A DNA stretch of 64,000 nucleotides, taken from contig JAGNUG010000004.1 in assembly GCA_017987115.1 (NCBI GenBank), positions 1,445-65,444 on the forward strand. Direction: 5' to 3'. Both the position numbers and the translations under genes were made by a program. How positions within the stretch are numbered: position 1 is the first letter of the stretch; each line of letters opens with the position of its first letter. The notes beneath the pieces were generated by a model. It did not search any database, was not told the DNA's origin, and worked only from the letters and a program-made list of their open reading frames with translations. This document shows positions 1-64,000 of the stretch, piece after piece. The stretch is from Flavobacteriales bacterium. GTDB taxonomy: Bacteria; Bacteroidota; Bacteroidia; Flavobacteriales_F; PHOS-HE28.

Positions 1-581
1 TGTGCGAATTCATTTCGCGAACTCACTATTTCTTCAGCAGAAAGTTGACGGAATACCTCACCAACACCATTGTAGACCACGTCGATATGCGGTTCTGAGA
101 CACCATAGGTCGTGGCGATATCATGTCGTGAGAATTCACTCACCGTGGCCAACCGTGTTGCATGCCGCGCGAACCGTGGGAAATAACTCCTGTAGTATTG
201 GCCATAAGCTCCTGGTAGGTCTTCCGGGTAATGTTCGAAATTGATATCGTGGATCACCGCCAAGGTGGGAATCGTGCTGTGCAACGCCAAGTATCCATCC
301 GGGCTTATGAACGCATCGGCCTTCAGCTTTTTCAACTTTCGCGGTAACAGCCAATTGAACCAAATACGATAGAGCAACGGATGACGGGTAGGCGGCCACA
401 TGACAACGGGTTCGATATTCTCGCTGTATATGAACCGCTCATCGAACGCTCGATCAAAAATGAATATGAACGTATGCTCAGGATGCGCCTTCACGATCCG
501 TGACATGATCTCATGCGTGAACCAGCCAATACCCTCAAGCTTATCCGGAAGTAGAAGGCGTGTATTTATGGCGATGCGCAT
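1..581 (-). CDS. Glycosyltransferase family 4 (GT-B), 5' part only; runs off the left edge
   Basis: Manual translation from ATG at 581 (absent from the ORF track): MRIAINTRLLLPDKLEGIGWFTHE...VIHDINFEHYP...TVSEFSRHDI...VVYNGV, typical GT4 N-terminal motifs; no stop before position 1. Confidence 0.85.
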   Translation of the reverse strand, partial: MRIAINTRLLLPDKLEGIGWFTHEIMSRIVKAHPEHTFIFIFDRAFDERFIYSENIEPVVMWPPTRHPLLYRIWFNWLLPRKLKKLKADAFISPDGYLALHSTIPTLAVIHDINFEHYPEDLPGAYGQYYRSYFPRFARHATRLATVSEFSRHDIATTYGVSEPHIDVVYNGVGEVFRQLSAEEIVSSRNEFA

Positions 582-859
582 TAAATGTGGTACGAGGTAT
601 TTAGATCGATCTTTGACTTGGGTTGAAGAATTTTCTTAAGGGTATCTATTTTTGGTTCAAGGCGTTGGATCTGGCAGTTGAGCCTTCTTTGTTTTCATTC
701 CTTGTTCGGGATCATTTCTATGAACTGAGGCATTAGCATCATCGGAAAGATCAAGAGCACTTTGAATTATTCGGGTCATGTACATGGTGCTGCATAAGAA
801 CGCGGCCAAGTTAGCCGTTGCTCACCTTTCCGATCATCTTCCCATCTTCACGGCCGCTA

Positions 860-2365
860 ATGCAACGCACCTTCCTCACTAACCTCGGCCTAATTCTGGT
901 GTTGAACCTGCTGGTAAAGCCGTTCTACATTCTGGGGATCGATGCCGGGGTGCAGGAAGCTGTAGGTGCTACGGCTTATGGTGGCTACGCGGCATTGCTC
1001 AGTCTTGGCTTTTTGCTGAACATTGTTTTGGACCTGGGCATTACTAATTACAACACGCGGCATATCGCGCAGCACACCCACCTCATGGGCAAGTATTTCA
1101 GTGGGGTAGTGGGTGTCCGTTTCGTGTTAGCTGGTCTTTACGCGCTGCTGTCATTAGGTGTCGGGTTGCTTCTGGGATATTCCGGTACTCAAATGAGCAT
1201 GCTCGGATGGTTGGTCCTGAACCAGATCCTTGCGGCCACCATTCTCTATTTCCGCAGCAATATCGCTGGCGCTCAGCATTTGCGTACTGACAGTTTGCTC
1301 AGCGTAATGGATCGTTTGCTTTTGATCGGTATGGTGGGTTGGGCACTTTGGGGCAGGGTAGGTGGTTCGCCTTTCCGGATCGAATGGTTTGTTTGGGCGC
1401 AGACCGTTTCATATGGGGTCACTGCCGTTGTTGCGCTAGTGCTGGTGCTGCGCTTAAGCGGCAAGGTGCTACCGAAGTGGAACCCGACTTTTGGACGCGT
1501 TGTCCTGCGGCAGAGCTTCCCGTATGCTATGCTGATCCTGTTAATGACCTTTTACTACCGCACGGATACACTGATGTTGGAACGAATGCTTCCGGAAGGT
1601 GCTTTCGAAGCCGGAGTTTACTACCAAGGTTTCCGTTTCTTCGAAGCATTTAATATGATCGGTTACCTCTTCGCAGGACTGTTGTTGCCAATTTTCAGTC
1701 GGATGCTTTCTTCAAAGGCCGGTTCGGGTCCAGGAGGTCGCGATGGTCTGGATCCATTGGTGGGGATGGCGTTCAAACTTGTTCTAGCCGGTTCATTGGC
1801 CATTGCCGTGATCGGATCCATGCACGCAACCCAGGTAATGGAGCTGTTGTATAATTCGAATACGAACCGTGCCGGAACGGTCTTCGCGCTTTTGATATGG
1901 AGCTTTGTTGGGGTGTGTACCACCTATATTTTTGGTACGTTATTAACGGCCGGTGGGAACCTGCGGACCCTGAACTGGTTGGCTGGTATTGGTGCCGTGG
2001 TGAATATCTGCCTCAACGCTATCCTGATCCCCCGTTATCAAGCAGAAGGTGCTGCATGGGCCAGCCTTGTTACGCAGTTGGCTACGGCAGTTGCGCAGAT
2101 GATCCTTGCCACACGGATGTACAACCTTCGCATGCCGTTCCCGGTTCTAGGTCGTGCAATTGGCTATGGGCTTGCCTTGGCGGGCCTGGCATGGGTGCTT
2201 CAGTGGACCGGAACAACCTTTTTTACATCCCTCGCCTTCTTCGCTTTGGGAGCGCTCGGCCTTGCTTCTGTGACCCGAATGCTCGATCTGCGCGCGATAC
2301 GTACTTTGGTTGCTGAGAAATACGAGGCACCTGAAGGTGAACAGGTCGTGGATCGACCAGATTAG
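860..2365 (+). CDS. Wzx-like polysaccharide/oligosaccharide flippase
   Basis: About 500 aa, 12-14 hydrophobic segments, LDLGITNY motif; sits in a wzz/ligase cluster; ATG 860 preferred over TTG 818. Confidence 0.85.
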   Translation: MQRTFLTNLGLILVLNLLVKPFYILGIDAGVQEAVGATAYGGYAALLSLGFLLNIVLDLGITNYNTRHIAQHTHLMGKYFSGVVGVRFVLAGLYALLSLGVGLLLGYSGTQMSMLGWLVLNQILAATILYFRSNIAGAQHLRTDSLLSVMDRLLLIGMVGWALWGRVGGSPFRIEWFVWAQTVSYGVTAVVALVLVLRLSGKVLPKWNPTFGRVVLRQSFPYAMLILLMTFYYRTDTLMLERMLPEGAFEAGVYYQGFRFFEAFNMIGYLFAGLLLPIFSRMLSSKAGSGPGGRDGLDPLVGMAFKLVLAGSLAIAVIGSMHATQVMELLYNSNTNRAGTVFALLIWSFVGVCTTYIFGTLLTAGGNLRTLNWLAGIGAVVNICLNAILIPRYQAEGAAWASLVTQLATAVAQMILATRMYNLRMPFPVLGRAIGYGLALAGLAWVLQWTGTTFFTSLAFFALGALGLASVTRMLDLRAIRTLVAEKYEAPEGEQVVDRPD

Positions 2366-2471
2366 TTAGGTCTGAGCCAATATCTTCCATTTTATCCCGT
2401 TCCCCGGTCGATTGATCCTGAACAGGCTCTAAGGCTTACATTAGCCGACCTTTTTCAAGTAGTTCGTTCGA

Positions 2472-3491
2472 ATGTCGGAGACCCCTCAACCCAAGGAACA
2501 GAATTCCTATGATCTCGTGCTCTTGCTGTGGGCACGCCGAAAAATGATCATTGGAATAACCCTATTGTCAATTCTGTGCGGTATTGTAGCAGCTATCATG
2601 ATCACGCCGCTTTTCAAAAGCTCTGTGCTCATGTTCCCGGCGATCACGCAATCAACTTCCAAAGGATTGCTTTACGAATACTCCGGAAGCTCTGAGGATG
2701 TTCTTTCCCTTGGTGACGAAGAGGATGGCGAGCAATTGATGCAAGTGTTATCCTCCGACATGATCCGGAACACCGTCGCTGAACAATTTGACCTTTATAC
2801 TGTATACGGTATTGAATCTGACAGCAAGACACGCGAAGCTGAATTGAAGGACGCGTACTTGGATCATGTTACATTCGAATACACCAAATTCGGAAGTATT
2901 GAAGCGCAAGTTCTGGATGATGAGCCTCAACGCGCTTCGGATATGGCAAATTTCATTGCTGACCAAGTGGATACGGTATGGTCGGATATGGTAGCTGAAA
3001 GAGCGGTGATCGGGTATGACATTGTAACGAATAATGTCCGCGAACTGGAAGAAAGCATTGCACAGCTTGAAGATAGTATGAAAGTGTTGCGCCTACTTGG
3101 GGTCCACGATTACCGTACACAATCTGAACGTTACAACGAATACATGGGCGCTGCCATCCTGAAAGGCGATAAGCGTGCAGTGCGTGAATTGGAGGAACGA
3201 TTCAATGTGCTTGCACTTTACGGTGGCGCATACGTTACACTTCAGGATCTGATCCGCGAGGAGACGATCGAACTTGGTGTTCTGCACATGAAACTGAGGC
3301 ATGCTGAAGCAGACCTGAAGAGCACGCTGCCGCATAAATTCATTGTCGATCGCGCTGTTCCAGCTGATAAGAAGAGCTATCCGATCCGGTGGTTGGTGGT
3401 CGCCATGAGTGCCATTGCCGGTCTGGTATTGGCGTTGCTGTTGATCGTTGTTCAGGTTAATATTCAAAAGATCCGCGAGGCCAATGGGTGA
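2472..3491 (+). CDS. Wzz-like chain-length determinant / polysaccharide co-polymerase
   Basis: N-terminal TM, coiled-coil periplasmic region, C-terminal A-x-P-x-x-K-S-x-P-x-R motif followed by a TM. Confidence 0.8.
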   Translation: MSETPQPKEQNSYDLVLLLWARRKMIIGITLLSILCGIVAAIMITPLFKSSVLMFPAITQSTSKGLLYEYSGSSEDVLSLGDEEDGEQLMQVLSSDMIRNTVAEQFDLYTVYGIESDSKTREAELKDAYLDHVTFEYTKFGSIEAQVLDDEPQRASDMANFIADQVDTVWSDMVAERAVIGYDIVTNNVRELEESIAQLEDSMKVLRLLGVHDYRTQSERYNEYMGAAILKGDKRAVRELEERFNVLALYGGAYVTLQDLIREETIELGVLHMKLRHAEADLKSTLPHKFIVDRAVPADKKSYPIRWLVVAMSAIAGLVLALLLIVVQVNIQKIREANG

Positions 3492-4449
3492 TAAAGACCT
3501 CTCCTTTCAGTGGTTCATTGGGATCGTACGTTCCAACTGGCGGACGTTCGCTATTGTTGGCGCAGCTGCTGCAGCATGTGCATATGTCTTCAGCGGCCCG
3601 ACCTTCATTCCTCCGAAATTCCTTTCCAAAGCCACCGTTTATCCGGTGAACCTGAACAGTTATAGCCAGGAAACCCGCACCGATCAATTACTACAGTTGT
3701 TGGAGAGCAATATTATTCGTGATAGTCTTATCGTGCGCTTCGACCTCGCGAAGTCCTATGAGGTGGATACAGCGCTGAATGGTGGATACTTCGCTTTGTA
3801 CAACGAGTTCAATGATCGTGTGGAGATCAGTAAGACGCGCTACGAATCCGTAATGATCGAGGTGTTGGATGAGGATCCGAAAGTAGCGCGTGATATGGTG
3901 CTGGAAATGTTGAGCCAAACCAACCTATTGGCGCGCAGATTGCAACGCGAAAAATCCAAGGAGGTGGAACGCATGGCGCTTAGAGCAATGAAGAACGAAC
4001 GCCACAAGTTGGATTCCATTGAGGCGCGATTGGATGTTCTAAGACAGGGGAATGGGCTCTTGGCATATGAGGTGCAAGCGAAGGAAGTGACCAAAGGATA
4101 CGTAAAGCTTCTTTCATCACCAGGAGCCAGTTCAGCACAAAAACAGCAGTTGGAAGCACTGATGAAAGAGCTCGAAGAGAAAGGTGGGGAATTCCGCTAC
4201 TTGAGCGGGCTGAGCGATATGTTCCGTCAGAATTATAACCGGTTGCTCACGGAATACGAGGTTGCTGTAAATGATGTTACCAAAGAGCTGACCTATACCA
4301 ATGTGGTGACCTACCCTGAAGTGAGTGACAAGAAGGTCTATCCGATCCGTTGGTTGATCCTGTTGATCACGGTGGTGGCAGCGGAGCTGCTGTGCTTCGC
4401 TTTGTTCATGATCAAGGAACGAAGCAAAGGGAACGGTGATCCTGAATAG
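3484..4449 (+). CDS. Second Wzz-like polysaccharide co-polymerase
   Basis: Same two-TM plus coiled-coil architecture, PEVSDKKVYPIRW before the C-terminal TM; start overlaps the upstream stop. Confidence 0.8.
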   Translation: MGDKDLSFQWFIGIVRSNWRTFAIVGAAAAACAYVFSGPTFIPPKFLSKATVYPVNLNSYSQETRTDQLLQLLESNIIRDSLIVRFDLAKSYEVDTALNGGYFALYNEFNDRVEISKTRYESVMIEVLDEDPKVARDMVLEMLSQTNLLARRLQREKSKEVERMALRAMKNERHKLDSIEARLDVLRQGNGLLAYEVQAKEVTKGYVKLLSSPGASSAQKQQLEALMKELEEKGGEFRYLSGLSDMFRQNYNRLLTEYEVAVNDVTKELTYTNVVTYPEVSDKKVYPIRWLILLITVVAAELLCFALFMIKERSKGNGDPE

Positions 4450-4452
4450 AAA

Positions 4453-5883
4453 ATGGTACAAGCGCTGAAAGCACATTGGATCGCCTTCGTATGCGTAGTT
4501 TTCGTGCTGGTCAATGCCGTGCTTATAGCGAGGGAGATCTATTGGTTCAGTGCGCTTCCAGCCGTGTTGTTGGTGGTCTGGGCCATGTTCACGTCCGTGA
4601 ATTCGTTGGTCCTGTTCATCGCTTTCGCAACACCGCTTTCCATCAATCTGGAAGAGATGGACCTTGGTGGTCTTGGTATTGCATTGCCCACTGAGCCGCT
4701 GCTGGTGGGGCTTATGTTGCTGATGATCCTGAAGATCTCCGTTGAACGGAATGTGATCAGTGGTAAGGTGCTCCGGCATCCGATCACCTGGGTGATCGTG
4801 CTTCAATTAGCATGGATGTTCATTTGCATTCTGCCAAGCAGTATGCCGCTGGTTTCGTTCAAGTACTTCACAGCGCGCCTTTGGTTCGTGGTCACCATGT
4901 TCTTTTTGGCCACACGCGTGTTCGAGGATGAGCGGAACATGCAGCGGTTCATTTGGGCTTACATCAGTGGTCTCTGTATTGTGATCATCTATACCTTGAT
5001 CAAGCATGCGCAATTCTCCTTCGCACATGATCCTGCGCATTGGGTGATGGAACCCTTCTTCAAGGACCATACGAGCTATGGGGCCATTATTGCGTTCTTC
5101 CTGCCTTTCGGGATCACGGCGCTTTGGCTTCCGAAGCGATCATTCGCCTGGAAGGGCTTTACGTTGCTGCTCTTGGTATTGTTAACTACGGGGTTGATCT
5201 TCTCGTATACGCGCGCTGCTTGGGTGAGCCTTGTGGGTGCGCTCGGCGTATTCATTTTCATGAAGTTGCGGATCCCACTTTGGTCCGTTGCTGTGGTCCT
5301 GATCATTGGTGGCGGGCTCTATTATGCGAACGAGGAACAGATAACGCTGGCCTTGGCGAGCAACACCGAGGAGTCATCGGATGATCTTGGCGAACATGTG
5401 CAGTCCATCTCCAATATCTCCAGTGATGCGTCGAATCTGGAGCGGATCAATCGTTGGAATTCCGCATTTCGGATGTTCGAGGAGAAGCCCTTGTTCGGCT
5501 GGGGACCGGGCACCTATATGTTCCAGTATGCACCGTTCCAAGCTTCTGAGGATCGCACGATCATCTCTACTAATTTCGGGGTTCAAGGCAATGCCCATAG
5601 TGAGTATTTGGGCCCACTTTCAGAACAAGGCGTGCTTGGGTTCCTGTTGATGGCGGCGCTGGTGTTGGTAACCCTGATCACGGCGGTGCACTTGCATTAT
5701 CGTATGCCACCGGGTGTTGATCGTGCCATCCTCATGGCCTTGATACTAGGACTTGTCACGTACTATCTCCACGGCGGGTTGAACAACTTCCTGGATACCG
5801 ATAAAGCTTCGGTTCCATTCTGGGCATTCACTGCAATGATCGTACTCTTGGATCTGAAGTATCCGAAGGTGAACAGGGCGTGA
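4453..5883 (+). CDS. O-antigen ligase / Wzy_C family membrane protein
   Basis: Multi-TM; SYTRAAW, R-x-x-R-W, PLFGWGPG and AHSEYL-x-x-L-x-E-x-G motifs. Confidence 0.85.
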   Translation: MVQALKAHWIAFVCVVFVLVNAVLIAREIYWFSALPAVLLVVWAMFTSVNSLVLFIAFATPLSINLEEMDLGGLGIALPTEPLLVGLMLLMILKISVERNVISGKVLRHPITWVIVLQLAWMFICILPSSMPLVSFKYFTARLWFVVTMFFLATRVFEDERNMQRFIWAYISGLCIVIIYTLIKHAQFSFAHDPAHWVMEPFFKDHTSYGAIIAFFLPFGITALWLPKRSFAWKGFTLLLLVLLTTGLIFSYTRAAWVSLVGALGVFIFMKLRIPLWSVAVVLIIGGGLYYANEEQITLALASNTEESSDDLGEHVQSISNISSDASNLERINRWNSAFRMFEEKPLFGWGPGTYMFQYAPFQASEDRTIISTNFGVQGNAHSEYLGPLSEQGVLGFLLMAALVLVTLITAVHLHYRMPPGVDRAILMALILGLVTYYLHGGLNNFLDTDKASVPFWAFTAMIVLLDLKYPKVNRA

Positions 5884-5937
5884 TCTGGTGCCAAAGTGTT
5901 GAGGCTGATCCATGCCTTCTTGCTGTTCGTCGAGTGA

Positions 5938-7164
5938 TCAATAGATCCGACACGTAAGCAAGGCGATATCGTCCAAATAGGGCTGTGTGCTCCGGTGCGT
6001 CTCGAATGCGTTGATCAGTGCTTTGTTGAGGAATTCCGGTCCATTGGCGCCAAGCTCCACCATCATGCGTTCCACCACATTGGTCTCGAATGCGTTGCCA
6101 TGGTTATCCTCTTGTTCCACTAATCCATCCGTGTAGCACAATAGGGTCGTGGGTTTAGGGAACTCTGCTTTACCCACTTTGAGAAAAGGCAATTCAGGCA
6201 TCATGCCCAATGCTATGCTCCCATCCTGTAGTGTGCGGATTCCGTCCGGATCGCAGACCAACGGTGCATTATGACCAGCATTCACGTAGTTGATCTGCCG
6301 CGTTCTTAAGTTGATATGCCCAATGAACAACGTAATGAAACGCTCCCCGCGCGCACTTGTGAAGACCTTTTCGTTCAGGTCCATTACCACAGCGGTAAGG
6401 TCGTTACCATGACGAACACTGGCATGCAGGTTCGCTTGAAAATTGCTCATCAGCAGAGCTGCCGCTATTCCTTTGCCACTTACATCCGCTACTGCAACAA
6501 CGACCTCATCCTCGTTCAACGTGATCAGGTCGTAATAATCTCCACCTACTTCGCTGTGCGGCTGGTACCAGCCAGCTGCCTTGATGCGATCGTTATTGGG
6601 CAGATCACGTGGCACCAGCATGTTCTGCATTTCCGCAGCTAGTTCCAGTTCCCGTTTTGCGAGCGCCTGTTTCAAGGCCTGTTTCGCTAAGCGCTGATTT
6701 TCCATGGCCACTACGATCAAATTGGTCATGGTCTGAATGAAGTTCAGGTGCTTCACTGCAGGGCTCATCCGCTGTTCTTCCTCGTCGATATCGCCGATAA
6801 GCAGCAACGCCAGTGGTCTATCCTGATGATGCACCGGTATTGCGATATCGAAGGAACCTAAACTGATCGCGTGCTCAGCACCGATAACCTGAATGTCATT
6901 GTTCTCGCCGAATAAGGCCATAACATCAATGTCCGGGTTTCCAGTATCAGTTCCATAAGCCAATATGCGGCTCCACCCGCGCTCCGTGGATTCGAACAAC
7001 ATCAATCGTGTGATCCCAAGTTCTTCGCGCAGTGAGTGTTCGAAAAGCTTCAACAAGTCCTCCCGGCCCGTGTTGTTGTTGATCGCTTTGGTAACATCCA
7101 GTAGCGCGCGAAGCTGGAACTCCTTAAGATCCAATCGTTCTATGATCCTGTCCAGACGTGCCAT
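5938..7164 (-). CDS. PP2C/SpoIIE (RsbU-like) Ser/Thr phosphatase with N-terminal GAF-like region
   Basis: EVGGDYYD, VADVSGKG, NAGH, YTDGL, DDIAL motifs. Confidence 0.9.
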   Translation of the reverse strand: MARLDRIIERLDLKEFQLRALLDVTKAINNNTGREDLLKLFEHSLREELGITRLMLFESTERGWSRILAYGTDTGNPDIDVMALFGENNDIQVIGAEHAISLGSFDIAIPVHHQDRPLALLLIGDIDEEEQRMSPAVKHLNFIQTMTNLIVVAMENQRLAKQALKQALAKRELELAAEMQNMLVPRDLPNNDRIKAAGWYQPHSEVGGDYYDLITLNEDEVVVAVADVSGKGIAAALLMSNFQANLHASVRHGNDLTAVVMDLNEKVFTSARGERFITLFIGHINLRTRQINYVNAGHNAPLVCDPDGIRTLQDGSIALGMMPELPFLKVGKAEFPKPTTLLCYTDGLVEQEDNHGNAFETNVVERMMVELGANGPEFLNKALINAFETHRSTQPYLDDIALLTCRIY

Positions 7165-7165
7165 A

Positions 7166-8092
7166 TCAGCCTTCCATCTTTTTAAAGAGGTCCGGCAACT
7201 TGGCGATCAAGGCGATCTCGCGCATTTTCTGCCGCCATTCACCCGCAGGACTTCCCAAATAGGTCTTGCCTCCTTCAACGGAATTCATGATGGCACTTTG
7301 GCCCAATAGCGTTGCGCCTTTACCGATGCGAAGTTTACTCGGAACACCTACCTGGCCCCAGAGCGTTACATCATCTTCGATCACCACCGCACCGCTGACA
7401 CCAACGTGCGAACAGATCAGACAGTTGCTTCCAATGAGCGTGTCATGGCCAATTTGTACATGGTTGTCCAACTTGGTTCCGCGCCCGATCCGGGTTTCCG
7501 CACTGATCCCGCGGTCTATGGTGCACAATGCCCCGATCTCAACATCATCCTCTATCACCACACTTCCCCCAGGTACCATCTTTTCATAGCCACTGATGCG
7601 TTTCTTGTAATAGAACGGGTCGCCGCCGATCACTGAATTCGCGTGGATGGTAACGTTGTTGCCGATGGTGGTATTCTCGTAGATCACTACACCGGGCATG
7701 ATCAAACATCCGATACCTATGCGCACATTGGCGCCCATGGAGACCGAAGGATGTATCTCACTGCCAGCGCCGATCTTTTCCGCATGTTCCGGCCATCCTT
7801 TGATCGGGTTGAAATAGCGGACAAGCTTGTTGTAATCCCTGCACGGGTCATCACTGATGATGATCGCTTTGCCATTAGGTATCACAACGTCAGCTTTGTC
7901 CAACAAGATGGTCGTAGCCGCACTGTTAAGCGCTTTTTCGTAGTACTTGGGGTGGTCTACATACGCCAGATCTCCGGCTCGAACGCGGTTGATCTCATTG
8001 ATCCCCGTAACAGCGAGATCGGCATTCCCTTTCACTTCCGCGCCAAGCAGGTGAGCCAGGTCTTTTGCGGTACTTGATGGTGTTAGGTCCAC
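7166..8092 (-). CDS. LpxD-like hexapeptide-repeat acyltransferase (second lpxD paralogue)
   Basis: LpxD N-terminal domain, hexapeptide repeats, KLDNHVQIGHD; GTG start. Confidence 0.85.
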   Translation of the reverse strand: MDLTPSSTAKDLAHLLGAEVKGNADLAVTGINEINRVRAGDLAYVDHPKYYEKALNSAATTILLDKADVVIPNGKAIIISDDPCRDYNKLVRYFNPIKGWPEHAEKIGAGSEIHPSVSMGANVRIGIGCLIMPGVVIYENTTIGNNVTIHANSVIGGDPFYYKKRISGYEKMVPGGSVVIEDDVEIGALCTIDRGISAETRIGRGTKLDNHVQIGHDTLIGSNCLICSHVGVSGAVVIEDDVTLWGQVGVPSKLRIGKGATLLGQSAIMNSVEGGKTYLGSPAGEWRQKMREIALIAKLPDLFKKMEG

Positions 8093-8114
8093 GTTCGTAG
8101 TGTTGTGTTCCGCA

Positions 8115-8122
8115 CAAATGTA
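8115..8122 (-). promoter_or_regulatory. Bacteroidota sigma-70 -7 element (TACATTTG)
   Basis: Exact TAnnTTTG match about 22 nt upstream of the GTG of the lpxD-like gene. Confidence 0.6.
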
Positions 8123-8243
8123 ACTGCCCCCGTATATCGCAGCTTCACGGTTTCTGATGGATGATCAACACTGGGAGAGAATAAATCATGGAGGTTCATT
8201 ACTTGAATGAATTATTGATCGTCGGTGTGCGCTGACCGGGACC

Positions 8244-8274
8244 AAACAAAAGCCCCACCGGAAAGGCAGGGCTT
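8244..8274 (-). terminator. Rho-independent terminator after efp
   Basis: AAGCCCTGCC-TTTCC-GGTGGGGCTT stem-loop followed by TTGTTT on the minus strand, 20 nt after the efp stop. Confidence 0.75.
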
Positions 8275-8294
8275 CCATTGAAATGGTGTTGGAT

Positions 8295-8858
8295 CTATTT
8301 CTTCACTCTATCCATATATGCTCCGGTCTCGGTATCCACACGAACGATGGTTCCGATCTCCACGAAACTGGGGACGCTGATCTCCGCACCGCCATCCAAT
8401 GTGGCGGACTTCATCACTTTATTGCTGGTATCACCTTTTACAACGTTCTCCGTGTAGGTCACTTCCAATTCTACGGTTTTCGGAGGAGTGGCAAAAATGG
8501 CAATGTCGCTCTCGAAGCCGACCTGTACGACCATCTCTTCCTTCATGAAGCGGAACCCATCACCGAACAACGCTACTGGAATATGCTTCTGCTCGTAGGA
8601 GGTCTGGTCCATGCACACCAAATTATCTCCTTCGCGGTACAGGTATTGCAATTCGTGTATCTCTACACGCAATATATCGATCACCTCTCCACTGCGCCAG
8701 CGGTGCTCGTTCAGCTTACCGGTACGCAGGTTGCGCATCTTGCCTTGGTAGAATGCACGCAGGTTGCCGGGTGTGCGGTGCTGCCACTCCATCATCTGGC
8801 AAATGTCATTGTTGAAACGGAGGTAGGTGCCGATGCTTATGTCTGAGGAAGTGGCCAT
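8295..8858 (-). CDS. efp: Translation elongation factor P
   Basis: 187 aa; HRTPGNLRAF loop, QYLY, KGDT, VRVDT and GAYMDR motifs. Confidence 0.95.
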   Translation of the reverse strand: MATSSDISIGTYLRFNNDICQMMEWQHRTPGNLRAFYQGKMRNLRTGKLNEHRWRSGEVIDILRVEIHELQYLYREGDNLVCMDQTSYEQKHIPVALFGDGFRFMKEEMVVQVGFESDIAIFATPPKTVELEVTYTENVVKGDTSNKVMKSATLDGGAEISVPSFVEIGTIVRVDTETGAYMDRVKK

Positions 8859-9023
8859 AGGTTTTACTTGCTTTGTGTGAGGGCTGCGAATTTAGGGTTT
8901 TCATCAGATCCCGATCAAATTGATCTCGGCGTCATATGAATACAGAACCGTGATGAGTGAAAACTTAGCGCGCGTTTCACGCCATTCAATTGGTATTTCG
9001 GCACTATTGTTGTTAAATTCGCG

Positions 9024-9764
9024 ATGATGTCGATCAAAAATTTACTTCCATTCTCGCTGTTCTTTTCAATTTTCGTTACGCAACTCTGCGCACAGGACCA
9101 TGTTTATGATGATCTCCTGATCCTTTATGTGGATGAGGATTATGAGAAGTGTTTGGATAAGAGTGAACGGTATACCGATAAGGATAAAACGAGGCGCGAT
9201 CCGCTCCCATACTTGTATCTGAGCATGTGCAATTTCGAAATGAGCAAAATGGAGAAATACGTGACCGATCCTGATTTCAAACGTGTGGCAAGTAATGCAT
9301 TGAAGAATGCTGAGAAATTCCGAAAAAAAGACAAGGAGATGGAATTCTTTGCCAACTATGAGGATTATTGGAGCGAATTGAATACCGTGGCGATGGAAAC
9401 TGGCTTCAATTATATGGAACTCGATGAATTAAGCAAAGCAAAGCGACAATTCGATCGCATGGCCGGATATTATCCGGAGAATGCAGGAGCTTGGTTGATG
9501 CTGGCTTTGTCACAGTACCGCGCTAAACTTGTGCGTGATGGGGATGAAAGCATGGAGGCCTTCCAAAAAGCCTATGATGCCATTACCGATCTCGACCGTT
9601 TACCGAAAGACCAGCAACGGCTGCTTCGCGAAGGGATCATACGTTACGCGGAATTCAAGAAAGAAGCCGGCGGCATTGAAGAAGCGCGCCGGATCATGGA
9701 GCTCGGAAAGGATCAGTTCACCGAAAACCTGGAGTTCAAAGGGCTGTATGATGTGTTGAATTGA
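9024..9764 (+). CDS. Secreted helical (TPR-like) hypothetical protein
   Basis: Signal-peptide-like N-terminus; helical-repeat pattern (YPENAGAWLMLALSQY). Confidence 0.6.
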   Translation: MMSIKNLLPFSLFFSIFVTQLCAQDHVYDDLLILYVDEDYEKCLDKSERYTDKDKTRRDPLPYLYLSMCNFEMSKMEKYVTDPDFKRVASNALKNAEKFRKKDKEMEFFANYEDYWSELNTVAMETGFNYMELDELSKAKRQFDRMAGYYPENAGAWLMLALSQYRAKLVRDGDESMEAFQKAYDAITDLDRLPKDQQRLLREGIIRYAEFKKEAGGIEEARRIMELGKDQFTENLEFKGLYDVLN

Positions 9765-9830
9765 ACACGGTTCATACAACCCTCGATCTTTCATGAATAA
9801 TACAATCCTAGAAGGTTTTATTGAAGGCTT

Positions 9831-10451
9831 TCACTTGTAGCTTCCAACTTCCACAACCCCCTCGCACATTTCAAATTCAACTTTTTGCCTGTTGCTTGCA
9901 ACCACTAACGTGCGTGCATCTGCATGATCACGCAATAGCTTACTGAACCACGCAACAGCTTCGGCATCCAGGTTACTTGTGGGTTCGTCCAGAAGCAATA
10001 AGGGGGTATCACTGAGGATCGCAAGTGCCAATTTCAAGCGCTGTTTCATTCCACTGCTGAAGTGGCTCACAGGTTTCTCCAGAGCATGTTCCAAGTAAGC
10101 AAGTTCAGCCAACGAGTCGGGGGTCATTCCTCGGCGTAACGGTTTGAAACGTGCGTGGAAGGCAATGGTCTGGCGTAAGCTCAGGTCTTCATACACTCCC
10201 AAATACGGCGCTGCAATGCTAACATGCTTGTACACCATTTCCTGCGGTACCGTTCTGCCATTGACAGCATGCACAACGGACCCCTTGGTGGGTATGATCG
10301 CACCGGCAATGACCTGTAAGAGGGTGCTTTTTCCGCTGCCGTTCGGGCCTAGGATCGCAGTGCGGCTGCCCGATTCAAGGGAAAGTTCAACCCCTCTGAA
10401 AACGATCTCGCGACCGTATTGTTTGGCGATATCGTGCAAGGTTACGCGCAT
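9831..10451 (-). CDS. Orphan ABC ATP-binding protein
   Basis: GPNGSGKST, FSSGMKQR, LLLDEPTSNLD; no adjacent permease. Confidence 0.9.
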   Translation of the reverse strand: MRVTLHDIAKQYGREIVFRGVELSLESGSRTAILGPNGSGKSTLLQVIAGAIIPTKGSVVHAVNGRTVPQEMVYKHVSIAAPYLGVYEDLSLRQTIAFHARFKPLRRGMTPDSLAELAYLEHALEKPVSHFSSGMKQRLKLALAILSDTPLLLLDEPTSNLDAEAVAWFSKLLRDHADARTLVVASNRQKVEFEMCEGVVEVGSYK

Positions 10452-10465
10452 TGGAATGCAACGCG

Positions 10466-11248
10466 CTACTCCGCCAACCCGCGCATGATCCCCTTCGGAC
10501 TGTTGCGGATGAAATCGAGGATAGTTCCACGTTCCGGGCTGCGTGGCATGGTCTGTTCCACGTTCTGTACGCCTCTGTCAACGTTCGTGTTGCGCACGAA
10601 GATCTCCCGGTATATGTCCTCGATCCTGATCACGGCATCATCCGTGAATCCGCGACGTCGCAGCCCCACAACGTTCACGCCCATATAGCTCAGTGGTTCA
10701 CGCGCTGCTTTTACGAATGGCGGTACGTTCTTTCTAACAAGACTTGCACCTGCTACAAAACTGTGTGCGCCAATGTGTATGAATTGTTGCACCGCGACAT
10801 TGCCTTCCAGAATTGCCCAATCGTCAATGGTCACATGTCCTGCAAGGTTCACACTGTTCGCAATTACAACATTGCTGCCGACCATACAGTCATGCGCCAA
10901 ATGCACATAAGCCATCAAAAGGCTATTCTCTCCCACGGTCGTGCGCTCTCGGTCCGCAGTGCCCCTGTTCACGGTAACACATTCACGTACCGTTGTTCCA
11001 TCGCCGATCTCTGCCGTGGTCTTTTCGCCACGGAATTTCAGATCCTGTGGTATGGCACTGATCACAGCACCAGGAAATATCCTACAGTTCTTACCGATAC
11101 GCGCACCATCCATAAGAATGGCGTTCGGGCCTATCCAAGTGCCATCACCAATGACCACATCGCCGTAGACCGCTGCAAAGGGCTCTATGGTCACATCCTT
11201 GCCTAGCTTGGCATCCGGGTGTACGTACGCTAATTTGGAAATGCTCAT
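10466..11248 (-). CDS. lpxA: UDP-N-acetylglucosamine O-acyltransferase
   Basis: Hexapeptide repeats, PQDLKF, NRGT, HLAHDC; directly follows lpxC-fabZ. Confidence 0.97.
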   Translation of the reverse strand: MSISKLAYVHPDAKLGKDVTIEPFAAVYGDVVIGDGTWIGPNAILMDGARIGKNCRIFPGAVISAIPQDLKFRGEKTTAEIGDGTTVRECVTVNRGTADRERTTVGENSLLMAYVHLAHDCMVGSNVVIANSVNLAGHVTIDDWAILEGNVAVQQFIHIGAHSFVAGASLVRKNVPPFVKAAREPLSYMGVNVVGLRRRGFTDDAVIRIEDIYREIFVRNTNVDRGVQNVEQTMPRSPERGTILDFIRNSPKGIMRGLAE

Positions 11249-12696
11249 TGAGCGGTAGCGGTTGCTTGCTTGGCCGTTGCCTTTGGATCTTCTTTATCCT
11301 TCACGATCTGGGCCATCATTTCTGCTTCAACTGCCAATACGCCAGCAACGAAGCCCTTGCCGCGCATGTGAACGATGCCACGCCGGATCGGGGTGATAAG
11401 CTCCAAGTGGAATACGATGGTATCGCCCGGGATCACTTTGCGCCTATACCGAATGCCATCGGTCTTCAGGAAGTAGGTGGTGTAGAATTCCGGATCAGTC
11501 ACTTTGCTCAACGCGAATATGCCGCCCACCTGTGCCATGGCCTCTAGTTGTAGAACGCCTGGCATTACCGGGTTTCCGGGGAAATGGCCCGTGAACTGTG
11601 GCTCGTTCATTGTCACGTTCTTCACACCCACGATGGTGGTCTCATCCATCTCCATCACCTTATCTACCAACAGGAAAGGGTAGCGGTGAGGCAGCATGCG
11701 CTGGATGTCGTTGATATCAAAGAGCGGCTTTGCGCCAAGGTCGATGTGCGATACCGGATTCTTGTCTTCTTCCCGCATCTTTTCCTTGATGCGTTTGGCA
11801 AAACTGGTGTTACCGAAATGGCCCGGACGACCAGCAAGAATATGTCCTTTGATCGGGCGGCCCACCAAGGCCAGGTCACCTACAATGTCCAATAGCTTAT
11901 GGCGCGCCGGTTCGTTGAAGAATTTCAGGTCCGTGGTATTCAATACACCATTGCGACGGATCTCCACCTCCTCGTACTCACGACCCAAGGTCTTGGCAAG
12001 CTCCATCAATTGTTCCTTGGTAGTGCCTTCACGATCTTCCAGAACGATGGCGTTATTCAGGTCACCACCTTTGATCAACCCTTGCTTGGCCAGGTGTTCC
12101 AACTCCCGTAGGAAAACGAATGTCCGACACGGGGCGATCTCATCCTTGAATTCATCCAAGCGATACATGCTGGCGTGCTGTGTTCCGAGCACAGGACTAT
12201 TGTAGTCCACCATCACCGTTAACCGGAATTCGCCACCAGGAGTTGGCACGCCCAGTATTTCAGTGCCTTTTTCCTCTGTCTCGAACCATAGCGGTTCTTT
12301 CAATACGAACCAATTACGCGGAGCGTCCTGTGCTTCCAACCCAACGGTCTCAATGGCGTTAACAAAAGGCAGGGCGCTACCATCCATGATCGGGATCTCG
12401 GGACCACTCACTTGGATCAGGCAATTGTCCACACCTAAGGCATAGAGTGCGGATAATACGTGTTCGGTGGTGTTCACTACCACATCGCCTTTGCCAAGGG
12501 TGGTGCCACGTGCTGTACTGATCACAAGATCCGCATCGGCATCAATGATCGGTTCGCCTTCCAGATCCGTACGCTGGAACTTGTAGCCATGTCCGATGGG
12601 CGCAGGACGAAGGTTCAAAGTGACCGCTTCGCCGGTGTGTAATCCTACGCCTTTAAGCGTGGCACTGCCTTTCAATGTATGCTGTTGGTCGCTCAT
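11245..12696 (-). CDS. lpxC-fabZ: Bifunctional LpxC deacetylase / FabZ dehydratase
   Basis: GVGLHTG, TEHVLSA, HKLLD (LpxC); LPHRYPFLLVD, GHFPGNPVMPGVLQLEAMAQ (FabZ). Confidence 0.97.
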   Translation of the reverse strand: MSDQQHTLKGSATLKGVGLHTGEAVTLNLRPAPIGHGYKFQRTDLEGEPIIDADADLVISTARGTTLGKGDVVVNTTEHVLSALYALGVDNCLIQVSGPEIPIMDGSALPFVNAIETVGLEAQDAPRNWFVLKEPLWFETEEKGTEILGVPTPGGEFRLTVMVDYNSPVLGTQHASMYRLDEFKDEIAPCRTFVFLRELEHLAKQGLIKGGDLNNAIVLEDREGTTKEQLMELAKTLGREYEEVEIRRNGVLNTTDLKFFNEPARHKLLDIVGDLALVGRPIKGHILAGRPGHFGNTSFAKRIKEKMREEDKNPVSHIDLGAKPLFDINDIQRMLPHRYPFLLVDKVMEMDETTIVGVKNVTMNEPQFTGHFPGNPVMPGVLQLEAMAQVGGIFALSKVTDPEFYTTYFLKTDGIRYRRKVIPGDTIVFHLELITPIRRGIVHMRGKGFVAGVLAVEAEMMAQIVKDKEDPKATAKQATATAQ

Positions 12697-12809
12697 AGGT
12701 TGCATTGCGCGCTTGCACAAGATCATGCAAGGGCTCCGCGAAGGTAGGATCCTGCGCCATATCTGGGATCGTTCGACCGAAATGGTGCAATTCCAACGGG
12801 TAACCGTTG

Positions 12810-13856
12810 CTATTCCGCCGCCTTGCGTAACGCTTTCAGTTCCTTTTCCAGAAGCTCTAAACGCTTTTTGAGGTCCGGTAAATTGCGGTATACCACGTAA
12901 CTGCGTTTATACTCCCCAATGCTGAACGCCGGAGAACCCTGGACCACTGAATCATCCGCAATGTCGGATCCTATACCACTCTGTGCAGCGATCTTTACCC
13001 GGTTACCAATGTTGAGGTGACCGGATATCCCTACCTGCCCTCCGATCATACAATGTGTACCGATCTTCGTGCTTCCAGCGATACCGGTCTGTGCCACCAC
13101 CAAGGTGTGTGCTCCAATATCCGCGTTGTGCCCAATTTGGATGAGGTTATCCAGTTTTACGCCTTGCCGGATGAATGTTGACCCGAGCGTTGCTTTGTCG
13201 ATGGTGCAATTGGCACCGATCTCCACATCATCTTCGATGATGACATTGCCTATCTGTGCCATTTTCTCCTGCGTGCCTGCTTCTGTTGCGGTAAAACCAT
13301 ATCCATCCGCACCGATCACGGTTCCGCTGTGGATAATGCAATTCGCCCCGATCTCGCTCTTGGCATACACTTTCACACCTGCATAGAGCCGCGAACCGGG
13401 CCCGATCTTCACGCCATCACCAATGAAACAATTCGGGTAGATCTTCACATCATCGCCAATGACCGCGTTCTCAGCAATGTACGTGAAGGCACCAACGTAA
13501 ACCGCATCACCTAATTTGGCTTTCGGACTGATGTAACTGGGTTGCTCATATCCGACTTTGTTGTGGAGCTGTAGGTCGTGCATCTCCAACAACTTCGCGA
13601 AAGCGGCGCGAGGGTCCTTCACGCGGATGAGCGTAAGGCTTTTGGCCAAGGGTTTGCTCGGCTGAAAACTGTCCACCACAATGGCTATGCTAGCAGCTGT
13701 TGAGTACAGATACTCGGTGTACTTGGGATTGGAAAGAAATGTAAGCGTGCCGGTCCTGCCTTCTTCGATCTTGGCCACATCGTAGACCAGGATCTGCGCA
13801 TCGCCATCTACTTTTCCTTGAAGAAAATCAGCGATCTGTCCGGCGGAGAATTGCAT
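12810..13856 (-). CDS. lpxD: UDP-3-O-acylglucosamine N-acyltransferase
   Basis: [30 protein letters not shown]; first gene of the lipid A operon. Confidence 0.97.
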
Positions 13857-13935
13857 GGATGGGTTACTTGCGTGCGAAGATAGGACGTTGATACTGTAGC
13901 ATTTGTTGTTCCATGGACAGAAGTCCTGACGCTAA

Positions 13936-14484
13936 TTATTGATCCAACGGTACTTCAACATGTGTCAGATCCCATTCCATGACCAATGTTGCTGGCGATG
14001 CAGCGATACCTATCGTGAACAATTCAGCAGGCGTGGTCAGTGTTTTGGGGATAACCTTTGCTACTGCTACATCCTCCATTGGGTCGCGCATGGCATTACC
14101 GTCGAAATCAATTCCCCAACCGTACATTTTCTTATTGAGGTAAACACTCCACTGGTCTGCACCCGGTGTAGACCACAACGTGTAGGTGCCAGCGGGAACC
14201 GCTGTTCCACCAAAGGTGATGGGTTCACTGAAACTGATCGTGGTCGCCTCGTTCGCACCGGTCCGCCATACTTTGCCATATGGGACCAAGGAGCCAAAGA
14301 TCACACGGCCTTTCTTGCTAGGCCGGCAGTAGTGTACAACTGCGGTCAGGTCACCGACGGTGTAGGTCTGCTCCACTTCCGGACTCGCCTGCTTGGTCTG
14401 CGACTTCATGAATTTCGTTGCCACATACGCTCCAACTCCGAGCACAGCTACAATGATCAATATCCGTTTAATTGTTTTCGACAT
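13936..14484 (-). CDS. DUF2911 family protein
   Basis: YCRPSKKGRVIFG-LVPYGKVWRTGANEAT signature. Confidence 0.85.
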   Translation of the reverse strand: MSKTIKRILIIVAVLGVGAYVATKFMKSQTKQASPEVEQTYTVGDLTAVVHYCRPSKKGRVIFGSLVPYGKVWRTGANEATTISFSEPITFGGTAVPAGTYTLWSTPGADQWSVYLNKKMYGWGIDFDGNAMRDPMEDVAVAKVIPKTLTTPAELFTIGIAASPATLVMEWDLTHVEVPLDQ

Positions 14485-14490
14485 GTTGGT

Positions 14491-14898
14491 TCAATGATTC
14501 TCTTCGATCTCAATTTCTTTTTCTACTGATTCCTTTCCGACCATATCAACGTGCACGCTGAGATTGTCTACCGACCGCACTACGCGCACCTTACCACCGT
14601 CAATGGCCATCGCGGTATCACCGACGAAATCCACCTTCTCCAGATCGCTTACGAAACGCTCAGCTTTAGCATCGCCTGAATGCTCAATGTGATCCTCGTT
14701 GTTCAGAGAATGAACATCGCGCCCACGCATACAGCAGTATTGTCCAAGTTCTTCGCCATGGCCATAACTTGATGCCGTTGCGCACATGCTATGTCCATTG
14801 CACTTATTATTCCCACTAAAGCCGACTTTACACACAAGAAAGCCCAATGCGGATCCGATCAAACTGAAGAGAAGGATCTTGGCCCAGTTGGTATTCAT
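14491..14898 (-). CDS. Membrane-anchored hypothetical protein with a Cys/His-rich segment
   Basis: Single N-terminal hydrophobic helix; stop lies 6 nt before the DUF2911 start. Confidence 0.55.
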   Translation of the reverse strand: MNTNWAKILLFSLIGSALGFLVCKVGFSGNNKCNGHSMCATASSYGHGEELGQYCCMRGRDVHSLNNEDHIEHSGDAKAERFVSDLEKVDFVGDTAMAIDGGKVRVVRSVDNLSVHVDMVGKESVEKEIEIEENH

Positions 14899-15005
14899 GG
14901 TGCCGAAGTTAATGGCATGAACCATACATCAGAGACCAACGCTGTACACACTTATCCATGCATGAACATGAATTCCGGGATCTACCATGAGATCCCGCGA
15001 GTGCC

Positions 15006-15929
15006 CTAGTCCTTCATGGCGAGCATTCCTTTTGTTCGCCTTGCTCTTTCCAAAGCCGGAAAGTCGCTGCGCCAGCCCATTTGGAGATTATAGAGCTTGA
15101 AGTACAGCACATCTCCAAGGATCATTCGTGCGATAGTTCCAATACCAAAGGATCCATTCTTATTGCGCCATTGGCCTTCTGCCAGGTGAACGCTGAAATT
15201 CTTGCTTGAACGGAAGGACGGTAGAATGAAATACTCCTTCGGCAGAACGCGGATATCACCACCAATGATCTGCTCTTTATTGTTCAACCGGAACTTAGGA
15301 TAGGTATCGATGAAGTGTTTCGTTACAAGAACATTATTGACCTCTGGTACCTCAAGTCCGTCATATTGCGCTAACAACGCATGGATCAATGGATGACCTG
15401 CAACGCTGCCCATTATTGCGGTGGATAGGAAATGGTCATATTCGAACGACCATAAGGTCCGCCGATCGAAGAAGGGTGCAAGGCTCTTCTTCATCCGCAT
15501 ATCAGTATCCAAGTACAGACCGCCGTGGTCCCTGAGTACCAATAGTCGTGCAACATCGCTGGCATATGCGTACTGCTTGGCCTCCAGCATCCGTTTCATG
15601 AAAGGGTGGGAGTCAATGTCCAAGTTGCTCTCGTTCCACTCAATGATCGCATGGTCCGGCATTAGCTTGTGCCATTCTGCGATGCGCTTTTTCATCGCAT
15701 TGGAATGCGGCTCACCACCGAACCATACGTAATGGATAAGTGGCGGAATTCCTTTATAGGTACTTCTTGTGCGACGCTCAGCTCTTTGCCTAGCGACACT
15801 ATCCGGGAAAATAGGCGTCTCTTCAGTTAGGAGATCCTCCGGTGTCTTGTTCAATGAACGTGTAGGACCCCCCGCATCCATTTCTTCATCTCGAAGATAG
15901 TGCGGTACATTGTTCTTGGTCTTATCCAT
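15006..15929 (-). CDS. GT32 (OCH1/capsular polysaccharide synthesis-like, DxD) glycosyltransferase
   Basis: IPPLIHYVWFGG, WNE, YAYASDVARL...GGLYLDTD. Confidence 0.85.
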   Translation of the reverse strand: MDKTKNNVPHYLRDEEMDAGGPTRSLNKTPEDLLTEETPIFPDSVARQRAERRTRSTYKGIPPLIHYVWFGGEPHSNAMKKRIAEWHKLMPDHAIIEWNESNLDIDSHPFMKRMLEAKQYAYASDVARLLVLRDHGGLYLDTDMRMKKSLAPFFDRRTLWSFEYDHFLSTAIMGSVAGHPLIHALLAQYDGLEVPEVNNVLVTKHFIDTYPKFRLNNKEQIIGGDIRVLPKEYFILPSFRSSKNFSVHLAEGQWRNKNGSFGIGTIARMILGDVLYFKLYNLQMGWRSDFPALERARRTKGMLAMKD

Positions 15930-16042
15930 TGCTCATAAGGAACTGTAAAGGTCCTGACCTTGAAAAGATCTGCCCTCTGATAATTTGTCTACTTATCAAC
16001 AAAATAGCCTAGTTGTCAACAATCGAGGAGCTGGTTACACCT

Positions 16043-17266
16043 TTACGCTTCCTCGTTCAACCAACGCGGCCAAGCCAAATAGAATTTCTCTACCGGTTTC
16101 GCCATAGCAGCTATGCCGAGGTTGTCGCTCGCTTCGGCGATGTCCTGCAAGGTGCCGTCCTTGTACAAAAGCTCAATGCGGTCCTTGCTTGGGTCATATG
16201 CATTGTTGATGATACTGCCATGGAGAACGAAACGGTCCGCTTCTGGTAGCGGTGTGTGCAGCGCCTTTGAAACACTTCGCTTCAGAGCGTTGATACGCTC
16301 GGCCGGCCATGGCTTATCCTGCAACTTGATGCGAAGATTATGCCGTTGCACTAGGTCCTTGGAGAGGCGGGAAAGCGTGGTGTCCGTATGATCGCACCAG
16401 ACCTTTATCGCTCCCATGATGTCATGATCGTCCAGTTTCAGGAAATCATTCAACACTTCCGGTTTTTGGAACGACGCACGATCGTGTTTGTTGGCAAGGA
16501 ATTGTTGCAGGGCCGGTGATGCAAAAAGCTTGACACCACGCAGCGCCATTTCCTTGGCATGCCGTAGCGTTTCCACAAGCATCATCTCACACGCGACTAC
16601 CGCTTTGTGCAAATAGACCTGCCAATACATCAATCGCCTGGCAACGATGAATTTCTCTATGCTGTAAACGGCTTTTTGCTCGACTACGAGTTTATCGTCC
16701 TTTATTTGGAGCATCTTCAGAATGCGTTCGCCACCGATCACACCTTCACTAACGCCAGTGTAAAAACTGTCCCTGTTCAGGTAATCGATCCGGTCCACAT
16801 CAAGCTGGCTGCTCACTAATTGATGCAATGCATGCTTGGGATACTGATCCCTGAATATCCGGATCCCTAGTTCCAGTCCTCCACCGAATTCATCGTTCAG
16901 TCGATCCATGACCAAGGCGCTGATGTCCTCATGTCCTATACCATCGACGAGGCTATGTTCCAATGCATGGCTGAATGGCCCGTGTCCAATATCATGAAGG
17001 AGGATTGCGATGGTGGCTCCCAGTTCTTCTCCCTCCGTGATCTCATGTCCTTTGCTGCGGAGCGTATGGATCGCTTCACCCATGAGATGCATTGCGCCCA
17101 ACGCATGGTGAAAGCGCGTATGTAAAGCTCCAGGATAGACGAGATGCCCCAACCCCAATTGCTTGATATAACGCAGCCGCTGGAACCAAGGATGATCGAT
17201 CAGCCGCAGCACTTCCGCGTGCGGGACAGTGATGAATCCGTAGATGGGGTCGTTCAGGATCTTCAT
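16043..17266 (-). CDS. HD-domain phosphohydrolase (dNTP triphosphohydrolase-like)
   Basis: FQRLRYIKQLG, RFHHALG, LLHDIGHGPFSH, LDVDRIDYL-RD. Confidence 0.92.
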   Translation of the reverse strand: MKILNDPIYGFITVPHAEVLRLIDHPWFQRLRYIKQLGLGHLVYPGALHTRFHHALGAMHLMGEAIHTLRSKGHEITEGEELGATIAILLHDIGHGPFSHALEHSLVDGIGHEDISALVMDRLNDEFGGGLELGIRIFRDQYPKHALHQLVSSQLDVDRIDYLNRDSFYTGVSEGVIGGERILKMLQIKDDKLVVEQKAVYSIEKFIVARRLMYWQVYLHKAVVACEMMLVETLRHAKEMALRGVKLFASPALQQFLANKHDRASFQKPEVLNDFLKLDDHDIMGAIKVWCDHTDTTLSRLSKDLVQRHNLRIKLQDKPWPAERINALKRSVSKALHTPLPEADRFVLHGSIINNAYDPSKDRIELLYKDGTLQDIAEASDNLGIAAMAKPVEKFYLAWPRWLNEEA

Positions 17267-17486
17267 GCAAGCCGGTGCCAAGGTCGTGAATTCGCTGTTA
17301 AGACCAGTGCATTCATCCCGTAGGAGTTGGCAGTCTTCCTTACTAACAAACATTAACGCCAAGAACCCTCGTACTTTGTACCCACAGTAGATGAGCTAGC
17401 AACACGATCGCATTTTTTGCGTTCGGTTTGTTATGACCACACGTACCATGGAAACGTCCCGGCCTACAGGGGCAACCAATTTGACT

Positions 17487-19040
17487 ATGACCGCTAACAT
17501 TCTTTGGGCTGATGATGAGATCGATCTATTGCGCCCGCACGTTCTCTTTCTTCAACAAAAAGGCTATGCGGTGGATACCGTGAACAGTGGATTGGATGCT
17601 ATAGATAAAGCGAAGGTCAAAGAGTATGATATCATCTTTTTGGATGAGAACATGCCCGGCCTTAGTGGTCTGGAAACGCTTGGTCGGATAAAAACGATCC
17701 ACCCACACGTGCCGATCGTGATGATCACCAAGAGCGAGGAGGAGCACATCATGGAGGAGGCTATCGGTGGGAAGATCAGCGATTACCTGATCAAACCCGT
17801 TAACCCGAACCAGATCCTGCTTTCATTGAAAAAGAATTTGGAAGGACGCAGGCTTGTGAGCGAGAAGACCAGTAGTAGCTACCAGCAACAATTCCGACAG
17901 TTGAGCATGCGCCTCGGTGATCGGTTAGGTACTGAGGAGTGGAAGACACTCTATGATGAATTGGTGCGCTGGGAACTGGAATTGAGCGGGAATCAGGATC
18001 AAGGTATGACCGACATTCTGCGTTCCCAATGGGCCGAGGCGAACGAGCAGTTCAGCCGGTTCGTGATCGATCATTATGTGGATTGGGTGAATGGTAAAGG
18101 CGATGATGTTCCGTTGCAATCGCACCAATTGCTTAAGGCCAAAGTAGCGCCGCATATTGACGAAAAGGGTAGCCCGTTGTTCATGGTGCTGATCGATAAC
18201 CTTCGGCTGGACCAATGGCGTGTGCTGGAACCGATCCTGGGCCAGTTCTACCGCATCGAGGATCAAGGAATGTTCTATAGCATTCTGCCGACCGCAACGC
18301 AATATGCGCGTAACGCTTTGTTCGCTGGTATGATGCCGAGCGATATCGAGAAACGCCATCCCGGAAAATGGATCAGTGAGGATCAGGAAGGCAGTAAGAA
18401 CGCACATGAGGATGAATTCGTTGGTGCGCATTTGCAACGCTTGGGCAAGAAAGTGAAATACAGTTATCACAAGATCCTGAATTTGAATGCCGGTCGAAAG
18501 CTCGCGGAAAGTCTGGATAATTTGATGGAGAACCCATTCAATGTGATCGTTTACAACTTCGTGGATATGCTCAGTCATGCCCGTACGGAGATGGAGGTGA
18601 TCCGTGAGCTGGCAGAGGACGACGCAGCGTACCGCAGCCTTACCAAAAGTTGGTTTGAGCACTCGCCCCTCTTCGATATTCTAAAAGGAATTGCAGAACG
18701 CGGAGGACGTGTGATCATTACCACGGATCACGGAACAATTCGCGTGAATGAACCGAGCAAAGTAGTGGGCGATCGCAACACCAATAGCAACTTGCGTTAC
18801 AAGCATGGTCGCAACCTGACCTTTGAAAAGCGTGACGTCTTGGAGATAAAGGATCCATCCACAGTGTTCCTTCCGAAAGCGAACATGAGCACAAGCTACA
18901 TTTTTGCAAAGAGCGATCGGTTCTTCGTGTACCCGAACAATTACAATCACTTCGTGACCTACTTCAGGCATACGTTCCAACATGGAGGGATCTCATTGGA
19001 AGAGATGCTGATCCCGTGGGCCGTCCTGAAACCGAGGTAG
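17487..19040 (+). CDS. porX: T9SS response regulator PorX (receiver + PglZ domain)
   Basis: ILWADDE/LDENMPG receiver; C-terminal PglZ alkaline-phosphatase-like domain (ILPTATQYARN, NFVDMLSH, TTDHG, FQHGGIS); lies divergent from the HD gene and upstream of tsaE. Confidence 0.9.
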   Translation: MTANILWADDEIDLLRPHVLFLQQKGYAVDTVNSGLDAIDKAKVKEYDIIFLDENMPGLSGLETLGRIKTIHPHVPIVMITKSEEEHIMEEAIGGKISDYLIKPVNPNQILLSLKKNLEGRRLVSEKTSSSYQQQFRQLSMRLGDRLGTEEWKTLYDELVRWELELSGNQDQGMTDILRSQWAEANEQFSRFVIDHYVDWVNGKGDDVPLQSHQLLKAKVAPHIDEKGSPLFMVLIDNLRLDQWRVLEPILGQFYRIEDQGMFYSILPTATQYARNALFAGMMPSDIEKRHPGKWISEDQEGSKNAHEDEFVGAHLQRLGKKVKYSYHKILNLNAGRKLAESLDNLMENPFNVIVYNFVDMLSHARTEMEVIRELAEDDAAYRSLTKSWFEHSPLFDILKGIAERGGRVIITTDHGTIRVNEPSKVVGDRNTNSNLRYKHGRNLTFEKRDVLEIKDPSTVFLPKANMSTSYIFAKSDRFFVYPNNYNHFVTYFRHTFQHGGISLEEMLIPWAVLKPR

Positions 19041-19119
19041 TGGAGTAAAGTCGGAACAACAGGCTTGACCACTTGACGGCCGTGTTCCTCATCTTTGCGC
19101 CATATCAACCCGACCATCC

Positions 19120-19548
19120 GTGATCGCTACTTTACTTCTGCGTAAGCCCAATGATGTACCGGACATCGCTCGGTTGATCCTGGACAGCTATCAGGAGCAT
19201 CGTGTGTTCGCACTGAAAGGTGATCTGGGTGCCGGAAAGACCACGTTGATCAAAGGCCTATGCGAAGCACTTGGGGTCAATGAGGGCACCAGCAGTCCTA
19301 GTTTTTCGATCGTGAATGAATACCGGACGGAAAAAGGCGATCGCGTGTATCATTTCGACCTTTATCGGCTTCGGGCGGCTGAAGAACTGGAGGGCATCGG
19401 ATTCGTGGAATACGTGGATAGCGGTGCATATTGTTTTATTGAGTGGCCGGAACTTGCATTGGACCTCTTGCCGAGCGATGCCGTTGTGATCGGGATCAGC
19501 GCTTCTGCCAACGGTACGCGCACCTTACGGATTGCACCAATAGAGTGA
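19120..19548 (+). CDS. tsaE: t6A biosynthesis ATPase TsaE
   Basis: GDLGAGKTT, SSPSFSIVNEY, YHFDLYRL, FIEWPE; GTG start. Confidence 0.95.
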   Translation: MIATLLLRKPNDVPDIARLILDSYQEHRVFALKGDLGAGKTTLIKGLCEALGVNEGTSSPSFSIVNEYRTEKGDRVYHFDLYRLRAAEELEGIGFVEYVDSGAYCFIEWPELALDLLPSDAVVIGISASANGTRTLRIAPIE

Positions 19549-19676
19549 AGCATCGGACTCCAATTAACATGTGCTTGTATCCCCGTTCACAACCCTTCTC
19601 GGTATCCGTTGTGCCATAGTGCTTGTATGGGTTATCTTGCAGCGCTTTACAGATCTCCTCGCAGCGGCCGAACCGA

Positions 19677-20897
19677 ATGCCCCTCTCAAGCCAACTCACG
19701 AAACAACTGGTCCGCGAAATGACCATGCTCCCTCAGGAGCAATCCCTAGCAACAGGTCGTAAGAAAAAAAGCCTCTTCATAGGTATCCCGAAAGAGATAT
19801 CCTTCCAAGAACACCGCGTTCCATTGACACCTTCAGCGGTGGCGGTATTGGTAGGGCGGGGTCATGAAGTGGTGATCGAGCGTAGTGCTGGAGGTTCCGC
19901 TCAATTCCAGGACAATGACTATAGCGAGGCCGGTGCCATGGTGGTGGAAAGTGCCGAAGAGGTGTTCAAAGCGGATATGATCCTGAAGGTCGCTCCGCCC
20001 AACCATACGGAGATCGAGATGTTGCGGCATAAGCAGATCCTGATCTCGGCCCTTCAATTGACCGTTCAACCAAAGGATACGCTGCGCCGCATGATGGAAA
20101 AGCGCATGACGGCTGTGGCATGGGATTACATCAAGGACCGTGAAGGGATCTATCCGATCATACGTGCTATGGGCGAGATCGCAGGTACGACCAGTATCCA
20201 GGTGGCCAGTGAATATCTCGGTGCAGAAAAGGGGGGACCAGGTCTTTTGCTTGGCGGGATCAGTGGTGTCGCTCCTGCGGAAGTGGTGGTTGTTGGTGCC
20301 GGTACCGTGGGTGAGTTCGCTGCGCGTGCTGCACTTGGTCTTGGTGCTAGTGTGAAGGTGTTCGATCGAAGCATCTATCGCCTACGTCGCTTGCAGAATG
20401 ATCTTGGAAGTCGCGTGTGGACCTCAGTGATACAACCTACGGAACTAAGCAAAGCCCTTAAGAACGCTGATGTTGCCATTGGTGCTGTCCGTTCAGAGGA
20501 TGGACGTACACCCATGGTCGTTTCCGAGGATATGGTGAAGGAAATGAAAAGTGGTTCCGTGATCGTGGACATCAGCATCGATCGTGGTGGTTGCTTTGAG
20601 ACCAGTGAAGTAACCACACATACCGATCCCGTTTATAAGCGTTACGGTGTCTTGCACTATTGTGTGCCGAACATCGCTAGTCGTGTACCACGTACGGCTA
20701 GCACAGCGCTCAGTAATATTTTCGGTCCAATGCTTTTGCACATGGGCGATGTAGGTGGTTTCGAAGAACTGATCAAACGTGATCTGGGGCTTCGCCATGG
20801 TGTTTACTTATACAATGGCCATGTTACCAGTTCCATCTTGGGCGAAGCATTCAAACTACCGTTCAAGGATCTGGATATCTTGCTTGCAGCTTTTTAA
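19677..20897 (+). CDS. ald: Alanine dehydrogenase family protein
   Basis: GIPKE, EHRVPLTP, GAGTVG, DISIDRGGCFETS, YCVPNI. Confidence 0.88.
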   Translation: MPLSSQLTKQLVREMTMLPQEQSLATGRKKKSLFIGIPKEISFQEHRVPLTPSAVAVLVGRGHEVVIERSAGGSAQFQDNDYSEAGAMVVESAEEVFKADMILKVAPPNHTEIEMLRHKQILISALQLTVQPKDTLRRMMEKRMTAVAWDYIKDREGIYPIIRAMGEIAGTTSIQVASEYLGAEKGGPGLLLGGISGVAPAEVVVVGAGTVGEFAARAALGLGASVKVFDRSIYRLRRLQNDLGSRVWTSVIQPTELSKALKNADVAIGAVRSEDGRTPMVVSEDMVKEMKSGSVIVDISIDRGGCFETSEVTTHTDPVYKRYGVLHYCVPNIASRVPRTASTALSNIFGPMLLHMGDVGGFEELIKRDLGLRHGVYLYNGHVTSSILGEAFKLPFKDLDILLAAF

Positions 20898-20898
20898 T

Positions 20899-20914
20899 TG
20901 GTACTGGGTACTGA
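20899..20914. repeat. Left arm of an inverted heptamer-periodic repeat (TGGTACTGGGTACTGA)
   Basis: Reverse complement matches 21469-21484 at 15/16 positions; begins 1 nt after the ald stop. Confidence 0.7.
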
Positions 20915-20942
20915 GTATGGATATCTTTTTGTGAGCATATAA

Positions 20943-21386
20943 ATGAGAATCACTATTACAGCTATAATAATGCTAACAGGTTCACTACTTGCATCAGCTC
21001 AGAAGTGCAAGAAGTGTGATATGAATGCCCATGTTGACATTTCCGATAGAGTGCAGAAGAATACATACTCACAGATCCAAAGCTTTTTATGCACGTTCGA
21101 TGAACAGTGTAGATCCAATGTGGAATTTTCTGAATTCAGCAATGAACATCTATTCAAGGTTATTGAAGCGCACCCACAAGTATTTATTCAAGTACTGCAG
21201 AATGTTGATGATGTGAAACAACGACTAATTCTTGATGAACTGGAAGTACCGATCCATGATGGATTTGATCTGGAAGTGATCTATGCGAAACTATCGCAGA
21301 TCGAAGAGTCAAATGCTATGTTGGAAAAAGTAAAGGCGTCCATTGGGTCGGCAGTCAGAAAGTCAGGAGCAGAGATAAAAGAATAA
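20943..21386 (+). CDS. AT-rich secreted hypothetical protein (accessory cargo)
   Basis: Signal peptide (…LASAQ); 32-42% GC in three counted 60-bp lines; bracketed by the inverted repeat. Confidence 0.65.
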   Translation: MRITITAIIMLTGSLLASAQKCKKCDMNAHVDISDRVQKNTYSQIQSFLCTFDEQCRSNVEFSEFSNEHLFKVIEAHPQVFIQVLQNVDDVKQRLILDELEVPIHDGFDLEVIYAKLSQIEESNAMLEKVKASIGSAVRKSGAEIKE

Positions 21387-21468
21387 ATATGCTCTCGAAC
21401 GAAGGCTGGATCTACAACAAACCATCCCGCAACGTTTGAGCGATGCATTTGCTGGACGGGTAACCATT

Positions 21469-21484
21469 TCAGTACCCAATACCA
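21469..21484. repeat. Right arm of the inverted heptamer-periodic repeat (TCAGTACCCAATACCA)
   Basis: Inverse of 20899-20914; periodic units continue to about 21493. Confidence 0.7.
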
Positions 21485-21524
21485 GTTACCCAATGCCTTG
21501 TACTAAATACTCCTACAAAAACAA

Positions 21525-21917
21525 ATGTCTCTTCAACGTCGCTTAACGCTGTATCTCTTCGGGTTGGTCATCGGTGGAATGATGGCCTATAAGTATTACG
21601 GCGACCGTATTACCAATGGGAAATGGTTGCCGGAGAACAAAGTGAAACAACGCTTGGTAAGTACCCTGATCAAGGCATCACCGGAAGCCGAACAGCAACT
21701 GGCACAGTGGTCCACGGACCTTACAGCTGTGCGCCTTTCATTGGATAGTGCAACATTGGATCTTAGCGCAAGTAAACGCACACCTGATAGCATCTACTAT
21801 TCCATGCGAACAACAGTGGCTGGGCGCAATACAAGGCTTACGATAGCAGTACTCCGTGATTTCGATATTGACACAACTGCGACGCTGCAGCGGATCGTGT
21901 TGATCGCCCAGCCGTAG
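21525..21917 (+). CDS. Small membrane-anchored protein resembling the flavobacterial DUF4258-type neighbour of ald
   Basis: QRRLTLYLFGLVIG TM followed by WLPENKVKQRL; similarity and synteny recalled, not searched. Confidence 0.55.
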   Translation: MSLQRRLTLYLFGLVIGGMMAYKYYGDRITNGKWLPENKVKQRLVSTLIKASPEAEQQLAQWSTDLTAVRLSLDSATLDLSASKRTPDSIYYSMRTTVAGRNTRLTIAVLRDFDIDTTATLQRIVLIAQP

Positions 21918-21947
21918 GTAGTTGGTACGTTGTCGATAGTTCGCCTA

Positions 21948-22340
21948 TCAACGGGCCAATATCCCGCTATAATGCTGCTTTACCTCGTCGTTGCTTAACG
22001 TGATCAGCGTGAAAACACCGAGCGCGGTTCCAAAGGGGATACTTAAACAGCACAGTGCTGCAATGACCATGGATCCGGTGCGGTTCCGTGCTTTCGAGAT
22101 CCAATATCCGCTGAGCATTACAAATACACCGAATGCAAGAACAGCGAAAGCAACTCCCGACCCGATGCTCTGCATCAAGTGGCCAACGATCTCAGGTGGA
22201 GCATCCATTTCATGCTGCATCAGATCACTGTTCAGCATACCCCCGACTGCATACATTGCGAATCCTAGGAATATCGCCGTAAGACAAATAAGGCCACCAT
22301 ATACGTAGTGAAGGATCGAGACCGTAGAGAGATTGCGCAT
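21948..22340 (-). CDS. Small integral membrane hypothetical protein
   Basis: Three to four TM segments; LCCLSIPFGTALGVFTLITL motif. Confidence 0.7.
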   Translation of the reverse strand: MRNLSTVSILHYVYGGLICLTAIFLGFAMYAVGGMLNSDLMQHEMDAPPEIVGHLMQSIGSGVAFAVLAFGVFVMLSGYWISKARNRTGSMVIAALCCLSIPFGTALGVFTLITLSNDEVKQHYSGILAR

Positions 22341-22450
22341 TTGTGTTGGTTTTATGAAGCAAGAATACCAAACAGGTGAATACGTAAAGTGGCTTAACGG
22401 TTGAGTGGCTACCCGGGTTGATAATTGGTCTTGGAGACCTCGTGATCTTT

Positions 22451-23656
22451 TCAGTGCCGCGTCATTTCCCCTCTCCGTTTCCGTTCAGCAATGATCAATC
22501 CTAATTCGCGCCCAGTTTGTCCACGCGCGCTGGTATTCTCGGTTGCTCTGCGGATCAAATAGGGTAGGACCTTGCTTACCGGACCATATGGCATGTATTT
22601 TGCCACATTGTACCCCGCAGCGGCCATGTTGAAACTGATGTTATCCGACATGCCCAAGAGTTGAGAGAACCAGATGCGCGGATCGTTCCGTGCAATTTCC
22701 TGCTGCTGCATGAGCCGCGCTAGGTACAAGGTGCTCTTTTCGTTATGCGTTCCAGCTACCAAGGCCATTTTCTCCAAATGCTCCATGCAGAATTCCAACG
22801 CAGCATCATAATCACGATCGCACGCTTCCTTGTCCGGTTGAACGGGATCGAGGTAGCCCTTTTCCGCTGCACGTTCACGTTCTTTTTCCATGTACGCACC
22901 GCGCACCAACTTCACACCGAGGTGATAACCCCCTTGTTGCGCGCGCAGAAAACTGTCTTTCAAGAACGCGAGTCGATCATGGCGATACAATTGGATCGTG
23001 TTGAAGATGATCGTGCGTTGCTTGTTGTACAAAGCCATCTGGCTTTCAGCGAGATCATCGATCGCCTGTTGGATCCAGCTTTCCTCCGCATCTACAAGTA
23101 CCGGTGTACTGGCATCGTATGCCGCTTTGCAGATCCGCGCAAATCGGGCTTCGACACGTTTCCATTCCTCAGTCTCTATCAGGGTGAGTTGGTCCTTGGA
23201 ATTGATCTTTTCCAGCAGTTGTGTGCGCGCCAACCCGGTTACTTTGAACACCGCGAACGGGATCTTATTCTGTCCGTTCGCGGCACGGATCCCAACCAAT
23301 AATTCCTCTGTGGTCGCATCGAGTGAGGCCTCATCATCTTGCCCCTCTACGCTGTAATCCAAGATGGTCCCAACACCGCTTTCAGCTAGTTTTTCCGCCG
23401 TGATCAAGCTTTCACTCACTGTTTCACCTCCACAGAACTGTTCGAAGATCGTGGCCTTGATCACGCCTTTTATTGGTAAATGCATCGCCAAGGCTAGCTT
23501 GGTCAAGCTGGACCCCGCTGCGGTAAGCCACGGCGTACCGATGATGCGGAACAACCAGAATGCTTTGAAAAGGTCACGTTTGCTTTTATGGGCGAAGGCG
23601 GTGCGGGTATCTCCAAGATCAGGTAATTGATCAATGGATGCTATGGTTTCCGGCAT
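22451..23656 (-). CDS. Monofunctional proline dehydrogenase
   Basis: QFCGGE, VDAEES, KLVRGAYMEKE, AGTHN, SQLLGMSD, KYMPYGP, YLIRRA-EN. Confidence 0.93.
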   Translation of the reverse strand: MPETIASIDQLPDLGDTRTAFAHKSKRDLFKAFWLFRIIGTPWLTAAGSSLTKLALAMHLPIKGVIKATIFEQFCGGETVSESLITAEKLAESGVGTILDYSVEGQDDEASLDATTEELLVGIRAANGQNKIPFAVFKVTGLARTQLLEKINSKDQLTLIETEEWKRVEARFARICKAAYDASTPVLVDAEESWIQQAIDDLAESQMALYNKQRTIIFNTIQLYRHDRLAFLKDSFLRAQQGGYHLGVKLVRGAYMEKERERAAEKGYLDPVQPDKEACDRDYDAALEFCMEHLEKMALVAGTHNEKSTLYLARLMQQQEIARNDPRIWFSQLLGMSDNISFNMAAAGYNVAKYMPYGPVSKVLPYLIRRATENTSARGQTGRELGLIIAERKRRGEMTRH

Positions 23657-23740
23657 CTGATAGGTTGCGGTAACGTGATCCTTCGTTTATTTGAGCATCG
23701 GCGAGGGTCATTGGACCGACCTCTTCCGTATTTTGGGTTG

Positions 23741-23748
23741 CAAAAGTA
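23741..23748 (-). promoter_or_regulatory. Bacteroidota -7 element (TACTTTTG) for proline dehydrogenase
   Basis: Exact TAnnTTTG match in the divergent intergenic region. Confidence 0.5.
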
Positions 23749-23751
23749 GCA

Positions 23752-24855
23752 ATGGGCAGGATCAAGAAAACGGTCATTGAGATCGATGCTGGTGGACATC
23801 CTGTGTTCGCAGGTCATCATGCACTGTATTTCCTGGAAAAAATGCTCAAGAAGTTTGCGCCAAAGCAATGCTTCGTGCTTGGCGATGAGAACACGATCAG
23901 CCAATGCCTTCCCGAAGTTCAAGCCCATGTTCCATCTCTTCAGAAAGCGGAACTGATCTCGATCAATAGCGGAGAAGCCTCCAAGTGCTTGCCTGTTTGC
24001 CAGGATATTTGGGAACACCTTGCCGAATTGAAAGCTGACCGGAGCGCGGTGCTCATAAATCTCGGTGGTGGGGTGGTGTCCGATCTTGGTGGGTTCATTG
24101 CTTCAACCTACAAACGAGGGATACGTTCGATCAATTTGCCGACTTCGCTCATGGGCATGGTCGATGCTGCCATCGGAGGTAAGACCGGTATCGATCTGCA
24201 CGGGGCAAAGAACATGGTGGGGACGTTCCATGATCCGCTGGCAGTTTATATCTACCCCCCATTCTTGCGGACATTGAATAAACGCGAATTGTTGAACGGT
24301 CTTGCGGAAATGTTGAAGCATGGACTGATCGAGGACGCGAAGCATTGGAAAGCGATAACGAAAGCACCCTTGCATGATCTTGATGCCTTGGCGCCATTGA
24401 TCTATCGCTCGGTATCGATCAAGGCCGAAGTGGTGAAGCGCGATCCGCTTGAGGCTGGTTTTAGGAAGGTCCTCAATTTCGGCCATACCATCGGGCACGG
24501 TATCGAAGCCTATTCCTGGGAAAGTCAGCACCGTGCCCTTTTGCATGGTGAAGCCATTGCGATCGGCATGATCACGGAGTCATGGATCAGTAGCAGGATC
24601 GGTGGTCTGGATCGCGAGGATCATGATCGTATCGCCTCATTCTTGATCGAATTGTATAAGCCGTTTCTGATCGATGGTGCTGCGGATCACCGTGTTGTTG
24701 AATTGATGCGGAATGACAAAAAGAACAAAGAAGGTGAATTCCGTTTTACACTGATCGATCGCATTGGTAGCGCTGTTCCTGATATTCCTGTGACCGCAAA
24801 AATGGCCCGCGAAGCGTTGGAGCATTATCGCTTACTCGTACGTGACCGCCAATGA
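23752..24855 (+). CDS. aroB: 3-dehydroquinate synthase
   Basis: GEASK, GGGVVSDLGGF, MVDAAIGGKTG, LNFGHTIGH, HGEAIA, DKKN. Confidence 0.96.
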   Translation: MGRIKKTVIEIDAGGHPVFAGHHALYFLEKMLKKFAPKQCFVLGDENTISQCLPEVQAHVPSLQKAELISINSGEASKCLPVCQDIWEHLAELKADRSAVLINLGGGVVSDLGGFIASTYKRGIRSINLPTSLMGMVDAAIGGKTGIDLHGAKNMVGTFHDPLAVYIYPPFLRTLNKRELLNGLAEMLKHGLIEDAKHWKAITKAPLHDLDALAPLIYRSVSIKAEVVKRDPLEAGFRKVLNFGHTIGHGIEAYSWESQHRALLHGEAIAIGMITESWISSRIGGLDREDHDRIASFLIELYKPFLIDGAADHRVVELMRNDKKNKEGEFRFTLIDRIGSAVPDIPVTAKMAREALEHYRLLVRDRQ

Positions 24856-24897
24856 TCGACCTTTGTTGACCTGACCAGTTGGTCACTGTCGAATAAC

Positions 24898-26112
24898 ATG
24901 CAACCTTCAATTACCATCAAGCGACCATCCGGACCGCTGAACACAACGATCAACTTGCCGCGCTCCAAAAGCGTGAGTAATCGCGCGTTGATCATGGCTT
25001 CGTTGATCGGCGATCTGGATCTCGTTCACAATTTAAGCGATGGTGACGACACCCGCGTATTGCACCAATTGTTGCGCGATAGACCGCATACAATGGATTG
25101 TGGCGCTGGTGGCACCACGTTGCGGTTCCTACTGGCTTGGGCCAGCGTGCAGGAGGGTGAAGAACACCTTATCACGGGAATACCGCGATTGTTGGAACGG
25201 CCGCATGGTGATCTTGTAAATGCATTGATCACACTAGGTGCTGATATTCAAAAACTGCCCAATGGATTTTTAGTGAAAGGCAGAAAAATGAAGGGCGGGA
25301 AAGTGCATTTCGATTCGCCGATCAGCAGCCAGTACCTTAGTGCGTTGGTGTTGATCGCACCCAAGATGGAGGATGGTCTGGACATGCGTTGGACAGGAAC
25401 ACGATTGAGCGAACCATTCGTAAGTATGACGCTGAAGATGCTTGCTCACTTCGGGGTTTTCCCGCGGTTGGAAATGGATGGTGTTCGCGTTTTTCCCGGT
25501 GCATATAAAAAGGTGACCTACAATGTACCTCCCGATTGGAGCAGTGCAGCTTTTTGGTTCGAACAGGTTGCTATGGATCGCGGCGCTGATGTGTTACTCA
25601 CAGGGCTGGATGATGAAACGCTTCAGGGCGATCGTGAAGCCATGCGTTTGTGGTCACCGTGGGTGAATGCGGATTTCGAAAAGGATGGGTTGCGCTTGAC
25701 GCACCGCGAAATGCCCGATGAATGGCCGGACCATGCAATGCAAATGAAACATGTTCCGGATCTTTTCCAACCCCTTGCATTTACGCTCGCCGCGCGCGGA
25801 TGCAAGGCCACACTGACCGGTTTGGACAACCTCGTTGTAAAAGAAACCGATCGTCTTAAAGAAGTGGCCGCAGTGCTCCATACGTTGGGTTGCAGTGCCG
25901 TGCATTCCGACGGCACCTTCTCGCTCAGTGGATCGATAACGAATAAGGATCCGCTACCCTTCGATCCCAATATCGATCACCGCATGGCATTGTCCATTGC
26001 GCCGCTGGCACTTGTATTGCCGCAAGTGACCATTCACGATCCCGAAGTGGTGAACAAGTCATACCCTACGTTCTGGGATGACCTTCGCCAAGCAGGATAT
26101 ATTATTTCCTGA
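24898..26112 (+). CDS. aroA: EPSP synthase
   Basis: SKSVSNR, GTTLRF, SSQY, KETDRL, DHRMA, KSYP. Confidence 0.94.
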   Translation: MQPSITIKRPSGPLNTTINLPRSKSVSNRALIMASLIGDLDLVHNLSDGDDTRVLHQLLRDRPHTMDCGAGGTTLRFLLAWASVQEGEEHLITGIPRLLERPHGDLVNALITLGADIQKLPNGFLVKGRKMKGGKVHFDSPISSQYLSALVLIAPKMEDGLDMRWTGTRLSEPFVSMTLKMLAHFGVFPRLEMDGVRVFPGAYKKVTYNVPPDWSSAAFWFEQVAMDRGADVLLTGLDDETLQGDREAMRLWSPWVNADFEKDGLRLTHREMPDEWPDHAMQMKHVPDLFQPLAFTLAARGCKATLTGLDNLVVKETDRLKEVAAVLHTLGCSAVHSDGTFSLSGSITNKDPLPFDPNIDHRMALSIAPLALVLPQVTIHDPEVVNKSYPTFWDDLRQAGYIIS

Positions 26113-26748
26113 TCACCGATAGTCAGGAATATTCTTTCCCAAGGTGATCAACAGATCGCCTCGCCATTTGCCTGAACTGTCCTTTTCCAACGGAATGTTC
26201 AGGTCTCCGCCACGTTGTTCGGCGTTGTTCCTTTCTTCTTCGGTGAGTTTGGGGTCGTCGAGGAAACGGACCTCATCGATATAGTATTCGTTCTTGTCCG
26301 GTTCCTTCACGAAAATGTGGATGTGCGCCGGTAATGTTCCGTCAGGGTAGGGTGCTGGGCGGATGGTCTTCAATGTGAATTGGCCATTGGGACCTGTCCT
26401 GAGCCATCCTCGCAAATGACCGTGTCGTGCGCCATGGGATTGACCTTGTCCCGGGCTGTATTGCCCGTTCGCATCCGTGTGGTAGACGTATAGGATCACG
26501 TTCTCAGCAGGAGTTCTCCCATCAACTTGGACCAATATACCATCGATCACCAGTTTTTCACCAGGTTCGTTGGCCGATGATAGATCAAGCACAGATCCGA
26601 GCGTTTCTGGCGCTGGTTGCCCTTCATATAAGAGTTCGCACCCATCACATGGCCCGCCGATCTTTTGCGCCGAAGTGTTGGTCGCATTCTGCGCGACCGG
26701 TCCAGCACAACCGGTAAGTATCAAGACAAACGCGGCGCTAGTTCTCAT
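26113..26748 (-). CDS. Intradiol ring-cleavage dioxygenase-like lipoprotein
   Basis: Lipobox LTGC; YHTD-x-x-G-x-Y, LRGW, RPAPYP, PAHIH iron-ligand motifs. Confidence 0.82.
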   Translation of the reverse strand: MRTSAAFVLILTGCAGPVAQNATNTSAQKIGGPCDGCELLYEGQPAPETLGSVLDLSSANEPGEKLVIDGILVQVDGRTPAENVILYVYHTDANGQYSPGQGQSHGARHGHLRGWLRTGPNGQFTLKTIRPAPYPDGTLPAHIHIFVKEPDKNEYYIDEVRFLDDPKLTEEERNNAEQRGGDLNIPLEKDSSGKWRGDLLITLGKNIPDYR

Positions 26749-26938
26749 TCGATTACTTTCAACACTGAATGCGAGTTCACATGAAAAGTAACAAAAGGGC
26801 TATAATATCGAAGTGACGAAAAAATAATGAAATGGAAATTTAGGCGATCATCCTCATCTTCGCACGGATGAATCTGTAGCGCAACACTTCGCGCATGTGC
26901 AGTTGTATAAATTGGTACCTGATCTATTCCGAGATAAA

Positions 26939-28621
26939 ATGGCATTCCCTTCAGACCTTGAGATCGCGCAAAAAGCGCAGATGAAACCCATTACCACTAT
27001 TGCGCAGTCACTGGGTGTGGATCCCGATGTGATCGAACAGTACGGTAGGTACAAGGCCAAGCTTCCATTGAATTTGATCGATGAGGTCAAGATCAAGAAA
27101 AGCAAACTGATCCTCGTTACTGCATTGTCACCTACACCAGCTGGGGAAGGCAAGACCACAACCAGCATCGGTCTGGTCGAGGGGTTGAACAAAGTGGGAA
27201 AAAAGGCGATGGCTGTGTTGCGTGAACCTTCGCTCGGTCCTGTATTCGGTATGAAAGGTGGCGCTGCCGGTGGTGGTTATGCCCAAGTGGTGCCCATGGA
27301 GGATATCAACTTGCATTTCACGGGCGATTTTGCCGCGATAGAAAAGGCAAACAACTTGCTGAGCGCATTGATCGATAACAACATCCAAAGCAAGAAACGC
27401 AACCTGGAGATCGACCCGCGGACCATTGCTTGGAAACGCGTGATCGACATGAACGATAGGGCATTGCGGGATATCGTTATCGGTCTTGGAGGAACAGGGA
27501 ACGGCATTCCACGTGAAGATGGGTTCAATATTACAGCTGCTAGTGAGGTGATGGCGATCGTTTGCTTGGCAACGGGTATAGAGGATCTGAAAAAGCGGTT
27601 AGGGAACATTTTCGTTGGGAATAGCAGGGCGGAAGGAAAGAAGTATGTCTATGCCCGCGACCTGAACGCGCAAGGAGCGATGGCGCTTTTGCTGAAGGAT
27701 GCGATCAAACCGAACTTGGTGCAGACATTGGAAGGGAATCCTGCGATCATCCATGGTGGTCCTTTCGCGAACATTGCACAAGGTGTGAACAGCGTGTTGG
27801 CAACGAAAATGGGTCTCAGCCTTGCTGATTATGTGGTGACCGAAGCCGGTTTCGGAGCTGATCTCGGTGCGGAAAAATTCTTCGATATCAAATGCCGTGC
27901 AGCGGGACTGGCTCCCAGTGCTGTAGTGATCGTCGCTACGGTCCGTGCGCTGCGTTTCCATGGTGGCGCGGATATCAAGGAAGTGAACAACGCTGCTTCT
28001 GATCGCGTGAAGACCGGTCTTGCCAACTTGGGTAGACACATTGAGAACATTGGCAAGTTCGGCGTGAAAGCCGTGGTAGCCATCAACCATTTTCCGACGG
28101 ATACGGAAGAGGAGATCGAACTGATCAAAGCGTATTGCACCAAGCAGGGTGCGGAAGCCGTATTGGCGAAAGGGTTCGCGGAAGGCGGCGAAGGCATGAA
28201 GGACCTGGCCAAAGCAGTGGTGAAAGTTGCAGAAGCAGGCGATTCCAAATTCAAGGTGCTTTATGATCTGGAATTATCGATCAAAAAGAAAATTGAAACC
28301 GTTGCAAAAGAAATTTACAGAGCTGATAGTGTGAACTACAGCGATGTCGCTGAGACTGCACTCCGTCGCATCACGAACCTAGGTCTGGAAGGATTGCCTG
28401 TATGTATCGCCAAAACACAATATAGCTTCAGCGACGATCCCAAATTGTTGGCAGCACCGACCGGTTTTGAGATCACCGTGAACGATATCGAGATCGCCGC
28501 TGGAGCTGGTTTCGTAGTGCCCATCCTCGGAAAAATGATGCGCATGCCGGGCTTGCCGGAAGTTCCAGCAAGCGAACACATGGACATCGACGAGAACGGT
28601 GTTGTTACCGGATTGTCGTAA
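26939..28621 (+). CDS. fhs: Formate--tetrahydrofolate ligase
   Basis: PTPAGEGKTT, LHFTGD, HGGPFANIAQG, TEAGFGADLGAEKF, KTQYSFSD, MRMPGLP. Confidence 0.97.
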   Translation: MAFPSDLEIAQKAQMKPITTIAQSLGVDPDVIEQYGRYKAKLPLNLIDEVKIKKSKLILVTALSPTPAGEGKTTTSIGLVEGLNKVGKKAMAVLREPSLGPVFGMKGGAAGGGYAQVVPMEDINLHFTGDFAAIEKANNLLSALIDNNIQSKKRNLEIDPRTIAWKRVIDMNDRALRDIVIGLGGTGNGIPREDGFNITAASEVMAIVCLATGIEDLKKRLGNIFVGNSRAEGKKYVYARDLNAQGAMALLLKDAIKPNLVQTLEGNPAIIHGGPFANIAQGVNSVLATKMGLSLADYVVTEAGFGADLGAEKFFDIKCRAAGLAPSAVVIVATVRALRFHGGADIKEVNNAASDRVKTGLANLGRHIENIGKFGVKAVVAINHFPTDTEEEIELIKAYCTKQGAEAVLAKGFAEGGEGMKDLAKAVVKVAEAGDSKFKVLYDLELSIKKKIETVAKEIYRADSVNYSDVAETALRRITNLGLEGLPVCIAKTQYSFSDDPKLLAAPTGFEITVNDIEIAAGAGFVVPILGKMMRMPGLPEVPASEHMDIDENGVVTGLS

Positions 28622-28624
28622 GCA

Positions 28625-29092
28625 CTAGTTTGCTATGAATGCCATGCCGGCCACGGTAGATACCAGGACCAGTGCGGGTACGATGCGCAACAACAGTCCG
28701 CGGTAGTTACCAGTATGGAGTGGCTCTTGTCCACGTTGCATGATGATGGCAAGCAGTGTAACGACACAAAGCGCAACACTGAGCGCCGCTAGAAAAGTTG
28801 CCCCTGGCCAGTGTTGAACTTTCAGTAACAAGGCAATAACGCTAAGCCCCATAGCCGCACCACCCAAGATCGATAGGGGTATCTTGGTTGTTGAGGTCTG
28901 TTCCGAACGGAACAAGGATGAAGTCCGGGCCGTGGTTGCTGTGTGGAAGTAGAACAATGCCAACAAGATCGATCCAATAGTAAGTATGATCGCTGCCGTT
29001 GGGAGGTGAAGCATTTTCATGCCGAAGCCAAGTAGGGCGATGGTCAGGAGAGAACGTTCTGCGGTTTTCATGTTTTGCTTGGTCAGGTTCAT
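28625..29092 (-). CDS. Membrane protein with two GldL N-terminal-like hairpins
   Basis: MKMLHLPTA and LKVQHWPGA, each resembling the GldL-N K-x-x-H-W-P-G motif. Confidence 0.55.
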   Translation of the reverse strand: MNLTKQNMKTAERSLLTIALLGFGMKMLHLPTAAIILTIGSILLALFYFHTATTARTSSLFRSEQTSTTKIPLSILGGAAMGLSVIALLLKVQHWPGATFLAALSVALCVVTLLAIIMQRGQEPLHTGNYRGLLLRIVPALVLVSTVAGMAFIAN

Positions 29093-29175
29093 CGTTAATT
29101 TTTAAGTGTCGAAACAGAGAATGCACTGACCTTAATAAGGTAACGTTCATGGGTTTTGCTGATCTTTGTTCGTCC

Positions 29176-29622
29176 ATGCTGGTTCGGTCATTCATCTTCA
29201 CGTTGGTCATCATGGCTTCGGGTTCTGTTCGCTCTCAAGGGCCACCTTGCACAACGTTCATACATGGCACCTTTGAAGAGGGAACACATACCAAGCAAGA
29301 AGTACTCAGCGGAAATAAGGAAGGTGTACGGATACTGCGCCGTGGAAAGAGTCACGTGGAAACGAACAGAGCAACGCGGCGAAAAGTGCGCTACACCGCC
29401 GTTTGGATAAGTGATTGTGTTCTTCAACTGACCGATCCCCGTGTCAAGAAAGAAGGAAATGTCAAACTCGACCCGCCGGCTGATACCGTTACGATCACGA
29501 TCACAGATACATGGAAATACGGTTACTCCTATACCCGGTCCTATTCAGGTTTGGATCGGTTGGAAACAGGTGCGATGAAGATGATCATTCCGCAAGGTGC
29601 CGGAATTTCCTTCGGCCTGTGA
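29176..29622 (+). CDS. Secreted hypothetical protein
   Basis: Signal peptide from ATG 29176; YTAVWISDCVLQL segment typical of small Bacteroidota secreted beta proteins. Confidence 0.55.
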   Translation: MLVRSFIFTLVIMASGSVRSQGPPCTTFIHGTFEEGTHTKQEVLSGNKEGVRILRRGKSHVETNRATRRKVRYTAVWISDCVLQLTDPRVKKEGNVKLDPPADTVTITITDTWKYGYSYTRSYSGLDRLETGAMKMIIPQGAGISFGL

Positions 29623-29747
29623 TCCAGTGAGTTGCTGACTTAGCGACAGAATGTTGTTAATGGATCCTGCTTGTATACGAGCTTTCGGATGCTGCGCAGG
29701 ATCAACCTTAGCGGTCCCGGTATTTATTGGCCGGAAGGAAGAACTAC

Positions 29748-30161
29748 ATGTCTCTTATGACCGATAGAACCACTACGTTGATGATGGAACGCCTACGCGC
29801 CATTGCAGCACGCAAAGAACGATTCAGCTACGATGTACGCGGTGATTCCTATGTAAATACTGATCTGATCGTGGCCTATTCGATCGAGAATGCGGGTAAG
29901 CCGGTCGATCTTGAGAAAGTGATCGCACATGCTATTGCGAATGATAGTATTGTCAGCGGTCAACGCCTACCTGATGGACACGTGGTCTATACCAGCTGCC
30001 GCCTCTTCACGGACATGCAGAACGCAGAACGTTTTGCGCGTGAACAGAAACAGACTTCCGTATACAATTGGAACCGATACGCCGAAATGCCGATCAAAGG
30101 CGCAGCCGTTGCGGTTTCGATGGACAGTGACGATGATCCTGAACAAGTGTCCGAGAGTTAA
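29748..30161 (+). CDS. Hypothetical cytoplasmic protein resembling a small phage-associated alpha/beta family
   Basis: VAY...LEKVIAHA...IVSG...Y-x-S-x-R-x-F...A-x-x-F-x-x-E-x-x-Q-x-S-V pattern; start uncertain (29727/29748/29757). Confidence 0.6.
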   Translation: MSLMTDRTTTLMMERLRAIAARKERFSYDVRGDSYVNTDLIVAYSIENAGKPVDLEKVIAHAIANDSIVSGQRLPDGHVVYTSCRLFTDMQNAERFAREQKQTSVYNWNRYAEMPIKGAAVAVSMDSDDDPEQVSES

Positions 30162-30302
30162 GTGTACTTCATTAGGTTGGTTCCAGGAAAGTCGCGAGTT
30201 GTGTTTTGATTAAGTTATCAAGTCATAGCACATTCAACTGCATACGATACGCTCCATCATCAAAGCCCTATTTTCGCCGAATTAAATAATCCCAGAACCT
30301 GA

Positions 30303-31337
30303 ATGCGTCAACTTTTTACTCTTGTCCTTACTTCTGCTACAATGCTTTCCATGAACGCCCAAAGCCTTACCAGCCCGGAAAGCGTTGAATACGATCCAGC
30401 ATACGATCGATACCTCGTTTCCAATTCCAGCGATGGTACGATCGTGGCCCGTGATCAAGCGGGAGTCATCACTTCATTCGTTACCGGTATCCCTTCTGGA
30501 CCATACGGGCTGGAGATCCTTGACAATACCGTCTATGCCTGTGCTGGAGGTCGTGTTCGTGGGTTCGATCTAGCAACCGGCATCCAAGTGTCCAATGTGA
30601 ACTGTGGTGGTTCTTTCTTGAATGGTATCACCACCGACGGCACGTTCATTTACGCAACGGATTTTGGTGATGGTAAGATCTTTAAGATCGACGTGGTTGC
30701 AGGTATGTCAACAACATTGGTAGCCAATACAGGTAGCACACCGAATGGCATTGTTCATGATCCGGATACCGATCTGCTATGGGTCGCTTTCTGGGGTGCG
30801 AATGCGCCTGTAAAAGCATACGAACTGGATGGTACACCGGGACAGACGTTCGCAACTACGCTGACCAACATCGATGGGATCACACGCGATTGTTTCGGTA
30901 ATCTCTATCTCGCATCATGGACGCCGGATGCGATAACGCGCCTGGAGATCGCAACCGGAACACAATCCAACATGGGCTGGACGGTCGCGAATCCTGCGGA
31001 TATTGATTTTGATGCGGTGAATTCACTGATCTGTATCCCGAATACATCCACCAGTACCGTTACACTCGAAACAGTTGATGACTGCATAACCGGCGTTGCT
31101 GATCTTGACGCGATCTCAGGTATCACCATTTCACCGAACCCTGCAACGAACATGATCCAGATCGCCAATGCGCCCAATGCCCGCACGTATCGGATCCTTG
31201 ATGCCGGATCACGTGAAGTCCTGTCAGGAAAGATCCGATCCAACGCTACGATCGATATCAGTGAATTACGCCCAGGGGTCTATCTACTGGCGCTGGACAA
31301 CGCTACGCAGTTCAGCCGATTCGTTCGTGCTCAATAG
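30303..31337 (+). CDS. SMP-30/gluconolactonase-like beta-propeller with T9SS type A C-terminal domain
   Basis: Signal peptide; PESV, PYGL, LNGI, PNGI, IDGI, PADI blades; ISPNPA...LRPGVYLL...RFVRA CTD. Confidence 0.85.
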   Translation: MRQLFTLVLTSATMLSMNAQSLTSPESVEYDPAYDRYLVSNSSDGTIVARDQAGVITSFVTGIPSGPYGLEILDNTVYACAGGRVRGFDLATGIQVSNVNCGGSFLNGITTDGTFIYATDFGDGKIFKIDVVAGMSTTLVANTGSTPNGIVHDPDTDLLWVAFWGANAPVKAYELDGTPGQTFATTLTNIDGITRDCFGNLYLASWTPDAITRLEIATGTQSNMGWTVANPADIDFDAVNSLICIPNTSTSTVTLETVDDCITGVADLDAISGITISPNPATNMIQIANAPNARTYRILDAGSREVLSGKIRSNATIDISELRPGVYLLALDNATQFSRFVRAQ

Positions 31338-31380
31338 GTCAATTGGAGCGAGCGATCGCAATTCGGGAGTAAACCTTCAG

Positions 31381-31415
31381 TGATGGCGCGGATAGAACCC
31401 GCGCCATCATTATTT
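31381..31415 (+). terminator. Rho-independent terminator
   Basis: TGATGGCGCGG-ATAGAAC-CCGCGCCATCA followed by TTATTT. Confidence 0.75.
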
Positions 31416-31484
31416 GTGCCAAACCCATTTGGGATCTGGCTTTTTGGGTAGTAGATTTAGGGTCCATTAAAACCAGCTCCCATT

Positions 31485-31739
31485 ATGAACATTACATTCA
31501 ATGAGTTGCGTAAGATCAAGGATACCTTACCGGATGGAAGCATTCATCGCATTGCGAAGGAACTTGAGTTGAACGTAGAGACCGTATGGAACTATTTCGG
31601 TGGATACAGCCACCCGAATGGAAGGCCCATGGGCGTGCATGTTGAAGAAGGACCGGACGGTGGTGTGGTCGCTTTGGACGATACGCGGATCTTGGATATT
31701 GCCAATAGGATCTTGAACGAGAAACCCGTTCACGCCTGA
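31485..31739 (+). CDS. Conserved small Bacteroidota HTH-like DNA-binding protein
   Basis: ITFNELRKIKDTLPDGSIHRIAKEL...NYFGG...GPDGG...LDDT-IL matches a conserved Bacteroidota family as I recall it. Confidence 0.8.
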   Translation: MNITFNELRKIKDTLPDGSIHRIAKELELNVETVWNYFGGYSHPNGRPMGVHVEEGPDGGVVALDDTRILDIANRILNEKPVHA

Positions 31740-31756
31740 ACCTTTACGATCAAGTG

Positions 31757-31795
31757 AAGAGAACGGTCTACTGAGGTGGGCCGTTCTCTTTTCTT
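31757..31795 (+). terminator. Rho-independent terminator
   Basis: AAGAGAACGG...CCGTTCTCTT stem followed by TTCTT. Confidence 0.75.
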
Positions 31796-31852
31796 ACCAG
31801 TGGAATTGGAAGAAGATATGGATGAACGTGTGCCGGGGTGCACTAGTACGAA

Positions 31853-32131
31853 ATGAAGAATTCTGAAAAGGAAGTAACGAAGGGTCACAAACCGAGCAAC
31901 ACGGTGGTGCTCATTCTATTGGTACTGGCGAGTGCTGCTGCGGCCATTGATATTTGGGATGGCCATTGGCTCAAGGCTGCAAGTTCCGTATTGATCCTGT
32001 TGGGGATCATTGCGCTGTTATTTGCAAGGCGCTACCAAAGCAGTCGTTGGCGTGTGGCCATGTTGATGGCATTCACTTTGGCAGCTGTGGCGCTATTCGC
32101 TCGGCTCGCATTCTGGCAAGGCTGGGTCTGA
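31853..32131 (+). CDS. Small three-TM membrane protein
   Basis: Three hydrophobic helices; fills the gap between a terminator and the convergent OmpA gene. Confidence 0.55.
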   Translation: MKNSEKEVTKGHKPSNTVVLILLVLASAAAAIDIWDGHWLKAASSVLILLGIIALLFARRYQSSRWRVAMLMAFTLAAVALFARLAFWQGWV

Positions 32132-32156
32132 AGGCCGGTTGTCCATCAACATCCAA

Positions 32157-33347
32157 CTAGCGCTCAATGATCCGGAACTCCACCCTGCGGTTCACGGCCT
32201 TGTTCGCATCACTGGTATTCGGCACTAACGGCTTGGATTCTCCGTAGCCTTTCCAAGTGATACGTTCTTTGTCCACTTTCTTTTTTATCAGGTAGTCCGC
32301 AACAGCTTTCGCGCGATCATTGCTCAACTTCAAGTTGTATTCGTCCGTGCCTTCATCATCCGTATGTCCTTCGATCTCTGCGGTGAGGAATGGATAGTCC
32401 GTTAGCATGTCCACCAACTTGGTCAGCTCGACCTCATAACCAGGTAGAAGTATGGCCTTATCGAATTCGAATTGCACATTGTCCAAACGCACGGTTGTGC
32501 CAACTGCTGGTTCCACCGTTTCAATAGCGACTTCCTTGGTGCTGGTATGTTGGGGTACGACGATCTTTGGTGGAGGTGGAATACTCTGCTTGGGTTTTGG
32601 CGTTAGATCAGCACCTTCAGGCGCAATACGCACGTTCACATCGTCGATGTAATAGTATGCACCACGTTCGCCTTTGTCGAATTTCTCTATGGTCGTTGCT
32701 TCGTCCCCATAGAAATTTCCGAGCAGCAGGAACTTCTCCTCACCGGTTGCATCGAACACGCCACTCACCTTATGCCATCCGCCTTTTACGGTCTTTTCCT
32801 CGTTAACGGTCGGTGTCAGGTACAGCGGCAAGCAATCGCGTGTGCTTATTGGAGTATCCGTGAAAAGCAGGCCGATGTTATTACTGGCTTCATTGCTTCG
32901 CTCAGCGCGCAACGCCCAGAACTCAGCAATGTAGCGGGTGCCGGCGATCAAGGGTTCGGGTAACTCGGCCTGAACATATTCATGCCAGAACGTAGGCGTG
33001 TTGCCGAGGCCATAAGTCTTGATCCCGATCATGGCATCTCCTGTGTGTGTCGATTGTTTACCGTTACTATGCTTGCTCGGATGCGCCCAACAGGTGTTCT
33101 CGTTCTTGGTGCTGAAATGGTCCGGAGTGGTCTGCGTCGGACTGCTCCAACCGATCATGTTCGTGTTGAACTTGGCTACGTCCTGGGTCCAACCGCAATA
33201 CACACGTTGCGATTCCTCAAAGCCAGGATTGATCACCAGATTCGGCATGGTGTCGTTCTGCAAAGCGCGTTGCAGAAGATTCTGTGCATCGGCGGCCAGA
33301 ACGAATAGGATCGAGATCGCGGTAAAAAGAAGATGCTTGCGGTTCAT
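32157..33347 (-). CDS. OmpA-C peptidoglycan-binding protein with N-terminal carbohydrate-binding-like domain
   Basis: Signal peptide; NLVINPGFE; C-terminal VQFEFDKA, IEGHTD, LSNDRAKAV, GYGESKP, NRRVEF. Confidence 0.88.
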   Translation of the reverse strand: MNRKHLLFTAISILFVLAADAQNLLQRALQNDTMPNLVINPGFEESQRVYCGWTQDVAKFNTNMIGWSSPTQTTPDHFSTKNENTCWAHPSKHSNGKQSTHTGDAMIGIKTYGLGNTPTFWHEYVQAELPEPLIAGTRYIAEFWALRAERSNEASNNIGLLFTDTPISTRDCLPLYLTPTVNEEKTVKGGWHKVSGVFDATGEEKFLLLGNFYGDEATTIEKFDKGERGAYYYIDDVNVRIAPEGADLTPKPKQSIPPPPKIVVPQHTSTKEVAIETVEPAVGTTVRLDNVQFEFDKAILLPGYEVELTKLVDMLTDYPFLTAEIEGHTDDEGTDEYNLKLSNDRAKAVADYLIKKKVDKERITWKGYGESKPLVPNTSDANKAVNRRVEFRIIER

Positions 33348-33420
33348 GATCGCGAAGATATTTGGATGGTCATAGGCTCAAGACAATTGGAGTGCCGGGT
33401 TTTAACGGTGGATCGTTAAG

Positions 33421-33500
33421 AGCAGTGGGCAACCAGCAGTGGGCAATTGGCGACCAGCTGTTTGCAGTTGCCAACTGCCCACTGGAAACTACGAACTGCA
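33421..33500. repeat. Inverted heptamer-periodic array with no cargo (REP-like)
   Basis: GCAGTGG GCAACCA GCAGTGG GCAATTG GCGACCA GCTGTTT GCAGTTG, then CCAACTG CCCACTG GAAACTA CGAACTG; 33437-33453 pairs with 33468-33484 at 15/17. Confidence 0.75.
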
Positions 33501-33534
33501 TTCAACCGCTTTTCTTCCCACTTTTGCGCCCCGA

Positions 33535-34929
33535 ATGACAGTTACTCGCCTATTCAACCTCATCCGCGAAAGCTTCGATGGTAACGAGGAGCGTGATTAC
33601 ACGCAGATCGGTGTTAGGCATGCGATCGTCCTGCTATGCATTCCGATGGTCCTCGAAATGGGAATGGAAGCCGTGTTCGCATTGGTGGATATTTTTTTCG
33701 TGAGCAAACTCGGCAAAGAAGCAATAGCTACCGTTGGTCTTACGGAAGGTGTGATGATGTTGGTCTATTCCCTTGCATGGGGACTAGGGATGGGAATTAC
33801 AGCATTGGTCGCAAGAAGAGTAGGTGAAAAGGATCCCAAGGGGGCATCGCGTGCAGCTATGCAAGGGATGTTGCTGACCGTGCTCCTGGGAATACTGATC
33901 GCTATCCCCGGCTTGATCATGCCTGAAAGGATACTAAGCCTCATGGGTGCCGAACCAGAGGTTGTGGAGATGGGCACTTCCTATATGCGGATCATGCTCG
34001 GTGGCAACATTGTGATCCTGTTGATCTTTGCAGTGAATGCGATCTTTCGCGGAGCTGGCGATGCGGCCATGGCCATGCGATCACTTGCATTGGCCAACGG
34101 TCTCAACATCATTTTATGCCCTCTGTTGATCTATGGTGTTGGACCGATCGAAGGGCTCGGCGTTACAGGAGCAGCACTTGCTACGACCATTGGTAGAGGT
34201 AGTGGGGTGGTCTATCAACTGTACCATTTGTTCAGTGGCAAGGGGCGTATCACCGTTCGCGGCATTGCCCTCGCGTTGGATCCAAGCGTTATGCTGAATA
34301 TCCTGAAGATCTCGGCTGGGGGTGTCGCGCAATTCTTGATCGCATCAGCCAGTTGGGTGTTCATGGTCCGCATCATTGCTGCATTCGGAAGTGCAGCTAT
34401 TGCAGGCTATACCATTGCGGTGCGGATCATTATTTTTTCCATTCTTCCGTCTTGGGGAATGGCCAACGCGGCGAGTACACTTGTAGGTCAGAATCTTGGC
34501 GCGCAACAACCGGAACGTGCTGAACGCTCCGCATGGTTATGCGGCCATTACAACATGATCTTCATGACCTGCATCGCGGTCTTTTTCTGGATCACTGCGC
34601 CGTGGCTGATCAGCTTTTTTACTACGGAACAGGAGATCATAAGCGTAGGTATCGATGCATTGCGCATCATTTGCCTAGGTTACTTTTTCTATGGATATGG
34701 AATGGTATTGGCCCAAGCCTTCAATGGAGCCGGTGATACGCTCACACCTACTTGGATGAATGTGGTCTGTTTCTGGATGTTGGAGATCCCACTCGGTTGG
34801 TTCCTTGCCAGAACATTGGGATGGGGACCGCACGGCGTGTTCGCGTCGATCGCGATCAGTGAAAGTGCGCTTGCAGTGTTAAGCGTTGTACTCTTCAAAC
34901 GCGGCAAGTGGAAATTGATGCAGGTGTGA
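33535..34929 (+). CDS. MATE family efflux transporter
   Basis: About 12 TMs; DIFFVSKLG, FRGAGD, GQNLGA, AFNGAGDT. Confidence 0.93.
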   Translation: MTVTRLFNLIRESFDGNEERDYTQIGVRHAIVLLCIPMVLEMGMEAVFALVDIFFVSKLGKEAIATVGLTEGVMMLVYSLAWGLGMGITALVARRVGEKDPKGASRAAMQGMLLTVLLGILIAIPGLIMPERILSLMGAEPEVVEMGTSYMRIMLGGNIVILLIFAVNAIFRGAGDAAMAMRSLALANGLNIILCPLLIYGVGPIEGLGVTGAALATTIGRGSGVVYQLYHLFSGKGRITVRGIALALDPSVMLNILKISAGGVAQFLIASASWVFMVRIIAAFGSAAIAGYTIAVRIIIFSILPSWGMANAASTLVGQNLGAQQPERAERSAWLCGHYNMIFMTCIAVFFWITAPWLISFFTTEQEIISVGIDALRIICLGYFFYGYGMVLAQAFNGAGDTLTPTWMNVVCFWMLEIPLGWFLARTLGWGPHGVFASIAISESALAVLSVVLFKRGKWKLMQV

Positions 34930-34948
34930 GCCCAAGCCACGCTCTGCA

Positions 34949-35710
34949 CTACTTTGCGATGAAATTCTTTGGCTTGCCGGCCTTGTACCACTTCAGCAAC
35001 GTATCGATCATGTGCTCGATCTTCCTTGCATCGGCCCACGTACTGCGGAACACAAGGTTGCCATCCTTGTCAACTAAATAGGCCCCGTTTGGTGCACGGC
35101 CGTAGTTGTTGAAGGTTGCATCGTCCATGCCATCCACAAGTACCGGTAGTTCTCCCAGTTGCGAGAACTGCGCAGCATAGTGGGTCTTCTGTTCAAGTGT
35201 GGTGGGGATCGGGAATTTCTTGAAATTACCTTTGTCGGATGGATGCATTTCCCTTCCGTAAATAACGAAGATGTCCACGTCTTCATTGTCGTATTTCTTG
35301 GCCAATGCGCTCCAACGTTCCATCTGCACACGCGCCGGTGGACTGGTTATACTGCCGAACATGAACGCTCTGATCCTGCCAGACTTACCGCTCAATGAAT
35401 AGTTTCCACCACTGATCACCTCAGGAAGCGAGAAGTCATGGGTCTGTGGCACCATTCCACCACCTTCACTGTAACTTCGGATCTCGCGGATGGTCGTGCG
35501 CATCATCTTATCGAAATTCATACGCCACATGTTCACCTGCTTGCGCATTTTCTTGATCTCCTTCTTGGTATACGCATTCAAGTAGAAGTCCAGATCGTCA
35601 TGAAATACCAACGCTGAATCCGAAGGGTACCACGATGGGTCCCAATTATTGAGCTGGGTATACCCTTGGAAAGAGAACAGAAAGGTTAGCGATAGTAGGA
35701 ATTGGCGCAT
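34949..35710 (-). CDS. Secreted iodothyronine-deiodinase-like (thioredoxin-fold) protein
   Basis: FGSITSPP (cf. FGSCTUPP), IYGREMHPSD (cf. IYIEEAHPSD), VLVDGMDD...YG-x-x-PNGAYLVDKDG; signal peptide; TACCTTTG -7 box at 35729-35736. Confidence 0.8.
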   Translation of the reverse strand: MRQFLLSLTFLFSFQGYTQLNNWDPSWYPSDSALVFHDDLDFYLNAYTKKEIKKMRKQVNMWRMNFDKMMRTTIREIRSYSEGGGMVPQTHDFSLPEVISGGNYSLSGKSGRIRAFMFGSITSPPARVQMERWSALAKKYDNEDVDIFVIYGREMHPSDKGNFKKFPIPTTLEQKTHYAAQFSQLGELPVLVDGMDDATFNNYGRAPNGAYLVDKDGNLVFRSTWADARKIEHMIDTLLKWYKAGKPKNFIAK

Positions 35711-35796
35711 TGCTGGATCAACGAGGCTCAAAGGTAGGACTGTGGTCGGTATGCTGTGTTCGCCGGTACTCTTCGATCATCAACTTCACAGAGCAA

Positions 35797-37971
35797 TTAG
35801 AATTTGTAGCGCAATTGCAACTTCAGATCACTGCGTGTATTCCCTGCTATCTCTTGCAGGCCACTACTGCTTGAGGTCTGGTCCTGATAGAGCCACGCTC
35901 CATAACGTACCCAAATATCCATACGACGCAAGGGTGATACGCGGAACATGGCATAGGCGCGGATCCCACGACCATAGTAGGGTGGAATGGAGAATACTCC
36001 GACCAGGTCGTTCTCATAGGCATATAAACGCGCATTGTAGGTGTCGCTTTCGAACAATGCAATTCTGAATGTGGTCTCGAATGGGCTGCTCAAAGGTCTG
36101 TGTACAATGTCCTGGTAGAGTAAAAACCCATGTTCCAAGGGGCTTGATCCGCGCTGGAAATCCACGGTCTCAACACGCGTCCGAAGGCTTATGGAAGGAC
36201 TCACCTTGTAGGTGGCGTTGAATCGGTAATTGGTCTGGTCAACACTTACCAAATTGTCGATCCCATCAACATCGAAAGCCGTGTTCCTAGCACGTTCCTG
36301 ATGGCGTGCACGAACGTAGATCTCCACGCCACGGCTCGGTTTCCAGTTCAGCTGTGCCAACCAGTCAAATCCTGAATTAGGTCCATCGGTCAAGTACCGC
36401 AACCACGGAAAACTGAATTGATCGAAGTAGGCATTGAAGGTCCAACGTCTATTCGGACGGATCTCCAATCCGGTAAACAACCCATGCTCATTCCACGGAC
36501 TTCCGCCCTCCGAAAAGGCAACACTGTAGAGACCGTGATAATCCCTGCCATAGTTGCGATACAGCAGGCTCATACTTACTCGTTTGTCGAGTGAGACCAA
36601 CACACCGGTATTCATTGCCTTACCGCCATTGGAACTGGTGCTCACTTCTCCGAACCAAGTGAGGTTGCGGTAGAGGTAGTTCCAATCCACACCTGCCGTA
36701 GTATTGGTTTTACCCGTGAAATTGAACTGGCTGTAAGGCCGTGAGGTCGGTTGAAGGAATGCATCATATTGCACGTTCGCCATGGTGGCGCCAATGCTGA
36801 AACTACTTCGTGTATAACGCACATGCCCACCGATGATCTGTTCATTGATCCCGTTGCTTTTGCGTAATTCCGTGTTGGTGCGGTGGAATCCGTCTTCCTG
36901 GAAACTACTGAAGGTCACTTCCTGGATCTGTGTACCGATGGAATCATTCTGGGTAGGCAATGCGGATACATTTCCATCGATCCCTTTGCGCGAAAAGAAT
37001 CCGGTCAATTCGACATTCTTCACAACCTCGATCGTAGCAGCTCCACCGCGCAGGAAGAGATTCTCATTCACGCTGGTGTAAGGTGATAGTCCTATGGCGT
37101 TGCGTTTTACGTTCATGGTAAAACTGCTCTTGCTGGAGAAGGCCAATCCGTTCCAGAATGTCAATCCTTGGCCGAATTGTGCTTGGTAATCGCCGATCGC
37201 CACTGCTTTCAAACGGCCGATATCACGGAGGAAAAGATGTGCGCTGTAGTAATCAAATCCTTGTTTTTGTGAGCCTTTGAAGAATTCCTCTCCTTCGTCT
37301 TTTTCAGCAGTGATGCCGAAGCTTACGTTCTGGCGATACCGGAATCTGTAACGCGTATAGATCCGGTAAGGACTACCGAGATACACCTTGTTGTTCGCAC
37401 GCAATGAATCACGCACCGCTGGGTCGTCGTAGTTCGGTAGTGGATCACCATCCGGATCATAATATTCCTTCCCGAACGGGTTGTTGCGATCCATGAACCC
37501 TTTGCGTTCCTCAATGTTCATGGTACTACGGATCAGTACTTCACTACCGCCTTGGGAAAAGATCTCCTTCAAATTGGCCCGTGTACTTTTCGCATTCTCA
37601 CGCACTGTAACAAAGGGTCGGATCAGTTCGATGGTCTCTGCATCCAGGCCATTGACCGTTTGCAGTTCATAAAAGCTCTGCATCTTGCCGAACTTCCTAA
37701 TGTGTTCAAGTATCGTGCTGACTTGGACATCGCTCAAAAAGATCAAGCTGTTCAGCTCTTGGGCATCGGTATGGTTCAGGTCGATCGGGTTCTTCAGTCG
37801 ATCCGTCAGTTGATCAACAAGTGCGGTAAGGTCAACGCTGCTATCATCGCCCAATTGATCACTGGCTGCTTCTATCCGTTGCTCAATAATGTCACGTGGT
37901 ATCACATCCTCCTGCGCTTGCACATACATACAGACACAGAACATGGGTATGGCTGCTAAGGCCTTTTTCAT
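35797..37971 (-). CDS. Helix-hairpin-helix (ComEA-like) domain outer-membrane beta-barrel protein
   Basis: Signal peptide; IDLNHTDAQELNSL...ELQTVNGLD HhH repeats; long amphipathic-strand C-terminus ending LQLRYKF. Confidence 0.8.
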   Translation of the reverse strand: MKKALAAIPMFCVCMYVQAQEDVIPRDIIEQRIEAASDQLGDDSSVDLTALVDQLTDRLKNPIDLNHTDAQELNSLIFLSDVQVSTILEHIRKFGKMQSFYELQTVNGLDAETIELIRPFVTVRENAKSTRANLKEIFSQGGSEVLIRSTMNIEERKGFMDRNNPFGKEYYDPDGDPLPNYDDPAVRDSLRANNKVYLGSPYRIYTRYRFRYRQNVSFGITAEKDEGEEFFKGSQKQGFDYYSAHLFLRDIGRLKAVAIGDYQAQFGQGLTFWNGLAFSSKSSFTMNVKRNAIGLSPYTSVNENLFLRGGAATIEVVKNVELTGFFSRKGIDGNVSALPTQNDSIGTQIQEVTFSSFQEDGFHRTNTELRKSNGINEQIIGGHVRYTRSSFSIGATMANVQYDAFLQPTSRPYSQFNFTGKTNTTAGVDWNYLYRNLTWFGEVSTSSNGGKAMNTGVLVSLDKRVSMSLLYRNYGRDYHGLYSVAFSEGGSPWNEHGLFTGLEIRPNRRWTFNAYFDQFSFPWLRYLTDGPNSGFDWLAQLNWKPSRGVEIYVRARHQERARNTAFDVDGIDNLVSVDQTNYRFNATYKVSPSISLRTRVETVDFQRGSSPLEHGFLLYQDIVHRPLSSPFETTFRIALFESDTYNARLYAYENDLVGVFSIPPYYGRGIRAYAMFRVSPLRRMDIWVRYGAWLYQDQTSSSSGLQEIAGNTRSDLKLQLRYKF

Positions 37972-38780
37972 TTGAACCTGTAGTTCAAACCGATCATCGG
38001 TGTCGCGCCTAATTGTGAGCGAACGGCAAGCGCCAGATCAATATCCAATTTCTTGTACCGGATGCCTGCACCGAAGTGCCCTTGGACCGGACCAGTGCTT
38101 ATGCCAGTGCGAAGGAAAAGGACTGAATTCGGATGGTATTCCGCACCGAACCTGAATTGCTCCCCGCGATCAATGTCCTTTTCCACATCCGCGGTCATCA
38201 AGAACTTGGGGCTGAACGTATAGACCAGACCAGCACGTAGTATGGTAGGGATTGCTTCATCGTATGGTCCTCCGATCTTCGCCTTGTTCAAATTGTATGC
38301 ATGCGCTCCGATCCACAATTCATCCGTGATCTTGGCCTGCATTCCGATCTCCGCCGTGAACGCACTCGCACTTCCGTAATTCTCTCCTAAACGAACACCC
38401 AGGTAATCGAATTGCACAGCGACACGTATGCCCTCACCGAAGCGCATGGCATAACCCAAACTTCCTTTGCTTTGGTTGTACAAAGAATAGCCGAACCGAT
38501 CAGCCCCAATACCCAATGTCCCCTTGCCCAATGGTATGGCTACAGCCAATCCTTGGTGCGCGAGATCCGATGAAAGAAAATGTTGCTGATAAAAAATTCC
38601 CGCTGCGGGAACTTCCAGTGCTGCAAGCCCCGCCGGGTTCAACCGTATGCTCCAGAGATCACTTAAGGCCAAGCCGGAATAACCCATTCCGGCAAAACGA
38701 GCGCCCATGGGCAGATCCTCTCCACCTGCACGGATCAGTGGTGAGCTAAGTAGTAAAAGGATCGCAAGTATTGGTCGCAT
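37968..38780 (-). CDS. PorV/PorQ-like (FadL-type) outer-membrane beta-barrel
   Basis: Signal peptide; GARFAGMG...NPAGLA hatch motif; alternating strands; C-terminal LNYRFK. Confidence 0.75.
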   Translation of the reverse strand: MRPILAILLLLSSPLIRAGGEDLPMGARFAGMGYSGLALSDLWSIRLNPAGLAALEVPAAGIFYQQHFLSSDLAHQGLAVAIPLGKGTLGIGADRFGYSLYNQSKGSLGYAMRFGEGIRVAVQFDYLGVRLGENYGSASAFTAEIGMQAKITDELWIGAHAYNLNKAKIGGPYDEAIPTILRAGLVYTFSPKFLMTADVEKDIDRGEQFRFGAEYHPNSVLFLRTGISTGPVQGHFGAGIRYKKLDIDLALAVRSQLGATPMIGLNYRFK

Positions 38781-38910
38781 CGCTCCGAAAGTAGGGCATA
38801 GACATGGAGTGACGTGTAAGTCGGTGAAAATTCAGTCCATTGTGTTCCGCTATGGACGCTGGATCCGATCCGAGCAGGTTGTTGTTCCTTAATACCCCGA
38901 CAACGATACT

Positions 38911-38918
38911 TAACTTTG
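38911..38918 (+). promoter_or_regulatory. Bacteroidota -7 element (TAACTTTG) for the hpt-adk operon
   Basis: Exact TAnnTTTG match upstream of hpt. Confidence 0.6.
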
Positions 38919-38967
38919 CGCCTTGCTCATGGAAGAAGTATTCATCAAAGAGGGCATATCCAACACC

Positions 38968-39516
38968 ATGACACGCGTTCGCTTGCATGACATTGATTTT
39001 GAACTGTTCATCACTGAACAGGATGTGAATGCAGCTGTGGACCGTCTTGCGGGCGAATTGCGAAACAAGTACGATGGTAAGCGACCCTTGCTCGTTGGTG
39101 TATTGAATGGCGCTTTTTTCTTCGCTGCGGAATTGATGAAGCGCTTGGATATTGAATGCGAGATCACCTTCGTTAAAGTGGCCAGCTACCACGGTACCAG
39201 TAGCACCGGGAAAGTGAGCGACCTTATCGGACTCAACGAACGGATCACCGATCGACATGTAGTGGTCCTGGAGGATATTGTGGATACGGGCAATACGGTA
39301 CGCCACATCCTCGATGCATTGACGGATCATCATCCAGCCAGTGTGAGCATTGCTACCTTGCTCTTTAAACCCGATGCATATACACAGCCGGGTATCGAAA
39401 TAGAACATGTGGCTTTGAATATCCCCAACGTTTTTGTGGTGGGTAGCGGATTGGACCACGATGGCCTTGGTAGAAATCTGCCAGGCATTTACCAGATCAT
39501 CCAGAACGGAAAATGA
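38968..39516 (+). CDS. hpt: Hypoxanthine phosphoribosyltransferase
   Basis: GVLNGAFFF, VASYHGTSSTG, VLEDIVDTG, FVVGSGLD; start could be 38929. Confidence 0.92.
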   Translation: MTRVRLHDIDFELFITEQDVNAAVDRLAGELRNKYDGKRPLLVGVLNGAFFFAAELMKRLDIECEITFVKVASYHGTSSTGKVSDLIGLNERITDRHVVVLEDIVDTGNTVRHILDALTDHHPASVSIATLLFKPDAYTQPGIEIEHVALNIPNVFVVGSGLDHDGLGRNLPGIYQIIQNGK

Positions 39517-40088
39517 ACAAACTGAACATCGTACTCTTTGGCCCACCGGGTGCAGGAAAGGGCACGCAAAGCGCGTTCCTCATCAAGAAATACAACTTGG
39601 CGCACCTGAGTACAGGTGATCTGTTACGCGCAGAGATCAAAGCAGAAACCACATTAGGGCTAAAAGCCAAGGATCTTATGGATGTGGGTGAATTGGTGCC
39701 GGACGAGGTCGTGATCGGAATGATCAAGAATGCGATCGAGGATCATGTGGAAGCGGATGGCTTTATTTTCGATGGCTTTCCACGCACCGAAGCACAGGCC
39801 GAAGCGTTGGATGAAATGCTCGAGTTCCGCAAAGAACCGATCGTAGCCATGCTCGCTTTGGAAGTGCCCGAAGAGGAATTGGTGAAGCGGTTACTGGGTC
39901 GTGGTGTGAGCAGCGGAAGAGCCGATGACAAAAGCGAAGCCATTATCCGCAATCGGATCCACGAATACGAAAAGAAGACCGCCAAACTAAAAGACTATTA
40001 CAGCGCGCAAAATAAGTTCAAGGCCATTGATGGCGTTGGTACTTTAGAGGATATCACTAAGCGATTGGTGGAGGCGATCGGCAGGTAA
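39513..40088 (+). CDS. adk: Adenylate kinase (short LID)
   Basis: GPPGAGKGTQ, HLSTGDLLR, GELVPD, DGFPRT, RADD. Confidence 0.97.
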   Translation: MNKLNIVLFGPPGAGKGTQSAFLIKKYNLAHLSTGDLLRAEIKAETTLGLKAKDLMDVGELVPDEVVIGMIKNAIEDHVEADGFIFDGFPRTEAQAEALDEMLEFRKEPIVAMLALEVPEEELVKRLLGRGVSSGRADDKSEAIIRNRIHEYEKKTAKLKDYYSAQNKFKAIDGVGTLEDITKRLVEAIGR

Positions 40089-40413
40089 GTATTATCGACC
40101 TTAATATTTTTGAACCCCGAGAACAGTGGATCGTTCTTGCGGTTCTTTGGTTTGGGTGCGGGCTCCTGCTCGGTTTTGTTAACGGTGTGGATCGAACCAT
40201 GTTTTGGACGGGAAAGCGAGTGTTTGTTTTCGTTCATCCAACTTGTACCTAGGGTTGGGCCGATCCCGCTCAAACGTAGGTTGGATATGCTCGCAGCGGA
40301 ATAGTCCATCATTTCAGGTCAGCGTGTCCTGCCATCAATAATGACAACACTCGTTCCAGTTTTTGCAGCACAATATTTTTCACCAACCCCACAATCCCGA
40401 CATTTGCGCCTCC

Positions 40414-41397
40414 ATGAACTTCATCGATCATATCCGTATTGAATGCCGCTCCGGTGCTGGCGGTAAAGGCAGTAGCCATTTGCGACGGGAAAAGTATATG
40501 CCCAAAGGCGGCCCGGATGGTGGTGACGGTGGCCGTGGTGGCCATATTATCGTTCGCGGTAATGGGCAGTTGTGGACCCTGCTCCATATGCGCTATACCA
40601 AGCACGTTATTGCCGAGGACGGTAAGGTGGGCTATAGCAACCAAAGCTCAGGGGCCAGTGGTAAGGATCAGATCATTGAATTGCCGTTAGGGACCATTAT
40701 CAAGATCGAAGAGACGGGAGAAGTGCTCTGCGAAGTAGTCACCGATGGCGAGGAGCACATCCTTTTTCCAGGTGGTAGAGGAGGGCAGGGGAACCAGCAC
40801 TTCAAAACGGCCACGCACCAAACGCCACGCTTTGCGCAACCCGGTGAACCCGGTATTGAGCAATGGGTACTCATGGAGCTGAAAGTGCTTGCCGATGTTG
40901 GTCTTGTCGGTTTTCCGAATGCGGGTAAGAGCACGTTGTTGAGCGTTGTTAGCGCTGCGAAACCAAAAGTTGCGGATTACGCGTTCACGACCTTGGTCCC
41001 GAACTTAGGTATCGTTAGCTATCGCGATCACAAGAGCTTCGTTATGGCTGACATCCCAGGTATCATCGAAGGTGCATCCGAAGGAAAGGGATTGGGACTT
41101 CGATTTCTGCGGCACATCGAGCGGAACAGCGTGTTATTGTTCATGGTTCCAGCGGATTCCAAGGATATCAAGGCGGAATACACCATTCTCTTGAATGAAC
41201 TGAAGGCATACTCGCCCGAACTCCTGGACAAGGACCGGCTGTTGGCCATTACCAAATGCGATATGTTGGATACGGAAATGATGCAGCAACTTGCACCAGA
41301 ATTGCCAAAGGACATTGAGCACGTGATGATCTCCAGCGTTGCCGGAATGGGTCTTGATGTACTAAAGGATAAGCTCTGGGATAAACTGCACGCGTGA
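40414..41397 (+). CDS. obgE: GTPase ObgE/CgtA
   Basis: Gly-rich Obg domain; [27 protein letters not shown]. Confidence 0.97.
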
Positions 41398-42005
41398 TCT
41401 CCATGGATCTGATACACAGCATCATCTCGCTGGATCATGAGGCGTTCTTATTGATCAACGGACTTCATTCGCCGTTCTGGGATGTTATCATGTGGCAGAT
41501 AAGTGATCTGATCACGTGGATCCCACTTTATGTTTTCTTCTTGTACCTGATCCAACGGCGATACGGTTGGCGTGGTTTGGGCATCGCCGTTCCAGTGATA
41601 GCGTTAATGATATTTCTTACAGATACGGGTTCCGTAATGCTGTTCAAGAACACGGTTCAGCGCCTGCGACCAAGTCATGTGGAAGCGTTCAACAGTAATA
41701 TCCATTTGCTTATTGGCAGTGATGGTGAATTGTACCGCGGAGGTAGCTTCGGCTTTGTTTCATCGCATGCGAGCAATCATTTCGGGATAGCTGTTTTCAT
41801 GGCCGGACTGTTATCCGGCATGCGCAAATGGATCACACCTGCACTGCTGCTGTGGGCCGGCATAATTTGTTACAGCCGCATTTATATCGGCGTTCATTTT
41901 CCTGCTGATGTGGTGGTAGGGGGGCTGTACGGTGGCATTATTGGCTTTGCGTGTGCATTCTCGTACAAGCAACTGATGATCAACTTCAACACCGCCGGGA
42001 AATGA
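41394..42005 (+). CDS. PAP2 family phosphatase
   Basis: K-x6-[22 protein letters not shown]. Confidence 0.92.
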
Positions 42006-42370
42006 ATACGTGGCTCGCGGTTTTTCTAGGTGGCGGAATGGGAAGTCTCTTGCGCTACGCCATTTCCCGAGGAGTGTTCTCGCTTGCATTGAGGTCTGCT
42101 TTTCCCTGGGCAACGCTTGCGAGCAATCTGCTTGCAACGGTCCTATTGGCTTACGTCATGATCCGCATGCAAGCACATCTGCCCGGACGTGAACACTGGA
42201 TGGCTTTACTGGCTATCGGCTTTTGCGGTGGATTCAGTACAATGAGCACATTCAACTTTGAGAATTATCAATTGTTGCGTGATGGGCTCTATGGGTTCGC
42301 AGCAATGAACATTTTTATAAGTGTCACTGCCGGTATATTGTTCTTCTACTTTTTTGCACGCACAACTTGA
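42002..42370 (+). CDS. crcB: Fluoride channel Fluc/CrcB
   Basis: Four TMs; GGG-x-GSLLRY, TLASNL, GFCGGFSTMSTF. Confidence 0.9.
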   Translation: MNTWLAVFLGGGMGSLLRYAISRGVFSLALRSAFPWATLASNLLATVLLAYVMIRMQAHLPGREHWMALLAIGFCGGFSTMSTFNFENYQLLRDGLYGFAAMNIFISVTAGILFFYFFARTT

Positions 42371-44037
42371 TGCTTGTTCTCGATAGGTCCTTTAGAAGTA
42401 CAGTTCTGCTTTGTACAAGCGTGTTAGCATGTATGAATGTGTTTGGCCAAGATCCAGCTTGGACAGAGCCCCCGCGGTTGGTGGTGGGTGTAGTAGTGGA
42501 TCAAATGCGGGTGGATTACATCTATCGGTACTGGGATAATTTCGGTGATGGCGGTTTCAAACGGTTGATCAATGAAGGTTCGTTCCAACGCAATGCCCAG
42601 TTCGATTATGCCCCAACAGAGACCGGACCAGGTCATGCCAGTATTTATACGGGAACCACACCTTCTGACCATGGCATCACATTCAATGATATGTTCATTG
42701 GTATGGACCACGCGCATAATTATTGTGTTTCCGATCCGAACGTGAAAGGTGTTGGTTGTGAAGCAGGTTCAGGTCTTAGTTCTCCGCTGAACTTGCTTGC
42801 TTCCTCGATAGCGGATGAGCTTGAACTTGCTACTGAACGCAGGTCGAAGACGATTGGTATCGCGTTGAAGGATCGCGCTGCCATTCTCCCGGTCGGTAGG
42901 ACGGGTGATGCGGCATACTGGTTCATGCCCACTGGAGAAGGCGCTTTCGTAACCAGCACCTGGTATAGAAATGAATTGCCCGATTGGCTGGTTGCCTTCA
43001 ATGCCGAGAAAAGACCGCTGAACTATTTGAAGAATACGTGGGAATTGTCATTACCGCTTGAGCGTTACCGACAAGTAATGCCCGATGATAATCCGTATGA
43101 AGAGCCCCTTCCGGGCACAACAACTTCCACATTGCCTATGGACCTGCAAGCCATGTTCAAAGCAACCGGTTCTGCCGAGGTGATAAAATATACCCCGTGG
43201 GGTAGTACACTGACCACCGATATGGCATTGGCTGCCATAGCGGGTGAAGGCCTAGGTGCCGATGACGTAACCGACTTGCTCGCCATTAGTTATAGTAGCC
43301 CGGATGAACTAGGGCATGAAGTTGGTCCGCGCGCTGTGGAATTAGAGGATATGTACGTTCGTTTGGACAGCGAACTGAAGCGATTGTTCGATGAGCTGGA
43401 CACGCGAGTAGGAAAGGATAAGTATACTGTGTTCCTTACAGCGGACCATGGTGTGGTGGATGTGCCACAATACCTCAAGGATCTGAAAAGTAGTGCTGGG
43501 TATATTGATAAGAAAAGCGCAGCAACGGAATTGAACAAGGCACTCGTTTCGCGTTTTGGTGAAGGCGAATGGGTGCGAACGATCCGCCGTGGTCAGGTTT
43601 TTTTGAACGATTCGCTCATTCAGGCCAGAAAGGTCATTCCGGAAGAGATCCAACGCGCATCTGTCGATCATTTGCAGTTGGATCCGAATGTCATTGTTGC
43701 CTTAACCGCTACGGATCTGGCGCGTAACCAATATACGGAAGGTGTAAGACGGACGATCCAACGGGGGTTCATGATCCATCGCAGCGGCGATGTGGTGATG
43801 GTGTACCGCCCGAATTACCTGGAGTCCTATAATGGTATAACGAAGGGTACCACACATATGACCCCATGGAACTACGATACCCAAGTGCCAGTGATCTTTT
43901 TTGGTCAAGGTATTCGAAAAGGTGAGATCCTGGAACGGACGTCGATCACTGATATCGCCCCCACGGTGTGTGCTATTGTTGGAATTTCATTGCCGAATGC
44001 AGCATCAGGGAATGTCGTGGAAAAGGCACTAAAGTGA
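42367..44037 (+). CDS. pafA: PafA-like alkaline phosphatase family protein
   Basis: VVDQMR, TETGPGHA (Thr nucleophile), KDRAAILP, DELGH, TADHG, HMTPWNYD. Confidence 0.88.
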   Translation: MMLVLDRSFRSTVLLCTSVLACMNVFGQDPAWTEPPRLVVGVVVDQMRVDYIYRYWDNFGDGGFKRLINEGSFQRNAQFDYAPTETGPGHASIYTGTTPSDHGITFNDMFIGMDHAHNYCVSDPNVKGVGCEAGSGLSSPLNLLASSIADELELATERRSKTIGIALKDRAAILPVGRTGDAAYWFMPTGEGAFVTSTWYRNELPDWLVAFNAEKRPLNYLKNTWELSLPLERYRQVMPDDNPYEEPLPGTTTSTLPMDLQAMFKATGSAEVIKYTPWGSTLTTDMALAAIAGEGLGADDVTDLLAISYSSPDELGHEVGPRAVELEDMYVRLDSELKRLFDELDTRVGKDKYTVFLTADHGVVDVPQYLKDLKSSAGYIDKKSAATELNKALVSRFGEGEWVRTIRRGQVFLNDSLIQARKVIPEEIQRASVDHLQLDPNVIVALTATDLARNQYTEGVRRTIQRGFMIHRSGDVVMVYRPNYLESYNGITKGTTHMTPWNYDTQVPVIFFGQGIRKGEILERTSITDIAPTVCAIVGISLPNAASGNVVEKALK

Positions 44038-44211
44038 AGGCCCTCCCGTTCAACTGCTTAAGGTGGTTTGGCCGAATATATCATGACCGTTAGGACGCCG
44101 GTCGTTCAGGTGCTGATGTTCGACCCAATGAAAGCCTTGCCCACCGTGACCTGTTAATTTTTTGACATTTTCGTGTGTTTTTTTTGTGAAAAACAGTTTT
44201 AGTTTGGTGCC

Positions 44212-44616
44212 ATGATCGCTTGGGAAAAACCCGCATTCGGAAGTCCATTTGAACTTTGGCGGGAGGACGGTCTACTCCATTTGGTGCTTGCGAAAGGAGC
44301 CCGGTTGCAGATCCGCGATATGAAGGAGATGATCCGGTTGATCGCGGCGTTGGACCCGTCCGGTAATGCGCCTGTATTGTTGGAATTCCCGGAAAATGCA
44401 TTCGCCGAAGAACCCGCGAAGGAATTGCTGAAAAGAGTGTGCAAAGCGCAGGGTCATCCGGTTGCTTTTTTTACGCATGACCAGAAGAGCAGACGCCAAG
44501 GGGTCATGTTCCAGAAAATGAACAGACCGGAATTTCCATTCCGCGTTTTCGAGTGGCGCCCGGATGCGTTGTTGTGGGCCCAACAGCATAAAGAGCTTGT
44601 GAAGGAAACGGTTTGA
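44212..44616 (+). CDS. Small STAS/SpoIIAA-like (DUF7793-type) hypothetical protein
   Basis: WREDGLLHL...PVLLEF...PVAFF...PFRVFE-x-x-x-x-ALLWA pattern. Confidence 0.55.
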   Translation: MIAWEKPAFGSPFELWREDGLLHLVLAKGARLQIRDMKEMIRLIAALDPSGNAPVLLEFPENAFAEEPAKELLKRVCKAQGHPVAFFTHDQKSRRQGVMFQKMNRPEFPFRVFEWRPDALLWAQQHKELVKETV

Positions 44617-44731
44617 TCCGTTGTCTTGAAGCAGTTACACAGGCCGCAACCTTCGATCGTGTTGAAAAGCGTGTTGTATTTTCTGCAACCTTGGTCTGGA
44701 ATATCAGCCAAGCACGGGGTAATTTTGTCGT

Positions 44732-46117
44732 GTGCAACAGCGCGCTACATATCATCGATCATACCGGCTCGGCCTGATCGTCTCCGGGCTTTTCTCGTGC
44801 TTTCTCTGCGGAACGATGATCGCACAACCGCTGCTGACCTTGGAAGCCGTCGTGGAGCAGGGCACTATCATCGTTAGTGCAAGTATCGATGACCCCGAAG
44901 CTCCAATGCCAGTATTTCAGGGCGTATGGCGCGGTGTTCCTGGTGCCTTGGCTGTGTTTCAATTGCAACGATCCAGCGCTCCGCGTGAGGATGTTCGTGT
45001 AATGCTCGATCGCGTTGTGGAAGCTGGACTAAGTGCGTACCTCGATGCTCATGTCCATTATGAAAGGACCGGAGTGACCACGGATATTTCGGTCACTGAA
45101 ATGGCCTTGGAAATGAATTCCATGATCGAAGCTGCTGCTGAGGAACTTCAGGTCACTGATCCGGTTGTTGGTCTTACTGTGCCCACGGTAACGCAATTAC
45201 TGCACTTTGCGAGCATGGATTGGAGCGGGAATTCCTCTCAGGCTGCGTCAGGATCCAGCGACGATAAATACTTGGCGATCTATCGCACCTTAAGATCACA
45301 GCGCACCGAATTGGATAGACAGATCCGCGCGGATCTTATGGACCTGGGGAGCGTTCTTGTATGGGGAGAGCCGAATGACGCGAGGGAGAATGTATACCGC
45401 ATTGCGTCCACCTGTGGAACTGTTTTTGATGAGGATAATTTCTTGTGTGCACTTGACCTGAAACTGACCGATAGTGATCTTGCAACGGTTGATCCAGCGA
45501 TCGGTTTGACCGCATTGAAGGCATATGTGCCGAAAGCTCACATTGAGCTGGAGGATACGTCCGCGGTCGTTTCCTACACTGGGAAGATCCGCAAGCGGGA
45601 TCGCTGGTTAAAAACAGAGCTGGACATGATCAACTCACGTCTGGATGATCTCGATCAGCGTCGGGAACTGTGGCAATTGCGTGATCGATTGGAAGATATT
45701 GAGGATCGTATTGTGGGGCTGGAACTGGAAGTACGTGACAAGATCGATACACCCGTGCCGGAACAGGAAAACCCGCTTGCCAAGCTCAGTGAGTTGGCCG
45801 GAAAGAACCTTTCGGTATCATTCGGTCGCAATTCCGCAGTATTGGGCCAGGAGCATTTCGTGTTGTTGAATGAGGTATTCGAACAGTTGGCACGTCTTCC
45901 TCAGGATCGTGTCCTGATCACCGGCTATACGGATGCAAGCGGTTCGTCAAGTGTGAATCTTAAGTTGAGCGAGCTACGAGCAAAGGCCGTTCGTAATTAC
46001 CTGTTGGAACGAGGCATTCAAGCAGAACGGTTGATGGTGAATTACTACGGCGATAGCCGCAGTATGGGCCGTTCATCGGACGAACGACGTGTGGAGATCG
46101 AGTGGTTGGCGCGTTGA
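44732..46117 (+). CDS. OmpA-C domain protein with coiled coil and uncharacterised N-terminal domain
   Basis: C-terminal VSFGRNSA, ITGYTD, NLKLSELRAKAV, RRVEI; coiled coil around residues 310-340; start uncertain. Confidence 0.8.
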   Translation: MQQRATYHRSYRLGLIVSGLFSCFLCGTMIAQPLLTLEAVVEQGTIIVSASIDDPEAPMPVFQGVWRGVPGALAVFQLQRSSAPREDVRVMLDRVVEAGLSAYLDAHVHYERTGVTTDISVTEMALEMNSMIEAAAEELQVTDPVVGLTVPTVTQLLHFASMDWSGNSSQAASGSSDDKYLAIYRTLRSQRTELDRQIRADLMDLGSVLVWGEPNDARENVYRIASTCGTVFDEDNFLCALDLKLTDSDLATVDPAIGLTALKAYVPKAHIELEDTSAVVSYTGKIRKRDRWLKTELDMINSRLDDLDQRRELWQLRDRLEDIEDRIVGLELEVRDKIDTPVPEQENPLAKLSELAGKNLSVSFGRNSAVLGQEHFVLLNEVFEQLARLPQDRVLITGYTDASGSSSVNLKLSELRAKAVRNYLLERGIQAERLMVNYYGDSRSMGRSSDERRVEIEWLAR

Positions 46118-46124
46118 TGTCCGG

Positions 46125-47867
46125 TCAGTCTTCGGCTTCATCCGGATCAGAAGGCTTGTATTGCATTCGGAAAAGCACTTCGAACGTAACGCCACCATTT
46201 GTGCGCACATGGAAAGAACCATCCAGTTGGTCGGCCATGGCTTCCACGATCTCCAATCCTAGTTTTCCGGGACCTTGCCGTTGATCCTCGGATAGACCTC
46301 GGCCATTGTCCTTCACTACGAGTCGGTATAGATCGCCTTCCACATTCGTGATCTGGATATCAACGTGTCCACCTGTGGCATACGGGAATGCATGTCGGTA
46401 GGTGTTGCTGACCAGCTCACAAGCGATTATACCTAATTCGATGGCTGTATCCTGATCCGCCTTTAACCCGAACGTGGATACCTCGTAACTGACGGCATTG
46501 CTCTCGGGCTTGTGCATTTCAGCCAAAGAGGTGATCAAGTTGGTGAAGAACAATTGAAGCTCCACGTTCCGGAGGTCCTTAAGCTCGTACAATTTGTGAT
46601 GGACAAGCGCGATCGTGTCGATCCGTTGTTTGCCTCGCATGAACTCTTCTTTTACTTCTCCTTCTTCCAAACGGGCACTTTGTAAGTTCAACAAGCTACT
46701 TACTACTTGAAGGTTGTTCTTTACCCTGTGATGTACCTCACGGTTCAATACGTCCCGTTCACCCAACGCCTTTGCCAGTCGCTTTTCTTGTGTCCGGGTC
46801 CGTTTTTCCTGTTTTCTTATCAAGGAAATTTCTACGCCTCTGCGCACACGGACCCAACCCAAGAGAAAGGTGAGTCCTGACAATGCTATGAGCATTCCGA
46901 TCAAGGTGTTCCTTTCAGGAGCCATCCACATCCGCATGGAAGAGAGATCAATGACCTCTCCGGTACAAATGGTCTGCCCGTTCAATTTGTACGGTGTGAT
47001 CAATGCTCTGAAATCCCTACCATCATGACTGAATGTACGCGGCCATTGGATCTGATCGGTGGTCCAGGTGCGACCGGCTTGTTCTTCAATTTCATGCAGT
47101 AATGGATCAACTTGTGCAGAATCCGGGGTCGGTATGCGACGGCCGTCATTGCTCAGGATCATTGCCCCATATCGACGCAACGATGTGGCTTGGGTTACAA
47201 GAGCTTCGGACTTGGATAGGTCAACTTCGAACGCCATAATTCGGTACAATTCGGAATCATTTCGTCCGCGGATCAACATGGAAAGTTGCATTATCGGATG
47301 TTCCGATCCCGTAGGAAAGTACATGTTCCATGCTGGTTCATTCCGCGCGTCCTCCAATGCTTTGCTGAACCAAGGCTGATCACGTGGGTCATAGTCCAGG
47401 TCCGAGATCCAAACGCTATCGATCCTCCCCATACGAGCTTCATTGGTCACTTGGCCTTGGATCACGGAACCGCCATTGGAGCCTTCAGCGGTAAGATACA
47501 GTTGATAGTCCATACCTTTTCTGATCAACGCGGTCTCGCTCCCACGTTCATCGGCAAGCCGCACAGTAAGTATCGGCCAGTGCGAGTTCATTAGTGGTCG
47601 CCATCGTTTGAGAAGGTCAGTGGACGTGGTCGAGTCCATCTCCTGGACCGCAGCGCATTCTTCTCGAAGGTCCTCTCCTAGTTCATGGAACAAGGCATCT
47701 AACCGCACACGGTATAACTGTTGTGCTCGTTCCAGACCAAGGTCCGCTGTTGCGACAGCGCGCTTTTCCATTTTCATCCATCGCGAGAGGATGAATCCGA
47801 ACGTGGAGACCAACAGCACAATGATCGCTACCACAAGGAACCGTTCGAATCTTCTGCGCTTCTTCAT
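46125..47867 (-). CDS. Membrane sensor histidine kinase (HisKA_2 type) with Cache-like periplasmic domain; orphan
   Basis: Two TMs, D-x-R-x-Q-P-W-F, EVHHRVKNNLQ, ELVSN, DNGRG, LGLEIV. Confidence 0.9.
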   Translation of the reverse strand: MKKRRRFERFLVVAIIVLLVSTFGFILSRWMKMEKRAVATADLGLERAQQLYRVRLDALFHELGEDLREECAAVQEMDSTTSTDLLKRWRPLMNSHWPILTVRLADERGSETALIRKGMDYQLYLTAEGSNGGSVIQGQVTNEARMGRIDSVWISDLDYDPRDQPWFSKALEDARNEPAWNMYFPTGSEHPIMQLSMLIRGRNDSELYRIMAFEVDLSKSEALVTQATSLRRYGAMILSNDGRRIPTPDSAQVDPLLHEIEEQAGRTWTTDQIQWPRTFSHDGRDFRALITPYKLNGQTICTGEVIDLSSMRMWMAPERNTLIGMLIALSGLTFLLGWVRVRRGVEISLIRKQEKRTRTQEKRLAKALGERDVLNREVHHRVKNNLQVVSSLLNLQSARLEEGEVKEEFMRGKQRIDTIALVHHKLYELKDLRNVELQLFFTNLITSLAEMHKPESNAVSYEVSTFGLKADQDTAIELGIIACELVSNTYRHAFPYATGGHVDIQITNVEGDLYRLVVKDNGRGLSEDQRQGPGKLGLEIVEAMADQLDGSFHVRTNGGVTFEVLFRMQYKPSDPDEAED

Positions 47868-47905
47868 GTATGAATTATTCAACTAATGGCTTCACTGATC
47901 TGGAT

Positions 47906-48925
47906 TCAATGCAACTTCCTGAGTATTGCTATGGTTCGATCCACGTCGCTATCAGCTATATCCAAATGCAATACCATCCGCACCATATCAGGCCCGAATG
48001 CAGCGGCGATGATCCCGGCTTCTTTCAGTTTGGTAAGCAATTCATGTGCTCCACGTCCTCCGGCCAGCGTGAAAATAATGATGTTCGTTACCACTGGCAT
48101 AACATGATCCACATACGGTAGTTCGGCGATCGCATTGCCAAGAGTTGCAGCACGAACGTGATCTTCGACCAAGCGATCCACATGATGGTCAAGCGTATAA
48201 TGACCGGCGGAGGCAAGAATGCCGACCTGCCTCATGCCTCCGCCCAATCGCTTTCGTACACGACGAGCATTGGCCATTAGTGCTTTGTTCCCAACAAGTA
48301 CGGAGCCTACCGGTGCACCCAGCCCTTTGCTTAAACAGATCGATATCGTATCGAACCGCTCGCCCCATTCCGCTGGCTTTTCTTTTGTAACAGCCATCGC
48401 GTTGAAGATCCGTGCACCATCCATGTGCATTGCTAATCCATGTGCAGAGCAAACGGTGCGGATCTTATCGACCTCATTCAAACTCCAAACAGCTCCGCCG
48501 CCTCGGTTGCACGTGTTCTCGATGTTCACCAATCGTGTTCGCGCCAACCATTGCGCATGCGGGTCGTTGATCGCAGCCTCCACATTGCTAGCAGTGAACC
48601 GACCAAGGTCACTTGGAACGAACTTAACGCTGCACCCACTTGTGGCCATTGTTCCACCACCTTCGTAGCGATAAATGTGTGCGCCCTCATCGCAGATGAT
48701 CTCATCACCAGGCCGCGTATGTATGTTGATCGCGATCTGATTTGTCATGGTGCCGCTTGGACAGAACAGACCGGCTTCATGACCAAATAGCTCGGCGACA
48801 CGTGCTTCCAATGAGTTCACGGTTGGGTCCTCGCCAAAAACATCGTCACCGACCTGAGCATTCAGCATTGCCTCCCGCATCGCGGCAGTGGGTTTGGTAA
48901 CGGTATCTGAGCGAAGGTCTATCAT
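47906..48925 (-). CDS. ltaE: Low-specificity L-threonine aldolase
   Basis: [46 protein letters not shown]. Confidence 0.95.
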
Positions 48926-48950
48926 GGTGGTGCGCAAGATAATTGAGAGC

Positions 48951-49592
48951 CTATTTCCTGCGGCTGACCATTAATCCATCCCTAATTGGTAGCAGCACAT
49001 TCTCCACACGTTCATCTGCTTTTGCTTTCGCCGCATATGCATGCAAACCCTTGGTCTCACTGTCCATTTCGCGTTCTGGAGAAAGCACACGTCCGCTCCA
49101 AAGCACGTTGTCCGCAATGATCAGCCCTCCAGGTCGCATGCGGTCAATTACAAGATCGAAGTAGTTGCAATAGTTCGGTTTATCGGCATCAATGAAGACC
49201 AGATCGAAGGTGCCTTCAATGGTTGGTATTACTTCCGTGGCTGCTGCTAAATGCTGATGGATCCTTTCGTGGTATCCTGCTTTTCGGGTATGCCTATCAA
49301 CTATGCCTGCGAGTTGTGTATTGATGTCGATCGTGTGGAGCTTACCACTTGGTGCCAAACCTTCTGCTAAGCATAACGCGGAGTATCCTGTGTAGGTACC
49401 GATCTCCAGGATCAATTCTGGAGATATCAACTTACTGATCATGCTAAGGAAACGACCTTGTAAATGGCCGCTGAGCATCTGTGGTAGATCGATGTGCGCA
49501 TGAGTTTCCTTAGCGAGCTCGATCAGGTAAGCGGGTTCCGGAGTGCTGTGGTCCTCCGCGTATTGTTCCAATGCTGGATCAAGAAATTGCAT
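48951..49592 (-). CDS. SAM-dependent O-methyltransferase (Methyltransf_3 family)
   Basis: [33 protein letters not shown]. Confidence 0.93.
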
Positions 49593-49612
49593 GGCGCAAA
49601 GATCGGTATTGA

Positions 49613-50812
49613 TCAATGCTGCACAACAAAACGTTGCGTAGATACTCCTTCCGGCGTTCGTACCGTGAGCCCATAAACACCTTTCGTGTAGTTCCTAGTA
49701 TCAATGACGATGGTTGAGCTTTCCACTTTTTGTTCATGGACGGTTCGTCCGTCAGCAGTAGTGATCATGATCGAAGCCCCGATCGCTTTTGGATGCAATT
49801 CTACTGAAAGTTCCAGATCAGTTGGTACGGGGAAAAGTGTGAACGATGTGATCGGGTCTCGTTCCTCAATTCCAACGATCATATCCAACCGCCACCAGTC
49901 GTTGCGGCGGGCTAGGGTACCGTCCAAGCCAAGGCCGTAGTAGAGTGTGCTGGTCCATTGCTGAGAACCAAGAATCCCTGAACCAACACCACCTCTCCGA
50001 GGACCATTCGGAAAGGGGGACAATGCTGTCCAGCCATTACTGGACCACCATGTCTCAGTATGGAATTGTTGTTGTGTTGTAGCACCACACGCTAGCACAT
50101 GTACTCCGGAACCACCACCATCCGCTCCCCACCTTGGCTCAGGTAAACTATCCATTGCGTACCACTCGCCAGTTTGAAAAATTCCGGGATATCGCCAGCA
50201 ATCCTTTAATGCATTGAACGCACTATCTGCTCCGCCAAGGACAGCTAATCCGCCAGTGCTGTCAAACGATGCTGCGCGATGTCGAGCTGGTCCAGGTACA
50301 GGTGCCAAAGGCGACCAAATATCATCGTACGACCGGTATTTCCATGCCTCGTTAGTTGGTACACCACTTGCTAACATGCCCGTTGCGAGAATGGCATCCA
50401 CTGTATAAAGCCATGATGCCACGCACGCATACCGCGGCTCTGCCGGTAGTGATGCTTTCTGTTCCCATTGATCCGTTCCAGGATGGTAGGCCCACAATTC
50501 ATCCAATGCGCCATTCGGACCAAGGCCACCGAAAACGTATCCAGTATCTGCTATTGTGAATGTTGTGCAATACTGCCTTGGATCTGCGGGTAATGAAGCT
50601 ATGGAGGTCCAGGTTTCCGTAGCCGGATCATAACAGAACCAATCGTTCATCAGCACCCAACCAACTGCGTAGCCCGTACCCACATAGATCTTACCGCCAA
50701 CAGTAAATGCTGCAGCGTCATCTCGTGGAGTGCCGGGAAAATCCGGTAGTTGGGTCCATTGCGCTTGGCATAACAAGGAAAAGAAAAATACGATCGGGGT
50801 GATAATGCGCAT
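49613..50812 (-). CDS. Kelch-repeat protein with T9SS type A C-terminal domain
   Basis: Repeated W-x-x-x-A-S-L-P...R...GG units; LFPVP...KGVYGL...RFVVQH CTD; signal peptide. Confidence 0.85.
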   Translation of the reverse strand: MRIITPIVFFFSLLCQAQWTQLPDFPGTPRDDAAAFTVGGKIYVGTGYAVGWVLMNDWFCYDPATETWTSIASLPADPRQYCTTFTIADTGYVFGGLGPNGALDELWAYHPGTDQWEQKASLPAEPRYACVASWLYTVDAILATGMLASGVPTNEAWKYRSYDDIWSPLAPVPGPARHRAASFDSTGGLAVLGGADSAFNALKDCWRYPGIFQTGEWYAMDSLPEPRWGADGGGSGVHVLACGATTQQQFHTETWWSSNGWTALSPFPNGPRRGGVGSGILGSQQWTSTLYYGLGLDGTLARRNDWWRLDMIVGIEERDPITSFTLFPVPTDLELSVELHPKAIGASIMITTADGRTVHEQKVESSTIVIDTRNYTKGVYGLTVRTPEGVSTQRFVVQH

Positions 50813-50945
50813 AGCGTAAAGATATGTGTCGATCCAATGAACAAAATATCGGAGCATGGTGTTTCCATTATGGCCTGTCAACAGCAACGCATGAGGCTGG
50901 AACTTTGGCAGCAGAACACTTCTTCATCCTTTCTTTTCCATCTGG

Positions 50946-50963
50946 TTTAACCAAATGGTTAAA
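50946..50963. promoter_or_regulatory. Putative TetR operator palindrome TTTAACCA-AA-TGGTTAAA
   Basis: Perfect 8-2-8 inverted repeat ending 11 nt before the tetR ATG. Confidence 0.75.
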
Positions 50964-50974
50964 TTCGCGCCCCA

Positions 50975-51577
50975 ATGGTCGCTGAACCCTCTACTGAAGA
51001 ACGGATCCTTGAAGCTGCCCGAACCGTGTTCACGCATAAGGGTATGGCGGGTGCGCGTATGCAAGAAGTCGCTGATGAGGCAGGAATTAATAAAGCGTTG
51101 CTGCATTATTACTTCCGCAGTAAACAGCAATTGTTCGAAGGTGTTTTCAAGGGAAGTGCCGAAAGTCAGTTCCATTGTATCTGGTGCTCGCTTGAGGAAA
51201 GCGATGATCTCTTCACGGCGATCGAACGTTTCGTACCTACCTATTTGGATCAAATGCTGAAGGATCCACTGTTACCTGTTTTCGTGGTAAGTGAGATGAA
51301 TCGCGATCCTGAAGGTCTTGCACAATGGATAGATCGTGGTAGCAAAGGCCGCAATCATTTCATTCAACTTGTCGAAGCTGCACACAAGGACAAGTTGATC
51401 ATCGATATCGATCCGCGTGAATTGCTCGTGAACATGATGGCCATGTGCGCCCATCCATTCATCGCACGCCCGATGCTTGTACACATACACGGTATGAACG
51501 ACGCAGCGTTCCGCCGTATGATATTGGAACGCCGCAAGTCGGTTCCCGAATTCATAATACGAAGCATAAAGAAATGA
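50975..51577 (+). CDS. TetR/AcrR family transcriptional regulator
   Basis: ILEAA-x-x-VF-x-x-KG...VADEAGINKALLHYYFRSK. Confidence 0.95.
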   Translation: MVAEPSTEERILEAARTVFTHKGMAGARMQEVADEAGINKALLHYYFRSKQQLFEGVFKGSAESQFHCIWCSLEESDDLFTAIERFVPTYLDQMLKDPLLPVFVVSEMNRDPEGLAQWIDRGSKGRNHFIQLVEAAHKDKLIIDIDPRELLVNMMAMCAHPFIARPMLVHIHGMNDAAFRRMILERRKSVPEFIIRSIKK

Positions 51578-52698
51578 ACGACCTTTTCAAACGAAGGCTC
51601 TCTATCGTACTAGGGCTGGTATTGATCGTTGGCGGAATTGGTACTTGTAGGAAATTGGCCAATAGCAAAGAGTCACCAGATCGTTTATCGGGTGCGCAAG
51701 GTGCTCGTGCCGTTCGTACGTTGGTTGCCCGGAATGGACCAGTACGTGTGGATATTCCGATAACGGGAAGGTTGCGTGCTACGGATCGAATGCTGATCAA
51801 TGCCGAGGTAGGTGGTACGCTCCAACCGACCGGGAAGACATTTCGGGCAGGTATGACCTTGCGCAAAGGCGAAGTGCTGTTCCGGATCGACAATGGCGAG
51901 GTACGAGCGCAACTGAATGCACAGCAAAGCGCTTTCTTACGGACCTTGGTTCAACTGGTACCCGATATGCGTTTTGATCTACCCAACGCAGCATCGAAAT
52001 GGGATGCCTACTTGAAGAGCATTCCCGTGGAAGGTCAGTTACCCGCATTGCCGGATATTGCCGATGAACAGGAACGCAATTACTTGGCTGGTCGAGGTGT
52101 GCTTGATCAGTATTATAACATCCAAGTTCTTTATGAGCGTTTGGCCAAGTACGTGATCACGGCACCATTCGATGGTACTGTGGTCATGGCACCCGTTGAA
52201 CCAGGAACGATCGTTACACCCGGAACCCGTCTTGGTGAGTTCATCGCGCCGAATTCTTTGGAACTTGAAACCGCTATTGGTGCTGGTGAACTGGCCTATG
52301 TGCATGTAGGAGATACGTTGCATCTCCGCAGTTCGGAAAGTCCAGGTAAGTGGGTCGGACGTATTCTTCGCACTAGCGAAAGTATTGACCCCACCACGCA
52401 AACAGTGAGCGTCTTCGTTGCGGTACAAGGCAAGGATCTGCTCGACGGACAGTACTTGAGCGGCTCGATCAAGGCAGGCGCATTGACAGATGCTGTTTCT
52501 GTTCCACGCAGTGCACTTGTGCCGGAGAATGCGTTATACATCGTGGAGGATTCAGCATTGGTAATTGTACCGGTTGACGTGATCTACCAAGGAATGGAGC
52601 ATGCATTGGTACGTGGTCTCGCAGATGGGCAGGTCGTTGTGACGGATCGATTGAGTGGCGCCTATGAAGGGTTGCGTGTAGCACCAGTGAAGGAATGA
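51574..52698 (+). CDS. RND efflux periplasmic adaptor (MFP)
   Basis: N-terminal TM, GEVLFRID, ITAPFDG, IDPTTQT; translationally coupled to tetR. Confidence 0.9.
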   Translation: MNDLFKRRLSIVLGLVLIVGGIGTCRKLANSKESPDRLSGAQGARAVRTLVARNGPVRVDIPITGRLRATDRMLINAEVGGTLQPTGKTFRAGMTLRKGEVLFRIDNGEVRAQLNAQQSAFLRTLVQLVPDMRFDLPNAASKWDAYLKSIPVEGQLPALPDIADEQERNYLAGRGVLDQYYNIQVLYERLAKYVITAPFDGTVVMAPVEPGTIVTPGTRLGEFIAPNSLELETAIGAGELAYVHVGDTLHLRSSESPGKWVGRILRTSESIDPTTQTVSVFVAVQGKDLLDGQYLSGSIKAGALTDAVSVPRSALVPENALYIVEDSALVIVPVDVIYQGMEHALVRGLADGQVVVTDRLSGAYEGLRVAPVKE

Positions 52699-55600
52699 AA
52701 GGCCTGACCGCATATTTCCTCAAGTACAACGTAGCGGTTGATACCGTGATGTTGCTGATCATCATCTTCGGAATGTTCGGCCTGAAGAACACACGGAGTT
52801 CTTTTTTTCCTGAGACAGAGAGTCGTGTGATCCAAGTGCAAGTGATCTATCCCGGTGCAGCACCTGTTGAGGTCGAGCAGGGCGTGATCCTGCGGATCGA
52901 GGATAACGTAAAGGGTGTTTCGGGTGTTGAACGGATCAGTAGCATAAGCCAAGAGAATGGTGGTGTGATCACGATCGAAGTGGTTAAAGGCTACGATACC
53001 GATGTGGTCCTACAGGATGTCAAGAACGCGGTGGATCAAGTACCGCAATTGCCGGACGGAATGGAACCGATCCGTGCATTCAAACGGGAGAACCTTCAGT
53101 TGGCCGTGAGCTTTGCGCTTATCGGGGATGGCGTGGACCTGCGCACGCTTAAGACCATTGCGCGCAAGGCCGAATCGGATCTTCGTTCGGTGAAAGGCAT
53201 CAGCAAAGTTGAACTGACCGGCTTTCCGGAAGAAGAGATCGAAGTGGCATTCCGTGAAGCTGATCTGCGTGCGAACAACCTGAGTTTCCAGCAAGCTGCT
53301 GCTGCTGTTCGTGGAGCGAACATCGATGTGACCGGTGGTAAGATCAAGACCAGCGATGAGGAATTGTTGATCCGCGTACGCGATAAAAGTGTGGAAGCCG
53401 AAGGATTCCGGAATGTTGTGATCCGCTCAACACCCGATGGTCGCACGTTGCGATTGCGTGATGTAGCCGATGTGACGGATACTTGGGCCGATGACCCGAA
53501 CCGATCCTATGTGCACTTGCCCGGAGAAGTTGATAAAACCGATCCGAGCGTCGTAATAAGCGTGTACAGCACGGTCACGGAGGATATTCTTGCCAATGCC
53601 GAAGCTACTGTGAATTTCATGAATGACTTCAATGCGAACAATACCATTGTGAAGGCCGTGTTGATCAACGATGCCACCAAGGTGTTGCAGCAGCGTATCG
53701 AAATGCTCGTAACCAACGGATTGCAAGGTTTCGTACTTGTCTTGATAACACTTGCACTTTTCTTGAATTGGCGTCTGGCATTCTGGGTGGCGCTCAGTAT
53801 CCCAGTGGCATTTGCCGGTATGTTCATCATTGCACCTGGGTTCATCACCATCAACGTGCTAAGTCTGTTCGGTATGATCCTCGTGGTCGGAATACTCGTT
53901 GACGACGGTATCGTGATCTGCGAAAGCATCTATCAGGAATACGAAAAAGGGCTTAAGCCGATCCAAGCCGCATTGGTCGGTTCACAAAAAGTGATGCCCG
54001 CCGTGATCAGTTCGATCCTGACCACAGTGGCTGCCTTCAGTACCTTCTTCTACATAGAAGGTAGGCTTGGTGATTTCGCTCCTGCCATGGCATTCGTCGT
54101 TATCGCGACATTATTGTTCTCGCTGGTCGAAGCAGCGTTCATTCTGCCTGCGCACGTTGCGCATTCCAAAGGCTTGAGCCGAGGAGAAAAGAACCGTGTT
54201 GAGAAGTATATGGATGGCGTGATGTCACGTGTTCGCGATAACCGGTACGGTCCCTTTTTCGATCGCTTCATGCGGAACAAGATGCTCACCGTTGGCATTG
54301 CCTTCTTCCTTTTAGCGCTCACGATCGGTGCTGCGGGGGCGGGGATCATCCGCCTCACCTTCTTTCCATCCATTGAGCGCGATGATGTTCAGGTGGAACT
54401 GGAAATGGTCGGTGGTACACGCGAGGATGTTGTGTTGAGCGAATTGCGTGACATCGAACACATGGTCTGGGATCTGAACCAGGAGTTCGGTGGCAAACTG
54501 GAGGATAGCACCGACGTGGTCCTGAAAGTGCAGACCATACTCGGACCACGACCTGAGCAAGGCAAACTCAACATCATTCTGTTGGATGGTGAATTGCGAG
54601 GTTTCCGGGCCGAGGACCTGACCAACGCGTTACGCGAACGTGTCCGACCCATTCCGGGCGCAGCCAACCTCACATTCGGACTTGCTTCGGTTTTCGGTAA
54701 GCCGGTCTCTGTTTCGCTGCGAAGCAATGATCTTGCGGAACTGAACCAGGCCAAAGAGGAATTGCGGATCCAGCTTTCAGAGCTTTCCACGTTGCGCGAT
54801 GTAGTGGATACCGATCGCCCTGGATCTCGTGAAGTGGTTCTTCAGTTAAAGGAGAAAGCACATTTGCTCGGCTTTACACAGATGGAATTGGTTGGCCAAG
54901 TAAGACAAGGATTCTTCGGACTTGAAGCACAACGAGTGCAGCGTGGGGAGGATGAAGTGAAGGTGTATGTGCGTTACACTGAAGAAGGTCGTTCGTCCTT
55001 GCGTGACCTGGAGGACATGCGTATCCGCACGAGTGACGGCAGGCAGTTCCCATTGAGCGAATTGGCGAGCTATCACATCGAACGCGGTATCCGCGCGATC
55101 AATCACTTGGACGGCAAACGTGAAGTTCGTGTTGAAGCGGATCTGGCCAGCAGTAGTTTAAGCGCAACCGATGCACAAGCAACCGTAGCGAACGAGATCA
55201 TGGTTCCACTGATGGCAAAATATCCGGGCATCAGTTACAGTTTTGAAGGACAAGGCGTGGAGGGCAAGAAAGTGGGCGATTCCGCAATGCGGGTAATGCC
55301 GATCACGTTGATCATCATGATCTCCATGATCGTGATCACGTTGCGTTCGTTCTGGCAAATGATCGCGGTTGTGTTGTGCATTCCGCTTGGTTTCATTGGC
55401 GTTGGCTGGGGCCACTGGATCCACGATGTACAGATCAGCCTCTTCAGCTTTTTCGGATTGATCGCGTTGATCGGTGTCATGGTGAACGATTCACTGGTAC
55501 TCGTGAGCACCTTCAATGCAAACATGAAGGACCGTATGCCCTTCAATGAAGCGTTGCGCTCTGCGGCTCTGTCACGTTTGCGACCGATCATCCTCACCTC

Positions 55601-55868
55601 GCTTACGACCGTTGCAGGCCTGTTGCCATTAACATTGAATCGCAGCTTCCAAGCACAATTCCTGATACCTATGGCCGTAACAGTAGCGTACGGACTTGCG
55701 ATCGCCACATTTGTTACGCTCATTGTGCTGCCAACGTTACTTGCCACGTTGAACCAATTGCGCCGTTTCCGTTGGTGGGCATGGAATGCCGAATGGCCGA
55801 CGCCGGAACAAGATGAACCTGCCGTGAAAGAACTGCCCTATGAAAACCTGGAAGACACTCGCGCTTAG
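52695..55868 (+). CDS. RND efflux permease (AcrB/AcrD/AcrF family)
   Basis: 1057 aa; GILVDDGIVI, GVMVNDSLVL, RLRPIILTSLTT. Confidence 0.95.
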   Translation: MKGLTAYFLKYNVAVDTVMLLIIIFGMFGLKNTRSSFFPETESRVIQVQVIYPGAAPVEVEQGVILRIEDNVKGVSGVERISSISQENGGVITIEVVKGYDTDVVLQDVKNAVDQVPQLPDGMEPIRAFKRENLQLAVSFALIGDGVDLRTLKTIARKAESDLRSVKGISKVELTGFPEEEIEVAFREADLRANNLSFQQAAAAVRGANIDVTGGKIKTSDEELLIRVRDKSVEAEGFRNVVIRSTPDGRTLRLRDVADVTDTWADDPNRSYVHLPGEVDKTDPSVVISVYSTVTEDILANAEATVNFMNDFNANNTIVKAVLINDATKVLQQRIEMLVTNGLQGFVLVLITLALFLNWRLAFWVALSIPVAFAGMFIIAPGFITINVLSLFGMILVVGILVDDGIVICESIYQEYEKGLKPIQAALVGSQKVMPAVISSILTTVAAFSTFFYIEGRLGDFAPAMAFVVIATLLFSLVEAAFILPAHVAHSKGLSRGEKNRVEKYMDGVMSRVRDNRYGPFFDRFMRNKMLTVGIAFFLLALTIGAAGAGIIRLTFFPSIERDDVQVELEMVGGTREDVVLSELRDIEHMVWDLNQEFGGKLEDSTDVVLKVQTILGPRPEQGKLNIILLDGELRGFRAEDLTNALRERVRPIPGAANLTFGLASVFGKPVSVSLRSNDLAELNQAKEELRIQLSELSTLRDVVDTDRPGSREVVLQLKEKAHLLGFTQMELVGQVRQGFFGLEAQRVQRGEDEVKVYVRYTEEGRSSLRDLEDMRIRTSDGRQFPLSELASYHIERGIRAINHLDGKREVRVEADLASSSLSATDAQATVANEIMVPLMAKYPGISYSFEGQGVEGKKVGDSAMRVMPITLIIMISMIVITLRSFWQMIAVVLCIPLGFIGVGWGHWIHDVQISLFSFFGLIALIGVMVNDSLVLVSTFNANMKDRMPFNEALRSAALSRLRPIILTSLTTVAGLLPLTLNRSFQAQFLIPMAVTVAYGLAIATFVTLIVLPTLLATLNQLRRFRWWAWNAEWPTPEQDEPAVKELPYENLEDTRA

Positions 55869-57162
55869 CATCGGCTGCTTGCTCGTTACTGGTGTAGTAG
55901 CGCAGGATACGCTTAGTTTGGATCAGGCTATTACACTCGCCTTGGAGAACGAGCATGGGATACGTATAGCTGAGAACGATGCTGCAATTGCCGATGCTCA
56001 AGCCACAGCAGGTATGGCTGGCTTGCTGCCGAAATTGGATGCAACCGGTCGGGCCAACTACAGTAACCAGGACACACGATTGGATTTTTCTCCTCCCCTT
56101 GAAGATGTTGAAAGCACAGGGGTCGTGAGTTCAACACTGACCGGCCAGTTAGGCTTAACATATACGCTATTCAATGGGATGGGCAACTTCGCCACCTATG
56201 ATCGTGCAAAGCTGAATGCCGAAGTTGCTGATCTACGTACCCGTTCACAAATGGAGGGCACGCTTACACAAGTGATCGCATTGTATTATTCACTCGCTGC
56301 ACAGGATGAGGATGTGGAGATCACGCAACGCATTCTGGATATCAGCAAGGAGCGGTTCCAGCGGCAAGAAGGCAAAGCGGAGCTCGGTGGTGCTGGTCGG
56401 TTGGATGTGTTGAATGCCCAGGTGGATCTTCAGTCGGATAGTGTATCATACATACTAGCAAAGCAACGTCGCGAACGAAGTGCACGTGACCTGAATGTGT
56501 TGCTCGGAAGAGCGCCGGGCACGGAACTGAACGTTTCCGATCAAGTGCAGTACGCTACCGGACTTTCCTTGGATCAACTCGTCACTGAGGCGATGCAAGG
56601 CAACGTACAATTGCGCACTGCATTAGCTCAAGTGCGAACGGCTGAAGCGGATCAACGCATTGCCAAAGCACTCCGTTGGCCGCGGTTGGACCTGAACGCG
56701 AACTATGGCATTAATGATCAGAAGAACGGAATAGGACTTGTATTAGGGACATACACACAAGGGTTGAATGGTGGACTGACATTGAGCGTGCCGATCTTCG
56801 ATGGTGGTCGTATCAATACGCAAACAAAGACAGCTCAGCTCCGTGCAGAAATTGCTGCGCTTGCGGAGGAACAAGCGAGGTTGCAAGTAGAACGCGATGT
56901 GCGGAATGCATTCACTACGTGGACTGGACAACGAGATGTCATGCGGATACAGAATGACGCTGTGAAGACCGCACAACTCAACTTTGATCGCACCAAGGAA
57001 TTGTTCCAAACTGGCCAACTCACTGGCCTGCAGTTCCGACAAGCTCAGCTTGATCTCGCCAATGCGGAACGACAAAGTGTTGTTGCAGGATTCGATACCA
57101 AAGTCGCAGAGCTGCAATTGTTGCGTGCAAGCGGTGGGTTGTTGGAAGGAGTTGGGCAGTGA
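55840..57162 (+). CDS. TolC family outer-membrane efflux protein
   Basis: Signal peptide; two OEP repeats (LLPKLD, RWPRLDL, VPIFDGG). Confidence 0.92.
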   Translation: MKTWKTLALSIGCLLVTGVVAQDTLSLDQAITLALENEHGIRIAENDAAIADAQATAGMAGLLPKLDATGRANYSNQDTRLDFSPPLEDVESTGVVSSTLTGQLGLTYTLFNGMGNFATYDRAKLNAEVADLRTRSQMEGTLTQVIALYYSLAAQDEDVEITQRILDISKERFQRQEGKAELGGAGRLDVLNAQVDLQSDSVSYILAKQRRERSARDLNVLLGRAPGTELNVSDQVQYATGLSLDQLVTEAMQGNVQLRTALAQVRTAEADQRIAKALRWPRLDLNANYGINDQKNGIGLVLGTYTQGLNGGLTLSVPIFDGGRINTQTKTAQLRAEIAALAEEQARLQVERDVRNAFTTWTGQRDVMRIQNDAVKTAQLNFDRTKELFQTGQLTGLQFRQAQLDLANAERQSVVAGFDTKVAELQLLRASGGLLEGVGQ

Positions 57163-57378
57163 TCTGCGTTCGAGAATTTGCAGGTAATTCTATACGTGAC
57201 TTGGACCTGATCCGTTGATCCTCGGAATAGTTCAAGGTCCATGTTTATTTTCAAGATTGCATCATATTGATACTTCTGGTGGGTTTATCTGTTCGTGACC
57301 ACTTGATCGAGTCTTCTTTCCTAAGATTTGGATGCAACGATCATTTCAACCAACTTCGCTCACCTAACACGAACCATA

Positions 57379-57819
57379 ATGAAGTCCACCAAACACATTG
57401 TTATCCTCTCTTTTGCCATGTTCTCTATGGCGGCATGTTCCAGTGAACCCAAGAATGAAACACCTGAGCAGAAGGAGGAACGGGTCGTAGAGGAGGCAGT
57501 GAAATGCGATCCACTCGTGAACGAATTCAAGGAGCTTATGGTGGAGTACGAGATGACGCTTGGTGAAATGGTTACCGCTAAACAGGTTTATCCTGAAAAA
57601 CAAGCAGCTCTTGCGAAAAAAGCGAAGGACCTCAGCGATCGGATACAGGAGCGCGGAGAAAAGTCACTCGGTGTAAAGTGTTGGTCTGAATTTCAGACCA
57701 TTGGTAAGACATACGGCCCGCGTATCATGAAACTTGGTATGGAACTAGCCACGATGGAAGGTGGCATGGAGGGGGTGGACCCGGCAATGATAGAGCAGTT
57801 GCAGAAAGTGATGCAGTAG
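57379..57819 (+). CDS. Helical lipoprotein, hypothetical
   Basis: MKSTK-hydrophobic-MAAC lipobox followed by an acidic linker. Confidence 0.7.
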   Translation: MKSTKHIVILSFAMFSMAACSSEPKNETPEQKEERVVEEAVKCDPLVNEFKELMVEYEMTLGEMVTAKQVYPEKQAALAKKAKDLSDRIQERGEKSLGVKCWSEFQTIGKTYGPRIMKLGMELATMEGGMEGVDPAMIEQLQKVMQ

Positions 57820-57835
57820 CTGCGGTGAGTTCAAT

Positions 57836-58837
57836 ATGAGCAAGCAGACACATCGTTCCAAACTGCTGCCGGGGATCACGTTCGTGGTGTGTCTTGCACT
57901 CTTAGGAGTTTTTGTCGGTGGCGTCATTGGACGATCTGCGGTACCGAAGTCGCATGGGCTTGCTGGCGCTGCCGAAGTGCTCGGTTATGTGTTAGTGCTA
58001 TCCATCGCTTTCATTGTGATCGGTATTTTACTGGTGAAGAAATTTTCACGACGACGGATCGTTCGATCGTTACTTTTTGTAGGTCCGTTAGCGTTGATGT
58101 TGGTGGCCTATGGAACGTGGCGATTCATGCAGATGAAGGCCGGACAGGACGAACAATGGCAAAATGAGCAAGAGCGGTATAAGCAATTGAAACCAACGGC
58201 CCCCGCAGTGTCGGTCATGTTCGCATCACAACACGCACCAATTGATGTATCTCGTTCTAATGTGGCGCAGACCGGACCAGTGCTTGGTCTTGGGATAGGG
58301 TCACCGATCCTGGAACGCGGCGTCTTCCACTTCTATAATGAACCGGATATGGACCAGCTCCCGGCAACATTCCTGGCACTGGATAGCCTCACCTTCGCAA
58401 AGGGCGAGCATTTCACTAACATCACCTCGGCCCCACCATGGTTCCTACCGGCGCATATGAAGTTGGACTATGACTTGCTTCTGCTGAAGGTAATTACGCT
58501 CGCACGCAATTGGGTGGAAGTGGAAGTGAACATGTTGGATGGCACTACGCGCTGGGTAGATAGACAGGAATTGGAAATTGTTCTATGGCCGGAATTCATC
58601 AGTACCGTGGGCAGTGTGGAGATCTTGGATCCGGTATCAAATCCGATCCGCATCAAGCCTCTTGATCATGCATCTGTTCTTGCTGATGGCGCTGGTGCCT
58701 TATTGAATCCGCTCGCGGTGCAAGGAGATTGGCTGATGGTGGGAACTTCAGAATTGGCTGACCGCATTGCACCGACCGGATGGATCCGCTGGCGTGATGG
58801 CGAACGACTATTGGTTCGTTACAATTTGTTGTGCTGA
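57836..58837 (+). CDS. Three-TM membrane protein with C-terminal tandem SH3b-like segments
   Basis: Three N-terminal TMs; NWVEV...TRWVD and GDWLMV...GWIRW. Confidence 0.6.
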   Translation: MSKQTHRSKLLPGITFVVCLALLGVFVGGVIGRSAVPKSHGLAGAAEVLGYVLVLSIAFIVIGILLVKKFSRRRIVRSLLFVGPLALMLVAYGTWRFMQMKAGQDEQWQNEQERYKQLKPTAPAVSVMFASQHAPIDVSRSNVAQTGPVLGLGIGSPILERGVFHFYNEPDMDQLPATFLALDSLTFAKGEHFTNITSAPPWFLPAHMKLDYDLLLLKVITLARNWVEVEVNMLDGTTRWVDRQELEIVLWPEFISTVGSVEILDPVSNPIRIKPLDHASVLADGAGALLNPLAVQGDWLMVGTSELADRIAPTGWIRWRDGERLLVRYNLLC

Positions 58838-58870
58838 GCCTATGTATGTGATCTGCGGAACGGTGTCCAA

Positions 58871-60013
58871 TTACCGATACTTGAACCACGCAGCAAAGAA
58901 CGGATTGTAAGGTGCATAGACCGGCTTACCGGATCCTTCAGTGTAGGTCGTTATATAGATCAACTCACGATCGATCAAGGCTTGGATTGCATGGGTCAGC
59001 GCTGCGGAAGAGGGGAGGTCGTACTTCTTAATGAAAGCACCACCCGTGGGTGTATCCACTTCGCCTTCCCTGGATACCGCAGCGAACAGGTCCCATTGAT
59101 TCTTGGTCAACGCACTGCGTAAGGTGGCCATGATCGCATCTTGTTCACGGACCGTTGACAGGATCACGTGTACAATGGTATCACGATCCAGCGGACGTGG
59201 ATCACCGAACAACCGGTTGAACAACACTTGCAAGTAGTAGGTATGCCCGCGACAGATGTCGTAACAGAAATAGGTATCTTCCAGTGTGATCTTGCGCTTG
59301 TGTCGTTTCAATAAGGCTTGCGCGAATTTCGCATACGTGGTGCGGTCAATTCGGGCTAATTCCACTTGGTCCGCGCTAGCGTAGAACGGGTTCTTTGCGT
59401 TGTTGAACAGGTCCAACAACATGTGGCGTTGGCTACCGGAGAATATGCAGCGCACTTTGGGACTGTTCTGTAGCTCGGTTCGCAGTAGTGCATCCATCCG
59501 GACATCCTTGAATGTCGCGATCTGTTGGAATTCATCAATGGCCAGGAAGATCGTTCGGTCCTGTTCATTCAAGAACCGGAAGATCTCGCGGGTAGTGGCT
59601 GCCTCCTGCTTTTGGCTACCACGATCCAGTGATATGCTGGGTTTGCCGGTCAATTCATCTACACTTATCACCGGACGGATGGACGAGAACCACGTCATTA
59701 CATTCTTAATGAACTGTTTCGGCGTTGGGTTCAACGACTGGTTCACAGCATTCAGCAGGATCGTGTTGAGATCATGCACGTCCTGTGCAGCATAGATATC
59801 CGCGAACACGGTACGCGCACCACGGACTTTGCTCAGTTCATTGAAGATATGTTGGATCAACCCGGTTTTGCCGTAACGCCGCGGGCTGTACAGCATCACA
59901 TGTCGCCCGTTGCGTAAGGCAGAGGATATGCTGGCTGTTTCATCCTCTCGGTCGCAAAAGAGCTGGGGCGAGCGGTATGCCGTTACCACGAAGGGATTAT
60001 CGTCTTCCATCAT
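58871..60013 (-). CDS. AAA+ ATPase (archaeal-ATPase/ATPase_2 family) with probable C-terminal winged helix
   Basis: NPF...FCDR, SPRRYGKT Walker A, IDEFQ Walker B, FSGS, GHTYY; C-terminal helix-turn-helix-like segment. Confidence 0.85.
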   Translation of the reverse strand: MMEDDNPFVVTAYRSPQLFCDREDETASISSALRNGRHVMLYSPRRYGKTGLIQHIFNELSKVRGARTVFADIYAAQDVHDLNTILLNAVNQSLNPTPKQFIKNVMTWFSSIRPVISVDELTGKPSISLDRGSQKQEAATTREIFRFLNEQDRTIFLAIDEFQQIATFKDVRMDALLRTELQNSPKVRCIFSGSQRHMLLDLFNNAKNPFYASADQVELARIDRTTYAKFAQALLKRHKRKITLEDTYFCYDICRGHTYYLQVLFNRLFGDPRPLDRDTIVHVILSTVREQDAIMATLRSALTKNQWDLFAAVSREGEVDTPTGGAFIKKYDLPSSAALTHAIQALIDRELIYITTYTEGSGKPVYAPYNPFFAAWFKYR

Positions 60014-60015
60014 AA

Positions 60016-60070
60016 CAAAGGTAAACGAATATTACTAAAGAAAGTTTACTAAATTGTTTTTAGTAATATT
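60016..60070 (-). promoter_or_regulatory. -7 box (TACCTTTG) plus AT-rich inverted repeat, putative operator of the AAA+ ATPase gene
   Basis: AATATTACTAAA (60028-60039) and TTTAGTAATATT (60059-60070) are perfect inverses; a third TTACTAAA lies at 60046-60053. Confidence 0.7.
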
Positions 60071-60208
60071 TATTGAAAAGGAAGTATTCGGAGACCCTTT
60101 GTCCTTATGGTGAATGCGCTCACGGACCAATTTCGTGTCACCACGAATAAGGTACCCCACAATAACGCCGGAGCAGATATGATCCACCCCGGCGCTCATT
60201 CACCTTAA

Positions 60209-60248
60209 GTCACTCCGGGCTGGACCCGGAGTCTCAAATTTTGAGACT
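60209..60248. repeat. REP-like double hairpin downstream of acyl-CoA dehydrogenase
   Basis: ACTCCGGG-CTGGA-CCCGGAGT overlapping AGTCTCAAA-T-TTTGAGACT. Confidence 0.65.
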
Positions 60249-60253
60249 ATGAC

Positions 60254-62077
60254 CTAATAACAATACTTCCCTTCCGCAATAACCTTCTTCGCGACCAATT
60301 TCCGCAGCTCGGCTGTGTTCAGGTTCGTGCTTTTGCAGAAGCGCTTCGCACCCATCAGCATCGCGCGTTGCTCGTCGCCATCGGCGAAATTGTTCACGGC
60401 CTCCTTCGCGTACTTGTGGATCCGATCTGCAGCGTCGTGGATGTACAACTGCGTCATCGCCACCTGCTCAGTCATTCCGGCCACCGAGCCGGAATCTCCC
60501 TTCATGCTCGCCAATTTCAGCGTCCGCAATAACACGCTCTCCGCGAGGTAGGTGTCGATGACCATGTCCGCGATATGCATCAAGGTCTCCTGGTGTTTCG
60601 CGAGTTCCAGACCGAGCTTCTGCGCAGCGCCACCGGCCACCATCAACACCGCCTTCTTGAAGTTCGCGACCATGCGCTTCTCGTCACCGAACAGTGAATC
60701 ATCGGGTTCCGGCATGTCGGGAATGCCCATCAGCTCAGCGGCTACGGCCTGCGCCGGACCCATCAGATCCAGTTGCCCTTTCATCGCACGCTTCAGCAAC
60801 ATGTCCACCGTGAGCATGCGGTTGATCTCGTTCGTTCCCTCGAAGATCCGGTTGATCCGGCTGTCGCGGTAGGCGCGCTCCACAGGGCTTTCAGCACTGT
60901 AGCCCATGCCACCATAGATCTGCACCCCTTCGTCGCATACGTAATCCAAACACTCACTGCCGGCTACTTTCAGAATGGCGGCTTCCACAGCGTATTGCTC
61001 CACGCCTTTCAACAATGCTTTCGCGTGATCCGCGCCACCCGCCTCGAGTTCTTCGATCGCATGCTCCATATCTTGGCTACAGCGATACGTCGCACTTTCC
61101 ACCACGTAGCAATATGTGGCTTGGTCGGCTAGTTTCTGGCGGATTGCACCGAACGAACTGATCGGACGACCGAACTGGATACGCTCGTTTGCGTACTTCA
61201 CGCTCTGATCAACAACTGCTTTTGCGCCACCCAAGGCCGCACCCGCCAATTTGATACGACCGATGTTCAGAATATTCACCGCGATCTTGAAACCATTACC
61301 GCGCTCACTCAATAAATTCTCGACAGGCACTTTGCAATCGTTGAAGAACACCTGTCGCGTGCTGCTGCCTTTGATCCCCATCTTCTTCTCCTCTGGGTTC
61401 AGCGTGATCCCGCCGAAACTTTTCTCAACAATGAAGGCGCTCAAGTTCTCATCAGCTTCGCCGGTCTTCGGATCGATGATCTTCGCGAACACCGTGAAAA
61501 TATCCGCGAAACCACCATTGGTGATCCACATTTTCTGGCCATTCAGAATGTAGTGCTTGCCATCAGGCGTGAGTTCCGCTTTCGTCTTTCCGCTGTTCGC
61601 ATCGCTACCGCTGCTGGGTTCGGTTAAGCAATAACATGCTTTCCATTCACCGCTTGCAAGTTTCGGAACATACTTCTTTTTCTGCTCCTCGTTGCCATAG
61701 TACAGGATAGGCAATGTGCCAATGCCCGTATGCGCCGCCATCGCCACGCTGTAACTATGACCTGCACCGGTTCGCTCCGTCACCAACATCGTGGTCACGA
61801 AGTCCTTACCGAAACCGCCAAGGTCCTCTGGTACGCTGATCCCTAGCAAGCCGAGTTCACCCGCTTTTACAAGCAGGCTTTCCATCAATCCTTCTTTCTG
61901 GTCGTCAATATCCTCGACCACTGGCCATACGTTCTGCGCGAGAAAATCCACGCAGGTCTGGCCGATCATTTGCTGTTCCTCGTTGAATTCTTCGGGAATG
62001 AAAATGTCCTGCGGGTCGCTCTCGCGGATCAGGAACTCGCCTCCTTGGAGGGCTTTGTTTTTCGTTTCTGTTGCCAT
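60254..62077 (-). CDS. Acyl-CoA dehydrogenase (long-chain, FadE-like)
   Basis: YCLTEPSSGSDA, NGQKMWITNG, KMGIKGSST, LNIGR, QIYGGMGY, RIFEGTNEI. Confidence 0.96.
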   Translation of the reverse strand: MATETKNKALQGGEFLIRESDPQDIFIPEEFNEEQQMIGQTCVDFLAQNVWPVVEDIDDQKEGLMESLLVKAGELGLLGISVPEDLGGFGKDFVTTMLVTERTGAGHSYSVAMAAHTGIGTLPILYYGNEEQKKKYVPKLASGEWKACYCLTEPSSGSDANSGKTKAELTPDGKHYILNGQKMWITNGGFADIFTVFAKIIDPKTGEADENLSAFIVEKSFGGITLNPEEKKMGIKGSSTRQVFFNDCKVPVENLLSERGNGFKIAVNILNIGRIKLAGAALGGAKAVVDQSVKYANERIQFGRPISSFGAIRQKLADQATYCYVVESATYRCSQDMEHAIEELEAGGADHAKALLKGVEQYAVEAAILKVAGSECLDYVCDEGVQIYGGMGYSAESPVERAYRDSRINRIFEGTNEINRMLTVDMLLKRAMKGQLDLMGPAQAVAAELMGIPDMPEPDDSLFGDEKRMVANFKKAVLMVAGGAAQKLGLELAKHQETLMHIADMVIDTYLAESVLLRTLKLASMKGDSGSVAGMTEQVAMTQLYIHDAADRIHKYAKEAVNNFADGDEQRAMLMGAKRFCKSTNLNTAELRKLVAKKVIAEGKYCY

Positions 62078-62081
62078 TGTG

Positions 62082-62113
62082 TCGATCAAATGGTCAGTGG
62101 GTCAAACGGTCAG
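62082..62113. repeat. Octamer tandem array (TCGATCAA ATGGTCAG TGGGTCAA ACGGTCAG), one arm of the insert bracket
   Basis: Four 8-bp units; inverse-related to 63483-63506. Confidence 0.65.
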
Positions 62114-62135
62114 CCCTTCGATTAACTCAGGGTGA
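62114..62135. repeat. REP-like element CCCTTCGATTAACTCAGGGTGA
   Basis: Resembles the common CCCTTCGA-n4-CTCAGGGTGA intergenic repeat (recalled, not searched). Confidence 0.45.
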
Positions 62136-62327
62136 AATGATCGAATGCCTGCTGGGTGTGGTTAACGGTTCGTGATACGGACTAGTTCGGTCTAAAGTTA
62201 TGCACGCATACCTTATTTTCCAAATGTTGGATATACCCGGATGGGACGGCTTTCTGGTTGTGGGTCTTGGTCCGTGTTTGCGGATACAAAACGGATAATT
62301 GCGGATATGCACTAGCGCCATTATACT

Positions 62328-62490
62328 GAGTTGGATACAAATTGTAACCAACTCAACTGGTAACGATCTGTTACCAGTTGGTCTTGCCCGTGATCCAACC
62401 GGTTACGATCTGTCACCAACTGAATTACCACTCGTAAACCTAGCCCATTTCAACTGGTGACGGTTTGTCACCAGTTGCAATGGGCTAGGT
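62328..62490. repeat. Cluster of four related 27-bp (12-3-12) palindromes; the last is extended to a 53-bp foldback
   Basis: Units at 62328-62354, 62354-62380, 62396-62422 and 62451-62477; 62438-62490 has 24-bp arms with one mismatch. Confidence 0.85.
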
Positions 62491-62786
62491 ACGGATTGTA
62501 CGAGTCGCAACAAGGTCTCGGCGGTGGCCACGTCGGTGAGGTACTTCTTGCCGTCGGCGGCTTCCAATTTCAGTCGGTTACAATTTGTAACCGACTGGCT
62601 GCCTTCCTTGGCCAGCCTGCCTTTCAGCACTTTCCAGTACTTCCGAGCGGCTTGGTAGTCGGACGACTGGGTCAACGCTCGGATGATGTCGATAACCGAG
62701 AACCACCACGTCTCCGTGGCATCATCATAGAGCCGACGAATCTGATGTTGCTCGAACAGCGTAGCAGAGGGTAGCAGGGCGCTCAT
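62403..62786 (-). pseudogene. BRO-N domain (phage antirepressor-like) gene, truncated after about 102 codons
   Basis: IRRLYD-x-x-TETWWFSVIDII...ARKYW-x-x-LK-x-RL-x-KEGSQSVTNC-x-RLKL-x-AADGK-x-YLTDVA-x-x-ETLLRLVQSVPSP; recognisable family sequence stops at PSP (about 62481) and the rest of the ORF is palindrome-derived. Confidence 0.8.
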
Positions 62787-62795
62787 GCTTTGTAA

Positions 62796-62814
62796 GCCGA
62801 AGCTTTAGCGTAGG
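62796..62814 (-). repeat. REP-like element CCTACGCTAAAGCTTCGGC
   Basis: Matches a widespread intergenic repeat motif as I recall it; lies just upstream of the BRO-N ATG. Confidence 0.5.
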
Positions 62815-62913
62815 ATTGGTTTCAGTGGGTGACGGCTTCTTCGTCAACAAGCATTGAACAACATACGGACAGGCTGCCGGGCTTGAGTGTATTGGAGGTC
62901 ATGGTTCTCATCA

Positions 62914-63315
62914 CTACTTCTCTCCAAGTCCTTCGATGAACTTCTTTGGATCGAGCACGAAGCGTTTGGCCTCTGACTGGTCGAGCGTTGCCTTCACATT
63001 CGCCATTGTCGGCTCCAGTAGCTCTACATGGATGAGCTTCAACTGAAGGTCGAATCTTCGAGCGAGTGCAAGCACCTTTTCAATAAAGGACTCATCGACA
63101 TTGCGCAGGTCAATCCGGAACCTGATCTCCTCGATCACTCTGGTATCATTCACCCACGCGATCCAGAGATCGTTCGTGTCAGTCTTGCCCCATGTTTGGT
63201 GATCCTCTCCGCCCCAGTCTCGTGGCAACGTGCCGTCGATATGAGGCAGTACATCATCAATGGTCAGCGTTGATTTGCCGATCTCGAGAAAGAAGCTCTT
63301 CTGCCAGACGGCCAT
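62914..63315 (-). CDS. Hypothetical cytoplasmic protein (MAxWQ-type accessory cargo)
   Basis: 133-aa ORF with a normal globular composition inside the thiolase/acyl-CoA dehydrogenase insert. Confidence 0.65.
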   Translation of the reverse strand: MAVWQKSFFLEIGKSTLTIDDVLPHIDGTLPRDWGGEDHQTWGKTDTNDLWIAWVNDTRVIEEIRFRIDLRNVDESFIEKVLALARRFDLQLKLIHVELLEPTMANVKATLDQSEAKRFVLDPKKFIEGLGEK

Positions 63316-63370
63316 GATACTGCTTGTTATCGGGTAGAGATCATCAGCCTCGAACGTGATCCCGCATTTC

Positions 63371-63465
63371 GCGTGAGCGATTGCAGCGCAAAGCCCACAG
63401 CGCGGTAATCCGCTCGAGGACTTGAAGCGGAAAGCGCGACGGCGAGTCTTCGAGCCGACACGCCC
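63371..63465 (-). repeat. About 95-nt multi-stem intergenic element (GGGCGTG...CACGC)
   Basis: Closing GCGTG/CACGC stem, with internal CGGC/GCCG, TCCGCT/AGCGGA and GCGC/GCGC stems; resembles a repeated Bacteroidota intergenic element. Confidence 0.55.
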
Positions 63466-63482
63466 AAAACCACATTCCCATT

Positions 63483-63506
63483 ATCTGATCGTCTGATCAT
63501 CTGATC
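63483..63506. repeat. Octamer tandem array ATCTGATC GTCTGATC ATCTGATC, other arm of the insert bracket
   Basis: Three 8-bp units abutting the thiolase stop codon. Confidence 0.7.
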
Positions 63507-64000
63507 CTAGTTCAACAACTCAAACACACTCGCCGCACCCTGTCCCGTCCCCACGCACATCGTCACAACCCCGTACTTCTGTTTCCGGCGCCGCATCTCG
63601 TTGAACAACTGCACGCTCAGCTTCGCGCCGGTGCAGCCCAGCGGATGCCCCATGGCGATCGCGCCGCCGTTCACGTTCACGATGTCCGGGTCCAGGCCCA
63701 GCTCGCGGATCACCGCCAGGCTTTGGCTTGCGAAGGCCTCGTTCAACTCGAACTGCTCGATGTCCTTCAGCTTCAGACCGGCCTTTTCAATGGCCTTAGG
63801 CACCGCCGCCACCGGACCGATGCCCATGATGCGCGGCTCCACGCCGGCCACGTGGTAGGAGAGGAGGCGCGCGATCGGTTTCACTCCGAGTTCCTTGAGC
63901 ATGCGCTCGCTCACCACCAGCACGAAGGCCGCGCCATCGCTGGTCTGGCTCGCGTTGCCCGCTGTCACCGTCCCCTTCGCATCGAACACCGGACGCAGTT
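63507..64000 (-). CDS. fadA: Acetyl-CoA C-acyltransferase (thiolase), 3' part only; start lies beyond the window
   Basis: [29 protein letters not shown] catalytic motifs. Confidence 0.95.

Follow-up and report, generated by a model that had tools for sequence, protein, structure and literature searches.

Phased-repeat hairpins at gene junctions of a Flavobacteriales bacterium: candidate IVS-like elements with loops that may admit cassettes

Among three sites with short periodic repeats in a window of 64,000 nucleotides (the whole stretch of DNA that was analysed, from genome G000; other G numbers denote relatives), two, here called sites a and b, are on an even balance of the evidence inserted IVS-like phased-repeat hairpins at gene junctions with loops open to cassettes, site c being unpaired. 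Each element would comprise two inverted arms of 3-7 degenerate heptamers or octamers with a unit family of its own, and the class of sites a and b would be that of hairpins bracketing PF05635 ("23S rRNA IVS protein") genes. Such elements would settle in gene junctions, often occupying the entire spacer from stop to start codon; site a would be a gene-less member and site b a member whose loop took in a second, independently mobile unit. The arrays are periodic and their arms symmetric, sites a and b belong to wider unit families, the junctions turn over, an orientation rule holds and the elements are absent in sister species; that they arrive by insertion is what we infer. Heptanucleotide intergenic repeats and the origin of ORF-bearing rRNA IVSs, two puzzles unexplained for decades, are linked by this genus, in which individual junctions come as a natural series of states, either bare or with a hairpin that is empty, holds a four-helix-bundle gene or holds a foreign gene unrelated to it, and which provides concrete substrates to examine array binding and movement. 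Should the loops really admit cassettes, operons would have a new way of gaining genes.

Comparison with dinucleotide shuffles gave 21 observed lag-7 arrays against 1.05 expected and 7 lag-8 arrays against 0.05 in strict intergenic DNA, where lag-10 arrays numbered 0. Periods 7 and 8 thus exceeded shuffled intergenic DNA at least 20-fold, and other periods were not comparably enriched (intergenic arrays at lags 4-6 and 9-12, 0-6; at lag 7, 29). Lag-7 arrays were counted 29 times in intergenic and 10 times in genic DNA. The observation, from a preceding sequence-only reading of the window, that the G/purine-rich arm comes first, at the upstream stop codon, proved to hold genome-wide: of the arrays no more than 10 nt from a stop codon, 9/11 were purine-rich on the sense strand and 11/14 pre-start arrays were pyrimidine-rich. 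Leaders in Bacteroidota are A-rich and G-poor, and selection against G-rich sequence just 5' of start codons may underlie the rule. Paired arms were true inverted copies, including the variable unit positions, with the best agreement at their inner ends; about 30 of the 54 arrays in the genome had no inverted partner, and the basic unit is therefore the array and not the pair.

The orientation rule, obeyed in 20/25 post-stop and pre-start arrays combined, and the single-armed majority favour a rival explanation that we consider rather unlikely overall, in which the arrays are cis-acting expression elements selected in place, bound by protein as RNA or DNA or tuning leader structure, and gene bracketing is incidental; any gene between post-stop and pre-start arrays of related units would then appear bracketed. 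Arrays in every spacer of the allantoin operon (G000 C188), a single spacer in G022 with GATCAGAC units after the stop codon and an array of unrelated CTGACAA units before the start codon, and the ACAD-leader array orthologous in five species (site c, below) point the same way, as do two published parallels, TAACTGA repeats that precede start codons (PMC4679880) and GGGNATC repeats that obey this strand rule (PMC4692102). This explanation is opposed by the agreement of variable positions between paired arms, by the tight association with PF05635 genes, by the 4-15-nt spacers that suffice in sister species at the same junctions and by the variation of unit families between species at one junction.

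Site b, between ald and its downstream neighbour, is made up of the following features.

20898..20920, + strand: left arm, TT GGTACTG GGTACTG AGTATGG, beginning 1 nt past the ald stop codon (20895-20897)
20931..20942, + strand: left half of an inner inverted repeat, GTGAGCATATAA, abutting the cargo start codon
20943..21386, + strand: cargo, a 147-aa orphan ORF, 39% GC
21387..21396, + strand: right half of the inner inverted repeat, ATATGCTCTC, immediately 3' of the cargo stop codon
21470..21511, + strand: right arm, CAGTACC CAATACC AGTTACC CAATGCC TTGTACT AAATACT

The one-gene site first proposed around this AT-rich gene is a genuine inverted pair, since the arms scored 18/20 inverted versus 11/20 direct when spacers on either side of 1-2 genes were scanned throughout the genome (a 20-nt inverted match at 90%, with the inner arm ends aligned), and a hand calculation gave p ~ 1e-5 for 18/20 in the 45 x 138-nt search space. 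When joined, the arms folded at -31.6 kcal/mol (z = -6.7). Two contigs of the same species, L025 and L026, carry the left arm unchanged, and the right arm decays to an A-rich leader whose end lies 13 nt 5' of the next gene's ATG (21525). A pair of this significance in its local search space argues against the arrays being plain SSRs from replication slippage with chance likeness of inverted arms, a very improbable and already disfavoured account, and so do the variable positions common to both arms, the family-specific PF05635 association, the strand rule and the absence of entire hairpins in sister species; for slippage speak the variation of unit number between Coxiella strains (PMC4990558) and the statement of Mrazek 2007, as cited in PMC4679880, that among long SSRs the heptanucleotide class is the most frequent in many bacteria.

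With 39% GC versus 51% for the window, the cargo lies in 0.55 kb of loop DNA and encodes a protein with an N-terminal signal peptide and a predicted all-helical structure. It had no match in Pfam or NCBIfam, its homologues formed only 3 clusters among 5.8 billion proteins, and its AF2 model (pLDDT 67) had no PDB fold match, none to a four-helix bundle. An 80%-identical variant has a longer inner repeat (GTTGGCGAGCATAT ... ATACGCTCGCCAAC) and occurs in metagenomes with three other flanks and its own 14-22-nt inverted repeat; GGTACNG arrays were not found around it in these three flanks. Hence this cargo exists without its arms, and the arms exist without that cargo. The cargo could, with even probability, be an independently mobile hairpin-bounded ORF cassette whose GC content points to a foreign origin, and it would have entered a loop already present; among the genus members compared, no empty GGTACTG hairpin allele was found at the ald junction itself, and arms and cargo therefore possibly arrived together.

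As originally suggested, a single architecture does have both empty and filled forms: in the GGTACNG family, site b is the filled member and gene-less hairpins lie at G000 C93:5824-5896 and C175:38925-39050. Both empty hairpins fill entire intercistronic spacers, from 3 nt past the stop codon to 0 or 3 nt before the ATG, and the design of the site b right arm agrees with that of the hairpin at C93. At the C93 junction, spacers were at most 15 nt long in 11/24 relatives, and three other relatives had arrays from three other families.

The junction of ald with the next gene was compared in 23 genus members. In the sister species G019 it is nearly spacerless (TGA-GCAC-ATG, about 4-7 nt), and the arms match the limits of the indel, in agreement with the idea that arms stand at indel boundaries. 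Four genomes had 7-15-nt spacers, at least 4 and probably at least 6 had gene-less arrays or remnants, and four had CATGTGNN arms with a PF05635 gene; one carried REP-like palindromes enclosed by GATCGGA/TCTGATC arms, one a porin gene without arms, and this genome the orphan gene between its arms. The junction is thus a turnover hot spot with at least 5 arm unit families across the genus, and its state differs between sister taxa (support for our genome versus G019, 98/96). The divergence of the CATGTGNN cassette is about that of its host, and old vertical descent with losses therefore fits as well as repeated insertion.

Site a is the gene-less counterpart.

33421..33500, no strand assigned: phased-heptamer hairpin without a gene, unit family GGCAGTN/GCAATTG, within the divergent promoter region of OmpA/MATE

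Described beforehand as an empty site of seven G-rich followed by four C-rich heptamers, it was confirmed as a genuine gene-less hairpin, with a core stem (33437-33451 / 33470-33484) complementary at 14/15 and a minimum free energy of -40.1 kcal/mol (z = -4.9 on both strands) that was equalled by 0/200 shuffles. The hairpin was absent in 11 relatives that retain the OmpA-MATE neighbourhood, and the same junction in G020 had a hairpin of another unit, GGCGAGT. The GGCAGTN units of site a also form the arms of a PF05635 gene at G000 C192:9060-9452.

Further hairpins stand in divergent promoter regions at C90 and C115 of this genome, and the two arms of these and of site a are therefore not on one transcript. 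This bears on a quite unlikely alternative in which the arms are long-range RNA stems as in the rRNA IVSs, pairing in the polycistronic transcript and looping out the cargo, so that RNase III cuts and the operon tolerates the insert. The fold of the joined site b arms, the abutment of arms on stop and start codons and the cutting of the Coxiella IVS by RNase III at the first heptamer repeat (PMC4990558) are in its favour; besides the divergent promoters, the many partnerless arrays are against it. Sense-strand arm mismatches in 16 hairpins comprised 6 G.U, 11 A.C and 22 transversions, in this small sample no RNA-type bias, and they gave no support to the mRNA stems that had been offered as an alternative from the outset.

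In this genome, all three clear PF05635 genes are bracketed by period-7/8 arms, each arm family being also present gene-less elsewhere in the genome, and across the genus period-7/8 inverted arms were found at at least 17/31 PF05635 loci. The broader expectation that accessory DNA in general is the cargo was not supported, the content between arms, where there is any, being mostly a four-helix-bundle gene. The four-helix-bundle proteins may be the cognate binders of the arrays.

ORF-bearing 23S rRNA IVSs with an S23p/PF05635 ORF are described from Coxiella burnetii, Leptospira and Xanthomonas, and that of Coxiella has a 28-bp stem and GACAGAT repeats of strain-variable number (PMC4990558). Both systems have terminal inverted repeats forming a long stem around a small ORF, with heptamers of variable number in the stem, PF05635 is the usual enclosed gene in this genome and genus, and both are proposed mobile elements for which no enzyme is known. 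Such a stem was present at sites a (z = -4.9) and b (18/20, z = -6.7) and not at site c. In contrast to the IVSs, the present elements occupy promoter regions and the junctions of protein genes rather than rRNA helices 9, 25 or 45 (no rRNA was found in the window by Rfam, and sites a, b and c are all between protein-coding genes), many members are gene-less or single-armed, and their arm mismatches are without RNA-type bias. Nor is there a PF05635 gene at sites a, b or c, the ORFs of b and c having no Pfam or NCBIfam match to that family.

Intergenic heptanucleotide repeats are a second relative: GGGNATC heptamers of Xanthomonas and Nostoc have their G-rich strand sense after stops and antisense before starts (PMC4692102), and TAACTGA heptamers occur in Beggiatoaceae, Cyanobacteria and Bacteroidetes (PMC4679880). 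Like these, the arrays here have degenerate period-7 units, 2-6 or more per set, near stop and start codons with the same strand rule; unlike the reported direct arrays with one unit per genome, they fall into several unit families in one genome, include octamers, pair in inverted orientation and enclose genes. A G-tract is missing from most of the units, which therefore cannot form a G-quadruplex. The STRR heptamers of cyanobacteria are further intergenic heptanucleotide repeats.

REP/RAYT (REPIN) systems are alike in having one protein gene between inverted repeats of its own and gene-less hairpin copies of the repeat dispersed between genes, yet the PF05635 fold is neither that of a nuclease nor that of a transposase, and members of a heptamer family have the unit alone in common. 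A true RAYT is present in this genome (G000 C175:46375-50166) together with non-periodic REPs of its own, to which the heptamer arrays are unrelated: the RAYT genes at C175 are flanked by CTGCAGGGTC...GACCCTGCAG REPs and not by such arrays. Integron cassettes share promoterless single ORFs, hairpin-forming ends (attC) and a recurrent insertion site with these elements, whose repeats differ in standing on both sides of the ORF with no integrase nearby (no integrase ORF in the window). R''/R' cores (RYYYAAC / GTTRRRY) were found neither at the arms nor in the inner repeat of the site b cargo, GTTGGCG / CGCCAAC, which misfits them, and a cassette of this kind was rejected.

Foldback elements have terminal inverted repeats built of tandem subrepeats, and they and MITEs resemble the present elements as short non-autonomous inverted-repeat elements. 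Here, however, no target-site duplication was found on comparing bare with filled junctions (ald, C93), no recombinase, cognate or other transposase adjoined any arm, no near-identical dispersed copies were found, and family members shared the unit only, not loop or unit order; this speaks against simple MITE-like transposition, and a MITE identity was rejected. A capture enzyme acting in trans is purely conjectural. In an unlikely extension of the favoured reading, the phased 7/8-nt hairpins would be landing pads at operon junctions into whose apical loops a trans-acting activity inserts hairpin-bounded single-ORF cassettes, including four-helix-bundle, GxxExxY nuclease and orphan genes; four-helix-bundle pentamers might be unit-specific array binders, and the rRNA IVS a special case with an rRNA helix as its hairpin.

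Site c, the gap between thiolase and ACAD (acyl-CoA dehydrogenase), contains these features.

62082..62113, - strand: pre-start array CTGACCGT TTGACCCA CTGACCAT TTGATCGA (sense) in the 5' leader of ACAD, separated from the ATG (62077) by 4 nt
62182..62224, - strand: putative ACAD promoter/operator block, TTGGAAA..TATGCGTGCATAACTTTA..CCGAAC, conserved upstream of ACAD in about 18/21 genus members
62403..63315, - strand: variable cargo of the gap, a 133-aa ORF (62914-63315) and a truncated Bro-N-like ORF (62403-62786)
63327..63480, no strand assigned: GC-rich conserved element adjoining the post-stop array, with weak Flavo-1 likeness
63483..63506, - strand: post-stop array GATCAGAT GATCAGAC GATCAGAT (sense), 0 nt after the thiolase TAG, also found by TRF

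Both octamer arrays of the proposed multi-gene site stood at their coordinates, and their inverted pairing did not: within 2.5 kb, the 63483-63506 array reached at most 12/16 in inverted orientation, the level of its best direct match and of background. The arrays also occurred independently in relatives, and an inverted pair was rejected. The thiolase-side array belongs to a family of about 20 loci and recurs after the thiolase stop in G023, G007, G043 and G012; orthologous (TCTGATC)n...GATCGACAC-ATG leader arrays were found in G044, G009, G020 and G014, all four of which lack the post-stop array. Conserved in five species, the ACAD leader array looks functional rather than selfish. The gap holds different genes in almost every relative, and on the ACAD side the variable region really stops at the genus-conserved block at 62182-62224; the ACAD-side array lies 3' of it and is therefore not at an indel boundary. 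The 133-aa cargo gene (MAVWQKSF...) moreover lies in G009 without arms, 7 nt past the thiolase stop. On both counts, cargo without arms and an array off the indel boundary, the idea of a bracketed cassette fails at site c. On the favoured reading, a hypervariable gene gap there merely happens to lie between an array that follows a stop codon and an old leader array, of a related unit family, that precedes a start codon.

The Bro-N match of the 62403-62786 ORF (E = 0.002) was below the cut-off. Against RF01705 (Flavo-1), the element at 63327-63480 scored 30.2 bits (gathering score 42, E = 5.6e-4), and 0 of 12 related loci matched at the gathering score. Copies of this element lie on contigs C69 and C125 of G000.

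The elements at sites a and b are most likely IVS-like phased-repeat hairpins (IVS, rRNA intervening sequence), gained and lost at gene junctions. Their nearest described relative is the IVS of Coxiella, a 28-bp stem with GACAGAT repeats in variable number and an ORF of the four-helix-bundle family PF05635; RNase III cuts this element, for which no mobiliser is known (PMC4990558).

We searched for periodic arrays across the 3.73-Mb genome (202 contigs, crude gene calls), in which the window occupies C14:1445-65444. By whole-genome autocorrelation at lags 4-12, only lags 7 and 8 were enriched in intergenic DNA, with 29 intergenic vs 10 genic arrays at lag 7 and 24 vs 16 at lag 8, each of the other lags giving 0-6 intergenic arrays (threshold 12/14 matches). 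In 1,779 spacers, compared with their dinucleotide-preserving shuffles, 21 arrays were observed at lag 7 for 1.05 expected, seven at lag 8 for 0.05, three at lag 9 for 0.05, and none at lag 10. The array unit families of this genome were:

GGCAGTN
CAAGACA / CAAGATT
GATYAGCT
GATCAGAN, at about 20 intergenic loci
GAATGTA / GAATATC
GGTACNG

One purine/allantoin catabolism operon (C188:2461-5625) had an octamer array or hairpin in every intercistronic spacer, with units GATTAGCT / AATTAGAT / AATTAGCT; several of these units are palindromic, and the arrays that they form are thus self-complementary.

Inverted brackets around genes were not generally enriched in a genome-wide spacer scan (9 inverted-only vs 25 direct-only pairs at >=17/20). 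The few inverted-bracketed genes were almost all recognisable mobile or cassette units, namely IS3, RAYT with REPs, a GxxExxY cassette, a PF05635 cassette on C192, a Flavo-1-like pair and site b. The GxxExxY-type (PD-(D/E)XK-like) gene, of 127 aa, lies between 20/20 inverted arms at C78:46071-46451; these arms consist of GCAGAT-containing units with a period of 9-10 and make it a second cassette type having phased arms. CTGCAGGGTC...GACCCTGCAG REP clusters, whose REPs differ from the heptamer arrays, lie on either side of each of two identical RAYT-like (Y1 transposase) genes at C175:46375-50166.

All three clear PF05635 genes of the genome were bracketed by inverted arrays:

C192:9060-9452, PF05635 gene, arms of the GGCAGTN family, as at site a
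C125:30471-31133, PF05635 gene, GATTAGCT octamers
C146:29254-29679, PF05635 gene, CAAGACA / CTTGTGT arrays

The same genome had at least three further loci of each of these arm families that contained no gene. Across 14 further genus genomes, period-7/8 inverted arms were found at at least 17 of 31 PF05635 loci, automatic ORF picking having been unsuccessful at several of the remaining ones.

Site b is a filled member of the GGTACNG family, which also has empty members. Its parts, and the two further loci of the family in the genome, are:

20895-20897, ald stop codon, upstream limit of site b
After the ald stop, site b left arm, TT GGTACTG GGTACTG AGTATGG
20943-21386, site b cargo, a 147-aa ORF
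After an 83-nt spacer following the cargo ORF, site b right arm, CAGTACC CAATACC AGTTACC CAATGCC TTGTACT AAATACT
C93:5824-5896, GGTACNG hairpin running from 3 nt past a stop codon through 4 G-rich units, a 14-nt loop and 7 C-rich units that grade into A-rich sequence, and ending 3 nt short of an ATG
C175:38925-39050, minus strand, GGTACNG hairpin of the same design as at C93, its last unit adjoining the ATG

The site b arms matched at 18/20 in inverted orientation, and an A-rich stretch of 13 nt separated the right arm from the ATG of a 130-aa gene. Both other loci were gene-less hairpins that filled the whole intercistronic spacer; site b had their design, with about 0.55 kb in place of the loop. 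The cargo gene is a foreign orphan, with 39% GC (window, 51%) and only three homologue clusters among 5.8 billion proteins. A diverged four-helix bundle was ruled out, since the protein had no Pfam or NCBIfam match and its AF2 model (pLDDT 67), all-helical with six short helices, had no PDB match at E < 2.

In two metagenome contigs of the same species (L025, L026), arms and cargo were identical to those of site b. An 80%-identical cargo variant occurred in three distinct flanks (L027-L029) and carried its own 14-22-nt inverted repeat adjoining its start and stop codons (GTTGGCGAGCATAT-AA-ATG ... TAA-ATACGCTCGCCAAC); a shorter form of this inner repeat is retained by the window copy (20931-20942 / 21387-21396), and it had no other copy in the genome. 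No GGTACNG arrays surrounded the variant within the 60-130 nt visible, and GGTACNG hairpins occur gene-less; therefore arms and cargo each exist independently. Site b is most likely a phased-repeat hairpin whose loop has acquired an independent ORF cassette.

Site a is most likely an empty IVS-like phased-repeat hairpin:

33421-33500, site a, GCAGTGG GCAACCA GCAGTGG GCAATTG GCGACCA GCTGTTT GCAGTTG then CCAACTG CCCACTG GAAACTA CGAACTG

Its core stem (33437-33451 / 33470-33484) was 14/15 complementary, with a fold of -40.1 kcal/mol (z = -4.9). It separates two divergent genes, one of the OmpA family (32157-33347, minus strand) and one for a MATE transporter, the true start of which is the ATG at 33535. 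No array was present at this junction in 11 relatives keeping that neighbourhood; G020 had a hairpin there with a unit differing from that of site a.

Gain and loss were followed at the ald junction in 23 genus members including our own genome, with one genome per species and none closer than ~87% ald identity, G019 being the closest genome compared. G042 was discarded as a closer relative: its thiolase is 98% identical, but its ald locus is distant (neighbouring gene 45% identity). The ald spacer was 7-15 nt in 4 of the 23 genomes (e.g. TGA-GCAC-ATG in G019 and G017), and at least four, probably at least six, had gene-less arrays. Of these, G016 had a clean GATCAGAN hairpin, G020 the CATGTGNN left arm only and G008 an array remnant. 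G015 had a GTGATAG array. An orthologous PF05635 gene lay within CATGTGNN arms in G011, G003, G043 and G044, four REP-like palindromes inside GATCGGA/TCTGATC arms in G045, and a porin gene without arms in G002. These states were interleaved on the ald tree, where our genome was sister to bare G019 (support 98/96), G020 (left arm only) to bare G013, and G016 (empty GATCAGAN) to G044 (CATGTG arms and gene). At this junction the arms end, on their outer side, at the stop and start codons and hence at the indel boundaries. The C93 junction behaved in the same way, with a spacer of <=15 nt in 11 of 24 relatives and arrays of three further families in three others.

Arrays might be seeded from the local spacer, given the likeness of the CACATG unit to the bare junction GCACATG; only the CATGTG family would be accounted for, and not the four other array families at the ald junction. 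A 'CCCGCA' motif considered as an ancestral spacer remnant within the arms was dropped as too weak in GC-rich spacers. A simple transposon is argued against by the absence of target-site duplications in the comparison of bare and filled junctions, by the lack of an enzyme adjoining the arms, by the fact that family members have the unit alone in common, and by the predominance of single-armed arrays (~30 of 54 in our genome).

Outside the window, C195:1262-3985 contains a carboxyltransferase gene and, behind it, nine or more copies of the gene's final 10-53 codons, alternating with 3 small ORF cassettes and 7 near-identical ~105-nt GAATATC-heptamer hairpins; this looks like a cassette array from repeated integration duplicating the gene 3' end, and is possibly related to the window hairpins. 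The 3' end of thiolase was also partly duplicated downstream of inserts in L038 (G018), L039 (G020), L045 (G019), L047 (G011) and L051 (G012); in G012, the last thiolase codons and stop recur over ~30 nt behind a GATCAGAN hairpin. Circles carrying a cassette plus a gene 3' end would leave this pattern upon repeated single-crossover integration, one possible way for hairpins and cassettes to build up after stop codons. Sites a-c had no gene 3'-end duplication.

On the sense strand, 9 of the 11 arrays lying <=10 nt from a stop codon were purine-rich and 11 of 14 pre-start arrays pyrimidine-rich, and in divergent promoter regions (site a, C90, C115) each start codon was faced by a C-rich arm. The same orientation rule has been published for GGGNATC heptamers (PMC4692102), and we infer that selection may act against G-richness immediately before start codons. 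The arms of 16 hairpins, a small sample, had 6 G.U, 11 A.C and 22 transversion mismatches on the sense strand, and thus gave no sign that pairing is maintained at the RNA level, which weighs against their earlier interpretation as mRNA stems. The mismatch pattern favours DNA-level symmetry, or recent symmetry.

The genes on either side of site c, thiolase and ACAD, are minus-strand genes:

Site c, sense strand, thiolase TAG, GATCAGAT GATCAGAC GATCAGAT, 1.37 kb, CTGACCGT TTGACCCA CTGACCAT TTGATCGA CACA, ATG of ACAD

Within 2.5 kb, the best inverted match to the post-stop array (12/16) was not significant, equalling the direct control. The ACAD-side array is part of the ACAD leader; a promoter/operator block upstream of it, TTGGAAATTTGTTATGCGTGCATAACTTTA, is conserved genus-wide. 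Orthologous (TCTGATC)n-GATCGACAC-ATG leader arrays were present in G044, G009, G020 and G014, all of which lacked the post-stop array; G023, G007, G043 and G012 had the post-stop array and lacked the leader array. The thiolase-ACAD gap was hypervariable in nearly all relatives, arrays or not (9 nt in G016), and the 133-aa cargo gene of the window recurs without arms in G009, 7 nt past the thiolase stop. The inverted bracket once proposed here is therefore contradicted on both counts that its proposal named as refuting it, cargo without arms and an arm position (that of the ACAD-side array, beyond the promoter block) away from the indel boundary.

Several other elements were seen in this region. 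A palindromic operator-like block, TTATGCGTGCATAA, in promoter-like sequence upstream of the ACAD gene (62182-62224) was conserved in ~18 genus members. In G009, G003 and G001, the thiolase C-terminal region is preceded at ~1 kb by PF05635 genes (G009:C3:980584-980889, G003:C6:188837-189148, G001:C11:120803-121063), which mark another four-helix-bundle cassette junction in the same beta-oxidation operon. Rfam gave nothing at gathering score in the window or 12 related loci, the sole result being a sub-threshold Flavo-1 match to a conserved GC-rich ~110-nt element at 63327-63480 (GGGCGTGCC...GGCTTTCCGCTGCAAGTCC...). This element has further copies at C69:12517-12586 and at C125:33557-33609 and 34542-34639, the C125 copies forming an inverted pair around a TonB-like gene, and in many relatives the variable gap between thiolase and ACAD has inverted copies of it on both sides. 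A cluster of REP-like hairpins of CAACTGGTAAC-N5-GTTACCAGTTG type at 62329-62600, with a 24-nt 96% palindrome at 62438-62490, overlaps and apparently truncates a Bro-N-like ORF; the same hairpin type follows thiolase in G042. Finally, the spacer downstream of the ACAD gene contains an AT-rich 21-nt palindrome, AATATTACTAAAGAAAGTTTA / TAAATTGTTTTTAGTAATATT (60028-60070).

Follow-up and report, generated by a model that had tools for sequence, protein, structure and literature searches.

What can a protein of the deiodinase fold do if it contains neither selenocysteine nor cysteine? The question is raised by a gene on the minus strand (34949..35710) of a 64,000-nucleotide stretch of bacterial DNA, referred to below as the window. 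A sequence-only reading of this DNA had described the gene product as secreted, with serine at the selenocysteine position of the deiodinases, and had taken it for a redox-inactive protein that binds or scavenges halogenated aromatic compounds in the periplasm, or for one that uses a different chemistry.

The gene and its exported product

The CDS starts with ATG at 35710, ends with a TAG stop codon at 34949-34951 and encodes a Cys-free protein of 253 amino acids (P0001); the position and length of the frame had been read correctly. No in-frame TGA occurs in it. The ORF finder extended the frame to a TTG at 35731. This codon was rejected as the start, because the orthologues all begin at an ATG followed by Arg (MR...) and because the TTG lies within a promoter box. 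The box (TACCTTTG; 35729..35736, minus strand) has the Bacteroidota-type -7 form TAnnTTTG and is located 19 nt upstream of the ATG. About 10 of the 12 orthologous loci compared have a TAnnTTT[G/A] box whose distance to the downstream ATG is 13-30 nt, in line with the claim that the gene has its own -7 box; the exact octamer occurs 3 times in the window where 1.3 would be expected, which is no significant enrichment. Scanning for sigma-70 promoters and terminators gave nothing informative, as expected in Bacteroidota.

The first 18 residues (35657..35710, minus strand) form a typical signal peptide, MRQFLLSLTFLFSFQGYT, with the predicted cleavage point before the invariant Gln19 (35654-35656). 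All of the 118 homologues carry Gln at the +1 position of the predicted cleavage site, consistent with the Q-rule described for Bacteroidetes substrates of signal peptidase I (PMC5837995). The AlphaFold models show a helix comprising residues 2-13 of this segment. The protein lacks a lipobox cysteine and leaves no space for a C-terminal T9SS domain, so the term 'secreted' used in the sequence-only reading is best understood as export to the periplasm. The protein would be exported via Sec and cut by signal peptidase I, leaving Gln19 as the mature N-terminus; judged by these sequence features the mature form (235 amino acids, 27 kDa, pI 9.2) should be soluble and periplasmic.

The octapeptide FGSITSPP (residues 118-125; 35336..35359, minus strand) was identified by phmmer alignment and by the family survey as the counterpart of the deiodinase motif FGSCTUPP. 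Ser123, encoded by AGT (35342-35344), is at the Sec position of the deiodinases, and Ile121, encoded by ATA (35348-35350), is at the position of the proximal cysteine; the alignment and both codons are exactly as had been claimed. The E-x-H-P-S-D motif is retained in REMHPSD (residues 153-159; 35234-35254). The translation contains no cysteine (count 0), in agreement with the original description.

Family membership and predicted fold

The product matches Pfam PF00837 (T4_deiodinase) at E 3.1e-8; its 33.7 bits exceed the gathering score of 27 by a modest margin. The match covers residues 115-215 and profile positions 106-210 of 237, and a whole-genome Pfam scan gave the same result. Scores with AhpC/TSA (PF00578; 15.2 bits, cut-off 26) and Redoxin (PF08534; 13.9 bits, cut-off 26.6) were below threshold. 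The NCBIfam model NF038285 (deiodinase_rel) was matched only at positions 161-325 of 347 and failed its cut-off (64.7 bits, cut-off 250). The best sequence match in the PDB, found by phmmer, was mouse Dio3 (4TR3, E 2.7e-6), in its Sec-to-Cys crystal form; FGSITSPP was aligned with FGSCTCPP and EMHPSD with EAHPSD of Dio3. By their scores the phmmer and Pfam matches are far beyond chance.

Two AlphaFold models were built. The first, based on 34 close homologues, had a pLDDT below 55 in the N-terminal module and gave a Foldseek list in which ResA, peroxiredoxins and deiodinases were mixed; it was superseded by a second model based on 97 sequences, including a Cys-bearing sister clade, with mean pLDDT 90.5 and pTM 0.86. 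In the second model the elements follow each other in the order betaN1 (94-97), betaN2 (103-105), beta1 (113-119), alpha1 (124-139), beta2 (145-151), a 20-residue loop, alphaD (172-183), betaD (190-192), alpha2 (198-203), beta3 (210-213), beta4 (219-223) and alpha3 (228-243), which is also the order described for Dio2 and Dio3 (PMC11592359). Foldseek placed mouse Dio3 (4TR3, E 1.3e-8) and Dio2 (9H48, E 2.0e-8) at the top, with ResA/TlpA-like proteins close behind (E about 3e-8, 14-19% identity); the alignment spans only about 165 of the 253 residues. As modelled, the protein has a deiodinase-type thioredoxin fold with the loop-D, alphaD and betaD insertion. Both the HMM search and the comparison with mouse Dio3, which the sequence-only reading had proposed as checks, thus point to the deiodinases, and the predicted presence of the loop-D insertion argues against an ordinary peroxiredoxin or TlpA protein lacking it.

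The deiodinase/peroxiredoxin-type thioredoxin-fold domain comprises residues 91-245 (34976..35440, minus strand), as delimited by Pfam, phmmer, the model and Foldseek. Within it, residues 152-171 (35198..35257, minus strand) are the equivalent of loop-D (omega-loop): they align with loop-D of Dio3, and in the model they form the 20 residues between beta2 and alphaD. This region opens with the retained motif Y151-x-x-E154-x-H156-P157-x-D159, and the phmmer alignment with the PDB sequence of Dio3 has only two 2-residue gaps here. Glu154 and His156 are invariant both in the Cys-less clade to which the protein belongs and in the Cys clade.

The domain is preceded by a clade-typical N-terminal module (residues 19-90; 35441..35656, minus strand), defined by the alignment and by the second model (pLDDT 86-92). 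It is predicted to consist of a beta-hairpin (27-29/34-36) and three helices (49-56, 61-66 and 68-81). The module is very tightly conserved, and its motifs FHDDLD and YSEGGGM are invariant in the alignment. Searched alone, it gave only noise with Pfam and had no counterpart in the PDB by Foldseek.

With Dio1-3 (PF00837; 4TR3, 9H48) the protein shares the Prx-like betaN1/betaN2, the thioredoxin core, the loop-D/alphaD/betaD insertion and the motif frames F-G-S-x-T-[site]-P-P and Y-x-x-E-x-H-P-x-D. Of the relay and substrate residues of Dio3, the phmmer alignment shows the counterparts of Ser167, Thr169, Tyr197, Glu200 and His202, namely Ser120, Thr122, Tyr151, Glu154 and His156, to be present and conserved. 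The protein differs from Dio1-3 in lacking Sec or Cys at the site, any cysteine elsewhere, and the equivalents of His219 and Arg275: the second relay histidine of Dio3, His219, falls in an alignment gap, and Arg275, the clamp residue, aligns with the invariant Gly209. It is bacterial and periplasmic, with a cleaved signal peptide and a soluble 70-residue module, whereas Dio1-3 have a transmembrane anchor and a linker. The active-site residues that define related families are likewise missing: the catalytic Sec/Cys of the PF00837 family is replaced by Ser123; the peroxiredoxin scores are sub-threshold, there is no cysteine to act as the peroxidatic residue of PxxxTxxC, and Gly209/Asn208 stand at the conserved Arg position; and the CxxC at the N-terminus of alpha1 in TlpA/ResA/DsbE proteins is absent together with any other cysteine, the likeness to these proteins being structural only.

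Residue 123 and the loss of cysteine

A survey of the residue at the Sec-equivalent site had been proposed along with the original description. Of 119 clade members, 101 have Asn here, 12 have Ser, five have Asp and one has Gly; none has Cys. In 112 of 118 homologues the mature protein contains no cysteine at all. The survey thus upheld the absence of cysteine at the site but not the prominence given to serine, since the typical residue is Asn. In a tree with the Cys clade as outgroup, Asn is found on the three deepest branches, and at least 3-8 origins are required for Ser and at least three for Asp; the protein encoded in the window and an 85% identical relative (P0003) form one Ser pair. 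The Ser codon AGT is a single transition away from the AAT/AAC of the Asn relatives (AAY to AGY). Read from this tree, Asn is ancestral and dominant, and Ser is a secondary variant of an 'Asn family' in which Asp and Gly also arose. We considered the possibility that Ser is a relic intermediate of a cysteine codon (TGT to AGT), and rejected it: the tree has Asn basal in the clade and Ser at several derived tips, and AGT is adjacent to AAY, so that Ser is no relic of TGT or TGA.

In the confident model helix alpha1 starts at residue 124, which places residue 123 immediately before it, at the N-cap. Asn, Ser, Asp and Gly (and Thr) are classical helix N-cap residues; the first four are said to have been recognised as such by Richardson and Richardson in 1988. 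The spectrum of residues at position 123 matches a purely structural capping role and not that of a nucleophile, and on the basis of the model the residue looks structural rather than catalytic. A Ser nucleophile at position 123, or some other chemistry based on this residue, is therefore unlikely, Ser being secondary to Asn and located at the alpha1 N-cap.

The claim that the protein is redox-inactive has fared better. In human DIO1 the U126S and U126A replacements are catalytically inactive, and the Cys form keeps about 10% of the activity (PMC9141512). By analogy with U126S, and because the protein has no redox-capable residue (no cysteine anywhere, and a site that is never Cys in 119 clade members), its sequence indicates that it is incapable of thiol or selenol redox chemistry: it could neither deiodinate a substrate nor reduce peroxides nor exchange disulfides.

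Searched with a profile, 1.84 billion representatives yielded 1420 hits. The nearest group outside the clade shows full-length homology (E 1e-45 to 1e-32), has the motifs FMF[VA]AMTCPPA and YSRERHPGE and keeps a single cysteine, at the site. Its named host genomes include Woeseia, Chromatiales, Burkholderiales, Pseudomonadales, Myxococcota, Bryobacterales, Opitutales and Chloroflexi MAGs. Proteins of this Cys clade have an N-terminal membrane anchor that is not cleaved, and no neighbour genes conserved across phyla were found for them. Their AhpC/TSA scores (46-60 bits) exceed their T4_deiodinase scores (24-28 bits), which by Pfam criteria puts the group on the border between peroxiredoxins and deiodinases.

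The two clades have in common the residues Pro124, Pro125, Gln129, Trp133, Tyr151, Glu154, His156, Asn208, Trp225 and Asp227; Trp23, Phe36 and Tyr47 are remnants of the N-terminal region in the Cys clade. They differ, apart from the cysteine, the anchor and the higher AhpC/TSA scores, in a series of residues fixed only in the Cys-less clade: His37, Asp38, Asp39, Asp41, Ser81, Glu82, Gly83, Gly85, Met86, His91 (Pro in the Cys clade), Arg114, Ser120 (Ala in the Cys clade; animal deiodinases have Ser too), Gly152, Asp159, Gly209, His233, Trp241 and Tyr242. At Ser120 there are exceptions within the clade, with Gly, Asn and Ala variants. This comparison indicates that the Cys-less clade derives from a Cys-type ancestor, and that the loss of cysteine came with remodelling near the old site and with tightening of the N-terminal module. 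The ancestor would have been an extracytoplasmic enzyme with a membrane anchor, a single cysteine and the motifs T-C-P-P and E-x-H-P, a type that is still found in Proteobacteria, Myxococcota, Acidobacteriota, Verrucomicrobiota and Chloroflexi. Cys would have been replaced by Asn on the lineage leading to the present Bacteroidia order, and Asn later by Ser (AAT to AGT), Asp or Gly in several sublineages.

In 95 other alignable representatives the site is occupied by Cys (62), Ser (18), Thr (5), Ala (5), Gly (2), Arg (1), Asp (1) or Asn (1). With 33 of the 95, about one third, lacking cysteine at the site, the absence seen in the protein studied here is real but less exceptional than the sequence-only reading had assumed. 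Glu154 (92/95) and His156 (88/95) are both kept more often than the cysteine. About 30 short representatives start just past the site; they are probably the C-terminal halves of Sec genes split at the TGA by gene callers. Among the relatives of our gene one orthologue was flagged for a TGA, i.e. as possibly encoding Sec; this was dismissed because the single TGA is merely its stop codon.

Deiodinase-like proteins of bacteria have been described as Sec or Cys forms whose function is unknown and presumably redox (PMC1088965; PMC13188914); those reported by Zhang, Fomenko and Gladyshev in 2005 have no demonstrated substrate (PMC1088965). The clade described here resembles them in belonging to the same Pfam family, in being bacterial and in having no assigned function, but a redox-active U or C is what defines them (UxxC in the table of PMC13188914), and the clade has neither. 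The literature searched contained descriptions of Sec and Cys forms only, and none of a Cys-less clade of deiodinase homologues. What is new is the Cys-less, order-wide clade; the kind of protein, bacterial and deiodinase-like with a thioredoxin fold, is known.

A core gene of one order and its possible function

A word-indexed homologue search gave 223 matches at 60-100% identity, nearly all of them from MAGs labelled Flavobacteriales bacterium by NCBI and several annotated as 'deiodinase-like protein'. The gene is present in single copy in 122 of the 132 species of the GTDB order to which the window belongs, and in 88 of 92 high-quality genomes of the order. Sixteen genomes from other orders of the class lack it, save for two weak, distant matches. 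A whole-genome scan found no second PF00837 gene and no Cys-bearing paralogue in the genome of origin. Compared in pairs, 12 orthologues gave dN/dS values of about 0.1-0.2 at saturated dS, and the identity to the orthologues (70-71%) is on a par with the values for the flanking genes, namely adk, OmpA, MatE and the barrel gene (60-75%). These sequence comparisons mark it as an ordinary constrained core gene of its lineage, under purifying selection. The scaffold has thus been kept, without its redox residue, as a near-universal single-copy gene of a whole uncultured order of Bacteroidia.

Gene context is uninformative on function. Within the clade the gene stays syntenic with MatE (convergent), OmpA and an HHH-barrel gene, an outer-membrane barrel gene and a 129-aa ORF upstream are variably present, and no constant co-directional partner was found among the orthologous loci. 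Near the locus we found no dehalogenase, halogen-related or aromatic-catabolic genes and no copper or metal resistance genes.

The explanation we favour, with a probability of roughly one half, is that of a redox-dead 'pseudo-deiodinase/peroxiredoxin' whose preserved pocket and new module would serve in the periplasm as the binding site of a small ligand or of a partner protein. The lineage-typical N-terminal module of 70 residues would be packed on the deiodinase/peroxiredoxin-type thioredoxin fold, and position 123 would now just cap the N-terminus of helix alpha1. Purifying selection has preserved the shell of the old active site (Ser120, Thr122, Pro124-Pro125, Tyr151, Glu154, His156 and loop-D), and further residues have become invariant (His37-Asp38-Asp39-x-Asp41, Ser81-Glu82-Gly83, His91, Arg114 and His233). 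Loop-D, anchored by Glu154 and His156, may form together with Ser120 and Thr122 the pocket for the ligand or partner. In Dio2 and Dio3 the buried Glu anchors loop-D (PMC11592359), so that the retained Glu and His can be structural.

Redox-inactive thioredoxin-fold units are known as binding modules or holdases, examples being the b/b' domains of PDI and the thioredoxin-like domain of CnoX/YbbN. These proteins, like peroxiredoxin 6, provide a functional analogy only and have no sequence relationship to the clade beyond the fold.

One set of observations speaks against a mere binder. The shell around the lost cysteine is at least as conserved as in the true enzymes, and residues near the site have been newly fixed (Ser120 for Ala, His91 for Pro, and also Gly152, Asp159 and Gly209). 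From the alignment, these newly fixed residues look more like remodelling for a new activity than like simple loss. The main competing explanation is a neofunctionalised enzyme with a new, non-thiol active site, acid/base or metal-dependent (e.g. a hydrolase or isomerase), or with an anion site at the N-terminus of alpha1. The candidate site, proposed from sequence conservation, would consist of Glu154-His156-Ser120-Thr122 together with His37, Asp38, Asp39, Asp41, Ser81, Glu82, His91, Arg114, Arg127 and His233. Such an enzyme would account for the many clade-specific invariant polar residues gained with the loss of cysteine, including the Ala to Ser120 and Pro to His91 changes beside the old site, for the very tight conservation of the N-terminal module and for a level of purifying selection typical of a working core gene; the E-x-H motif, moreover, is more conserved than the cysteine across the bacterial superfamily (92/95 and 88/95 as compared with 62/95). 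A precedent on a peroxiredoxin fold is peroxiredoxin 6, which has a second, Cys-independent phospholipase activity based on Ser-His-Asp. The N-terminal module, however, has no known catalytic motif and no Pfam match, Ser120 is replaced by Gly, Asn or Ala in some members, and there is no operon partner hinting at a pathway. We regard a new enzyme as a tentative, rather unlikely alternative.

A broader version of this idea, which we consider unlikely, is that the scaffold has become a thiol-independent periplasmic enzyme or an anion/metal receptor, with a site made up of the retained Glu-His-Ser-Thr network at the start of alpha1 and of invariant His, Asp and Glu residues of the N-terminal module. 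Together with the roughly one third of bacterial representatives that lack the cysteine and with an E-x-H more conserved than the cysteine, it would mean that the core chemistry of the superfamily in bacteria is not thiol/selenol redox.

Handling of metals or oxidants by Met and His residues appears improbable. The protein would bind Cu(I) or another metal like the periplasmic Met/His copper proteins and the Sco proteins, which have a thioredoxin fold, or serve as a sacrificial Met antioxidant. Five Met residues (55, 64, 70, 86 and 117) and three His residues (His91, His156 and His233) are invariant in the clade, the 235 residues of the mature protein include 11 Met, and some other Cys-less deiodinase-domain proteins have weak LTXXQ/Metal_resist-like N-terminal regions. 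Several of the Met residues, on the other hand, probably belong to the core (Met117, for instance, lies in beta1 and also occurs in the Cys clade), no MxxM or HxxM motif is recognisable, and copper or metal resistance genes are not found near the locus.

The proposal that the deiodinase pocket binds or scavenges halogenated aromatics (iodo- or bromo-tyrosines, thyronine-like compounds or halophenols) without turnover received no specific support and is now very improbable, although the pocket scaffold, i.e. loop-D and the Tyr/Glu/His/Ser/Thr network, is retained. The Dio3 residues Arg275 and His219, which have roles in thyronine recognition (PMC11592359), are replaced by the invariant Gly209 and lost in a gap, respectively, and dehalogenase, halogen-related or aromatic-catabolic genes are absent from the neighbourhood. 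A halo-aromatic substrate of the ancestor is itself unsupported, since the sister Cys clade scores as AhpC/TSA, and the described bacterial deiodinase-like proteins have no demonstrated substrate either (PMC1088965).

The suspicion that the gene is a one-off degenerate allele, or a decaying pseudogene, of a Cys-containing enzyme is refuted by its single intact copy in 122 of 132 species, its dN/dS of about 0.1-0.2, its conserved promoter box and signal peptide, a genome of origin without a Cys-bearing paralogue, and a site that is Cys in none of the 119 clade members.

Whether the favoured ligand- or partner-binding reading or one of its competitors applies, the Cys-less clade is a clean natural experiment on the deiodinase pocket, with loop-D and the Glu/His network but minus the Se/S chemistry. 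The protein, Cys-free, of 27 kDa and predicted to be soluble, offers a tractable entry to the ligands of the bacterial family. Its database names call for caution: 'deiodinase-like protein' and 'redoxin domain-containing protein' imply an activity that is impossible here.

Conserved residues of the deiodinase-like domain

In the alignment of 95 representative bacterial deiodinase-like domains, the E-x-H-P motif (Glu154 and His156 in the window protein) was conserved, with Glu present in 92/95 and His in 88/95 of the sequences. The 'catalytic' Cys was found in only 62 of the same 95 representatives. The position corresponding to Ser167 of Dio3 (Ser120 of the window protein) is occupied by Ala in the Cys-bearing sister clade (loci L014-L035), but by Ser in the Cys-less clade and in animal deiodinases. 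At this position the Cys-less proteins are therefore closer to the animal G-S-x-T-x-P-P motif than their Cys-bearing relatives.

The mature form of the window protein (34949-35710, minus strand) is Met-rich (11 Met per 235 residues), yet Cys-free. Five of its methionines (residues 55, 64, 70, 86 and 117) are invariant throughout the clade.

Other forms of the domain

In three representative proteins of 450-510 aa (P0180, P0194 and P0246) the deiodinase-like domain lies at the C-terminus and its Sec/Cys site is Ser; their N-terminal half gives weak matches to LTXXQ or Metal_resist (CpxP/Spy-like). This is another Cys-less architecture, unrelated to that of the window protein.

Approximately 30 proteins of the public catalogue, 105-180 aa in length, start a few residues past the Sec/Cys site of the domain (P0153, P0158, P0165, P0167 and others among the representatives). 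These short proteins seem to represent the C-terminal halves of selenoproteins whose genes would have been cut at the TGA codon by gene callers.

Neighbouring genes

Immediately upstream of the deiodinase-like gene, on the same (minus) strand, lies a two-gene block (35797-38780); the two ORFs have 4 nt in common (37968-37971). One gene encodes a 724-aa protein in which a ComEA-like HHH_3 motif is combined with a large body, probably a beta-barrel; the product of the other is a 270-aa OMP_b-brl protein. Relatives keep the 724-aa gene in synteny with the deiodinase-like one (67-72% identity).

For a conserved 129-aa ORF (MALQHVRLD...), missing from the window and from the relative's locus L005, no Pfam match is recorded, and a signal peptide is not evident. 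The ORF was found in four other relatives' loci (L001:5545-5934, L002:4470-4859, L007 and L010), and in several relatives it is placed between the gene of the HHH protein with the putative barrel and the deiodinase-like gene, on the same strand.
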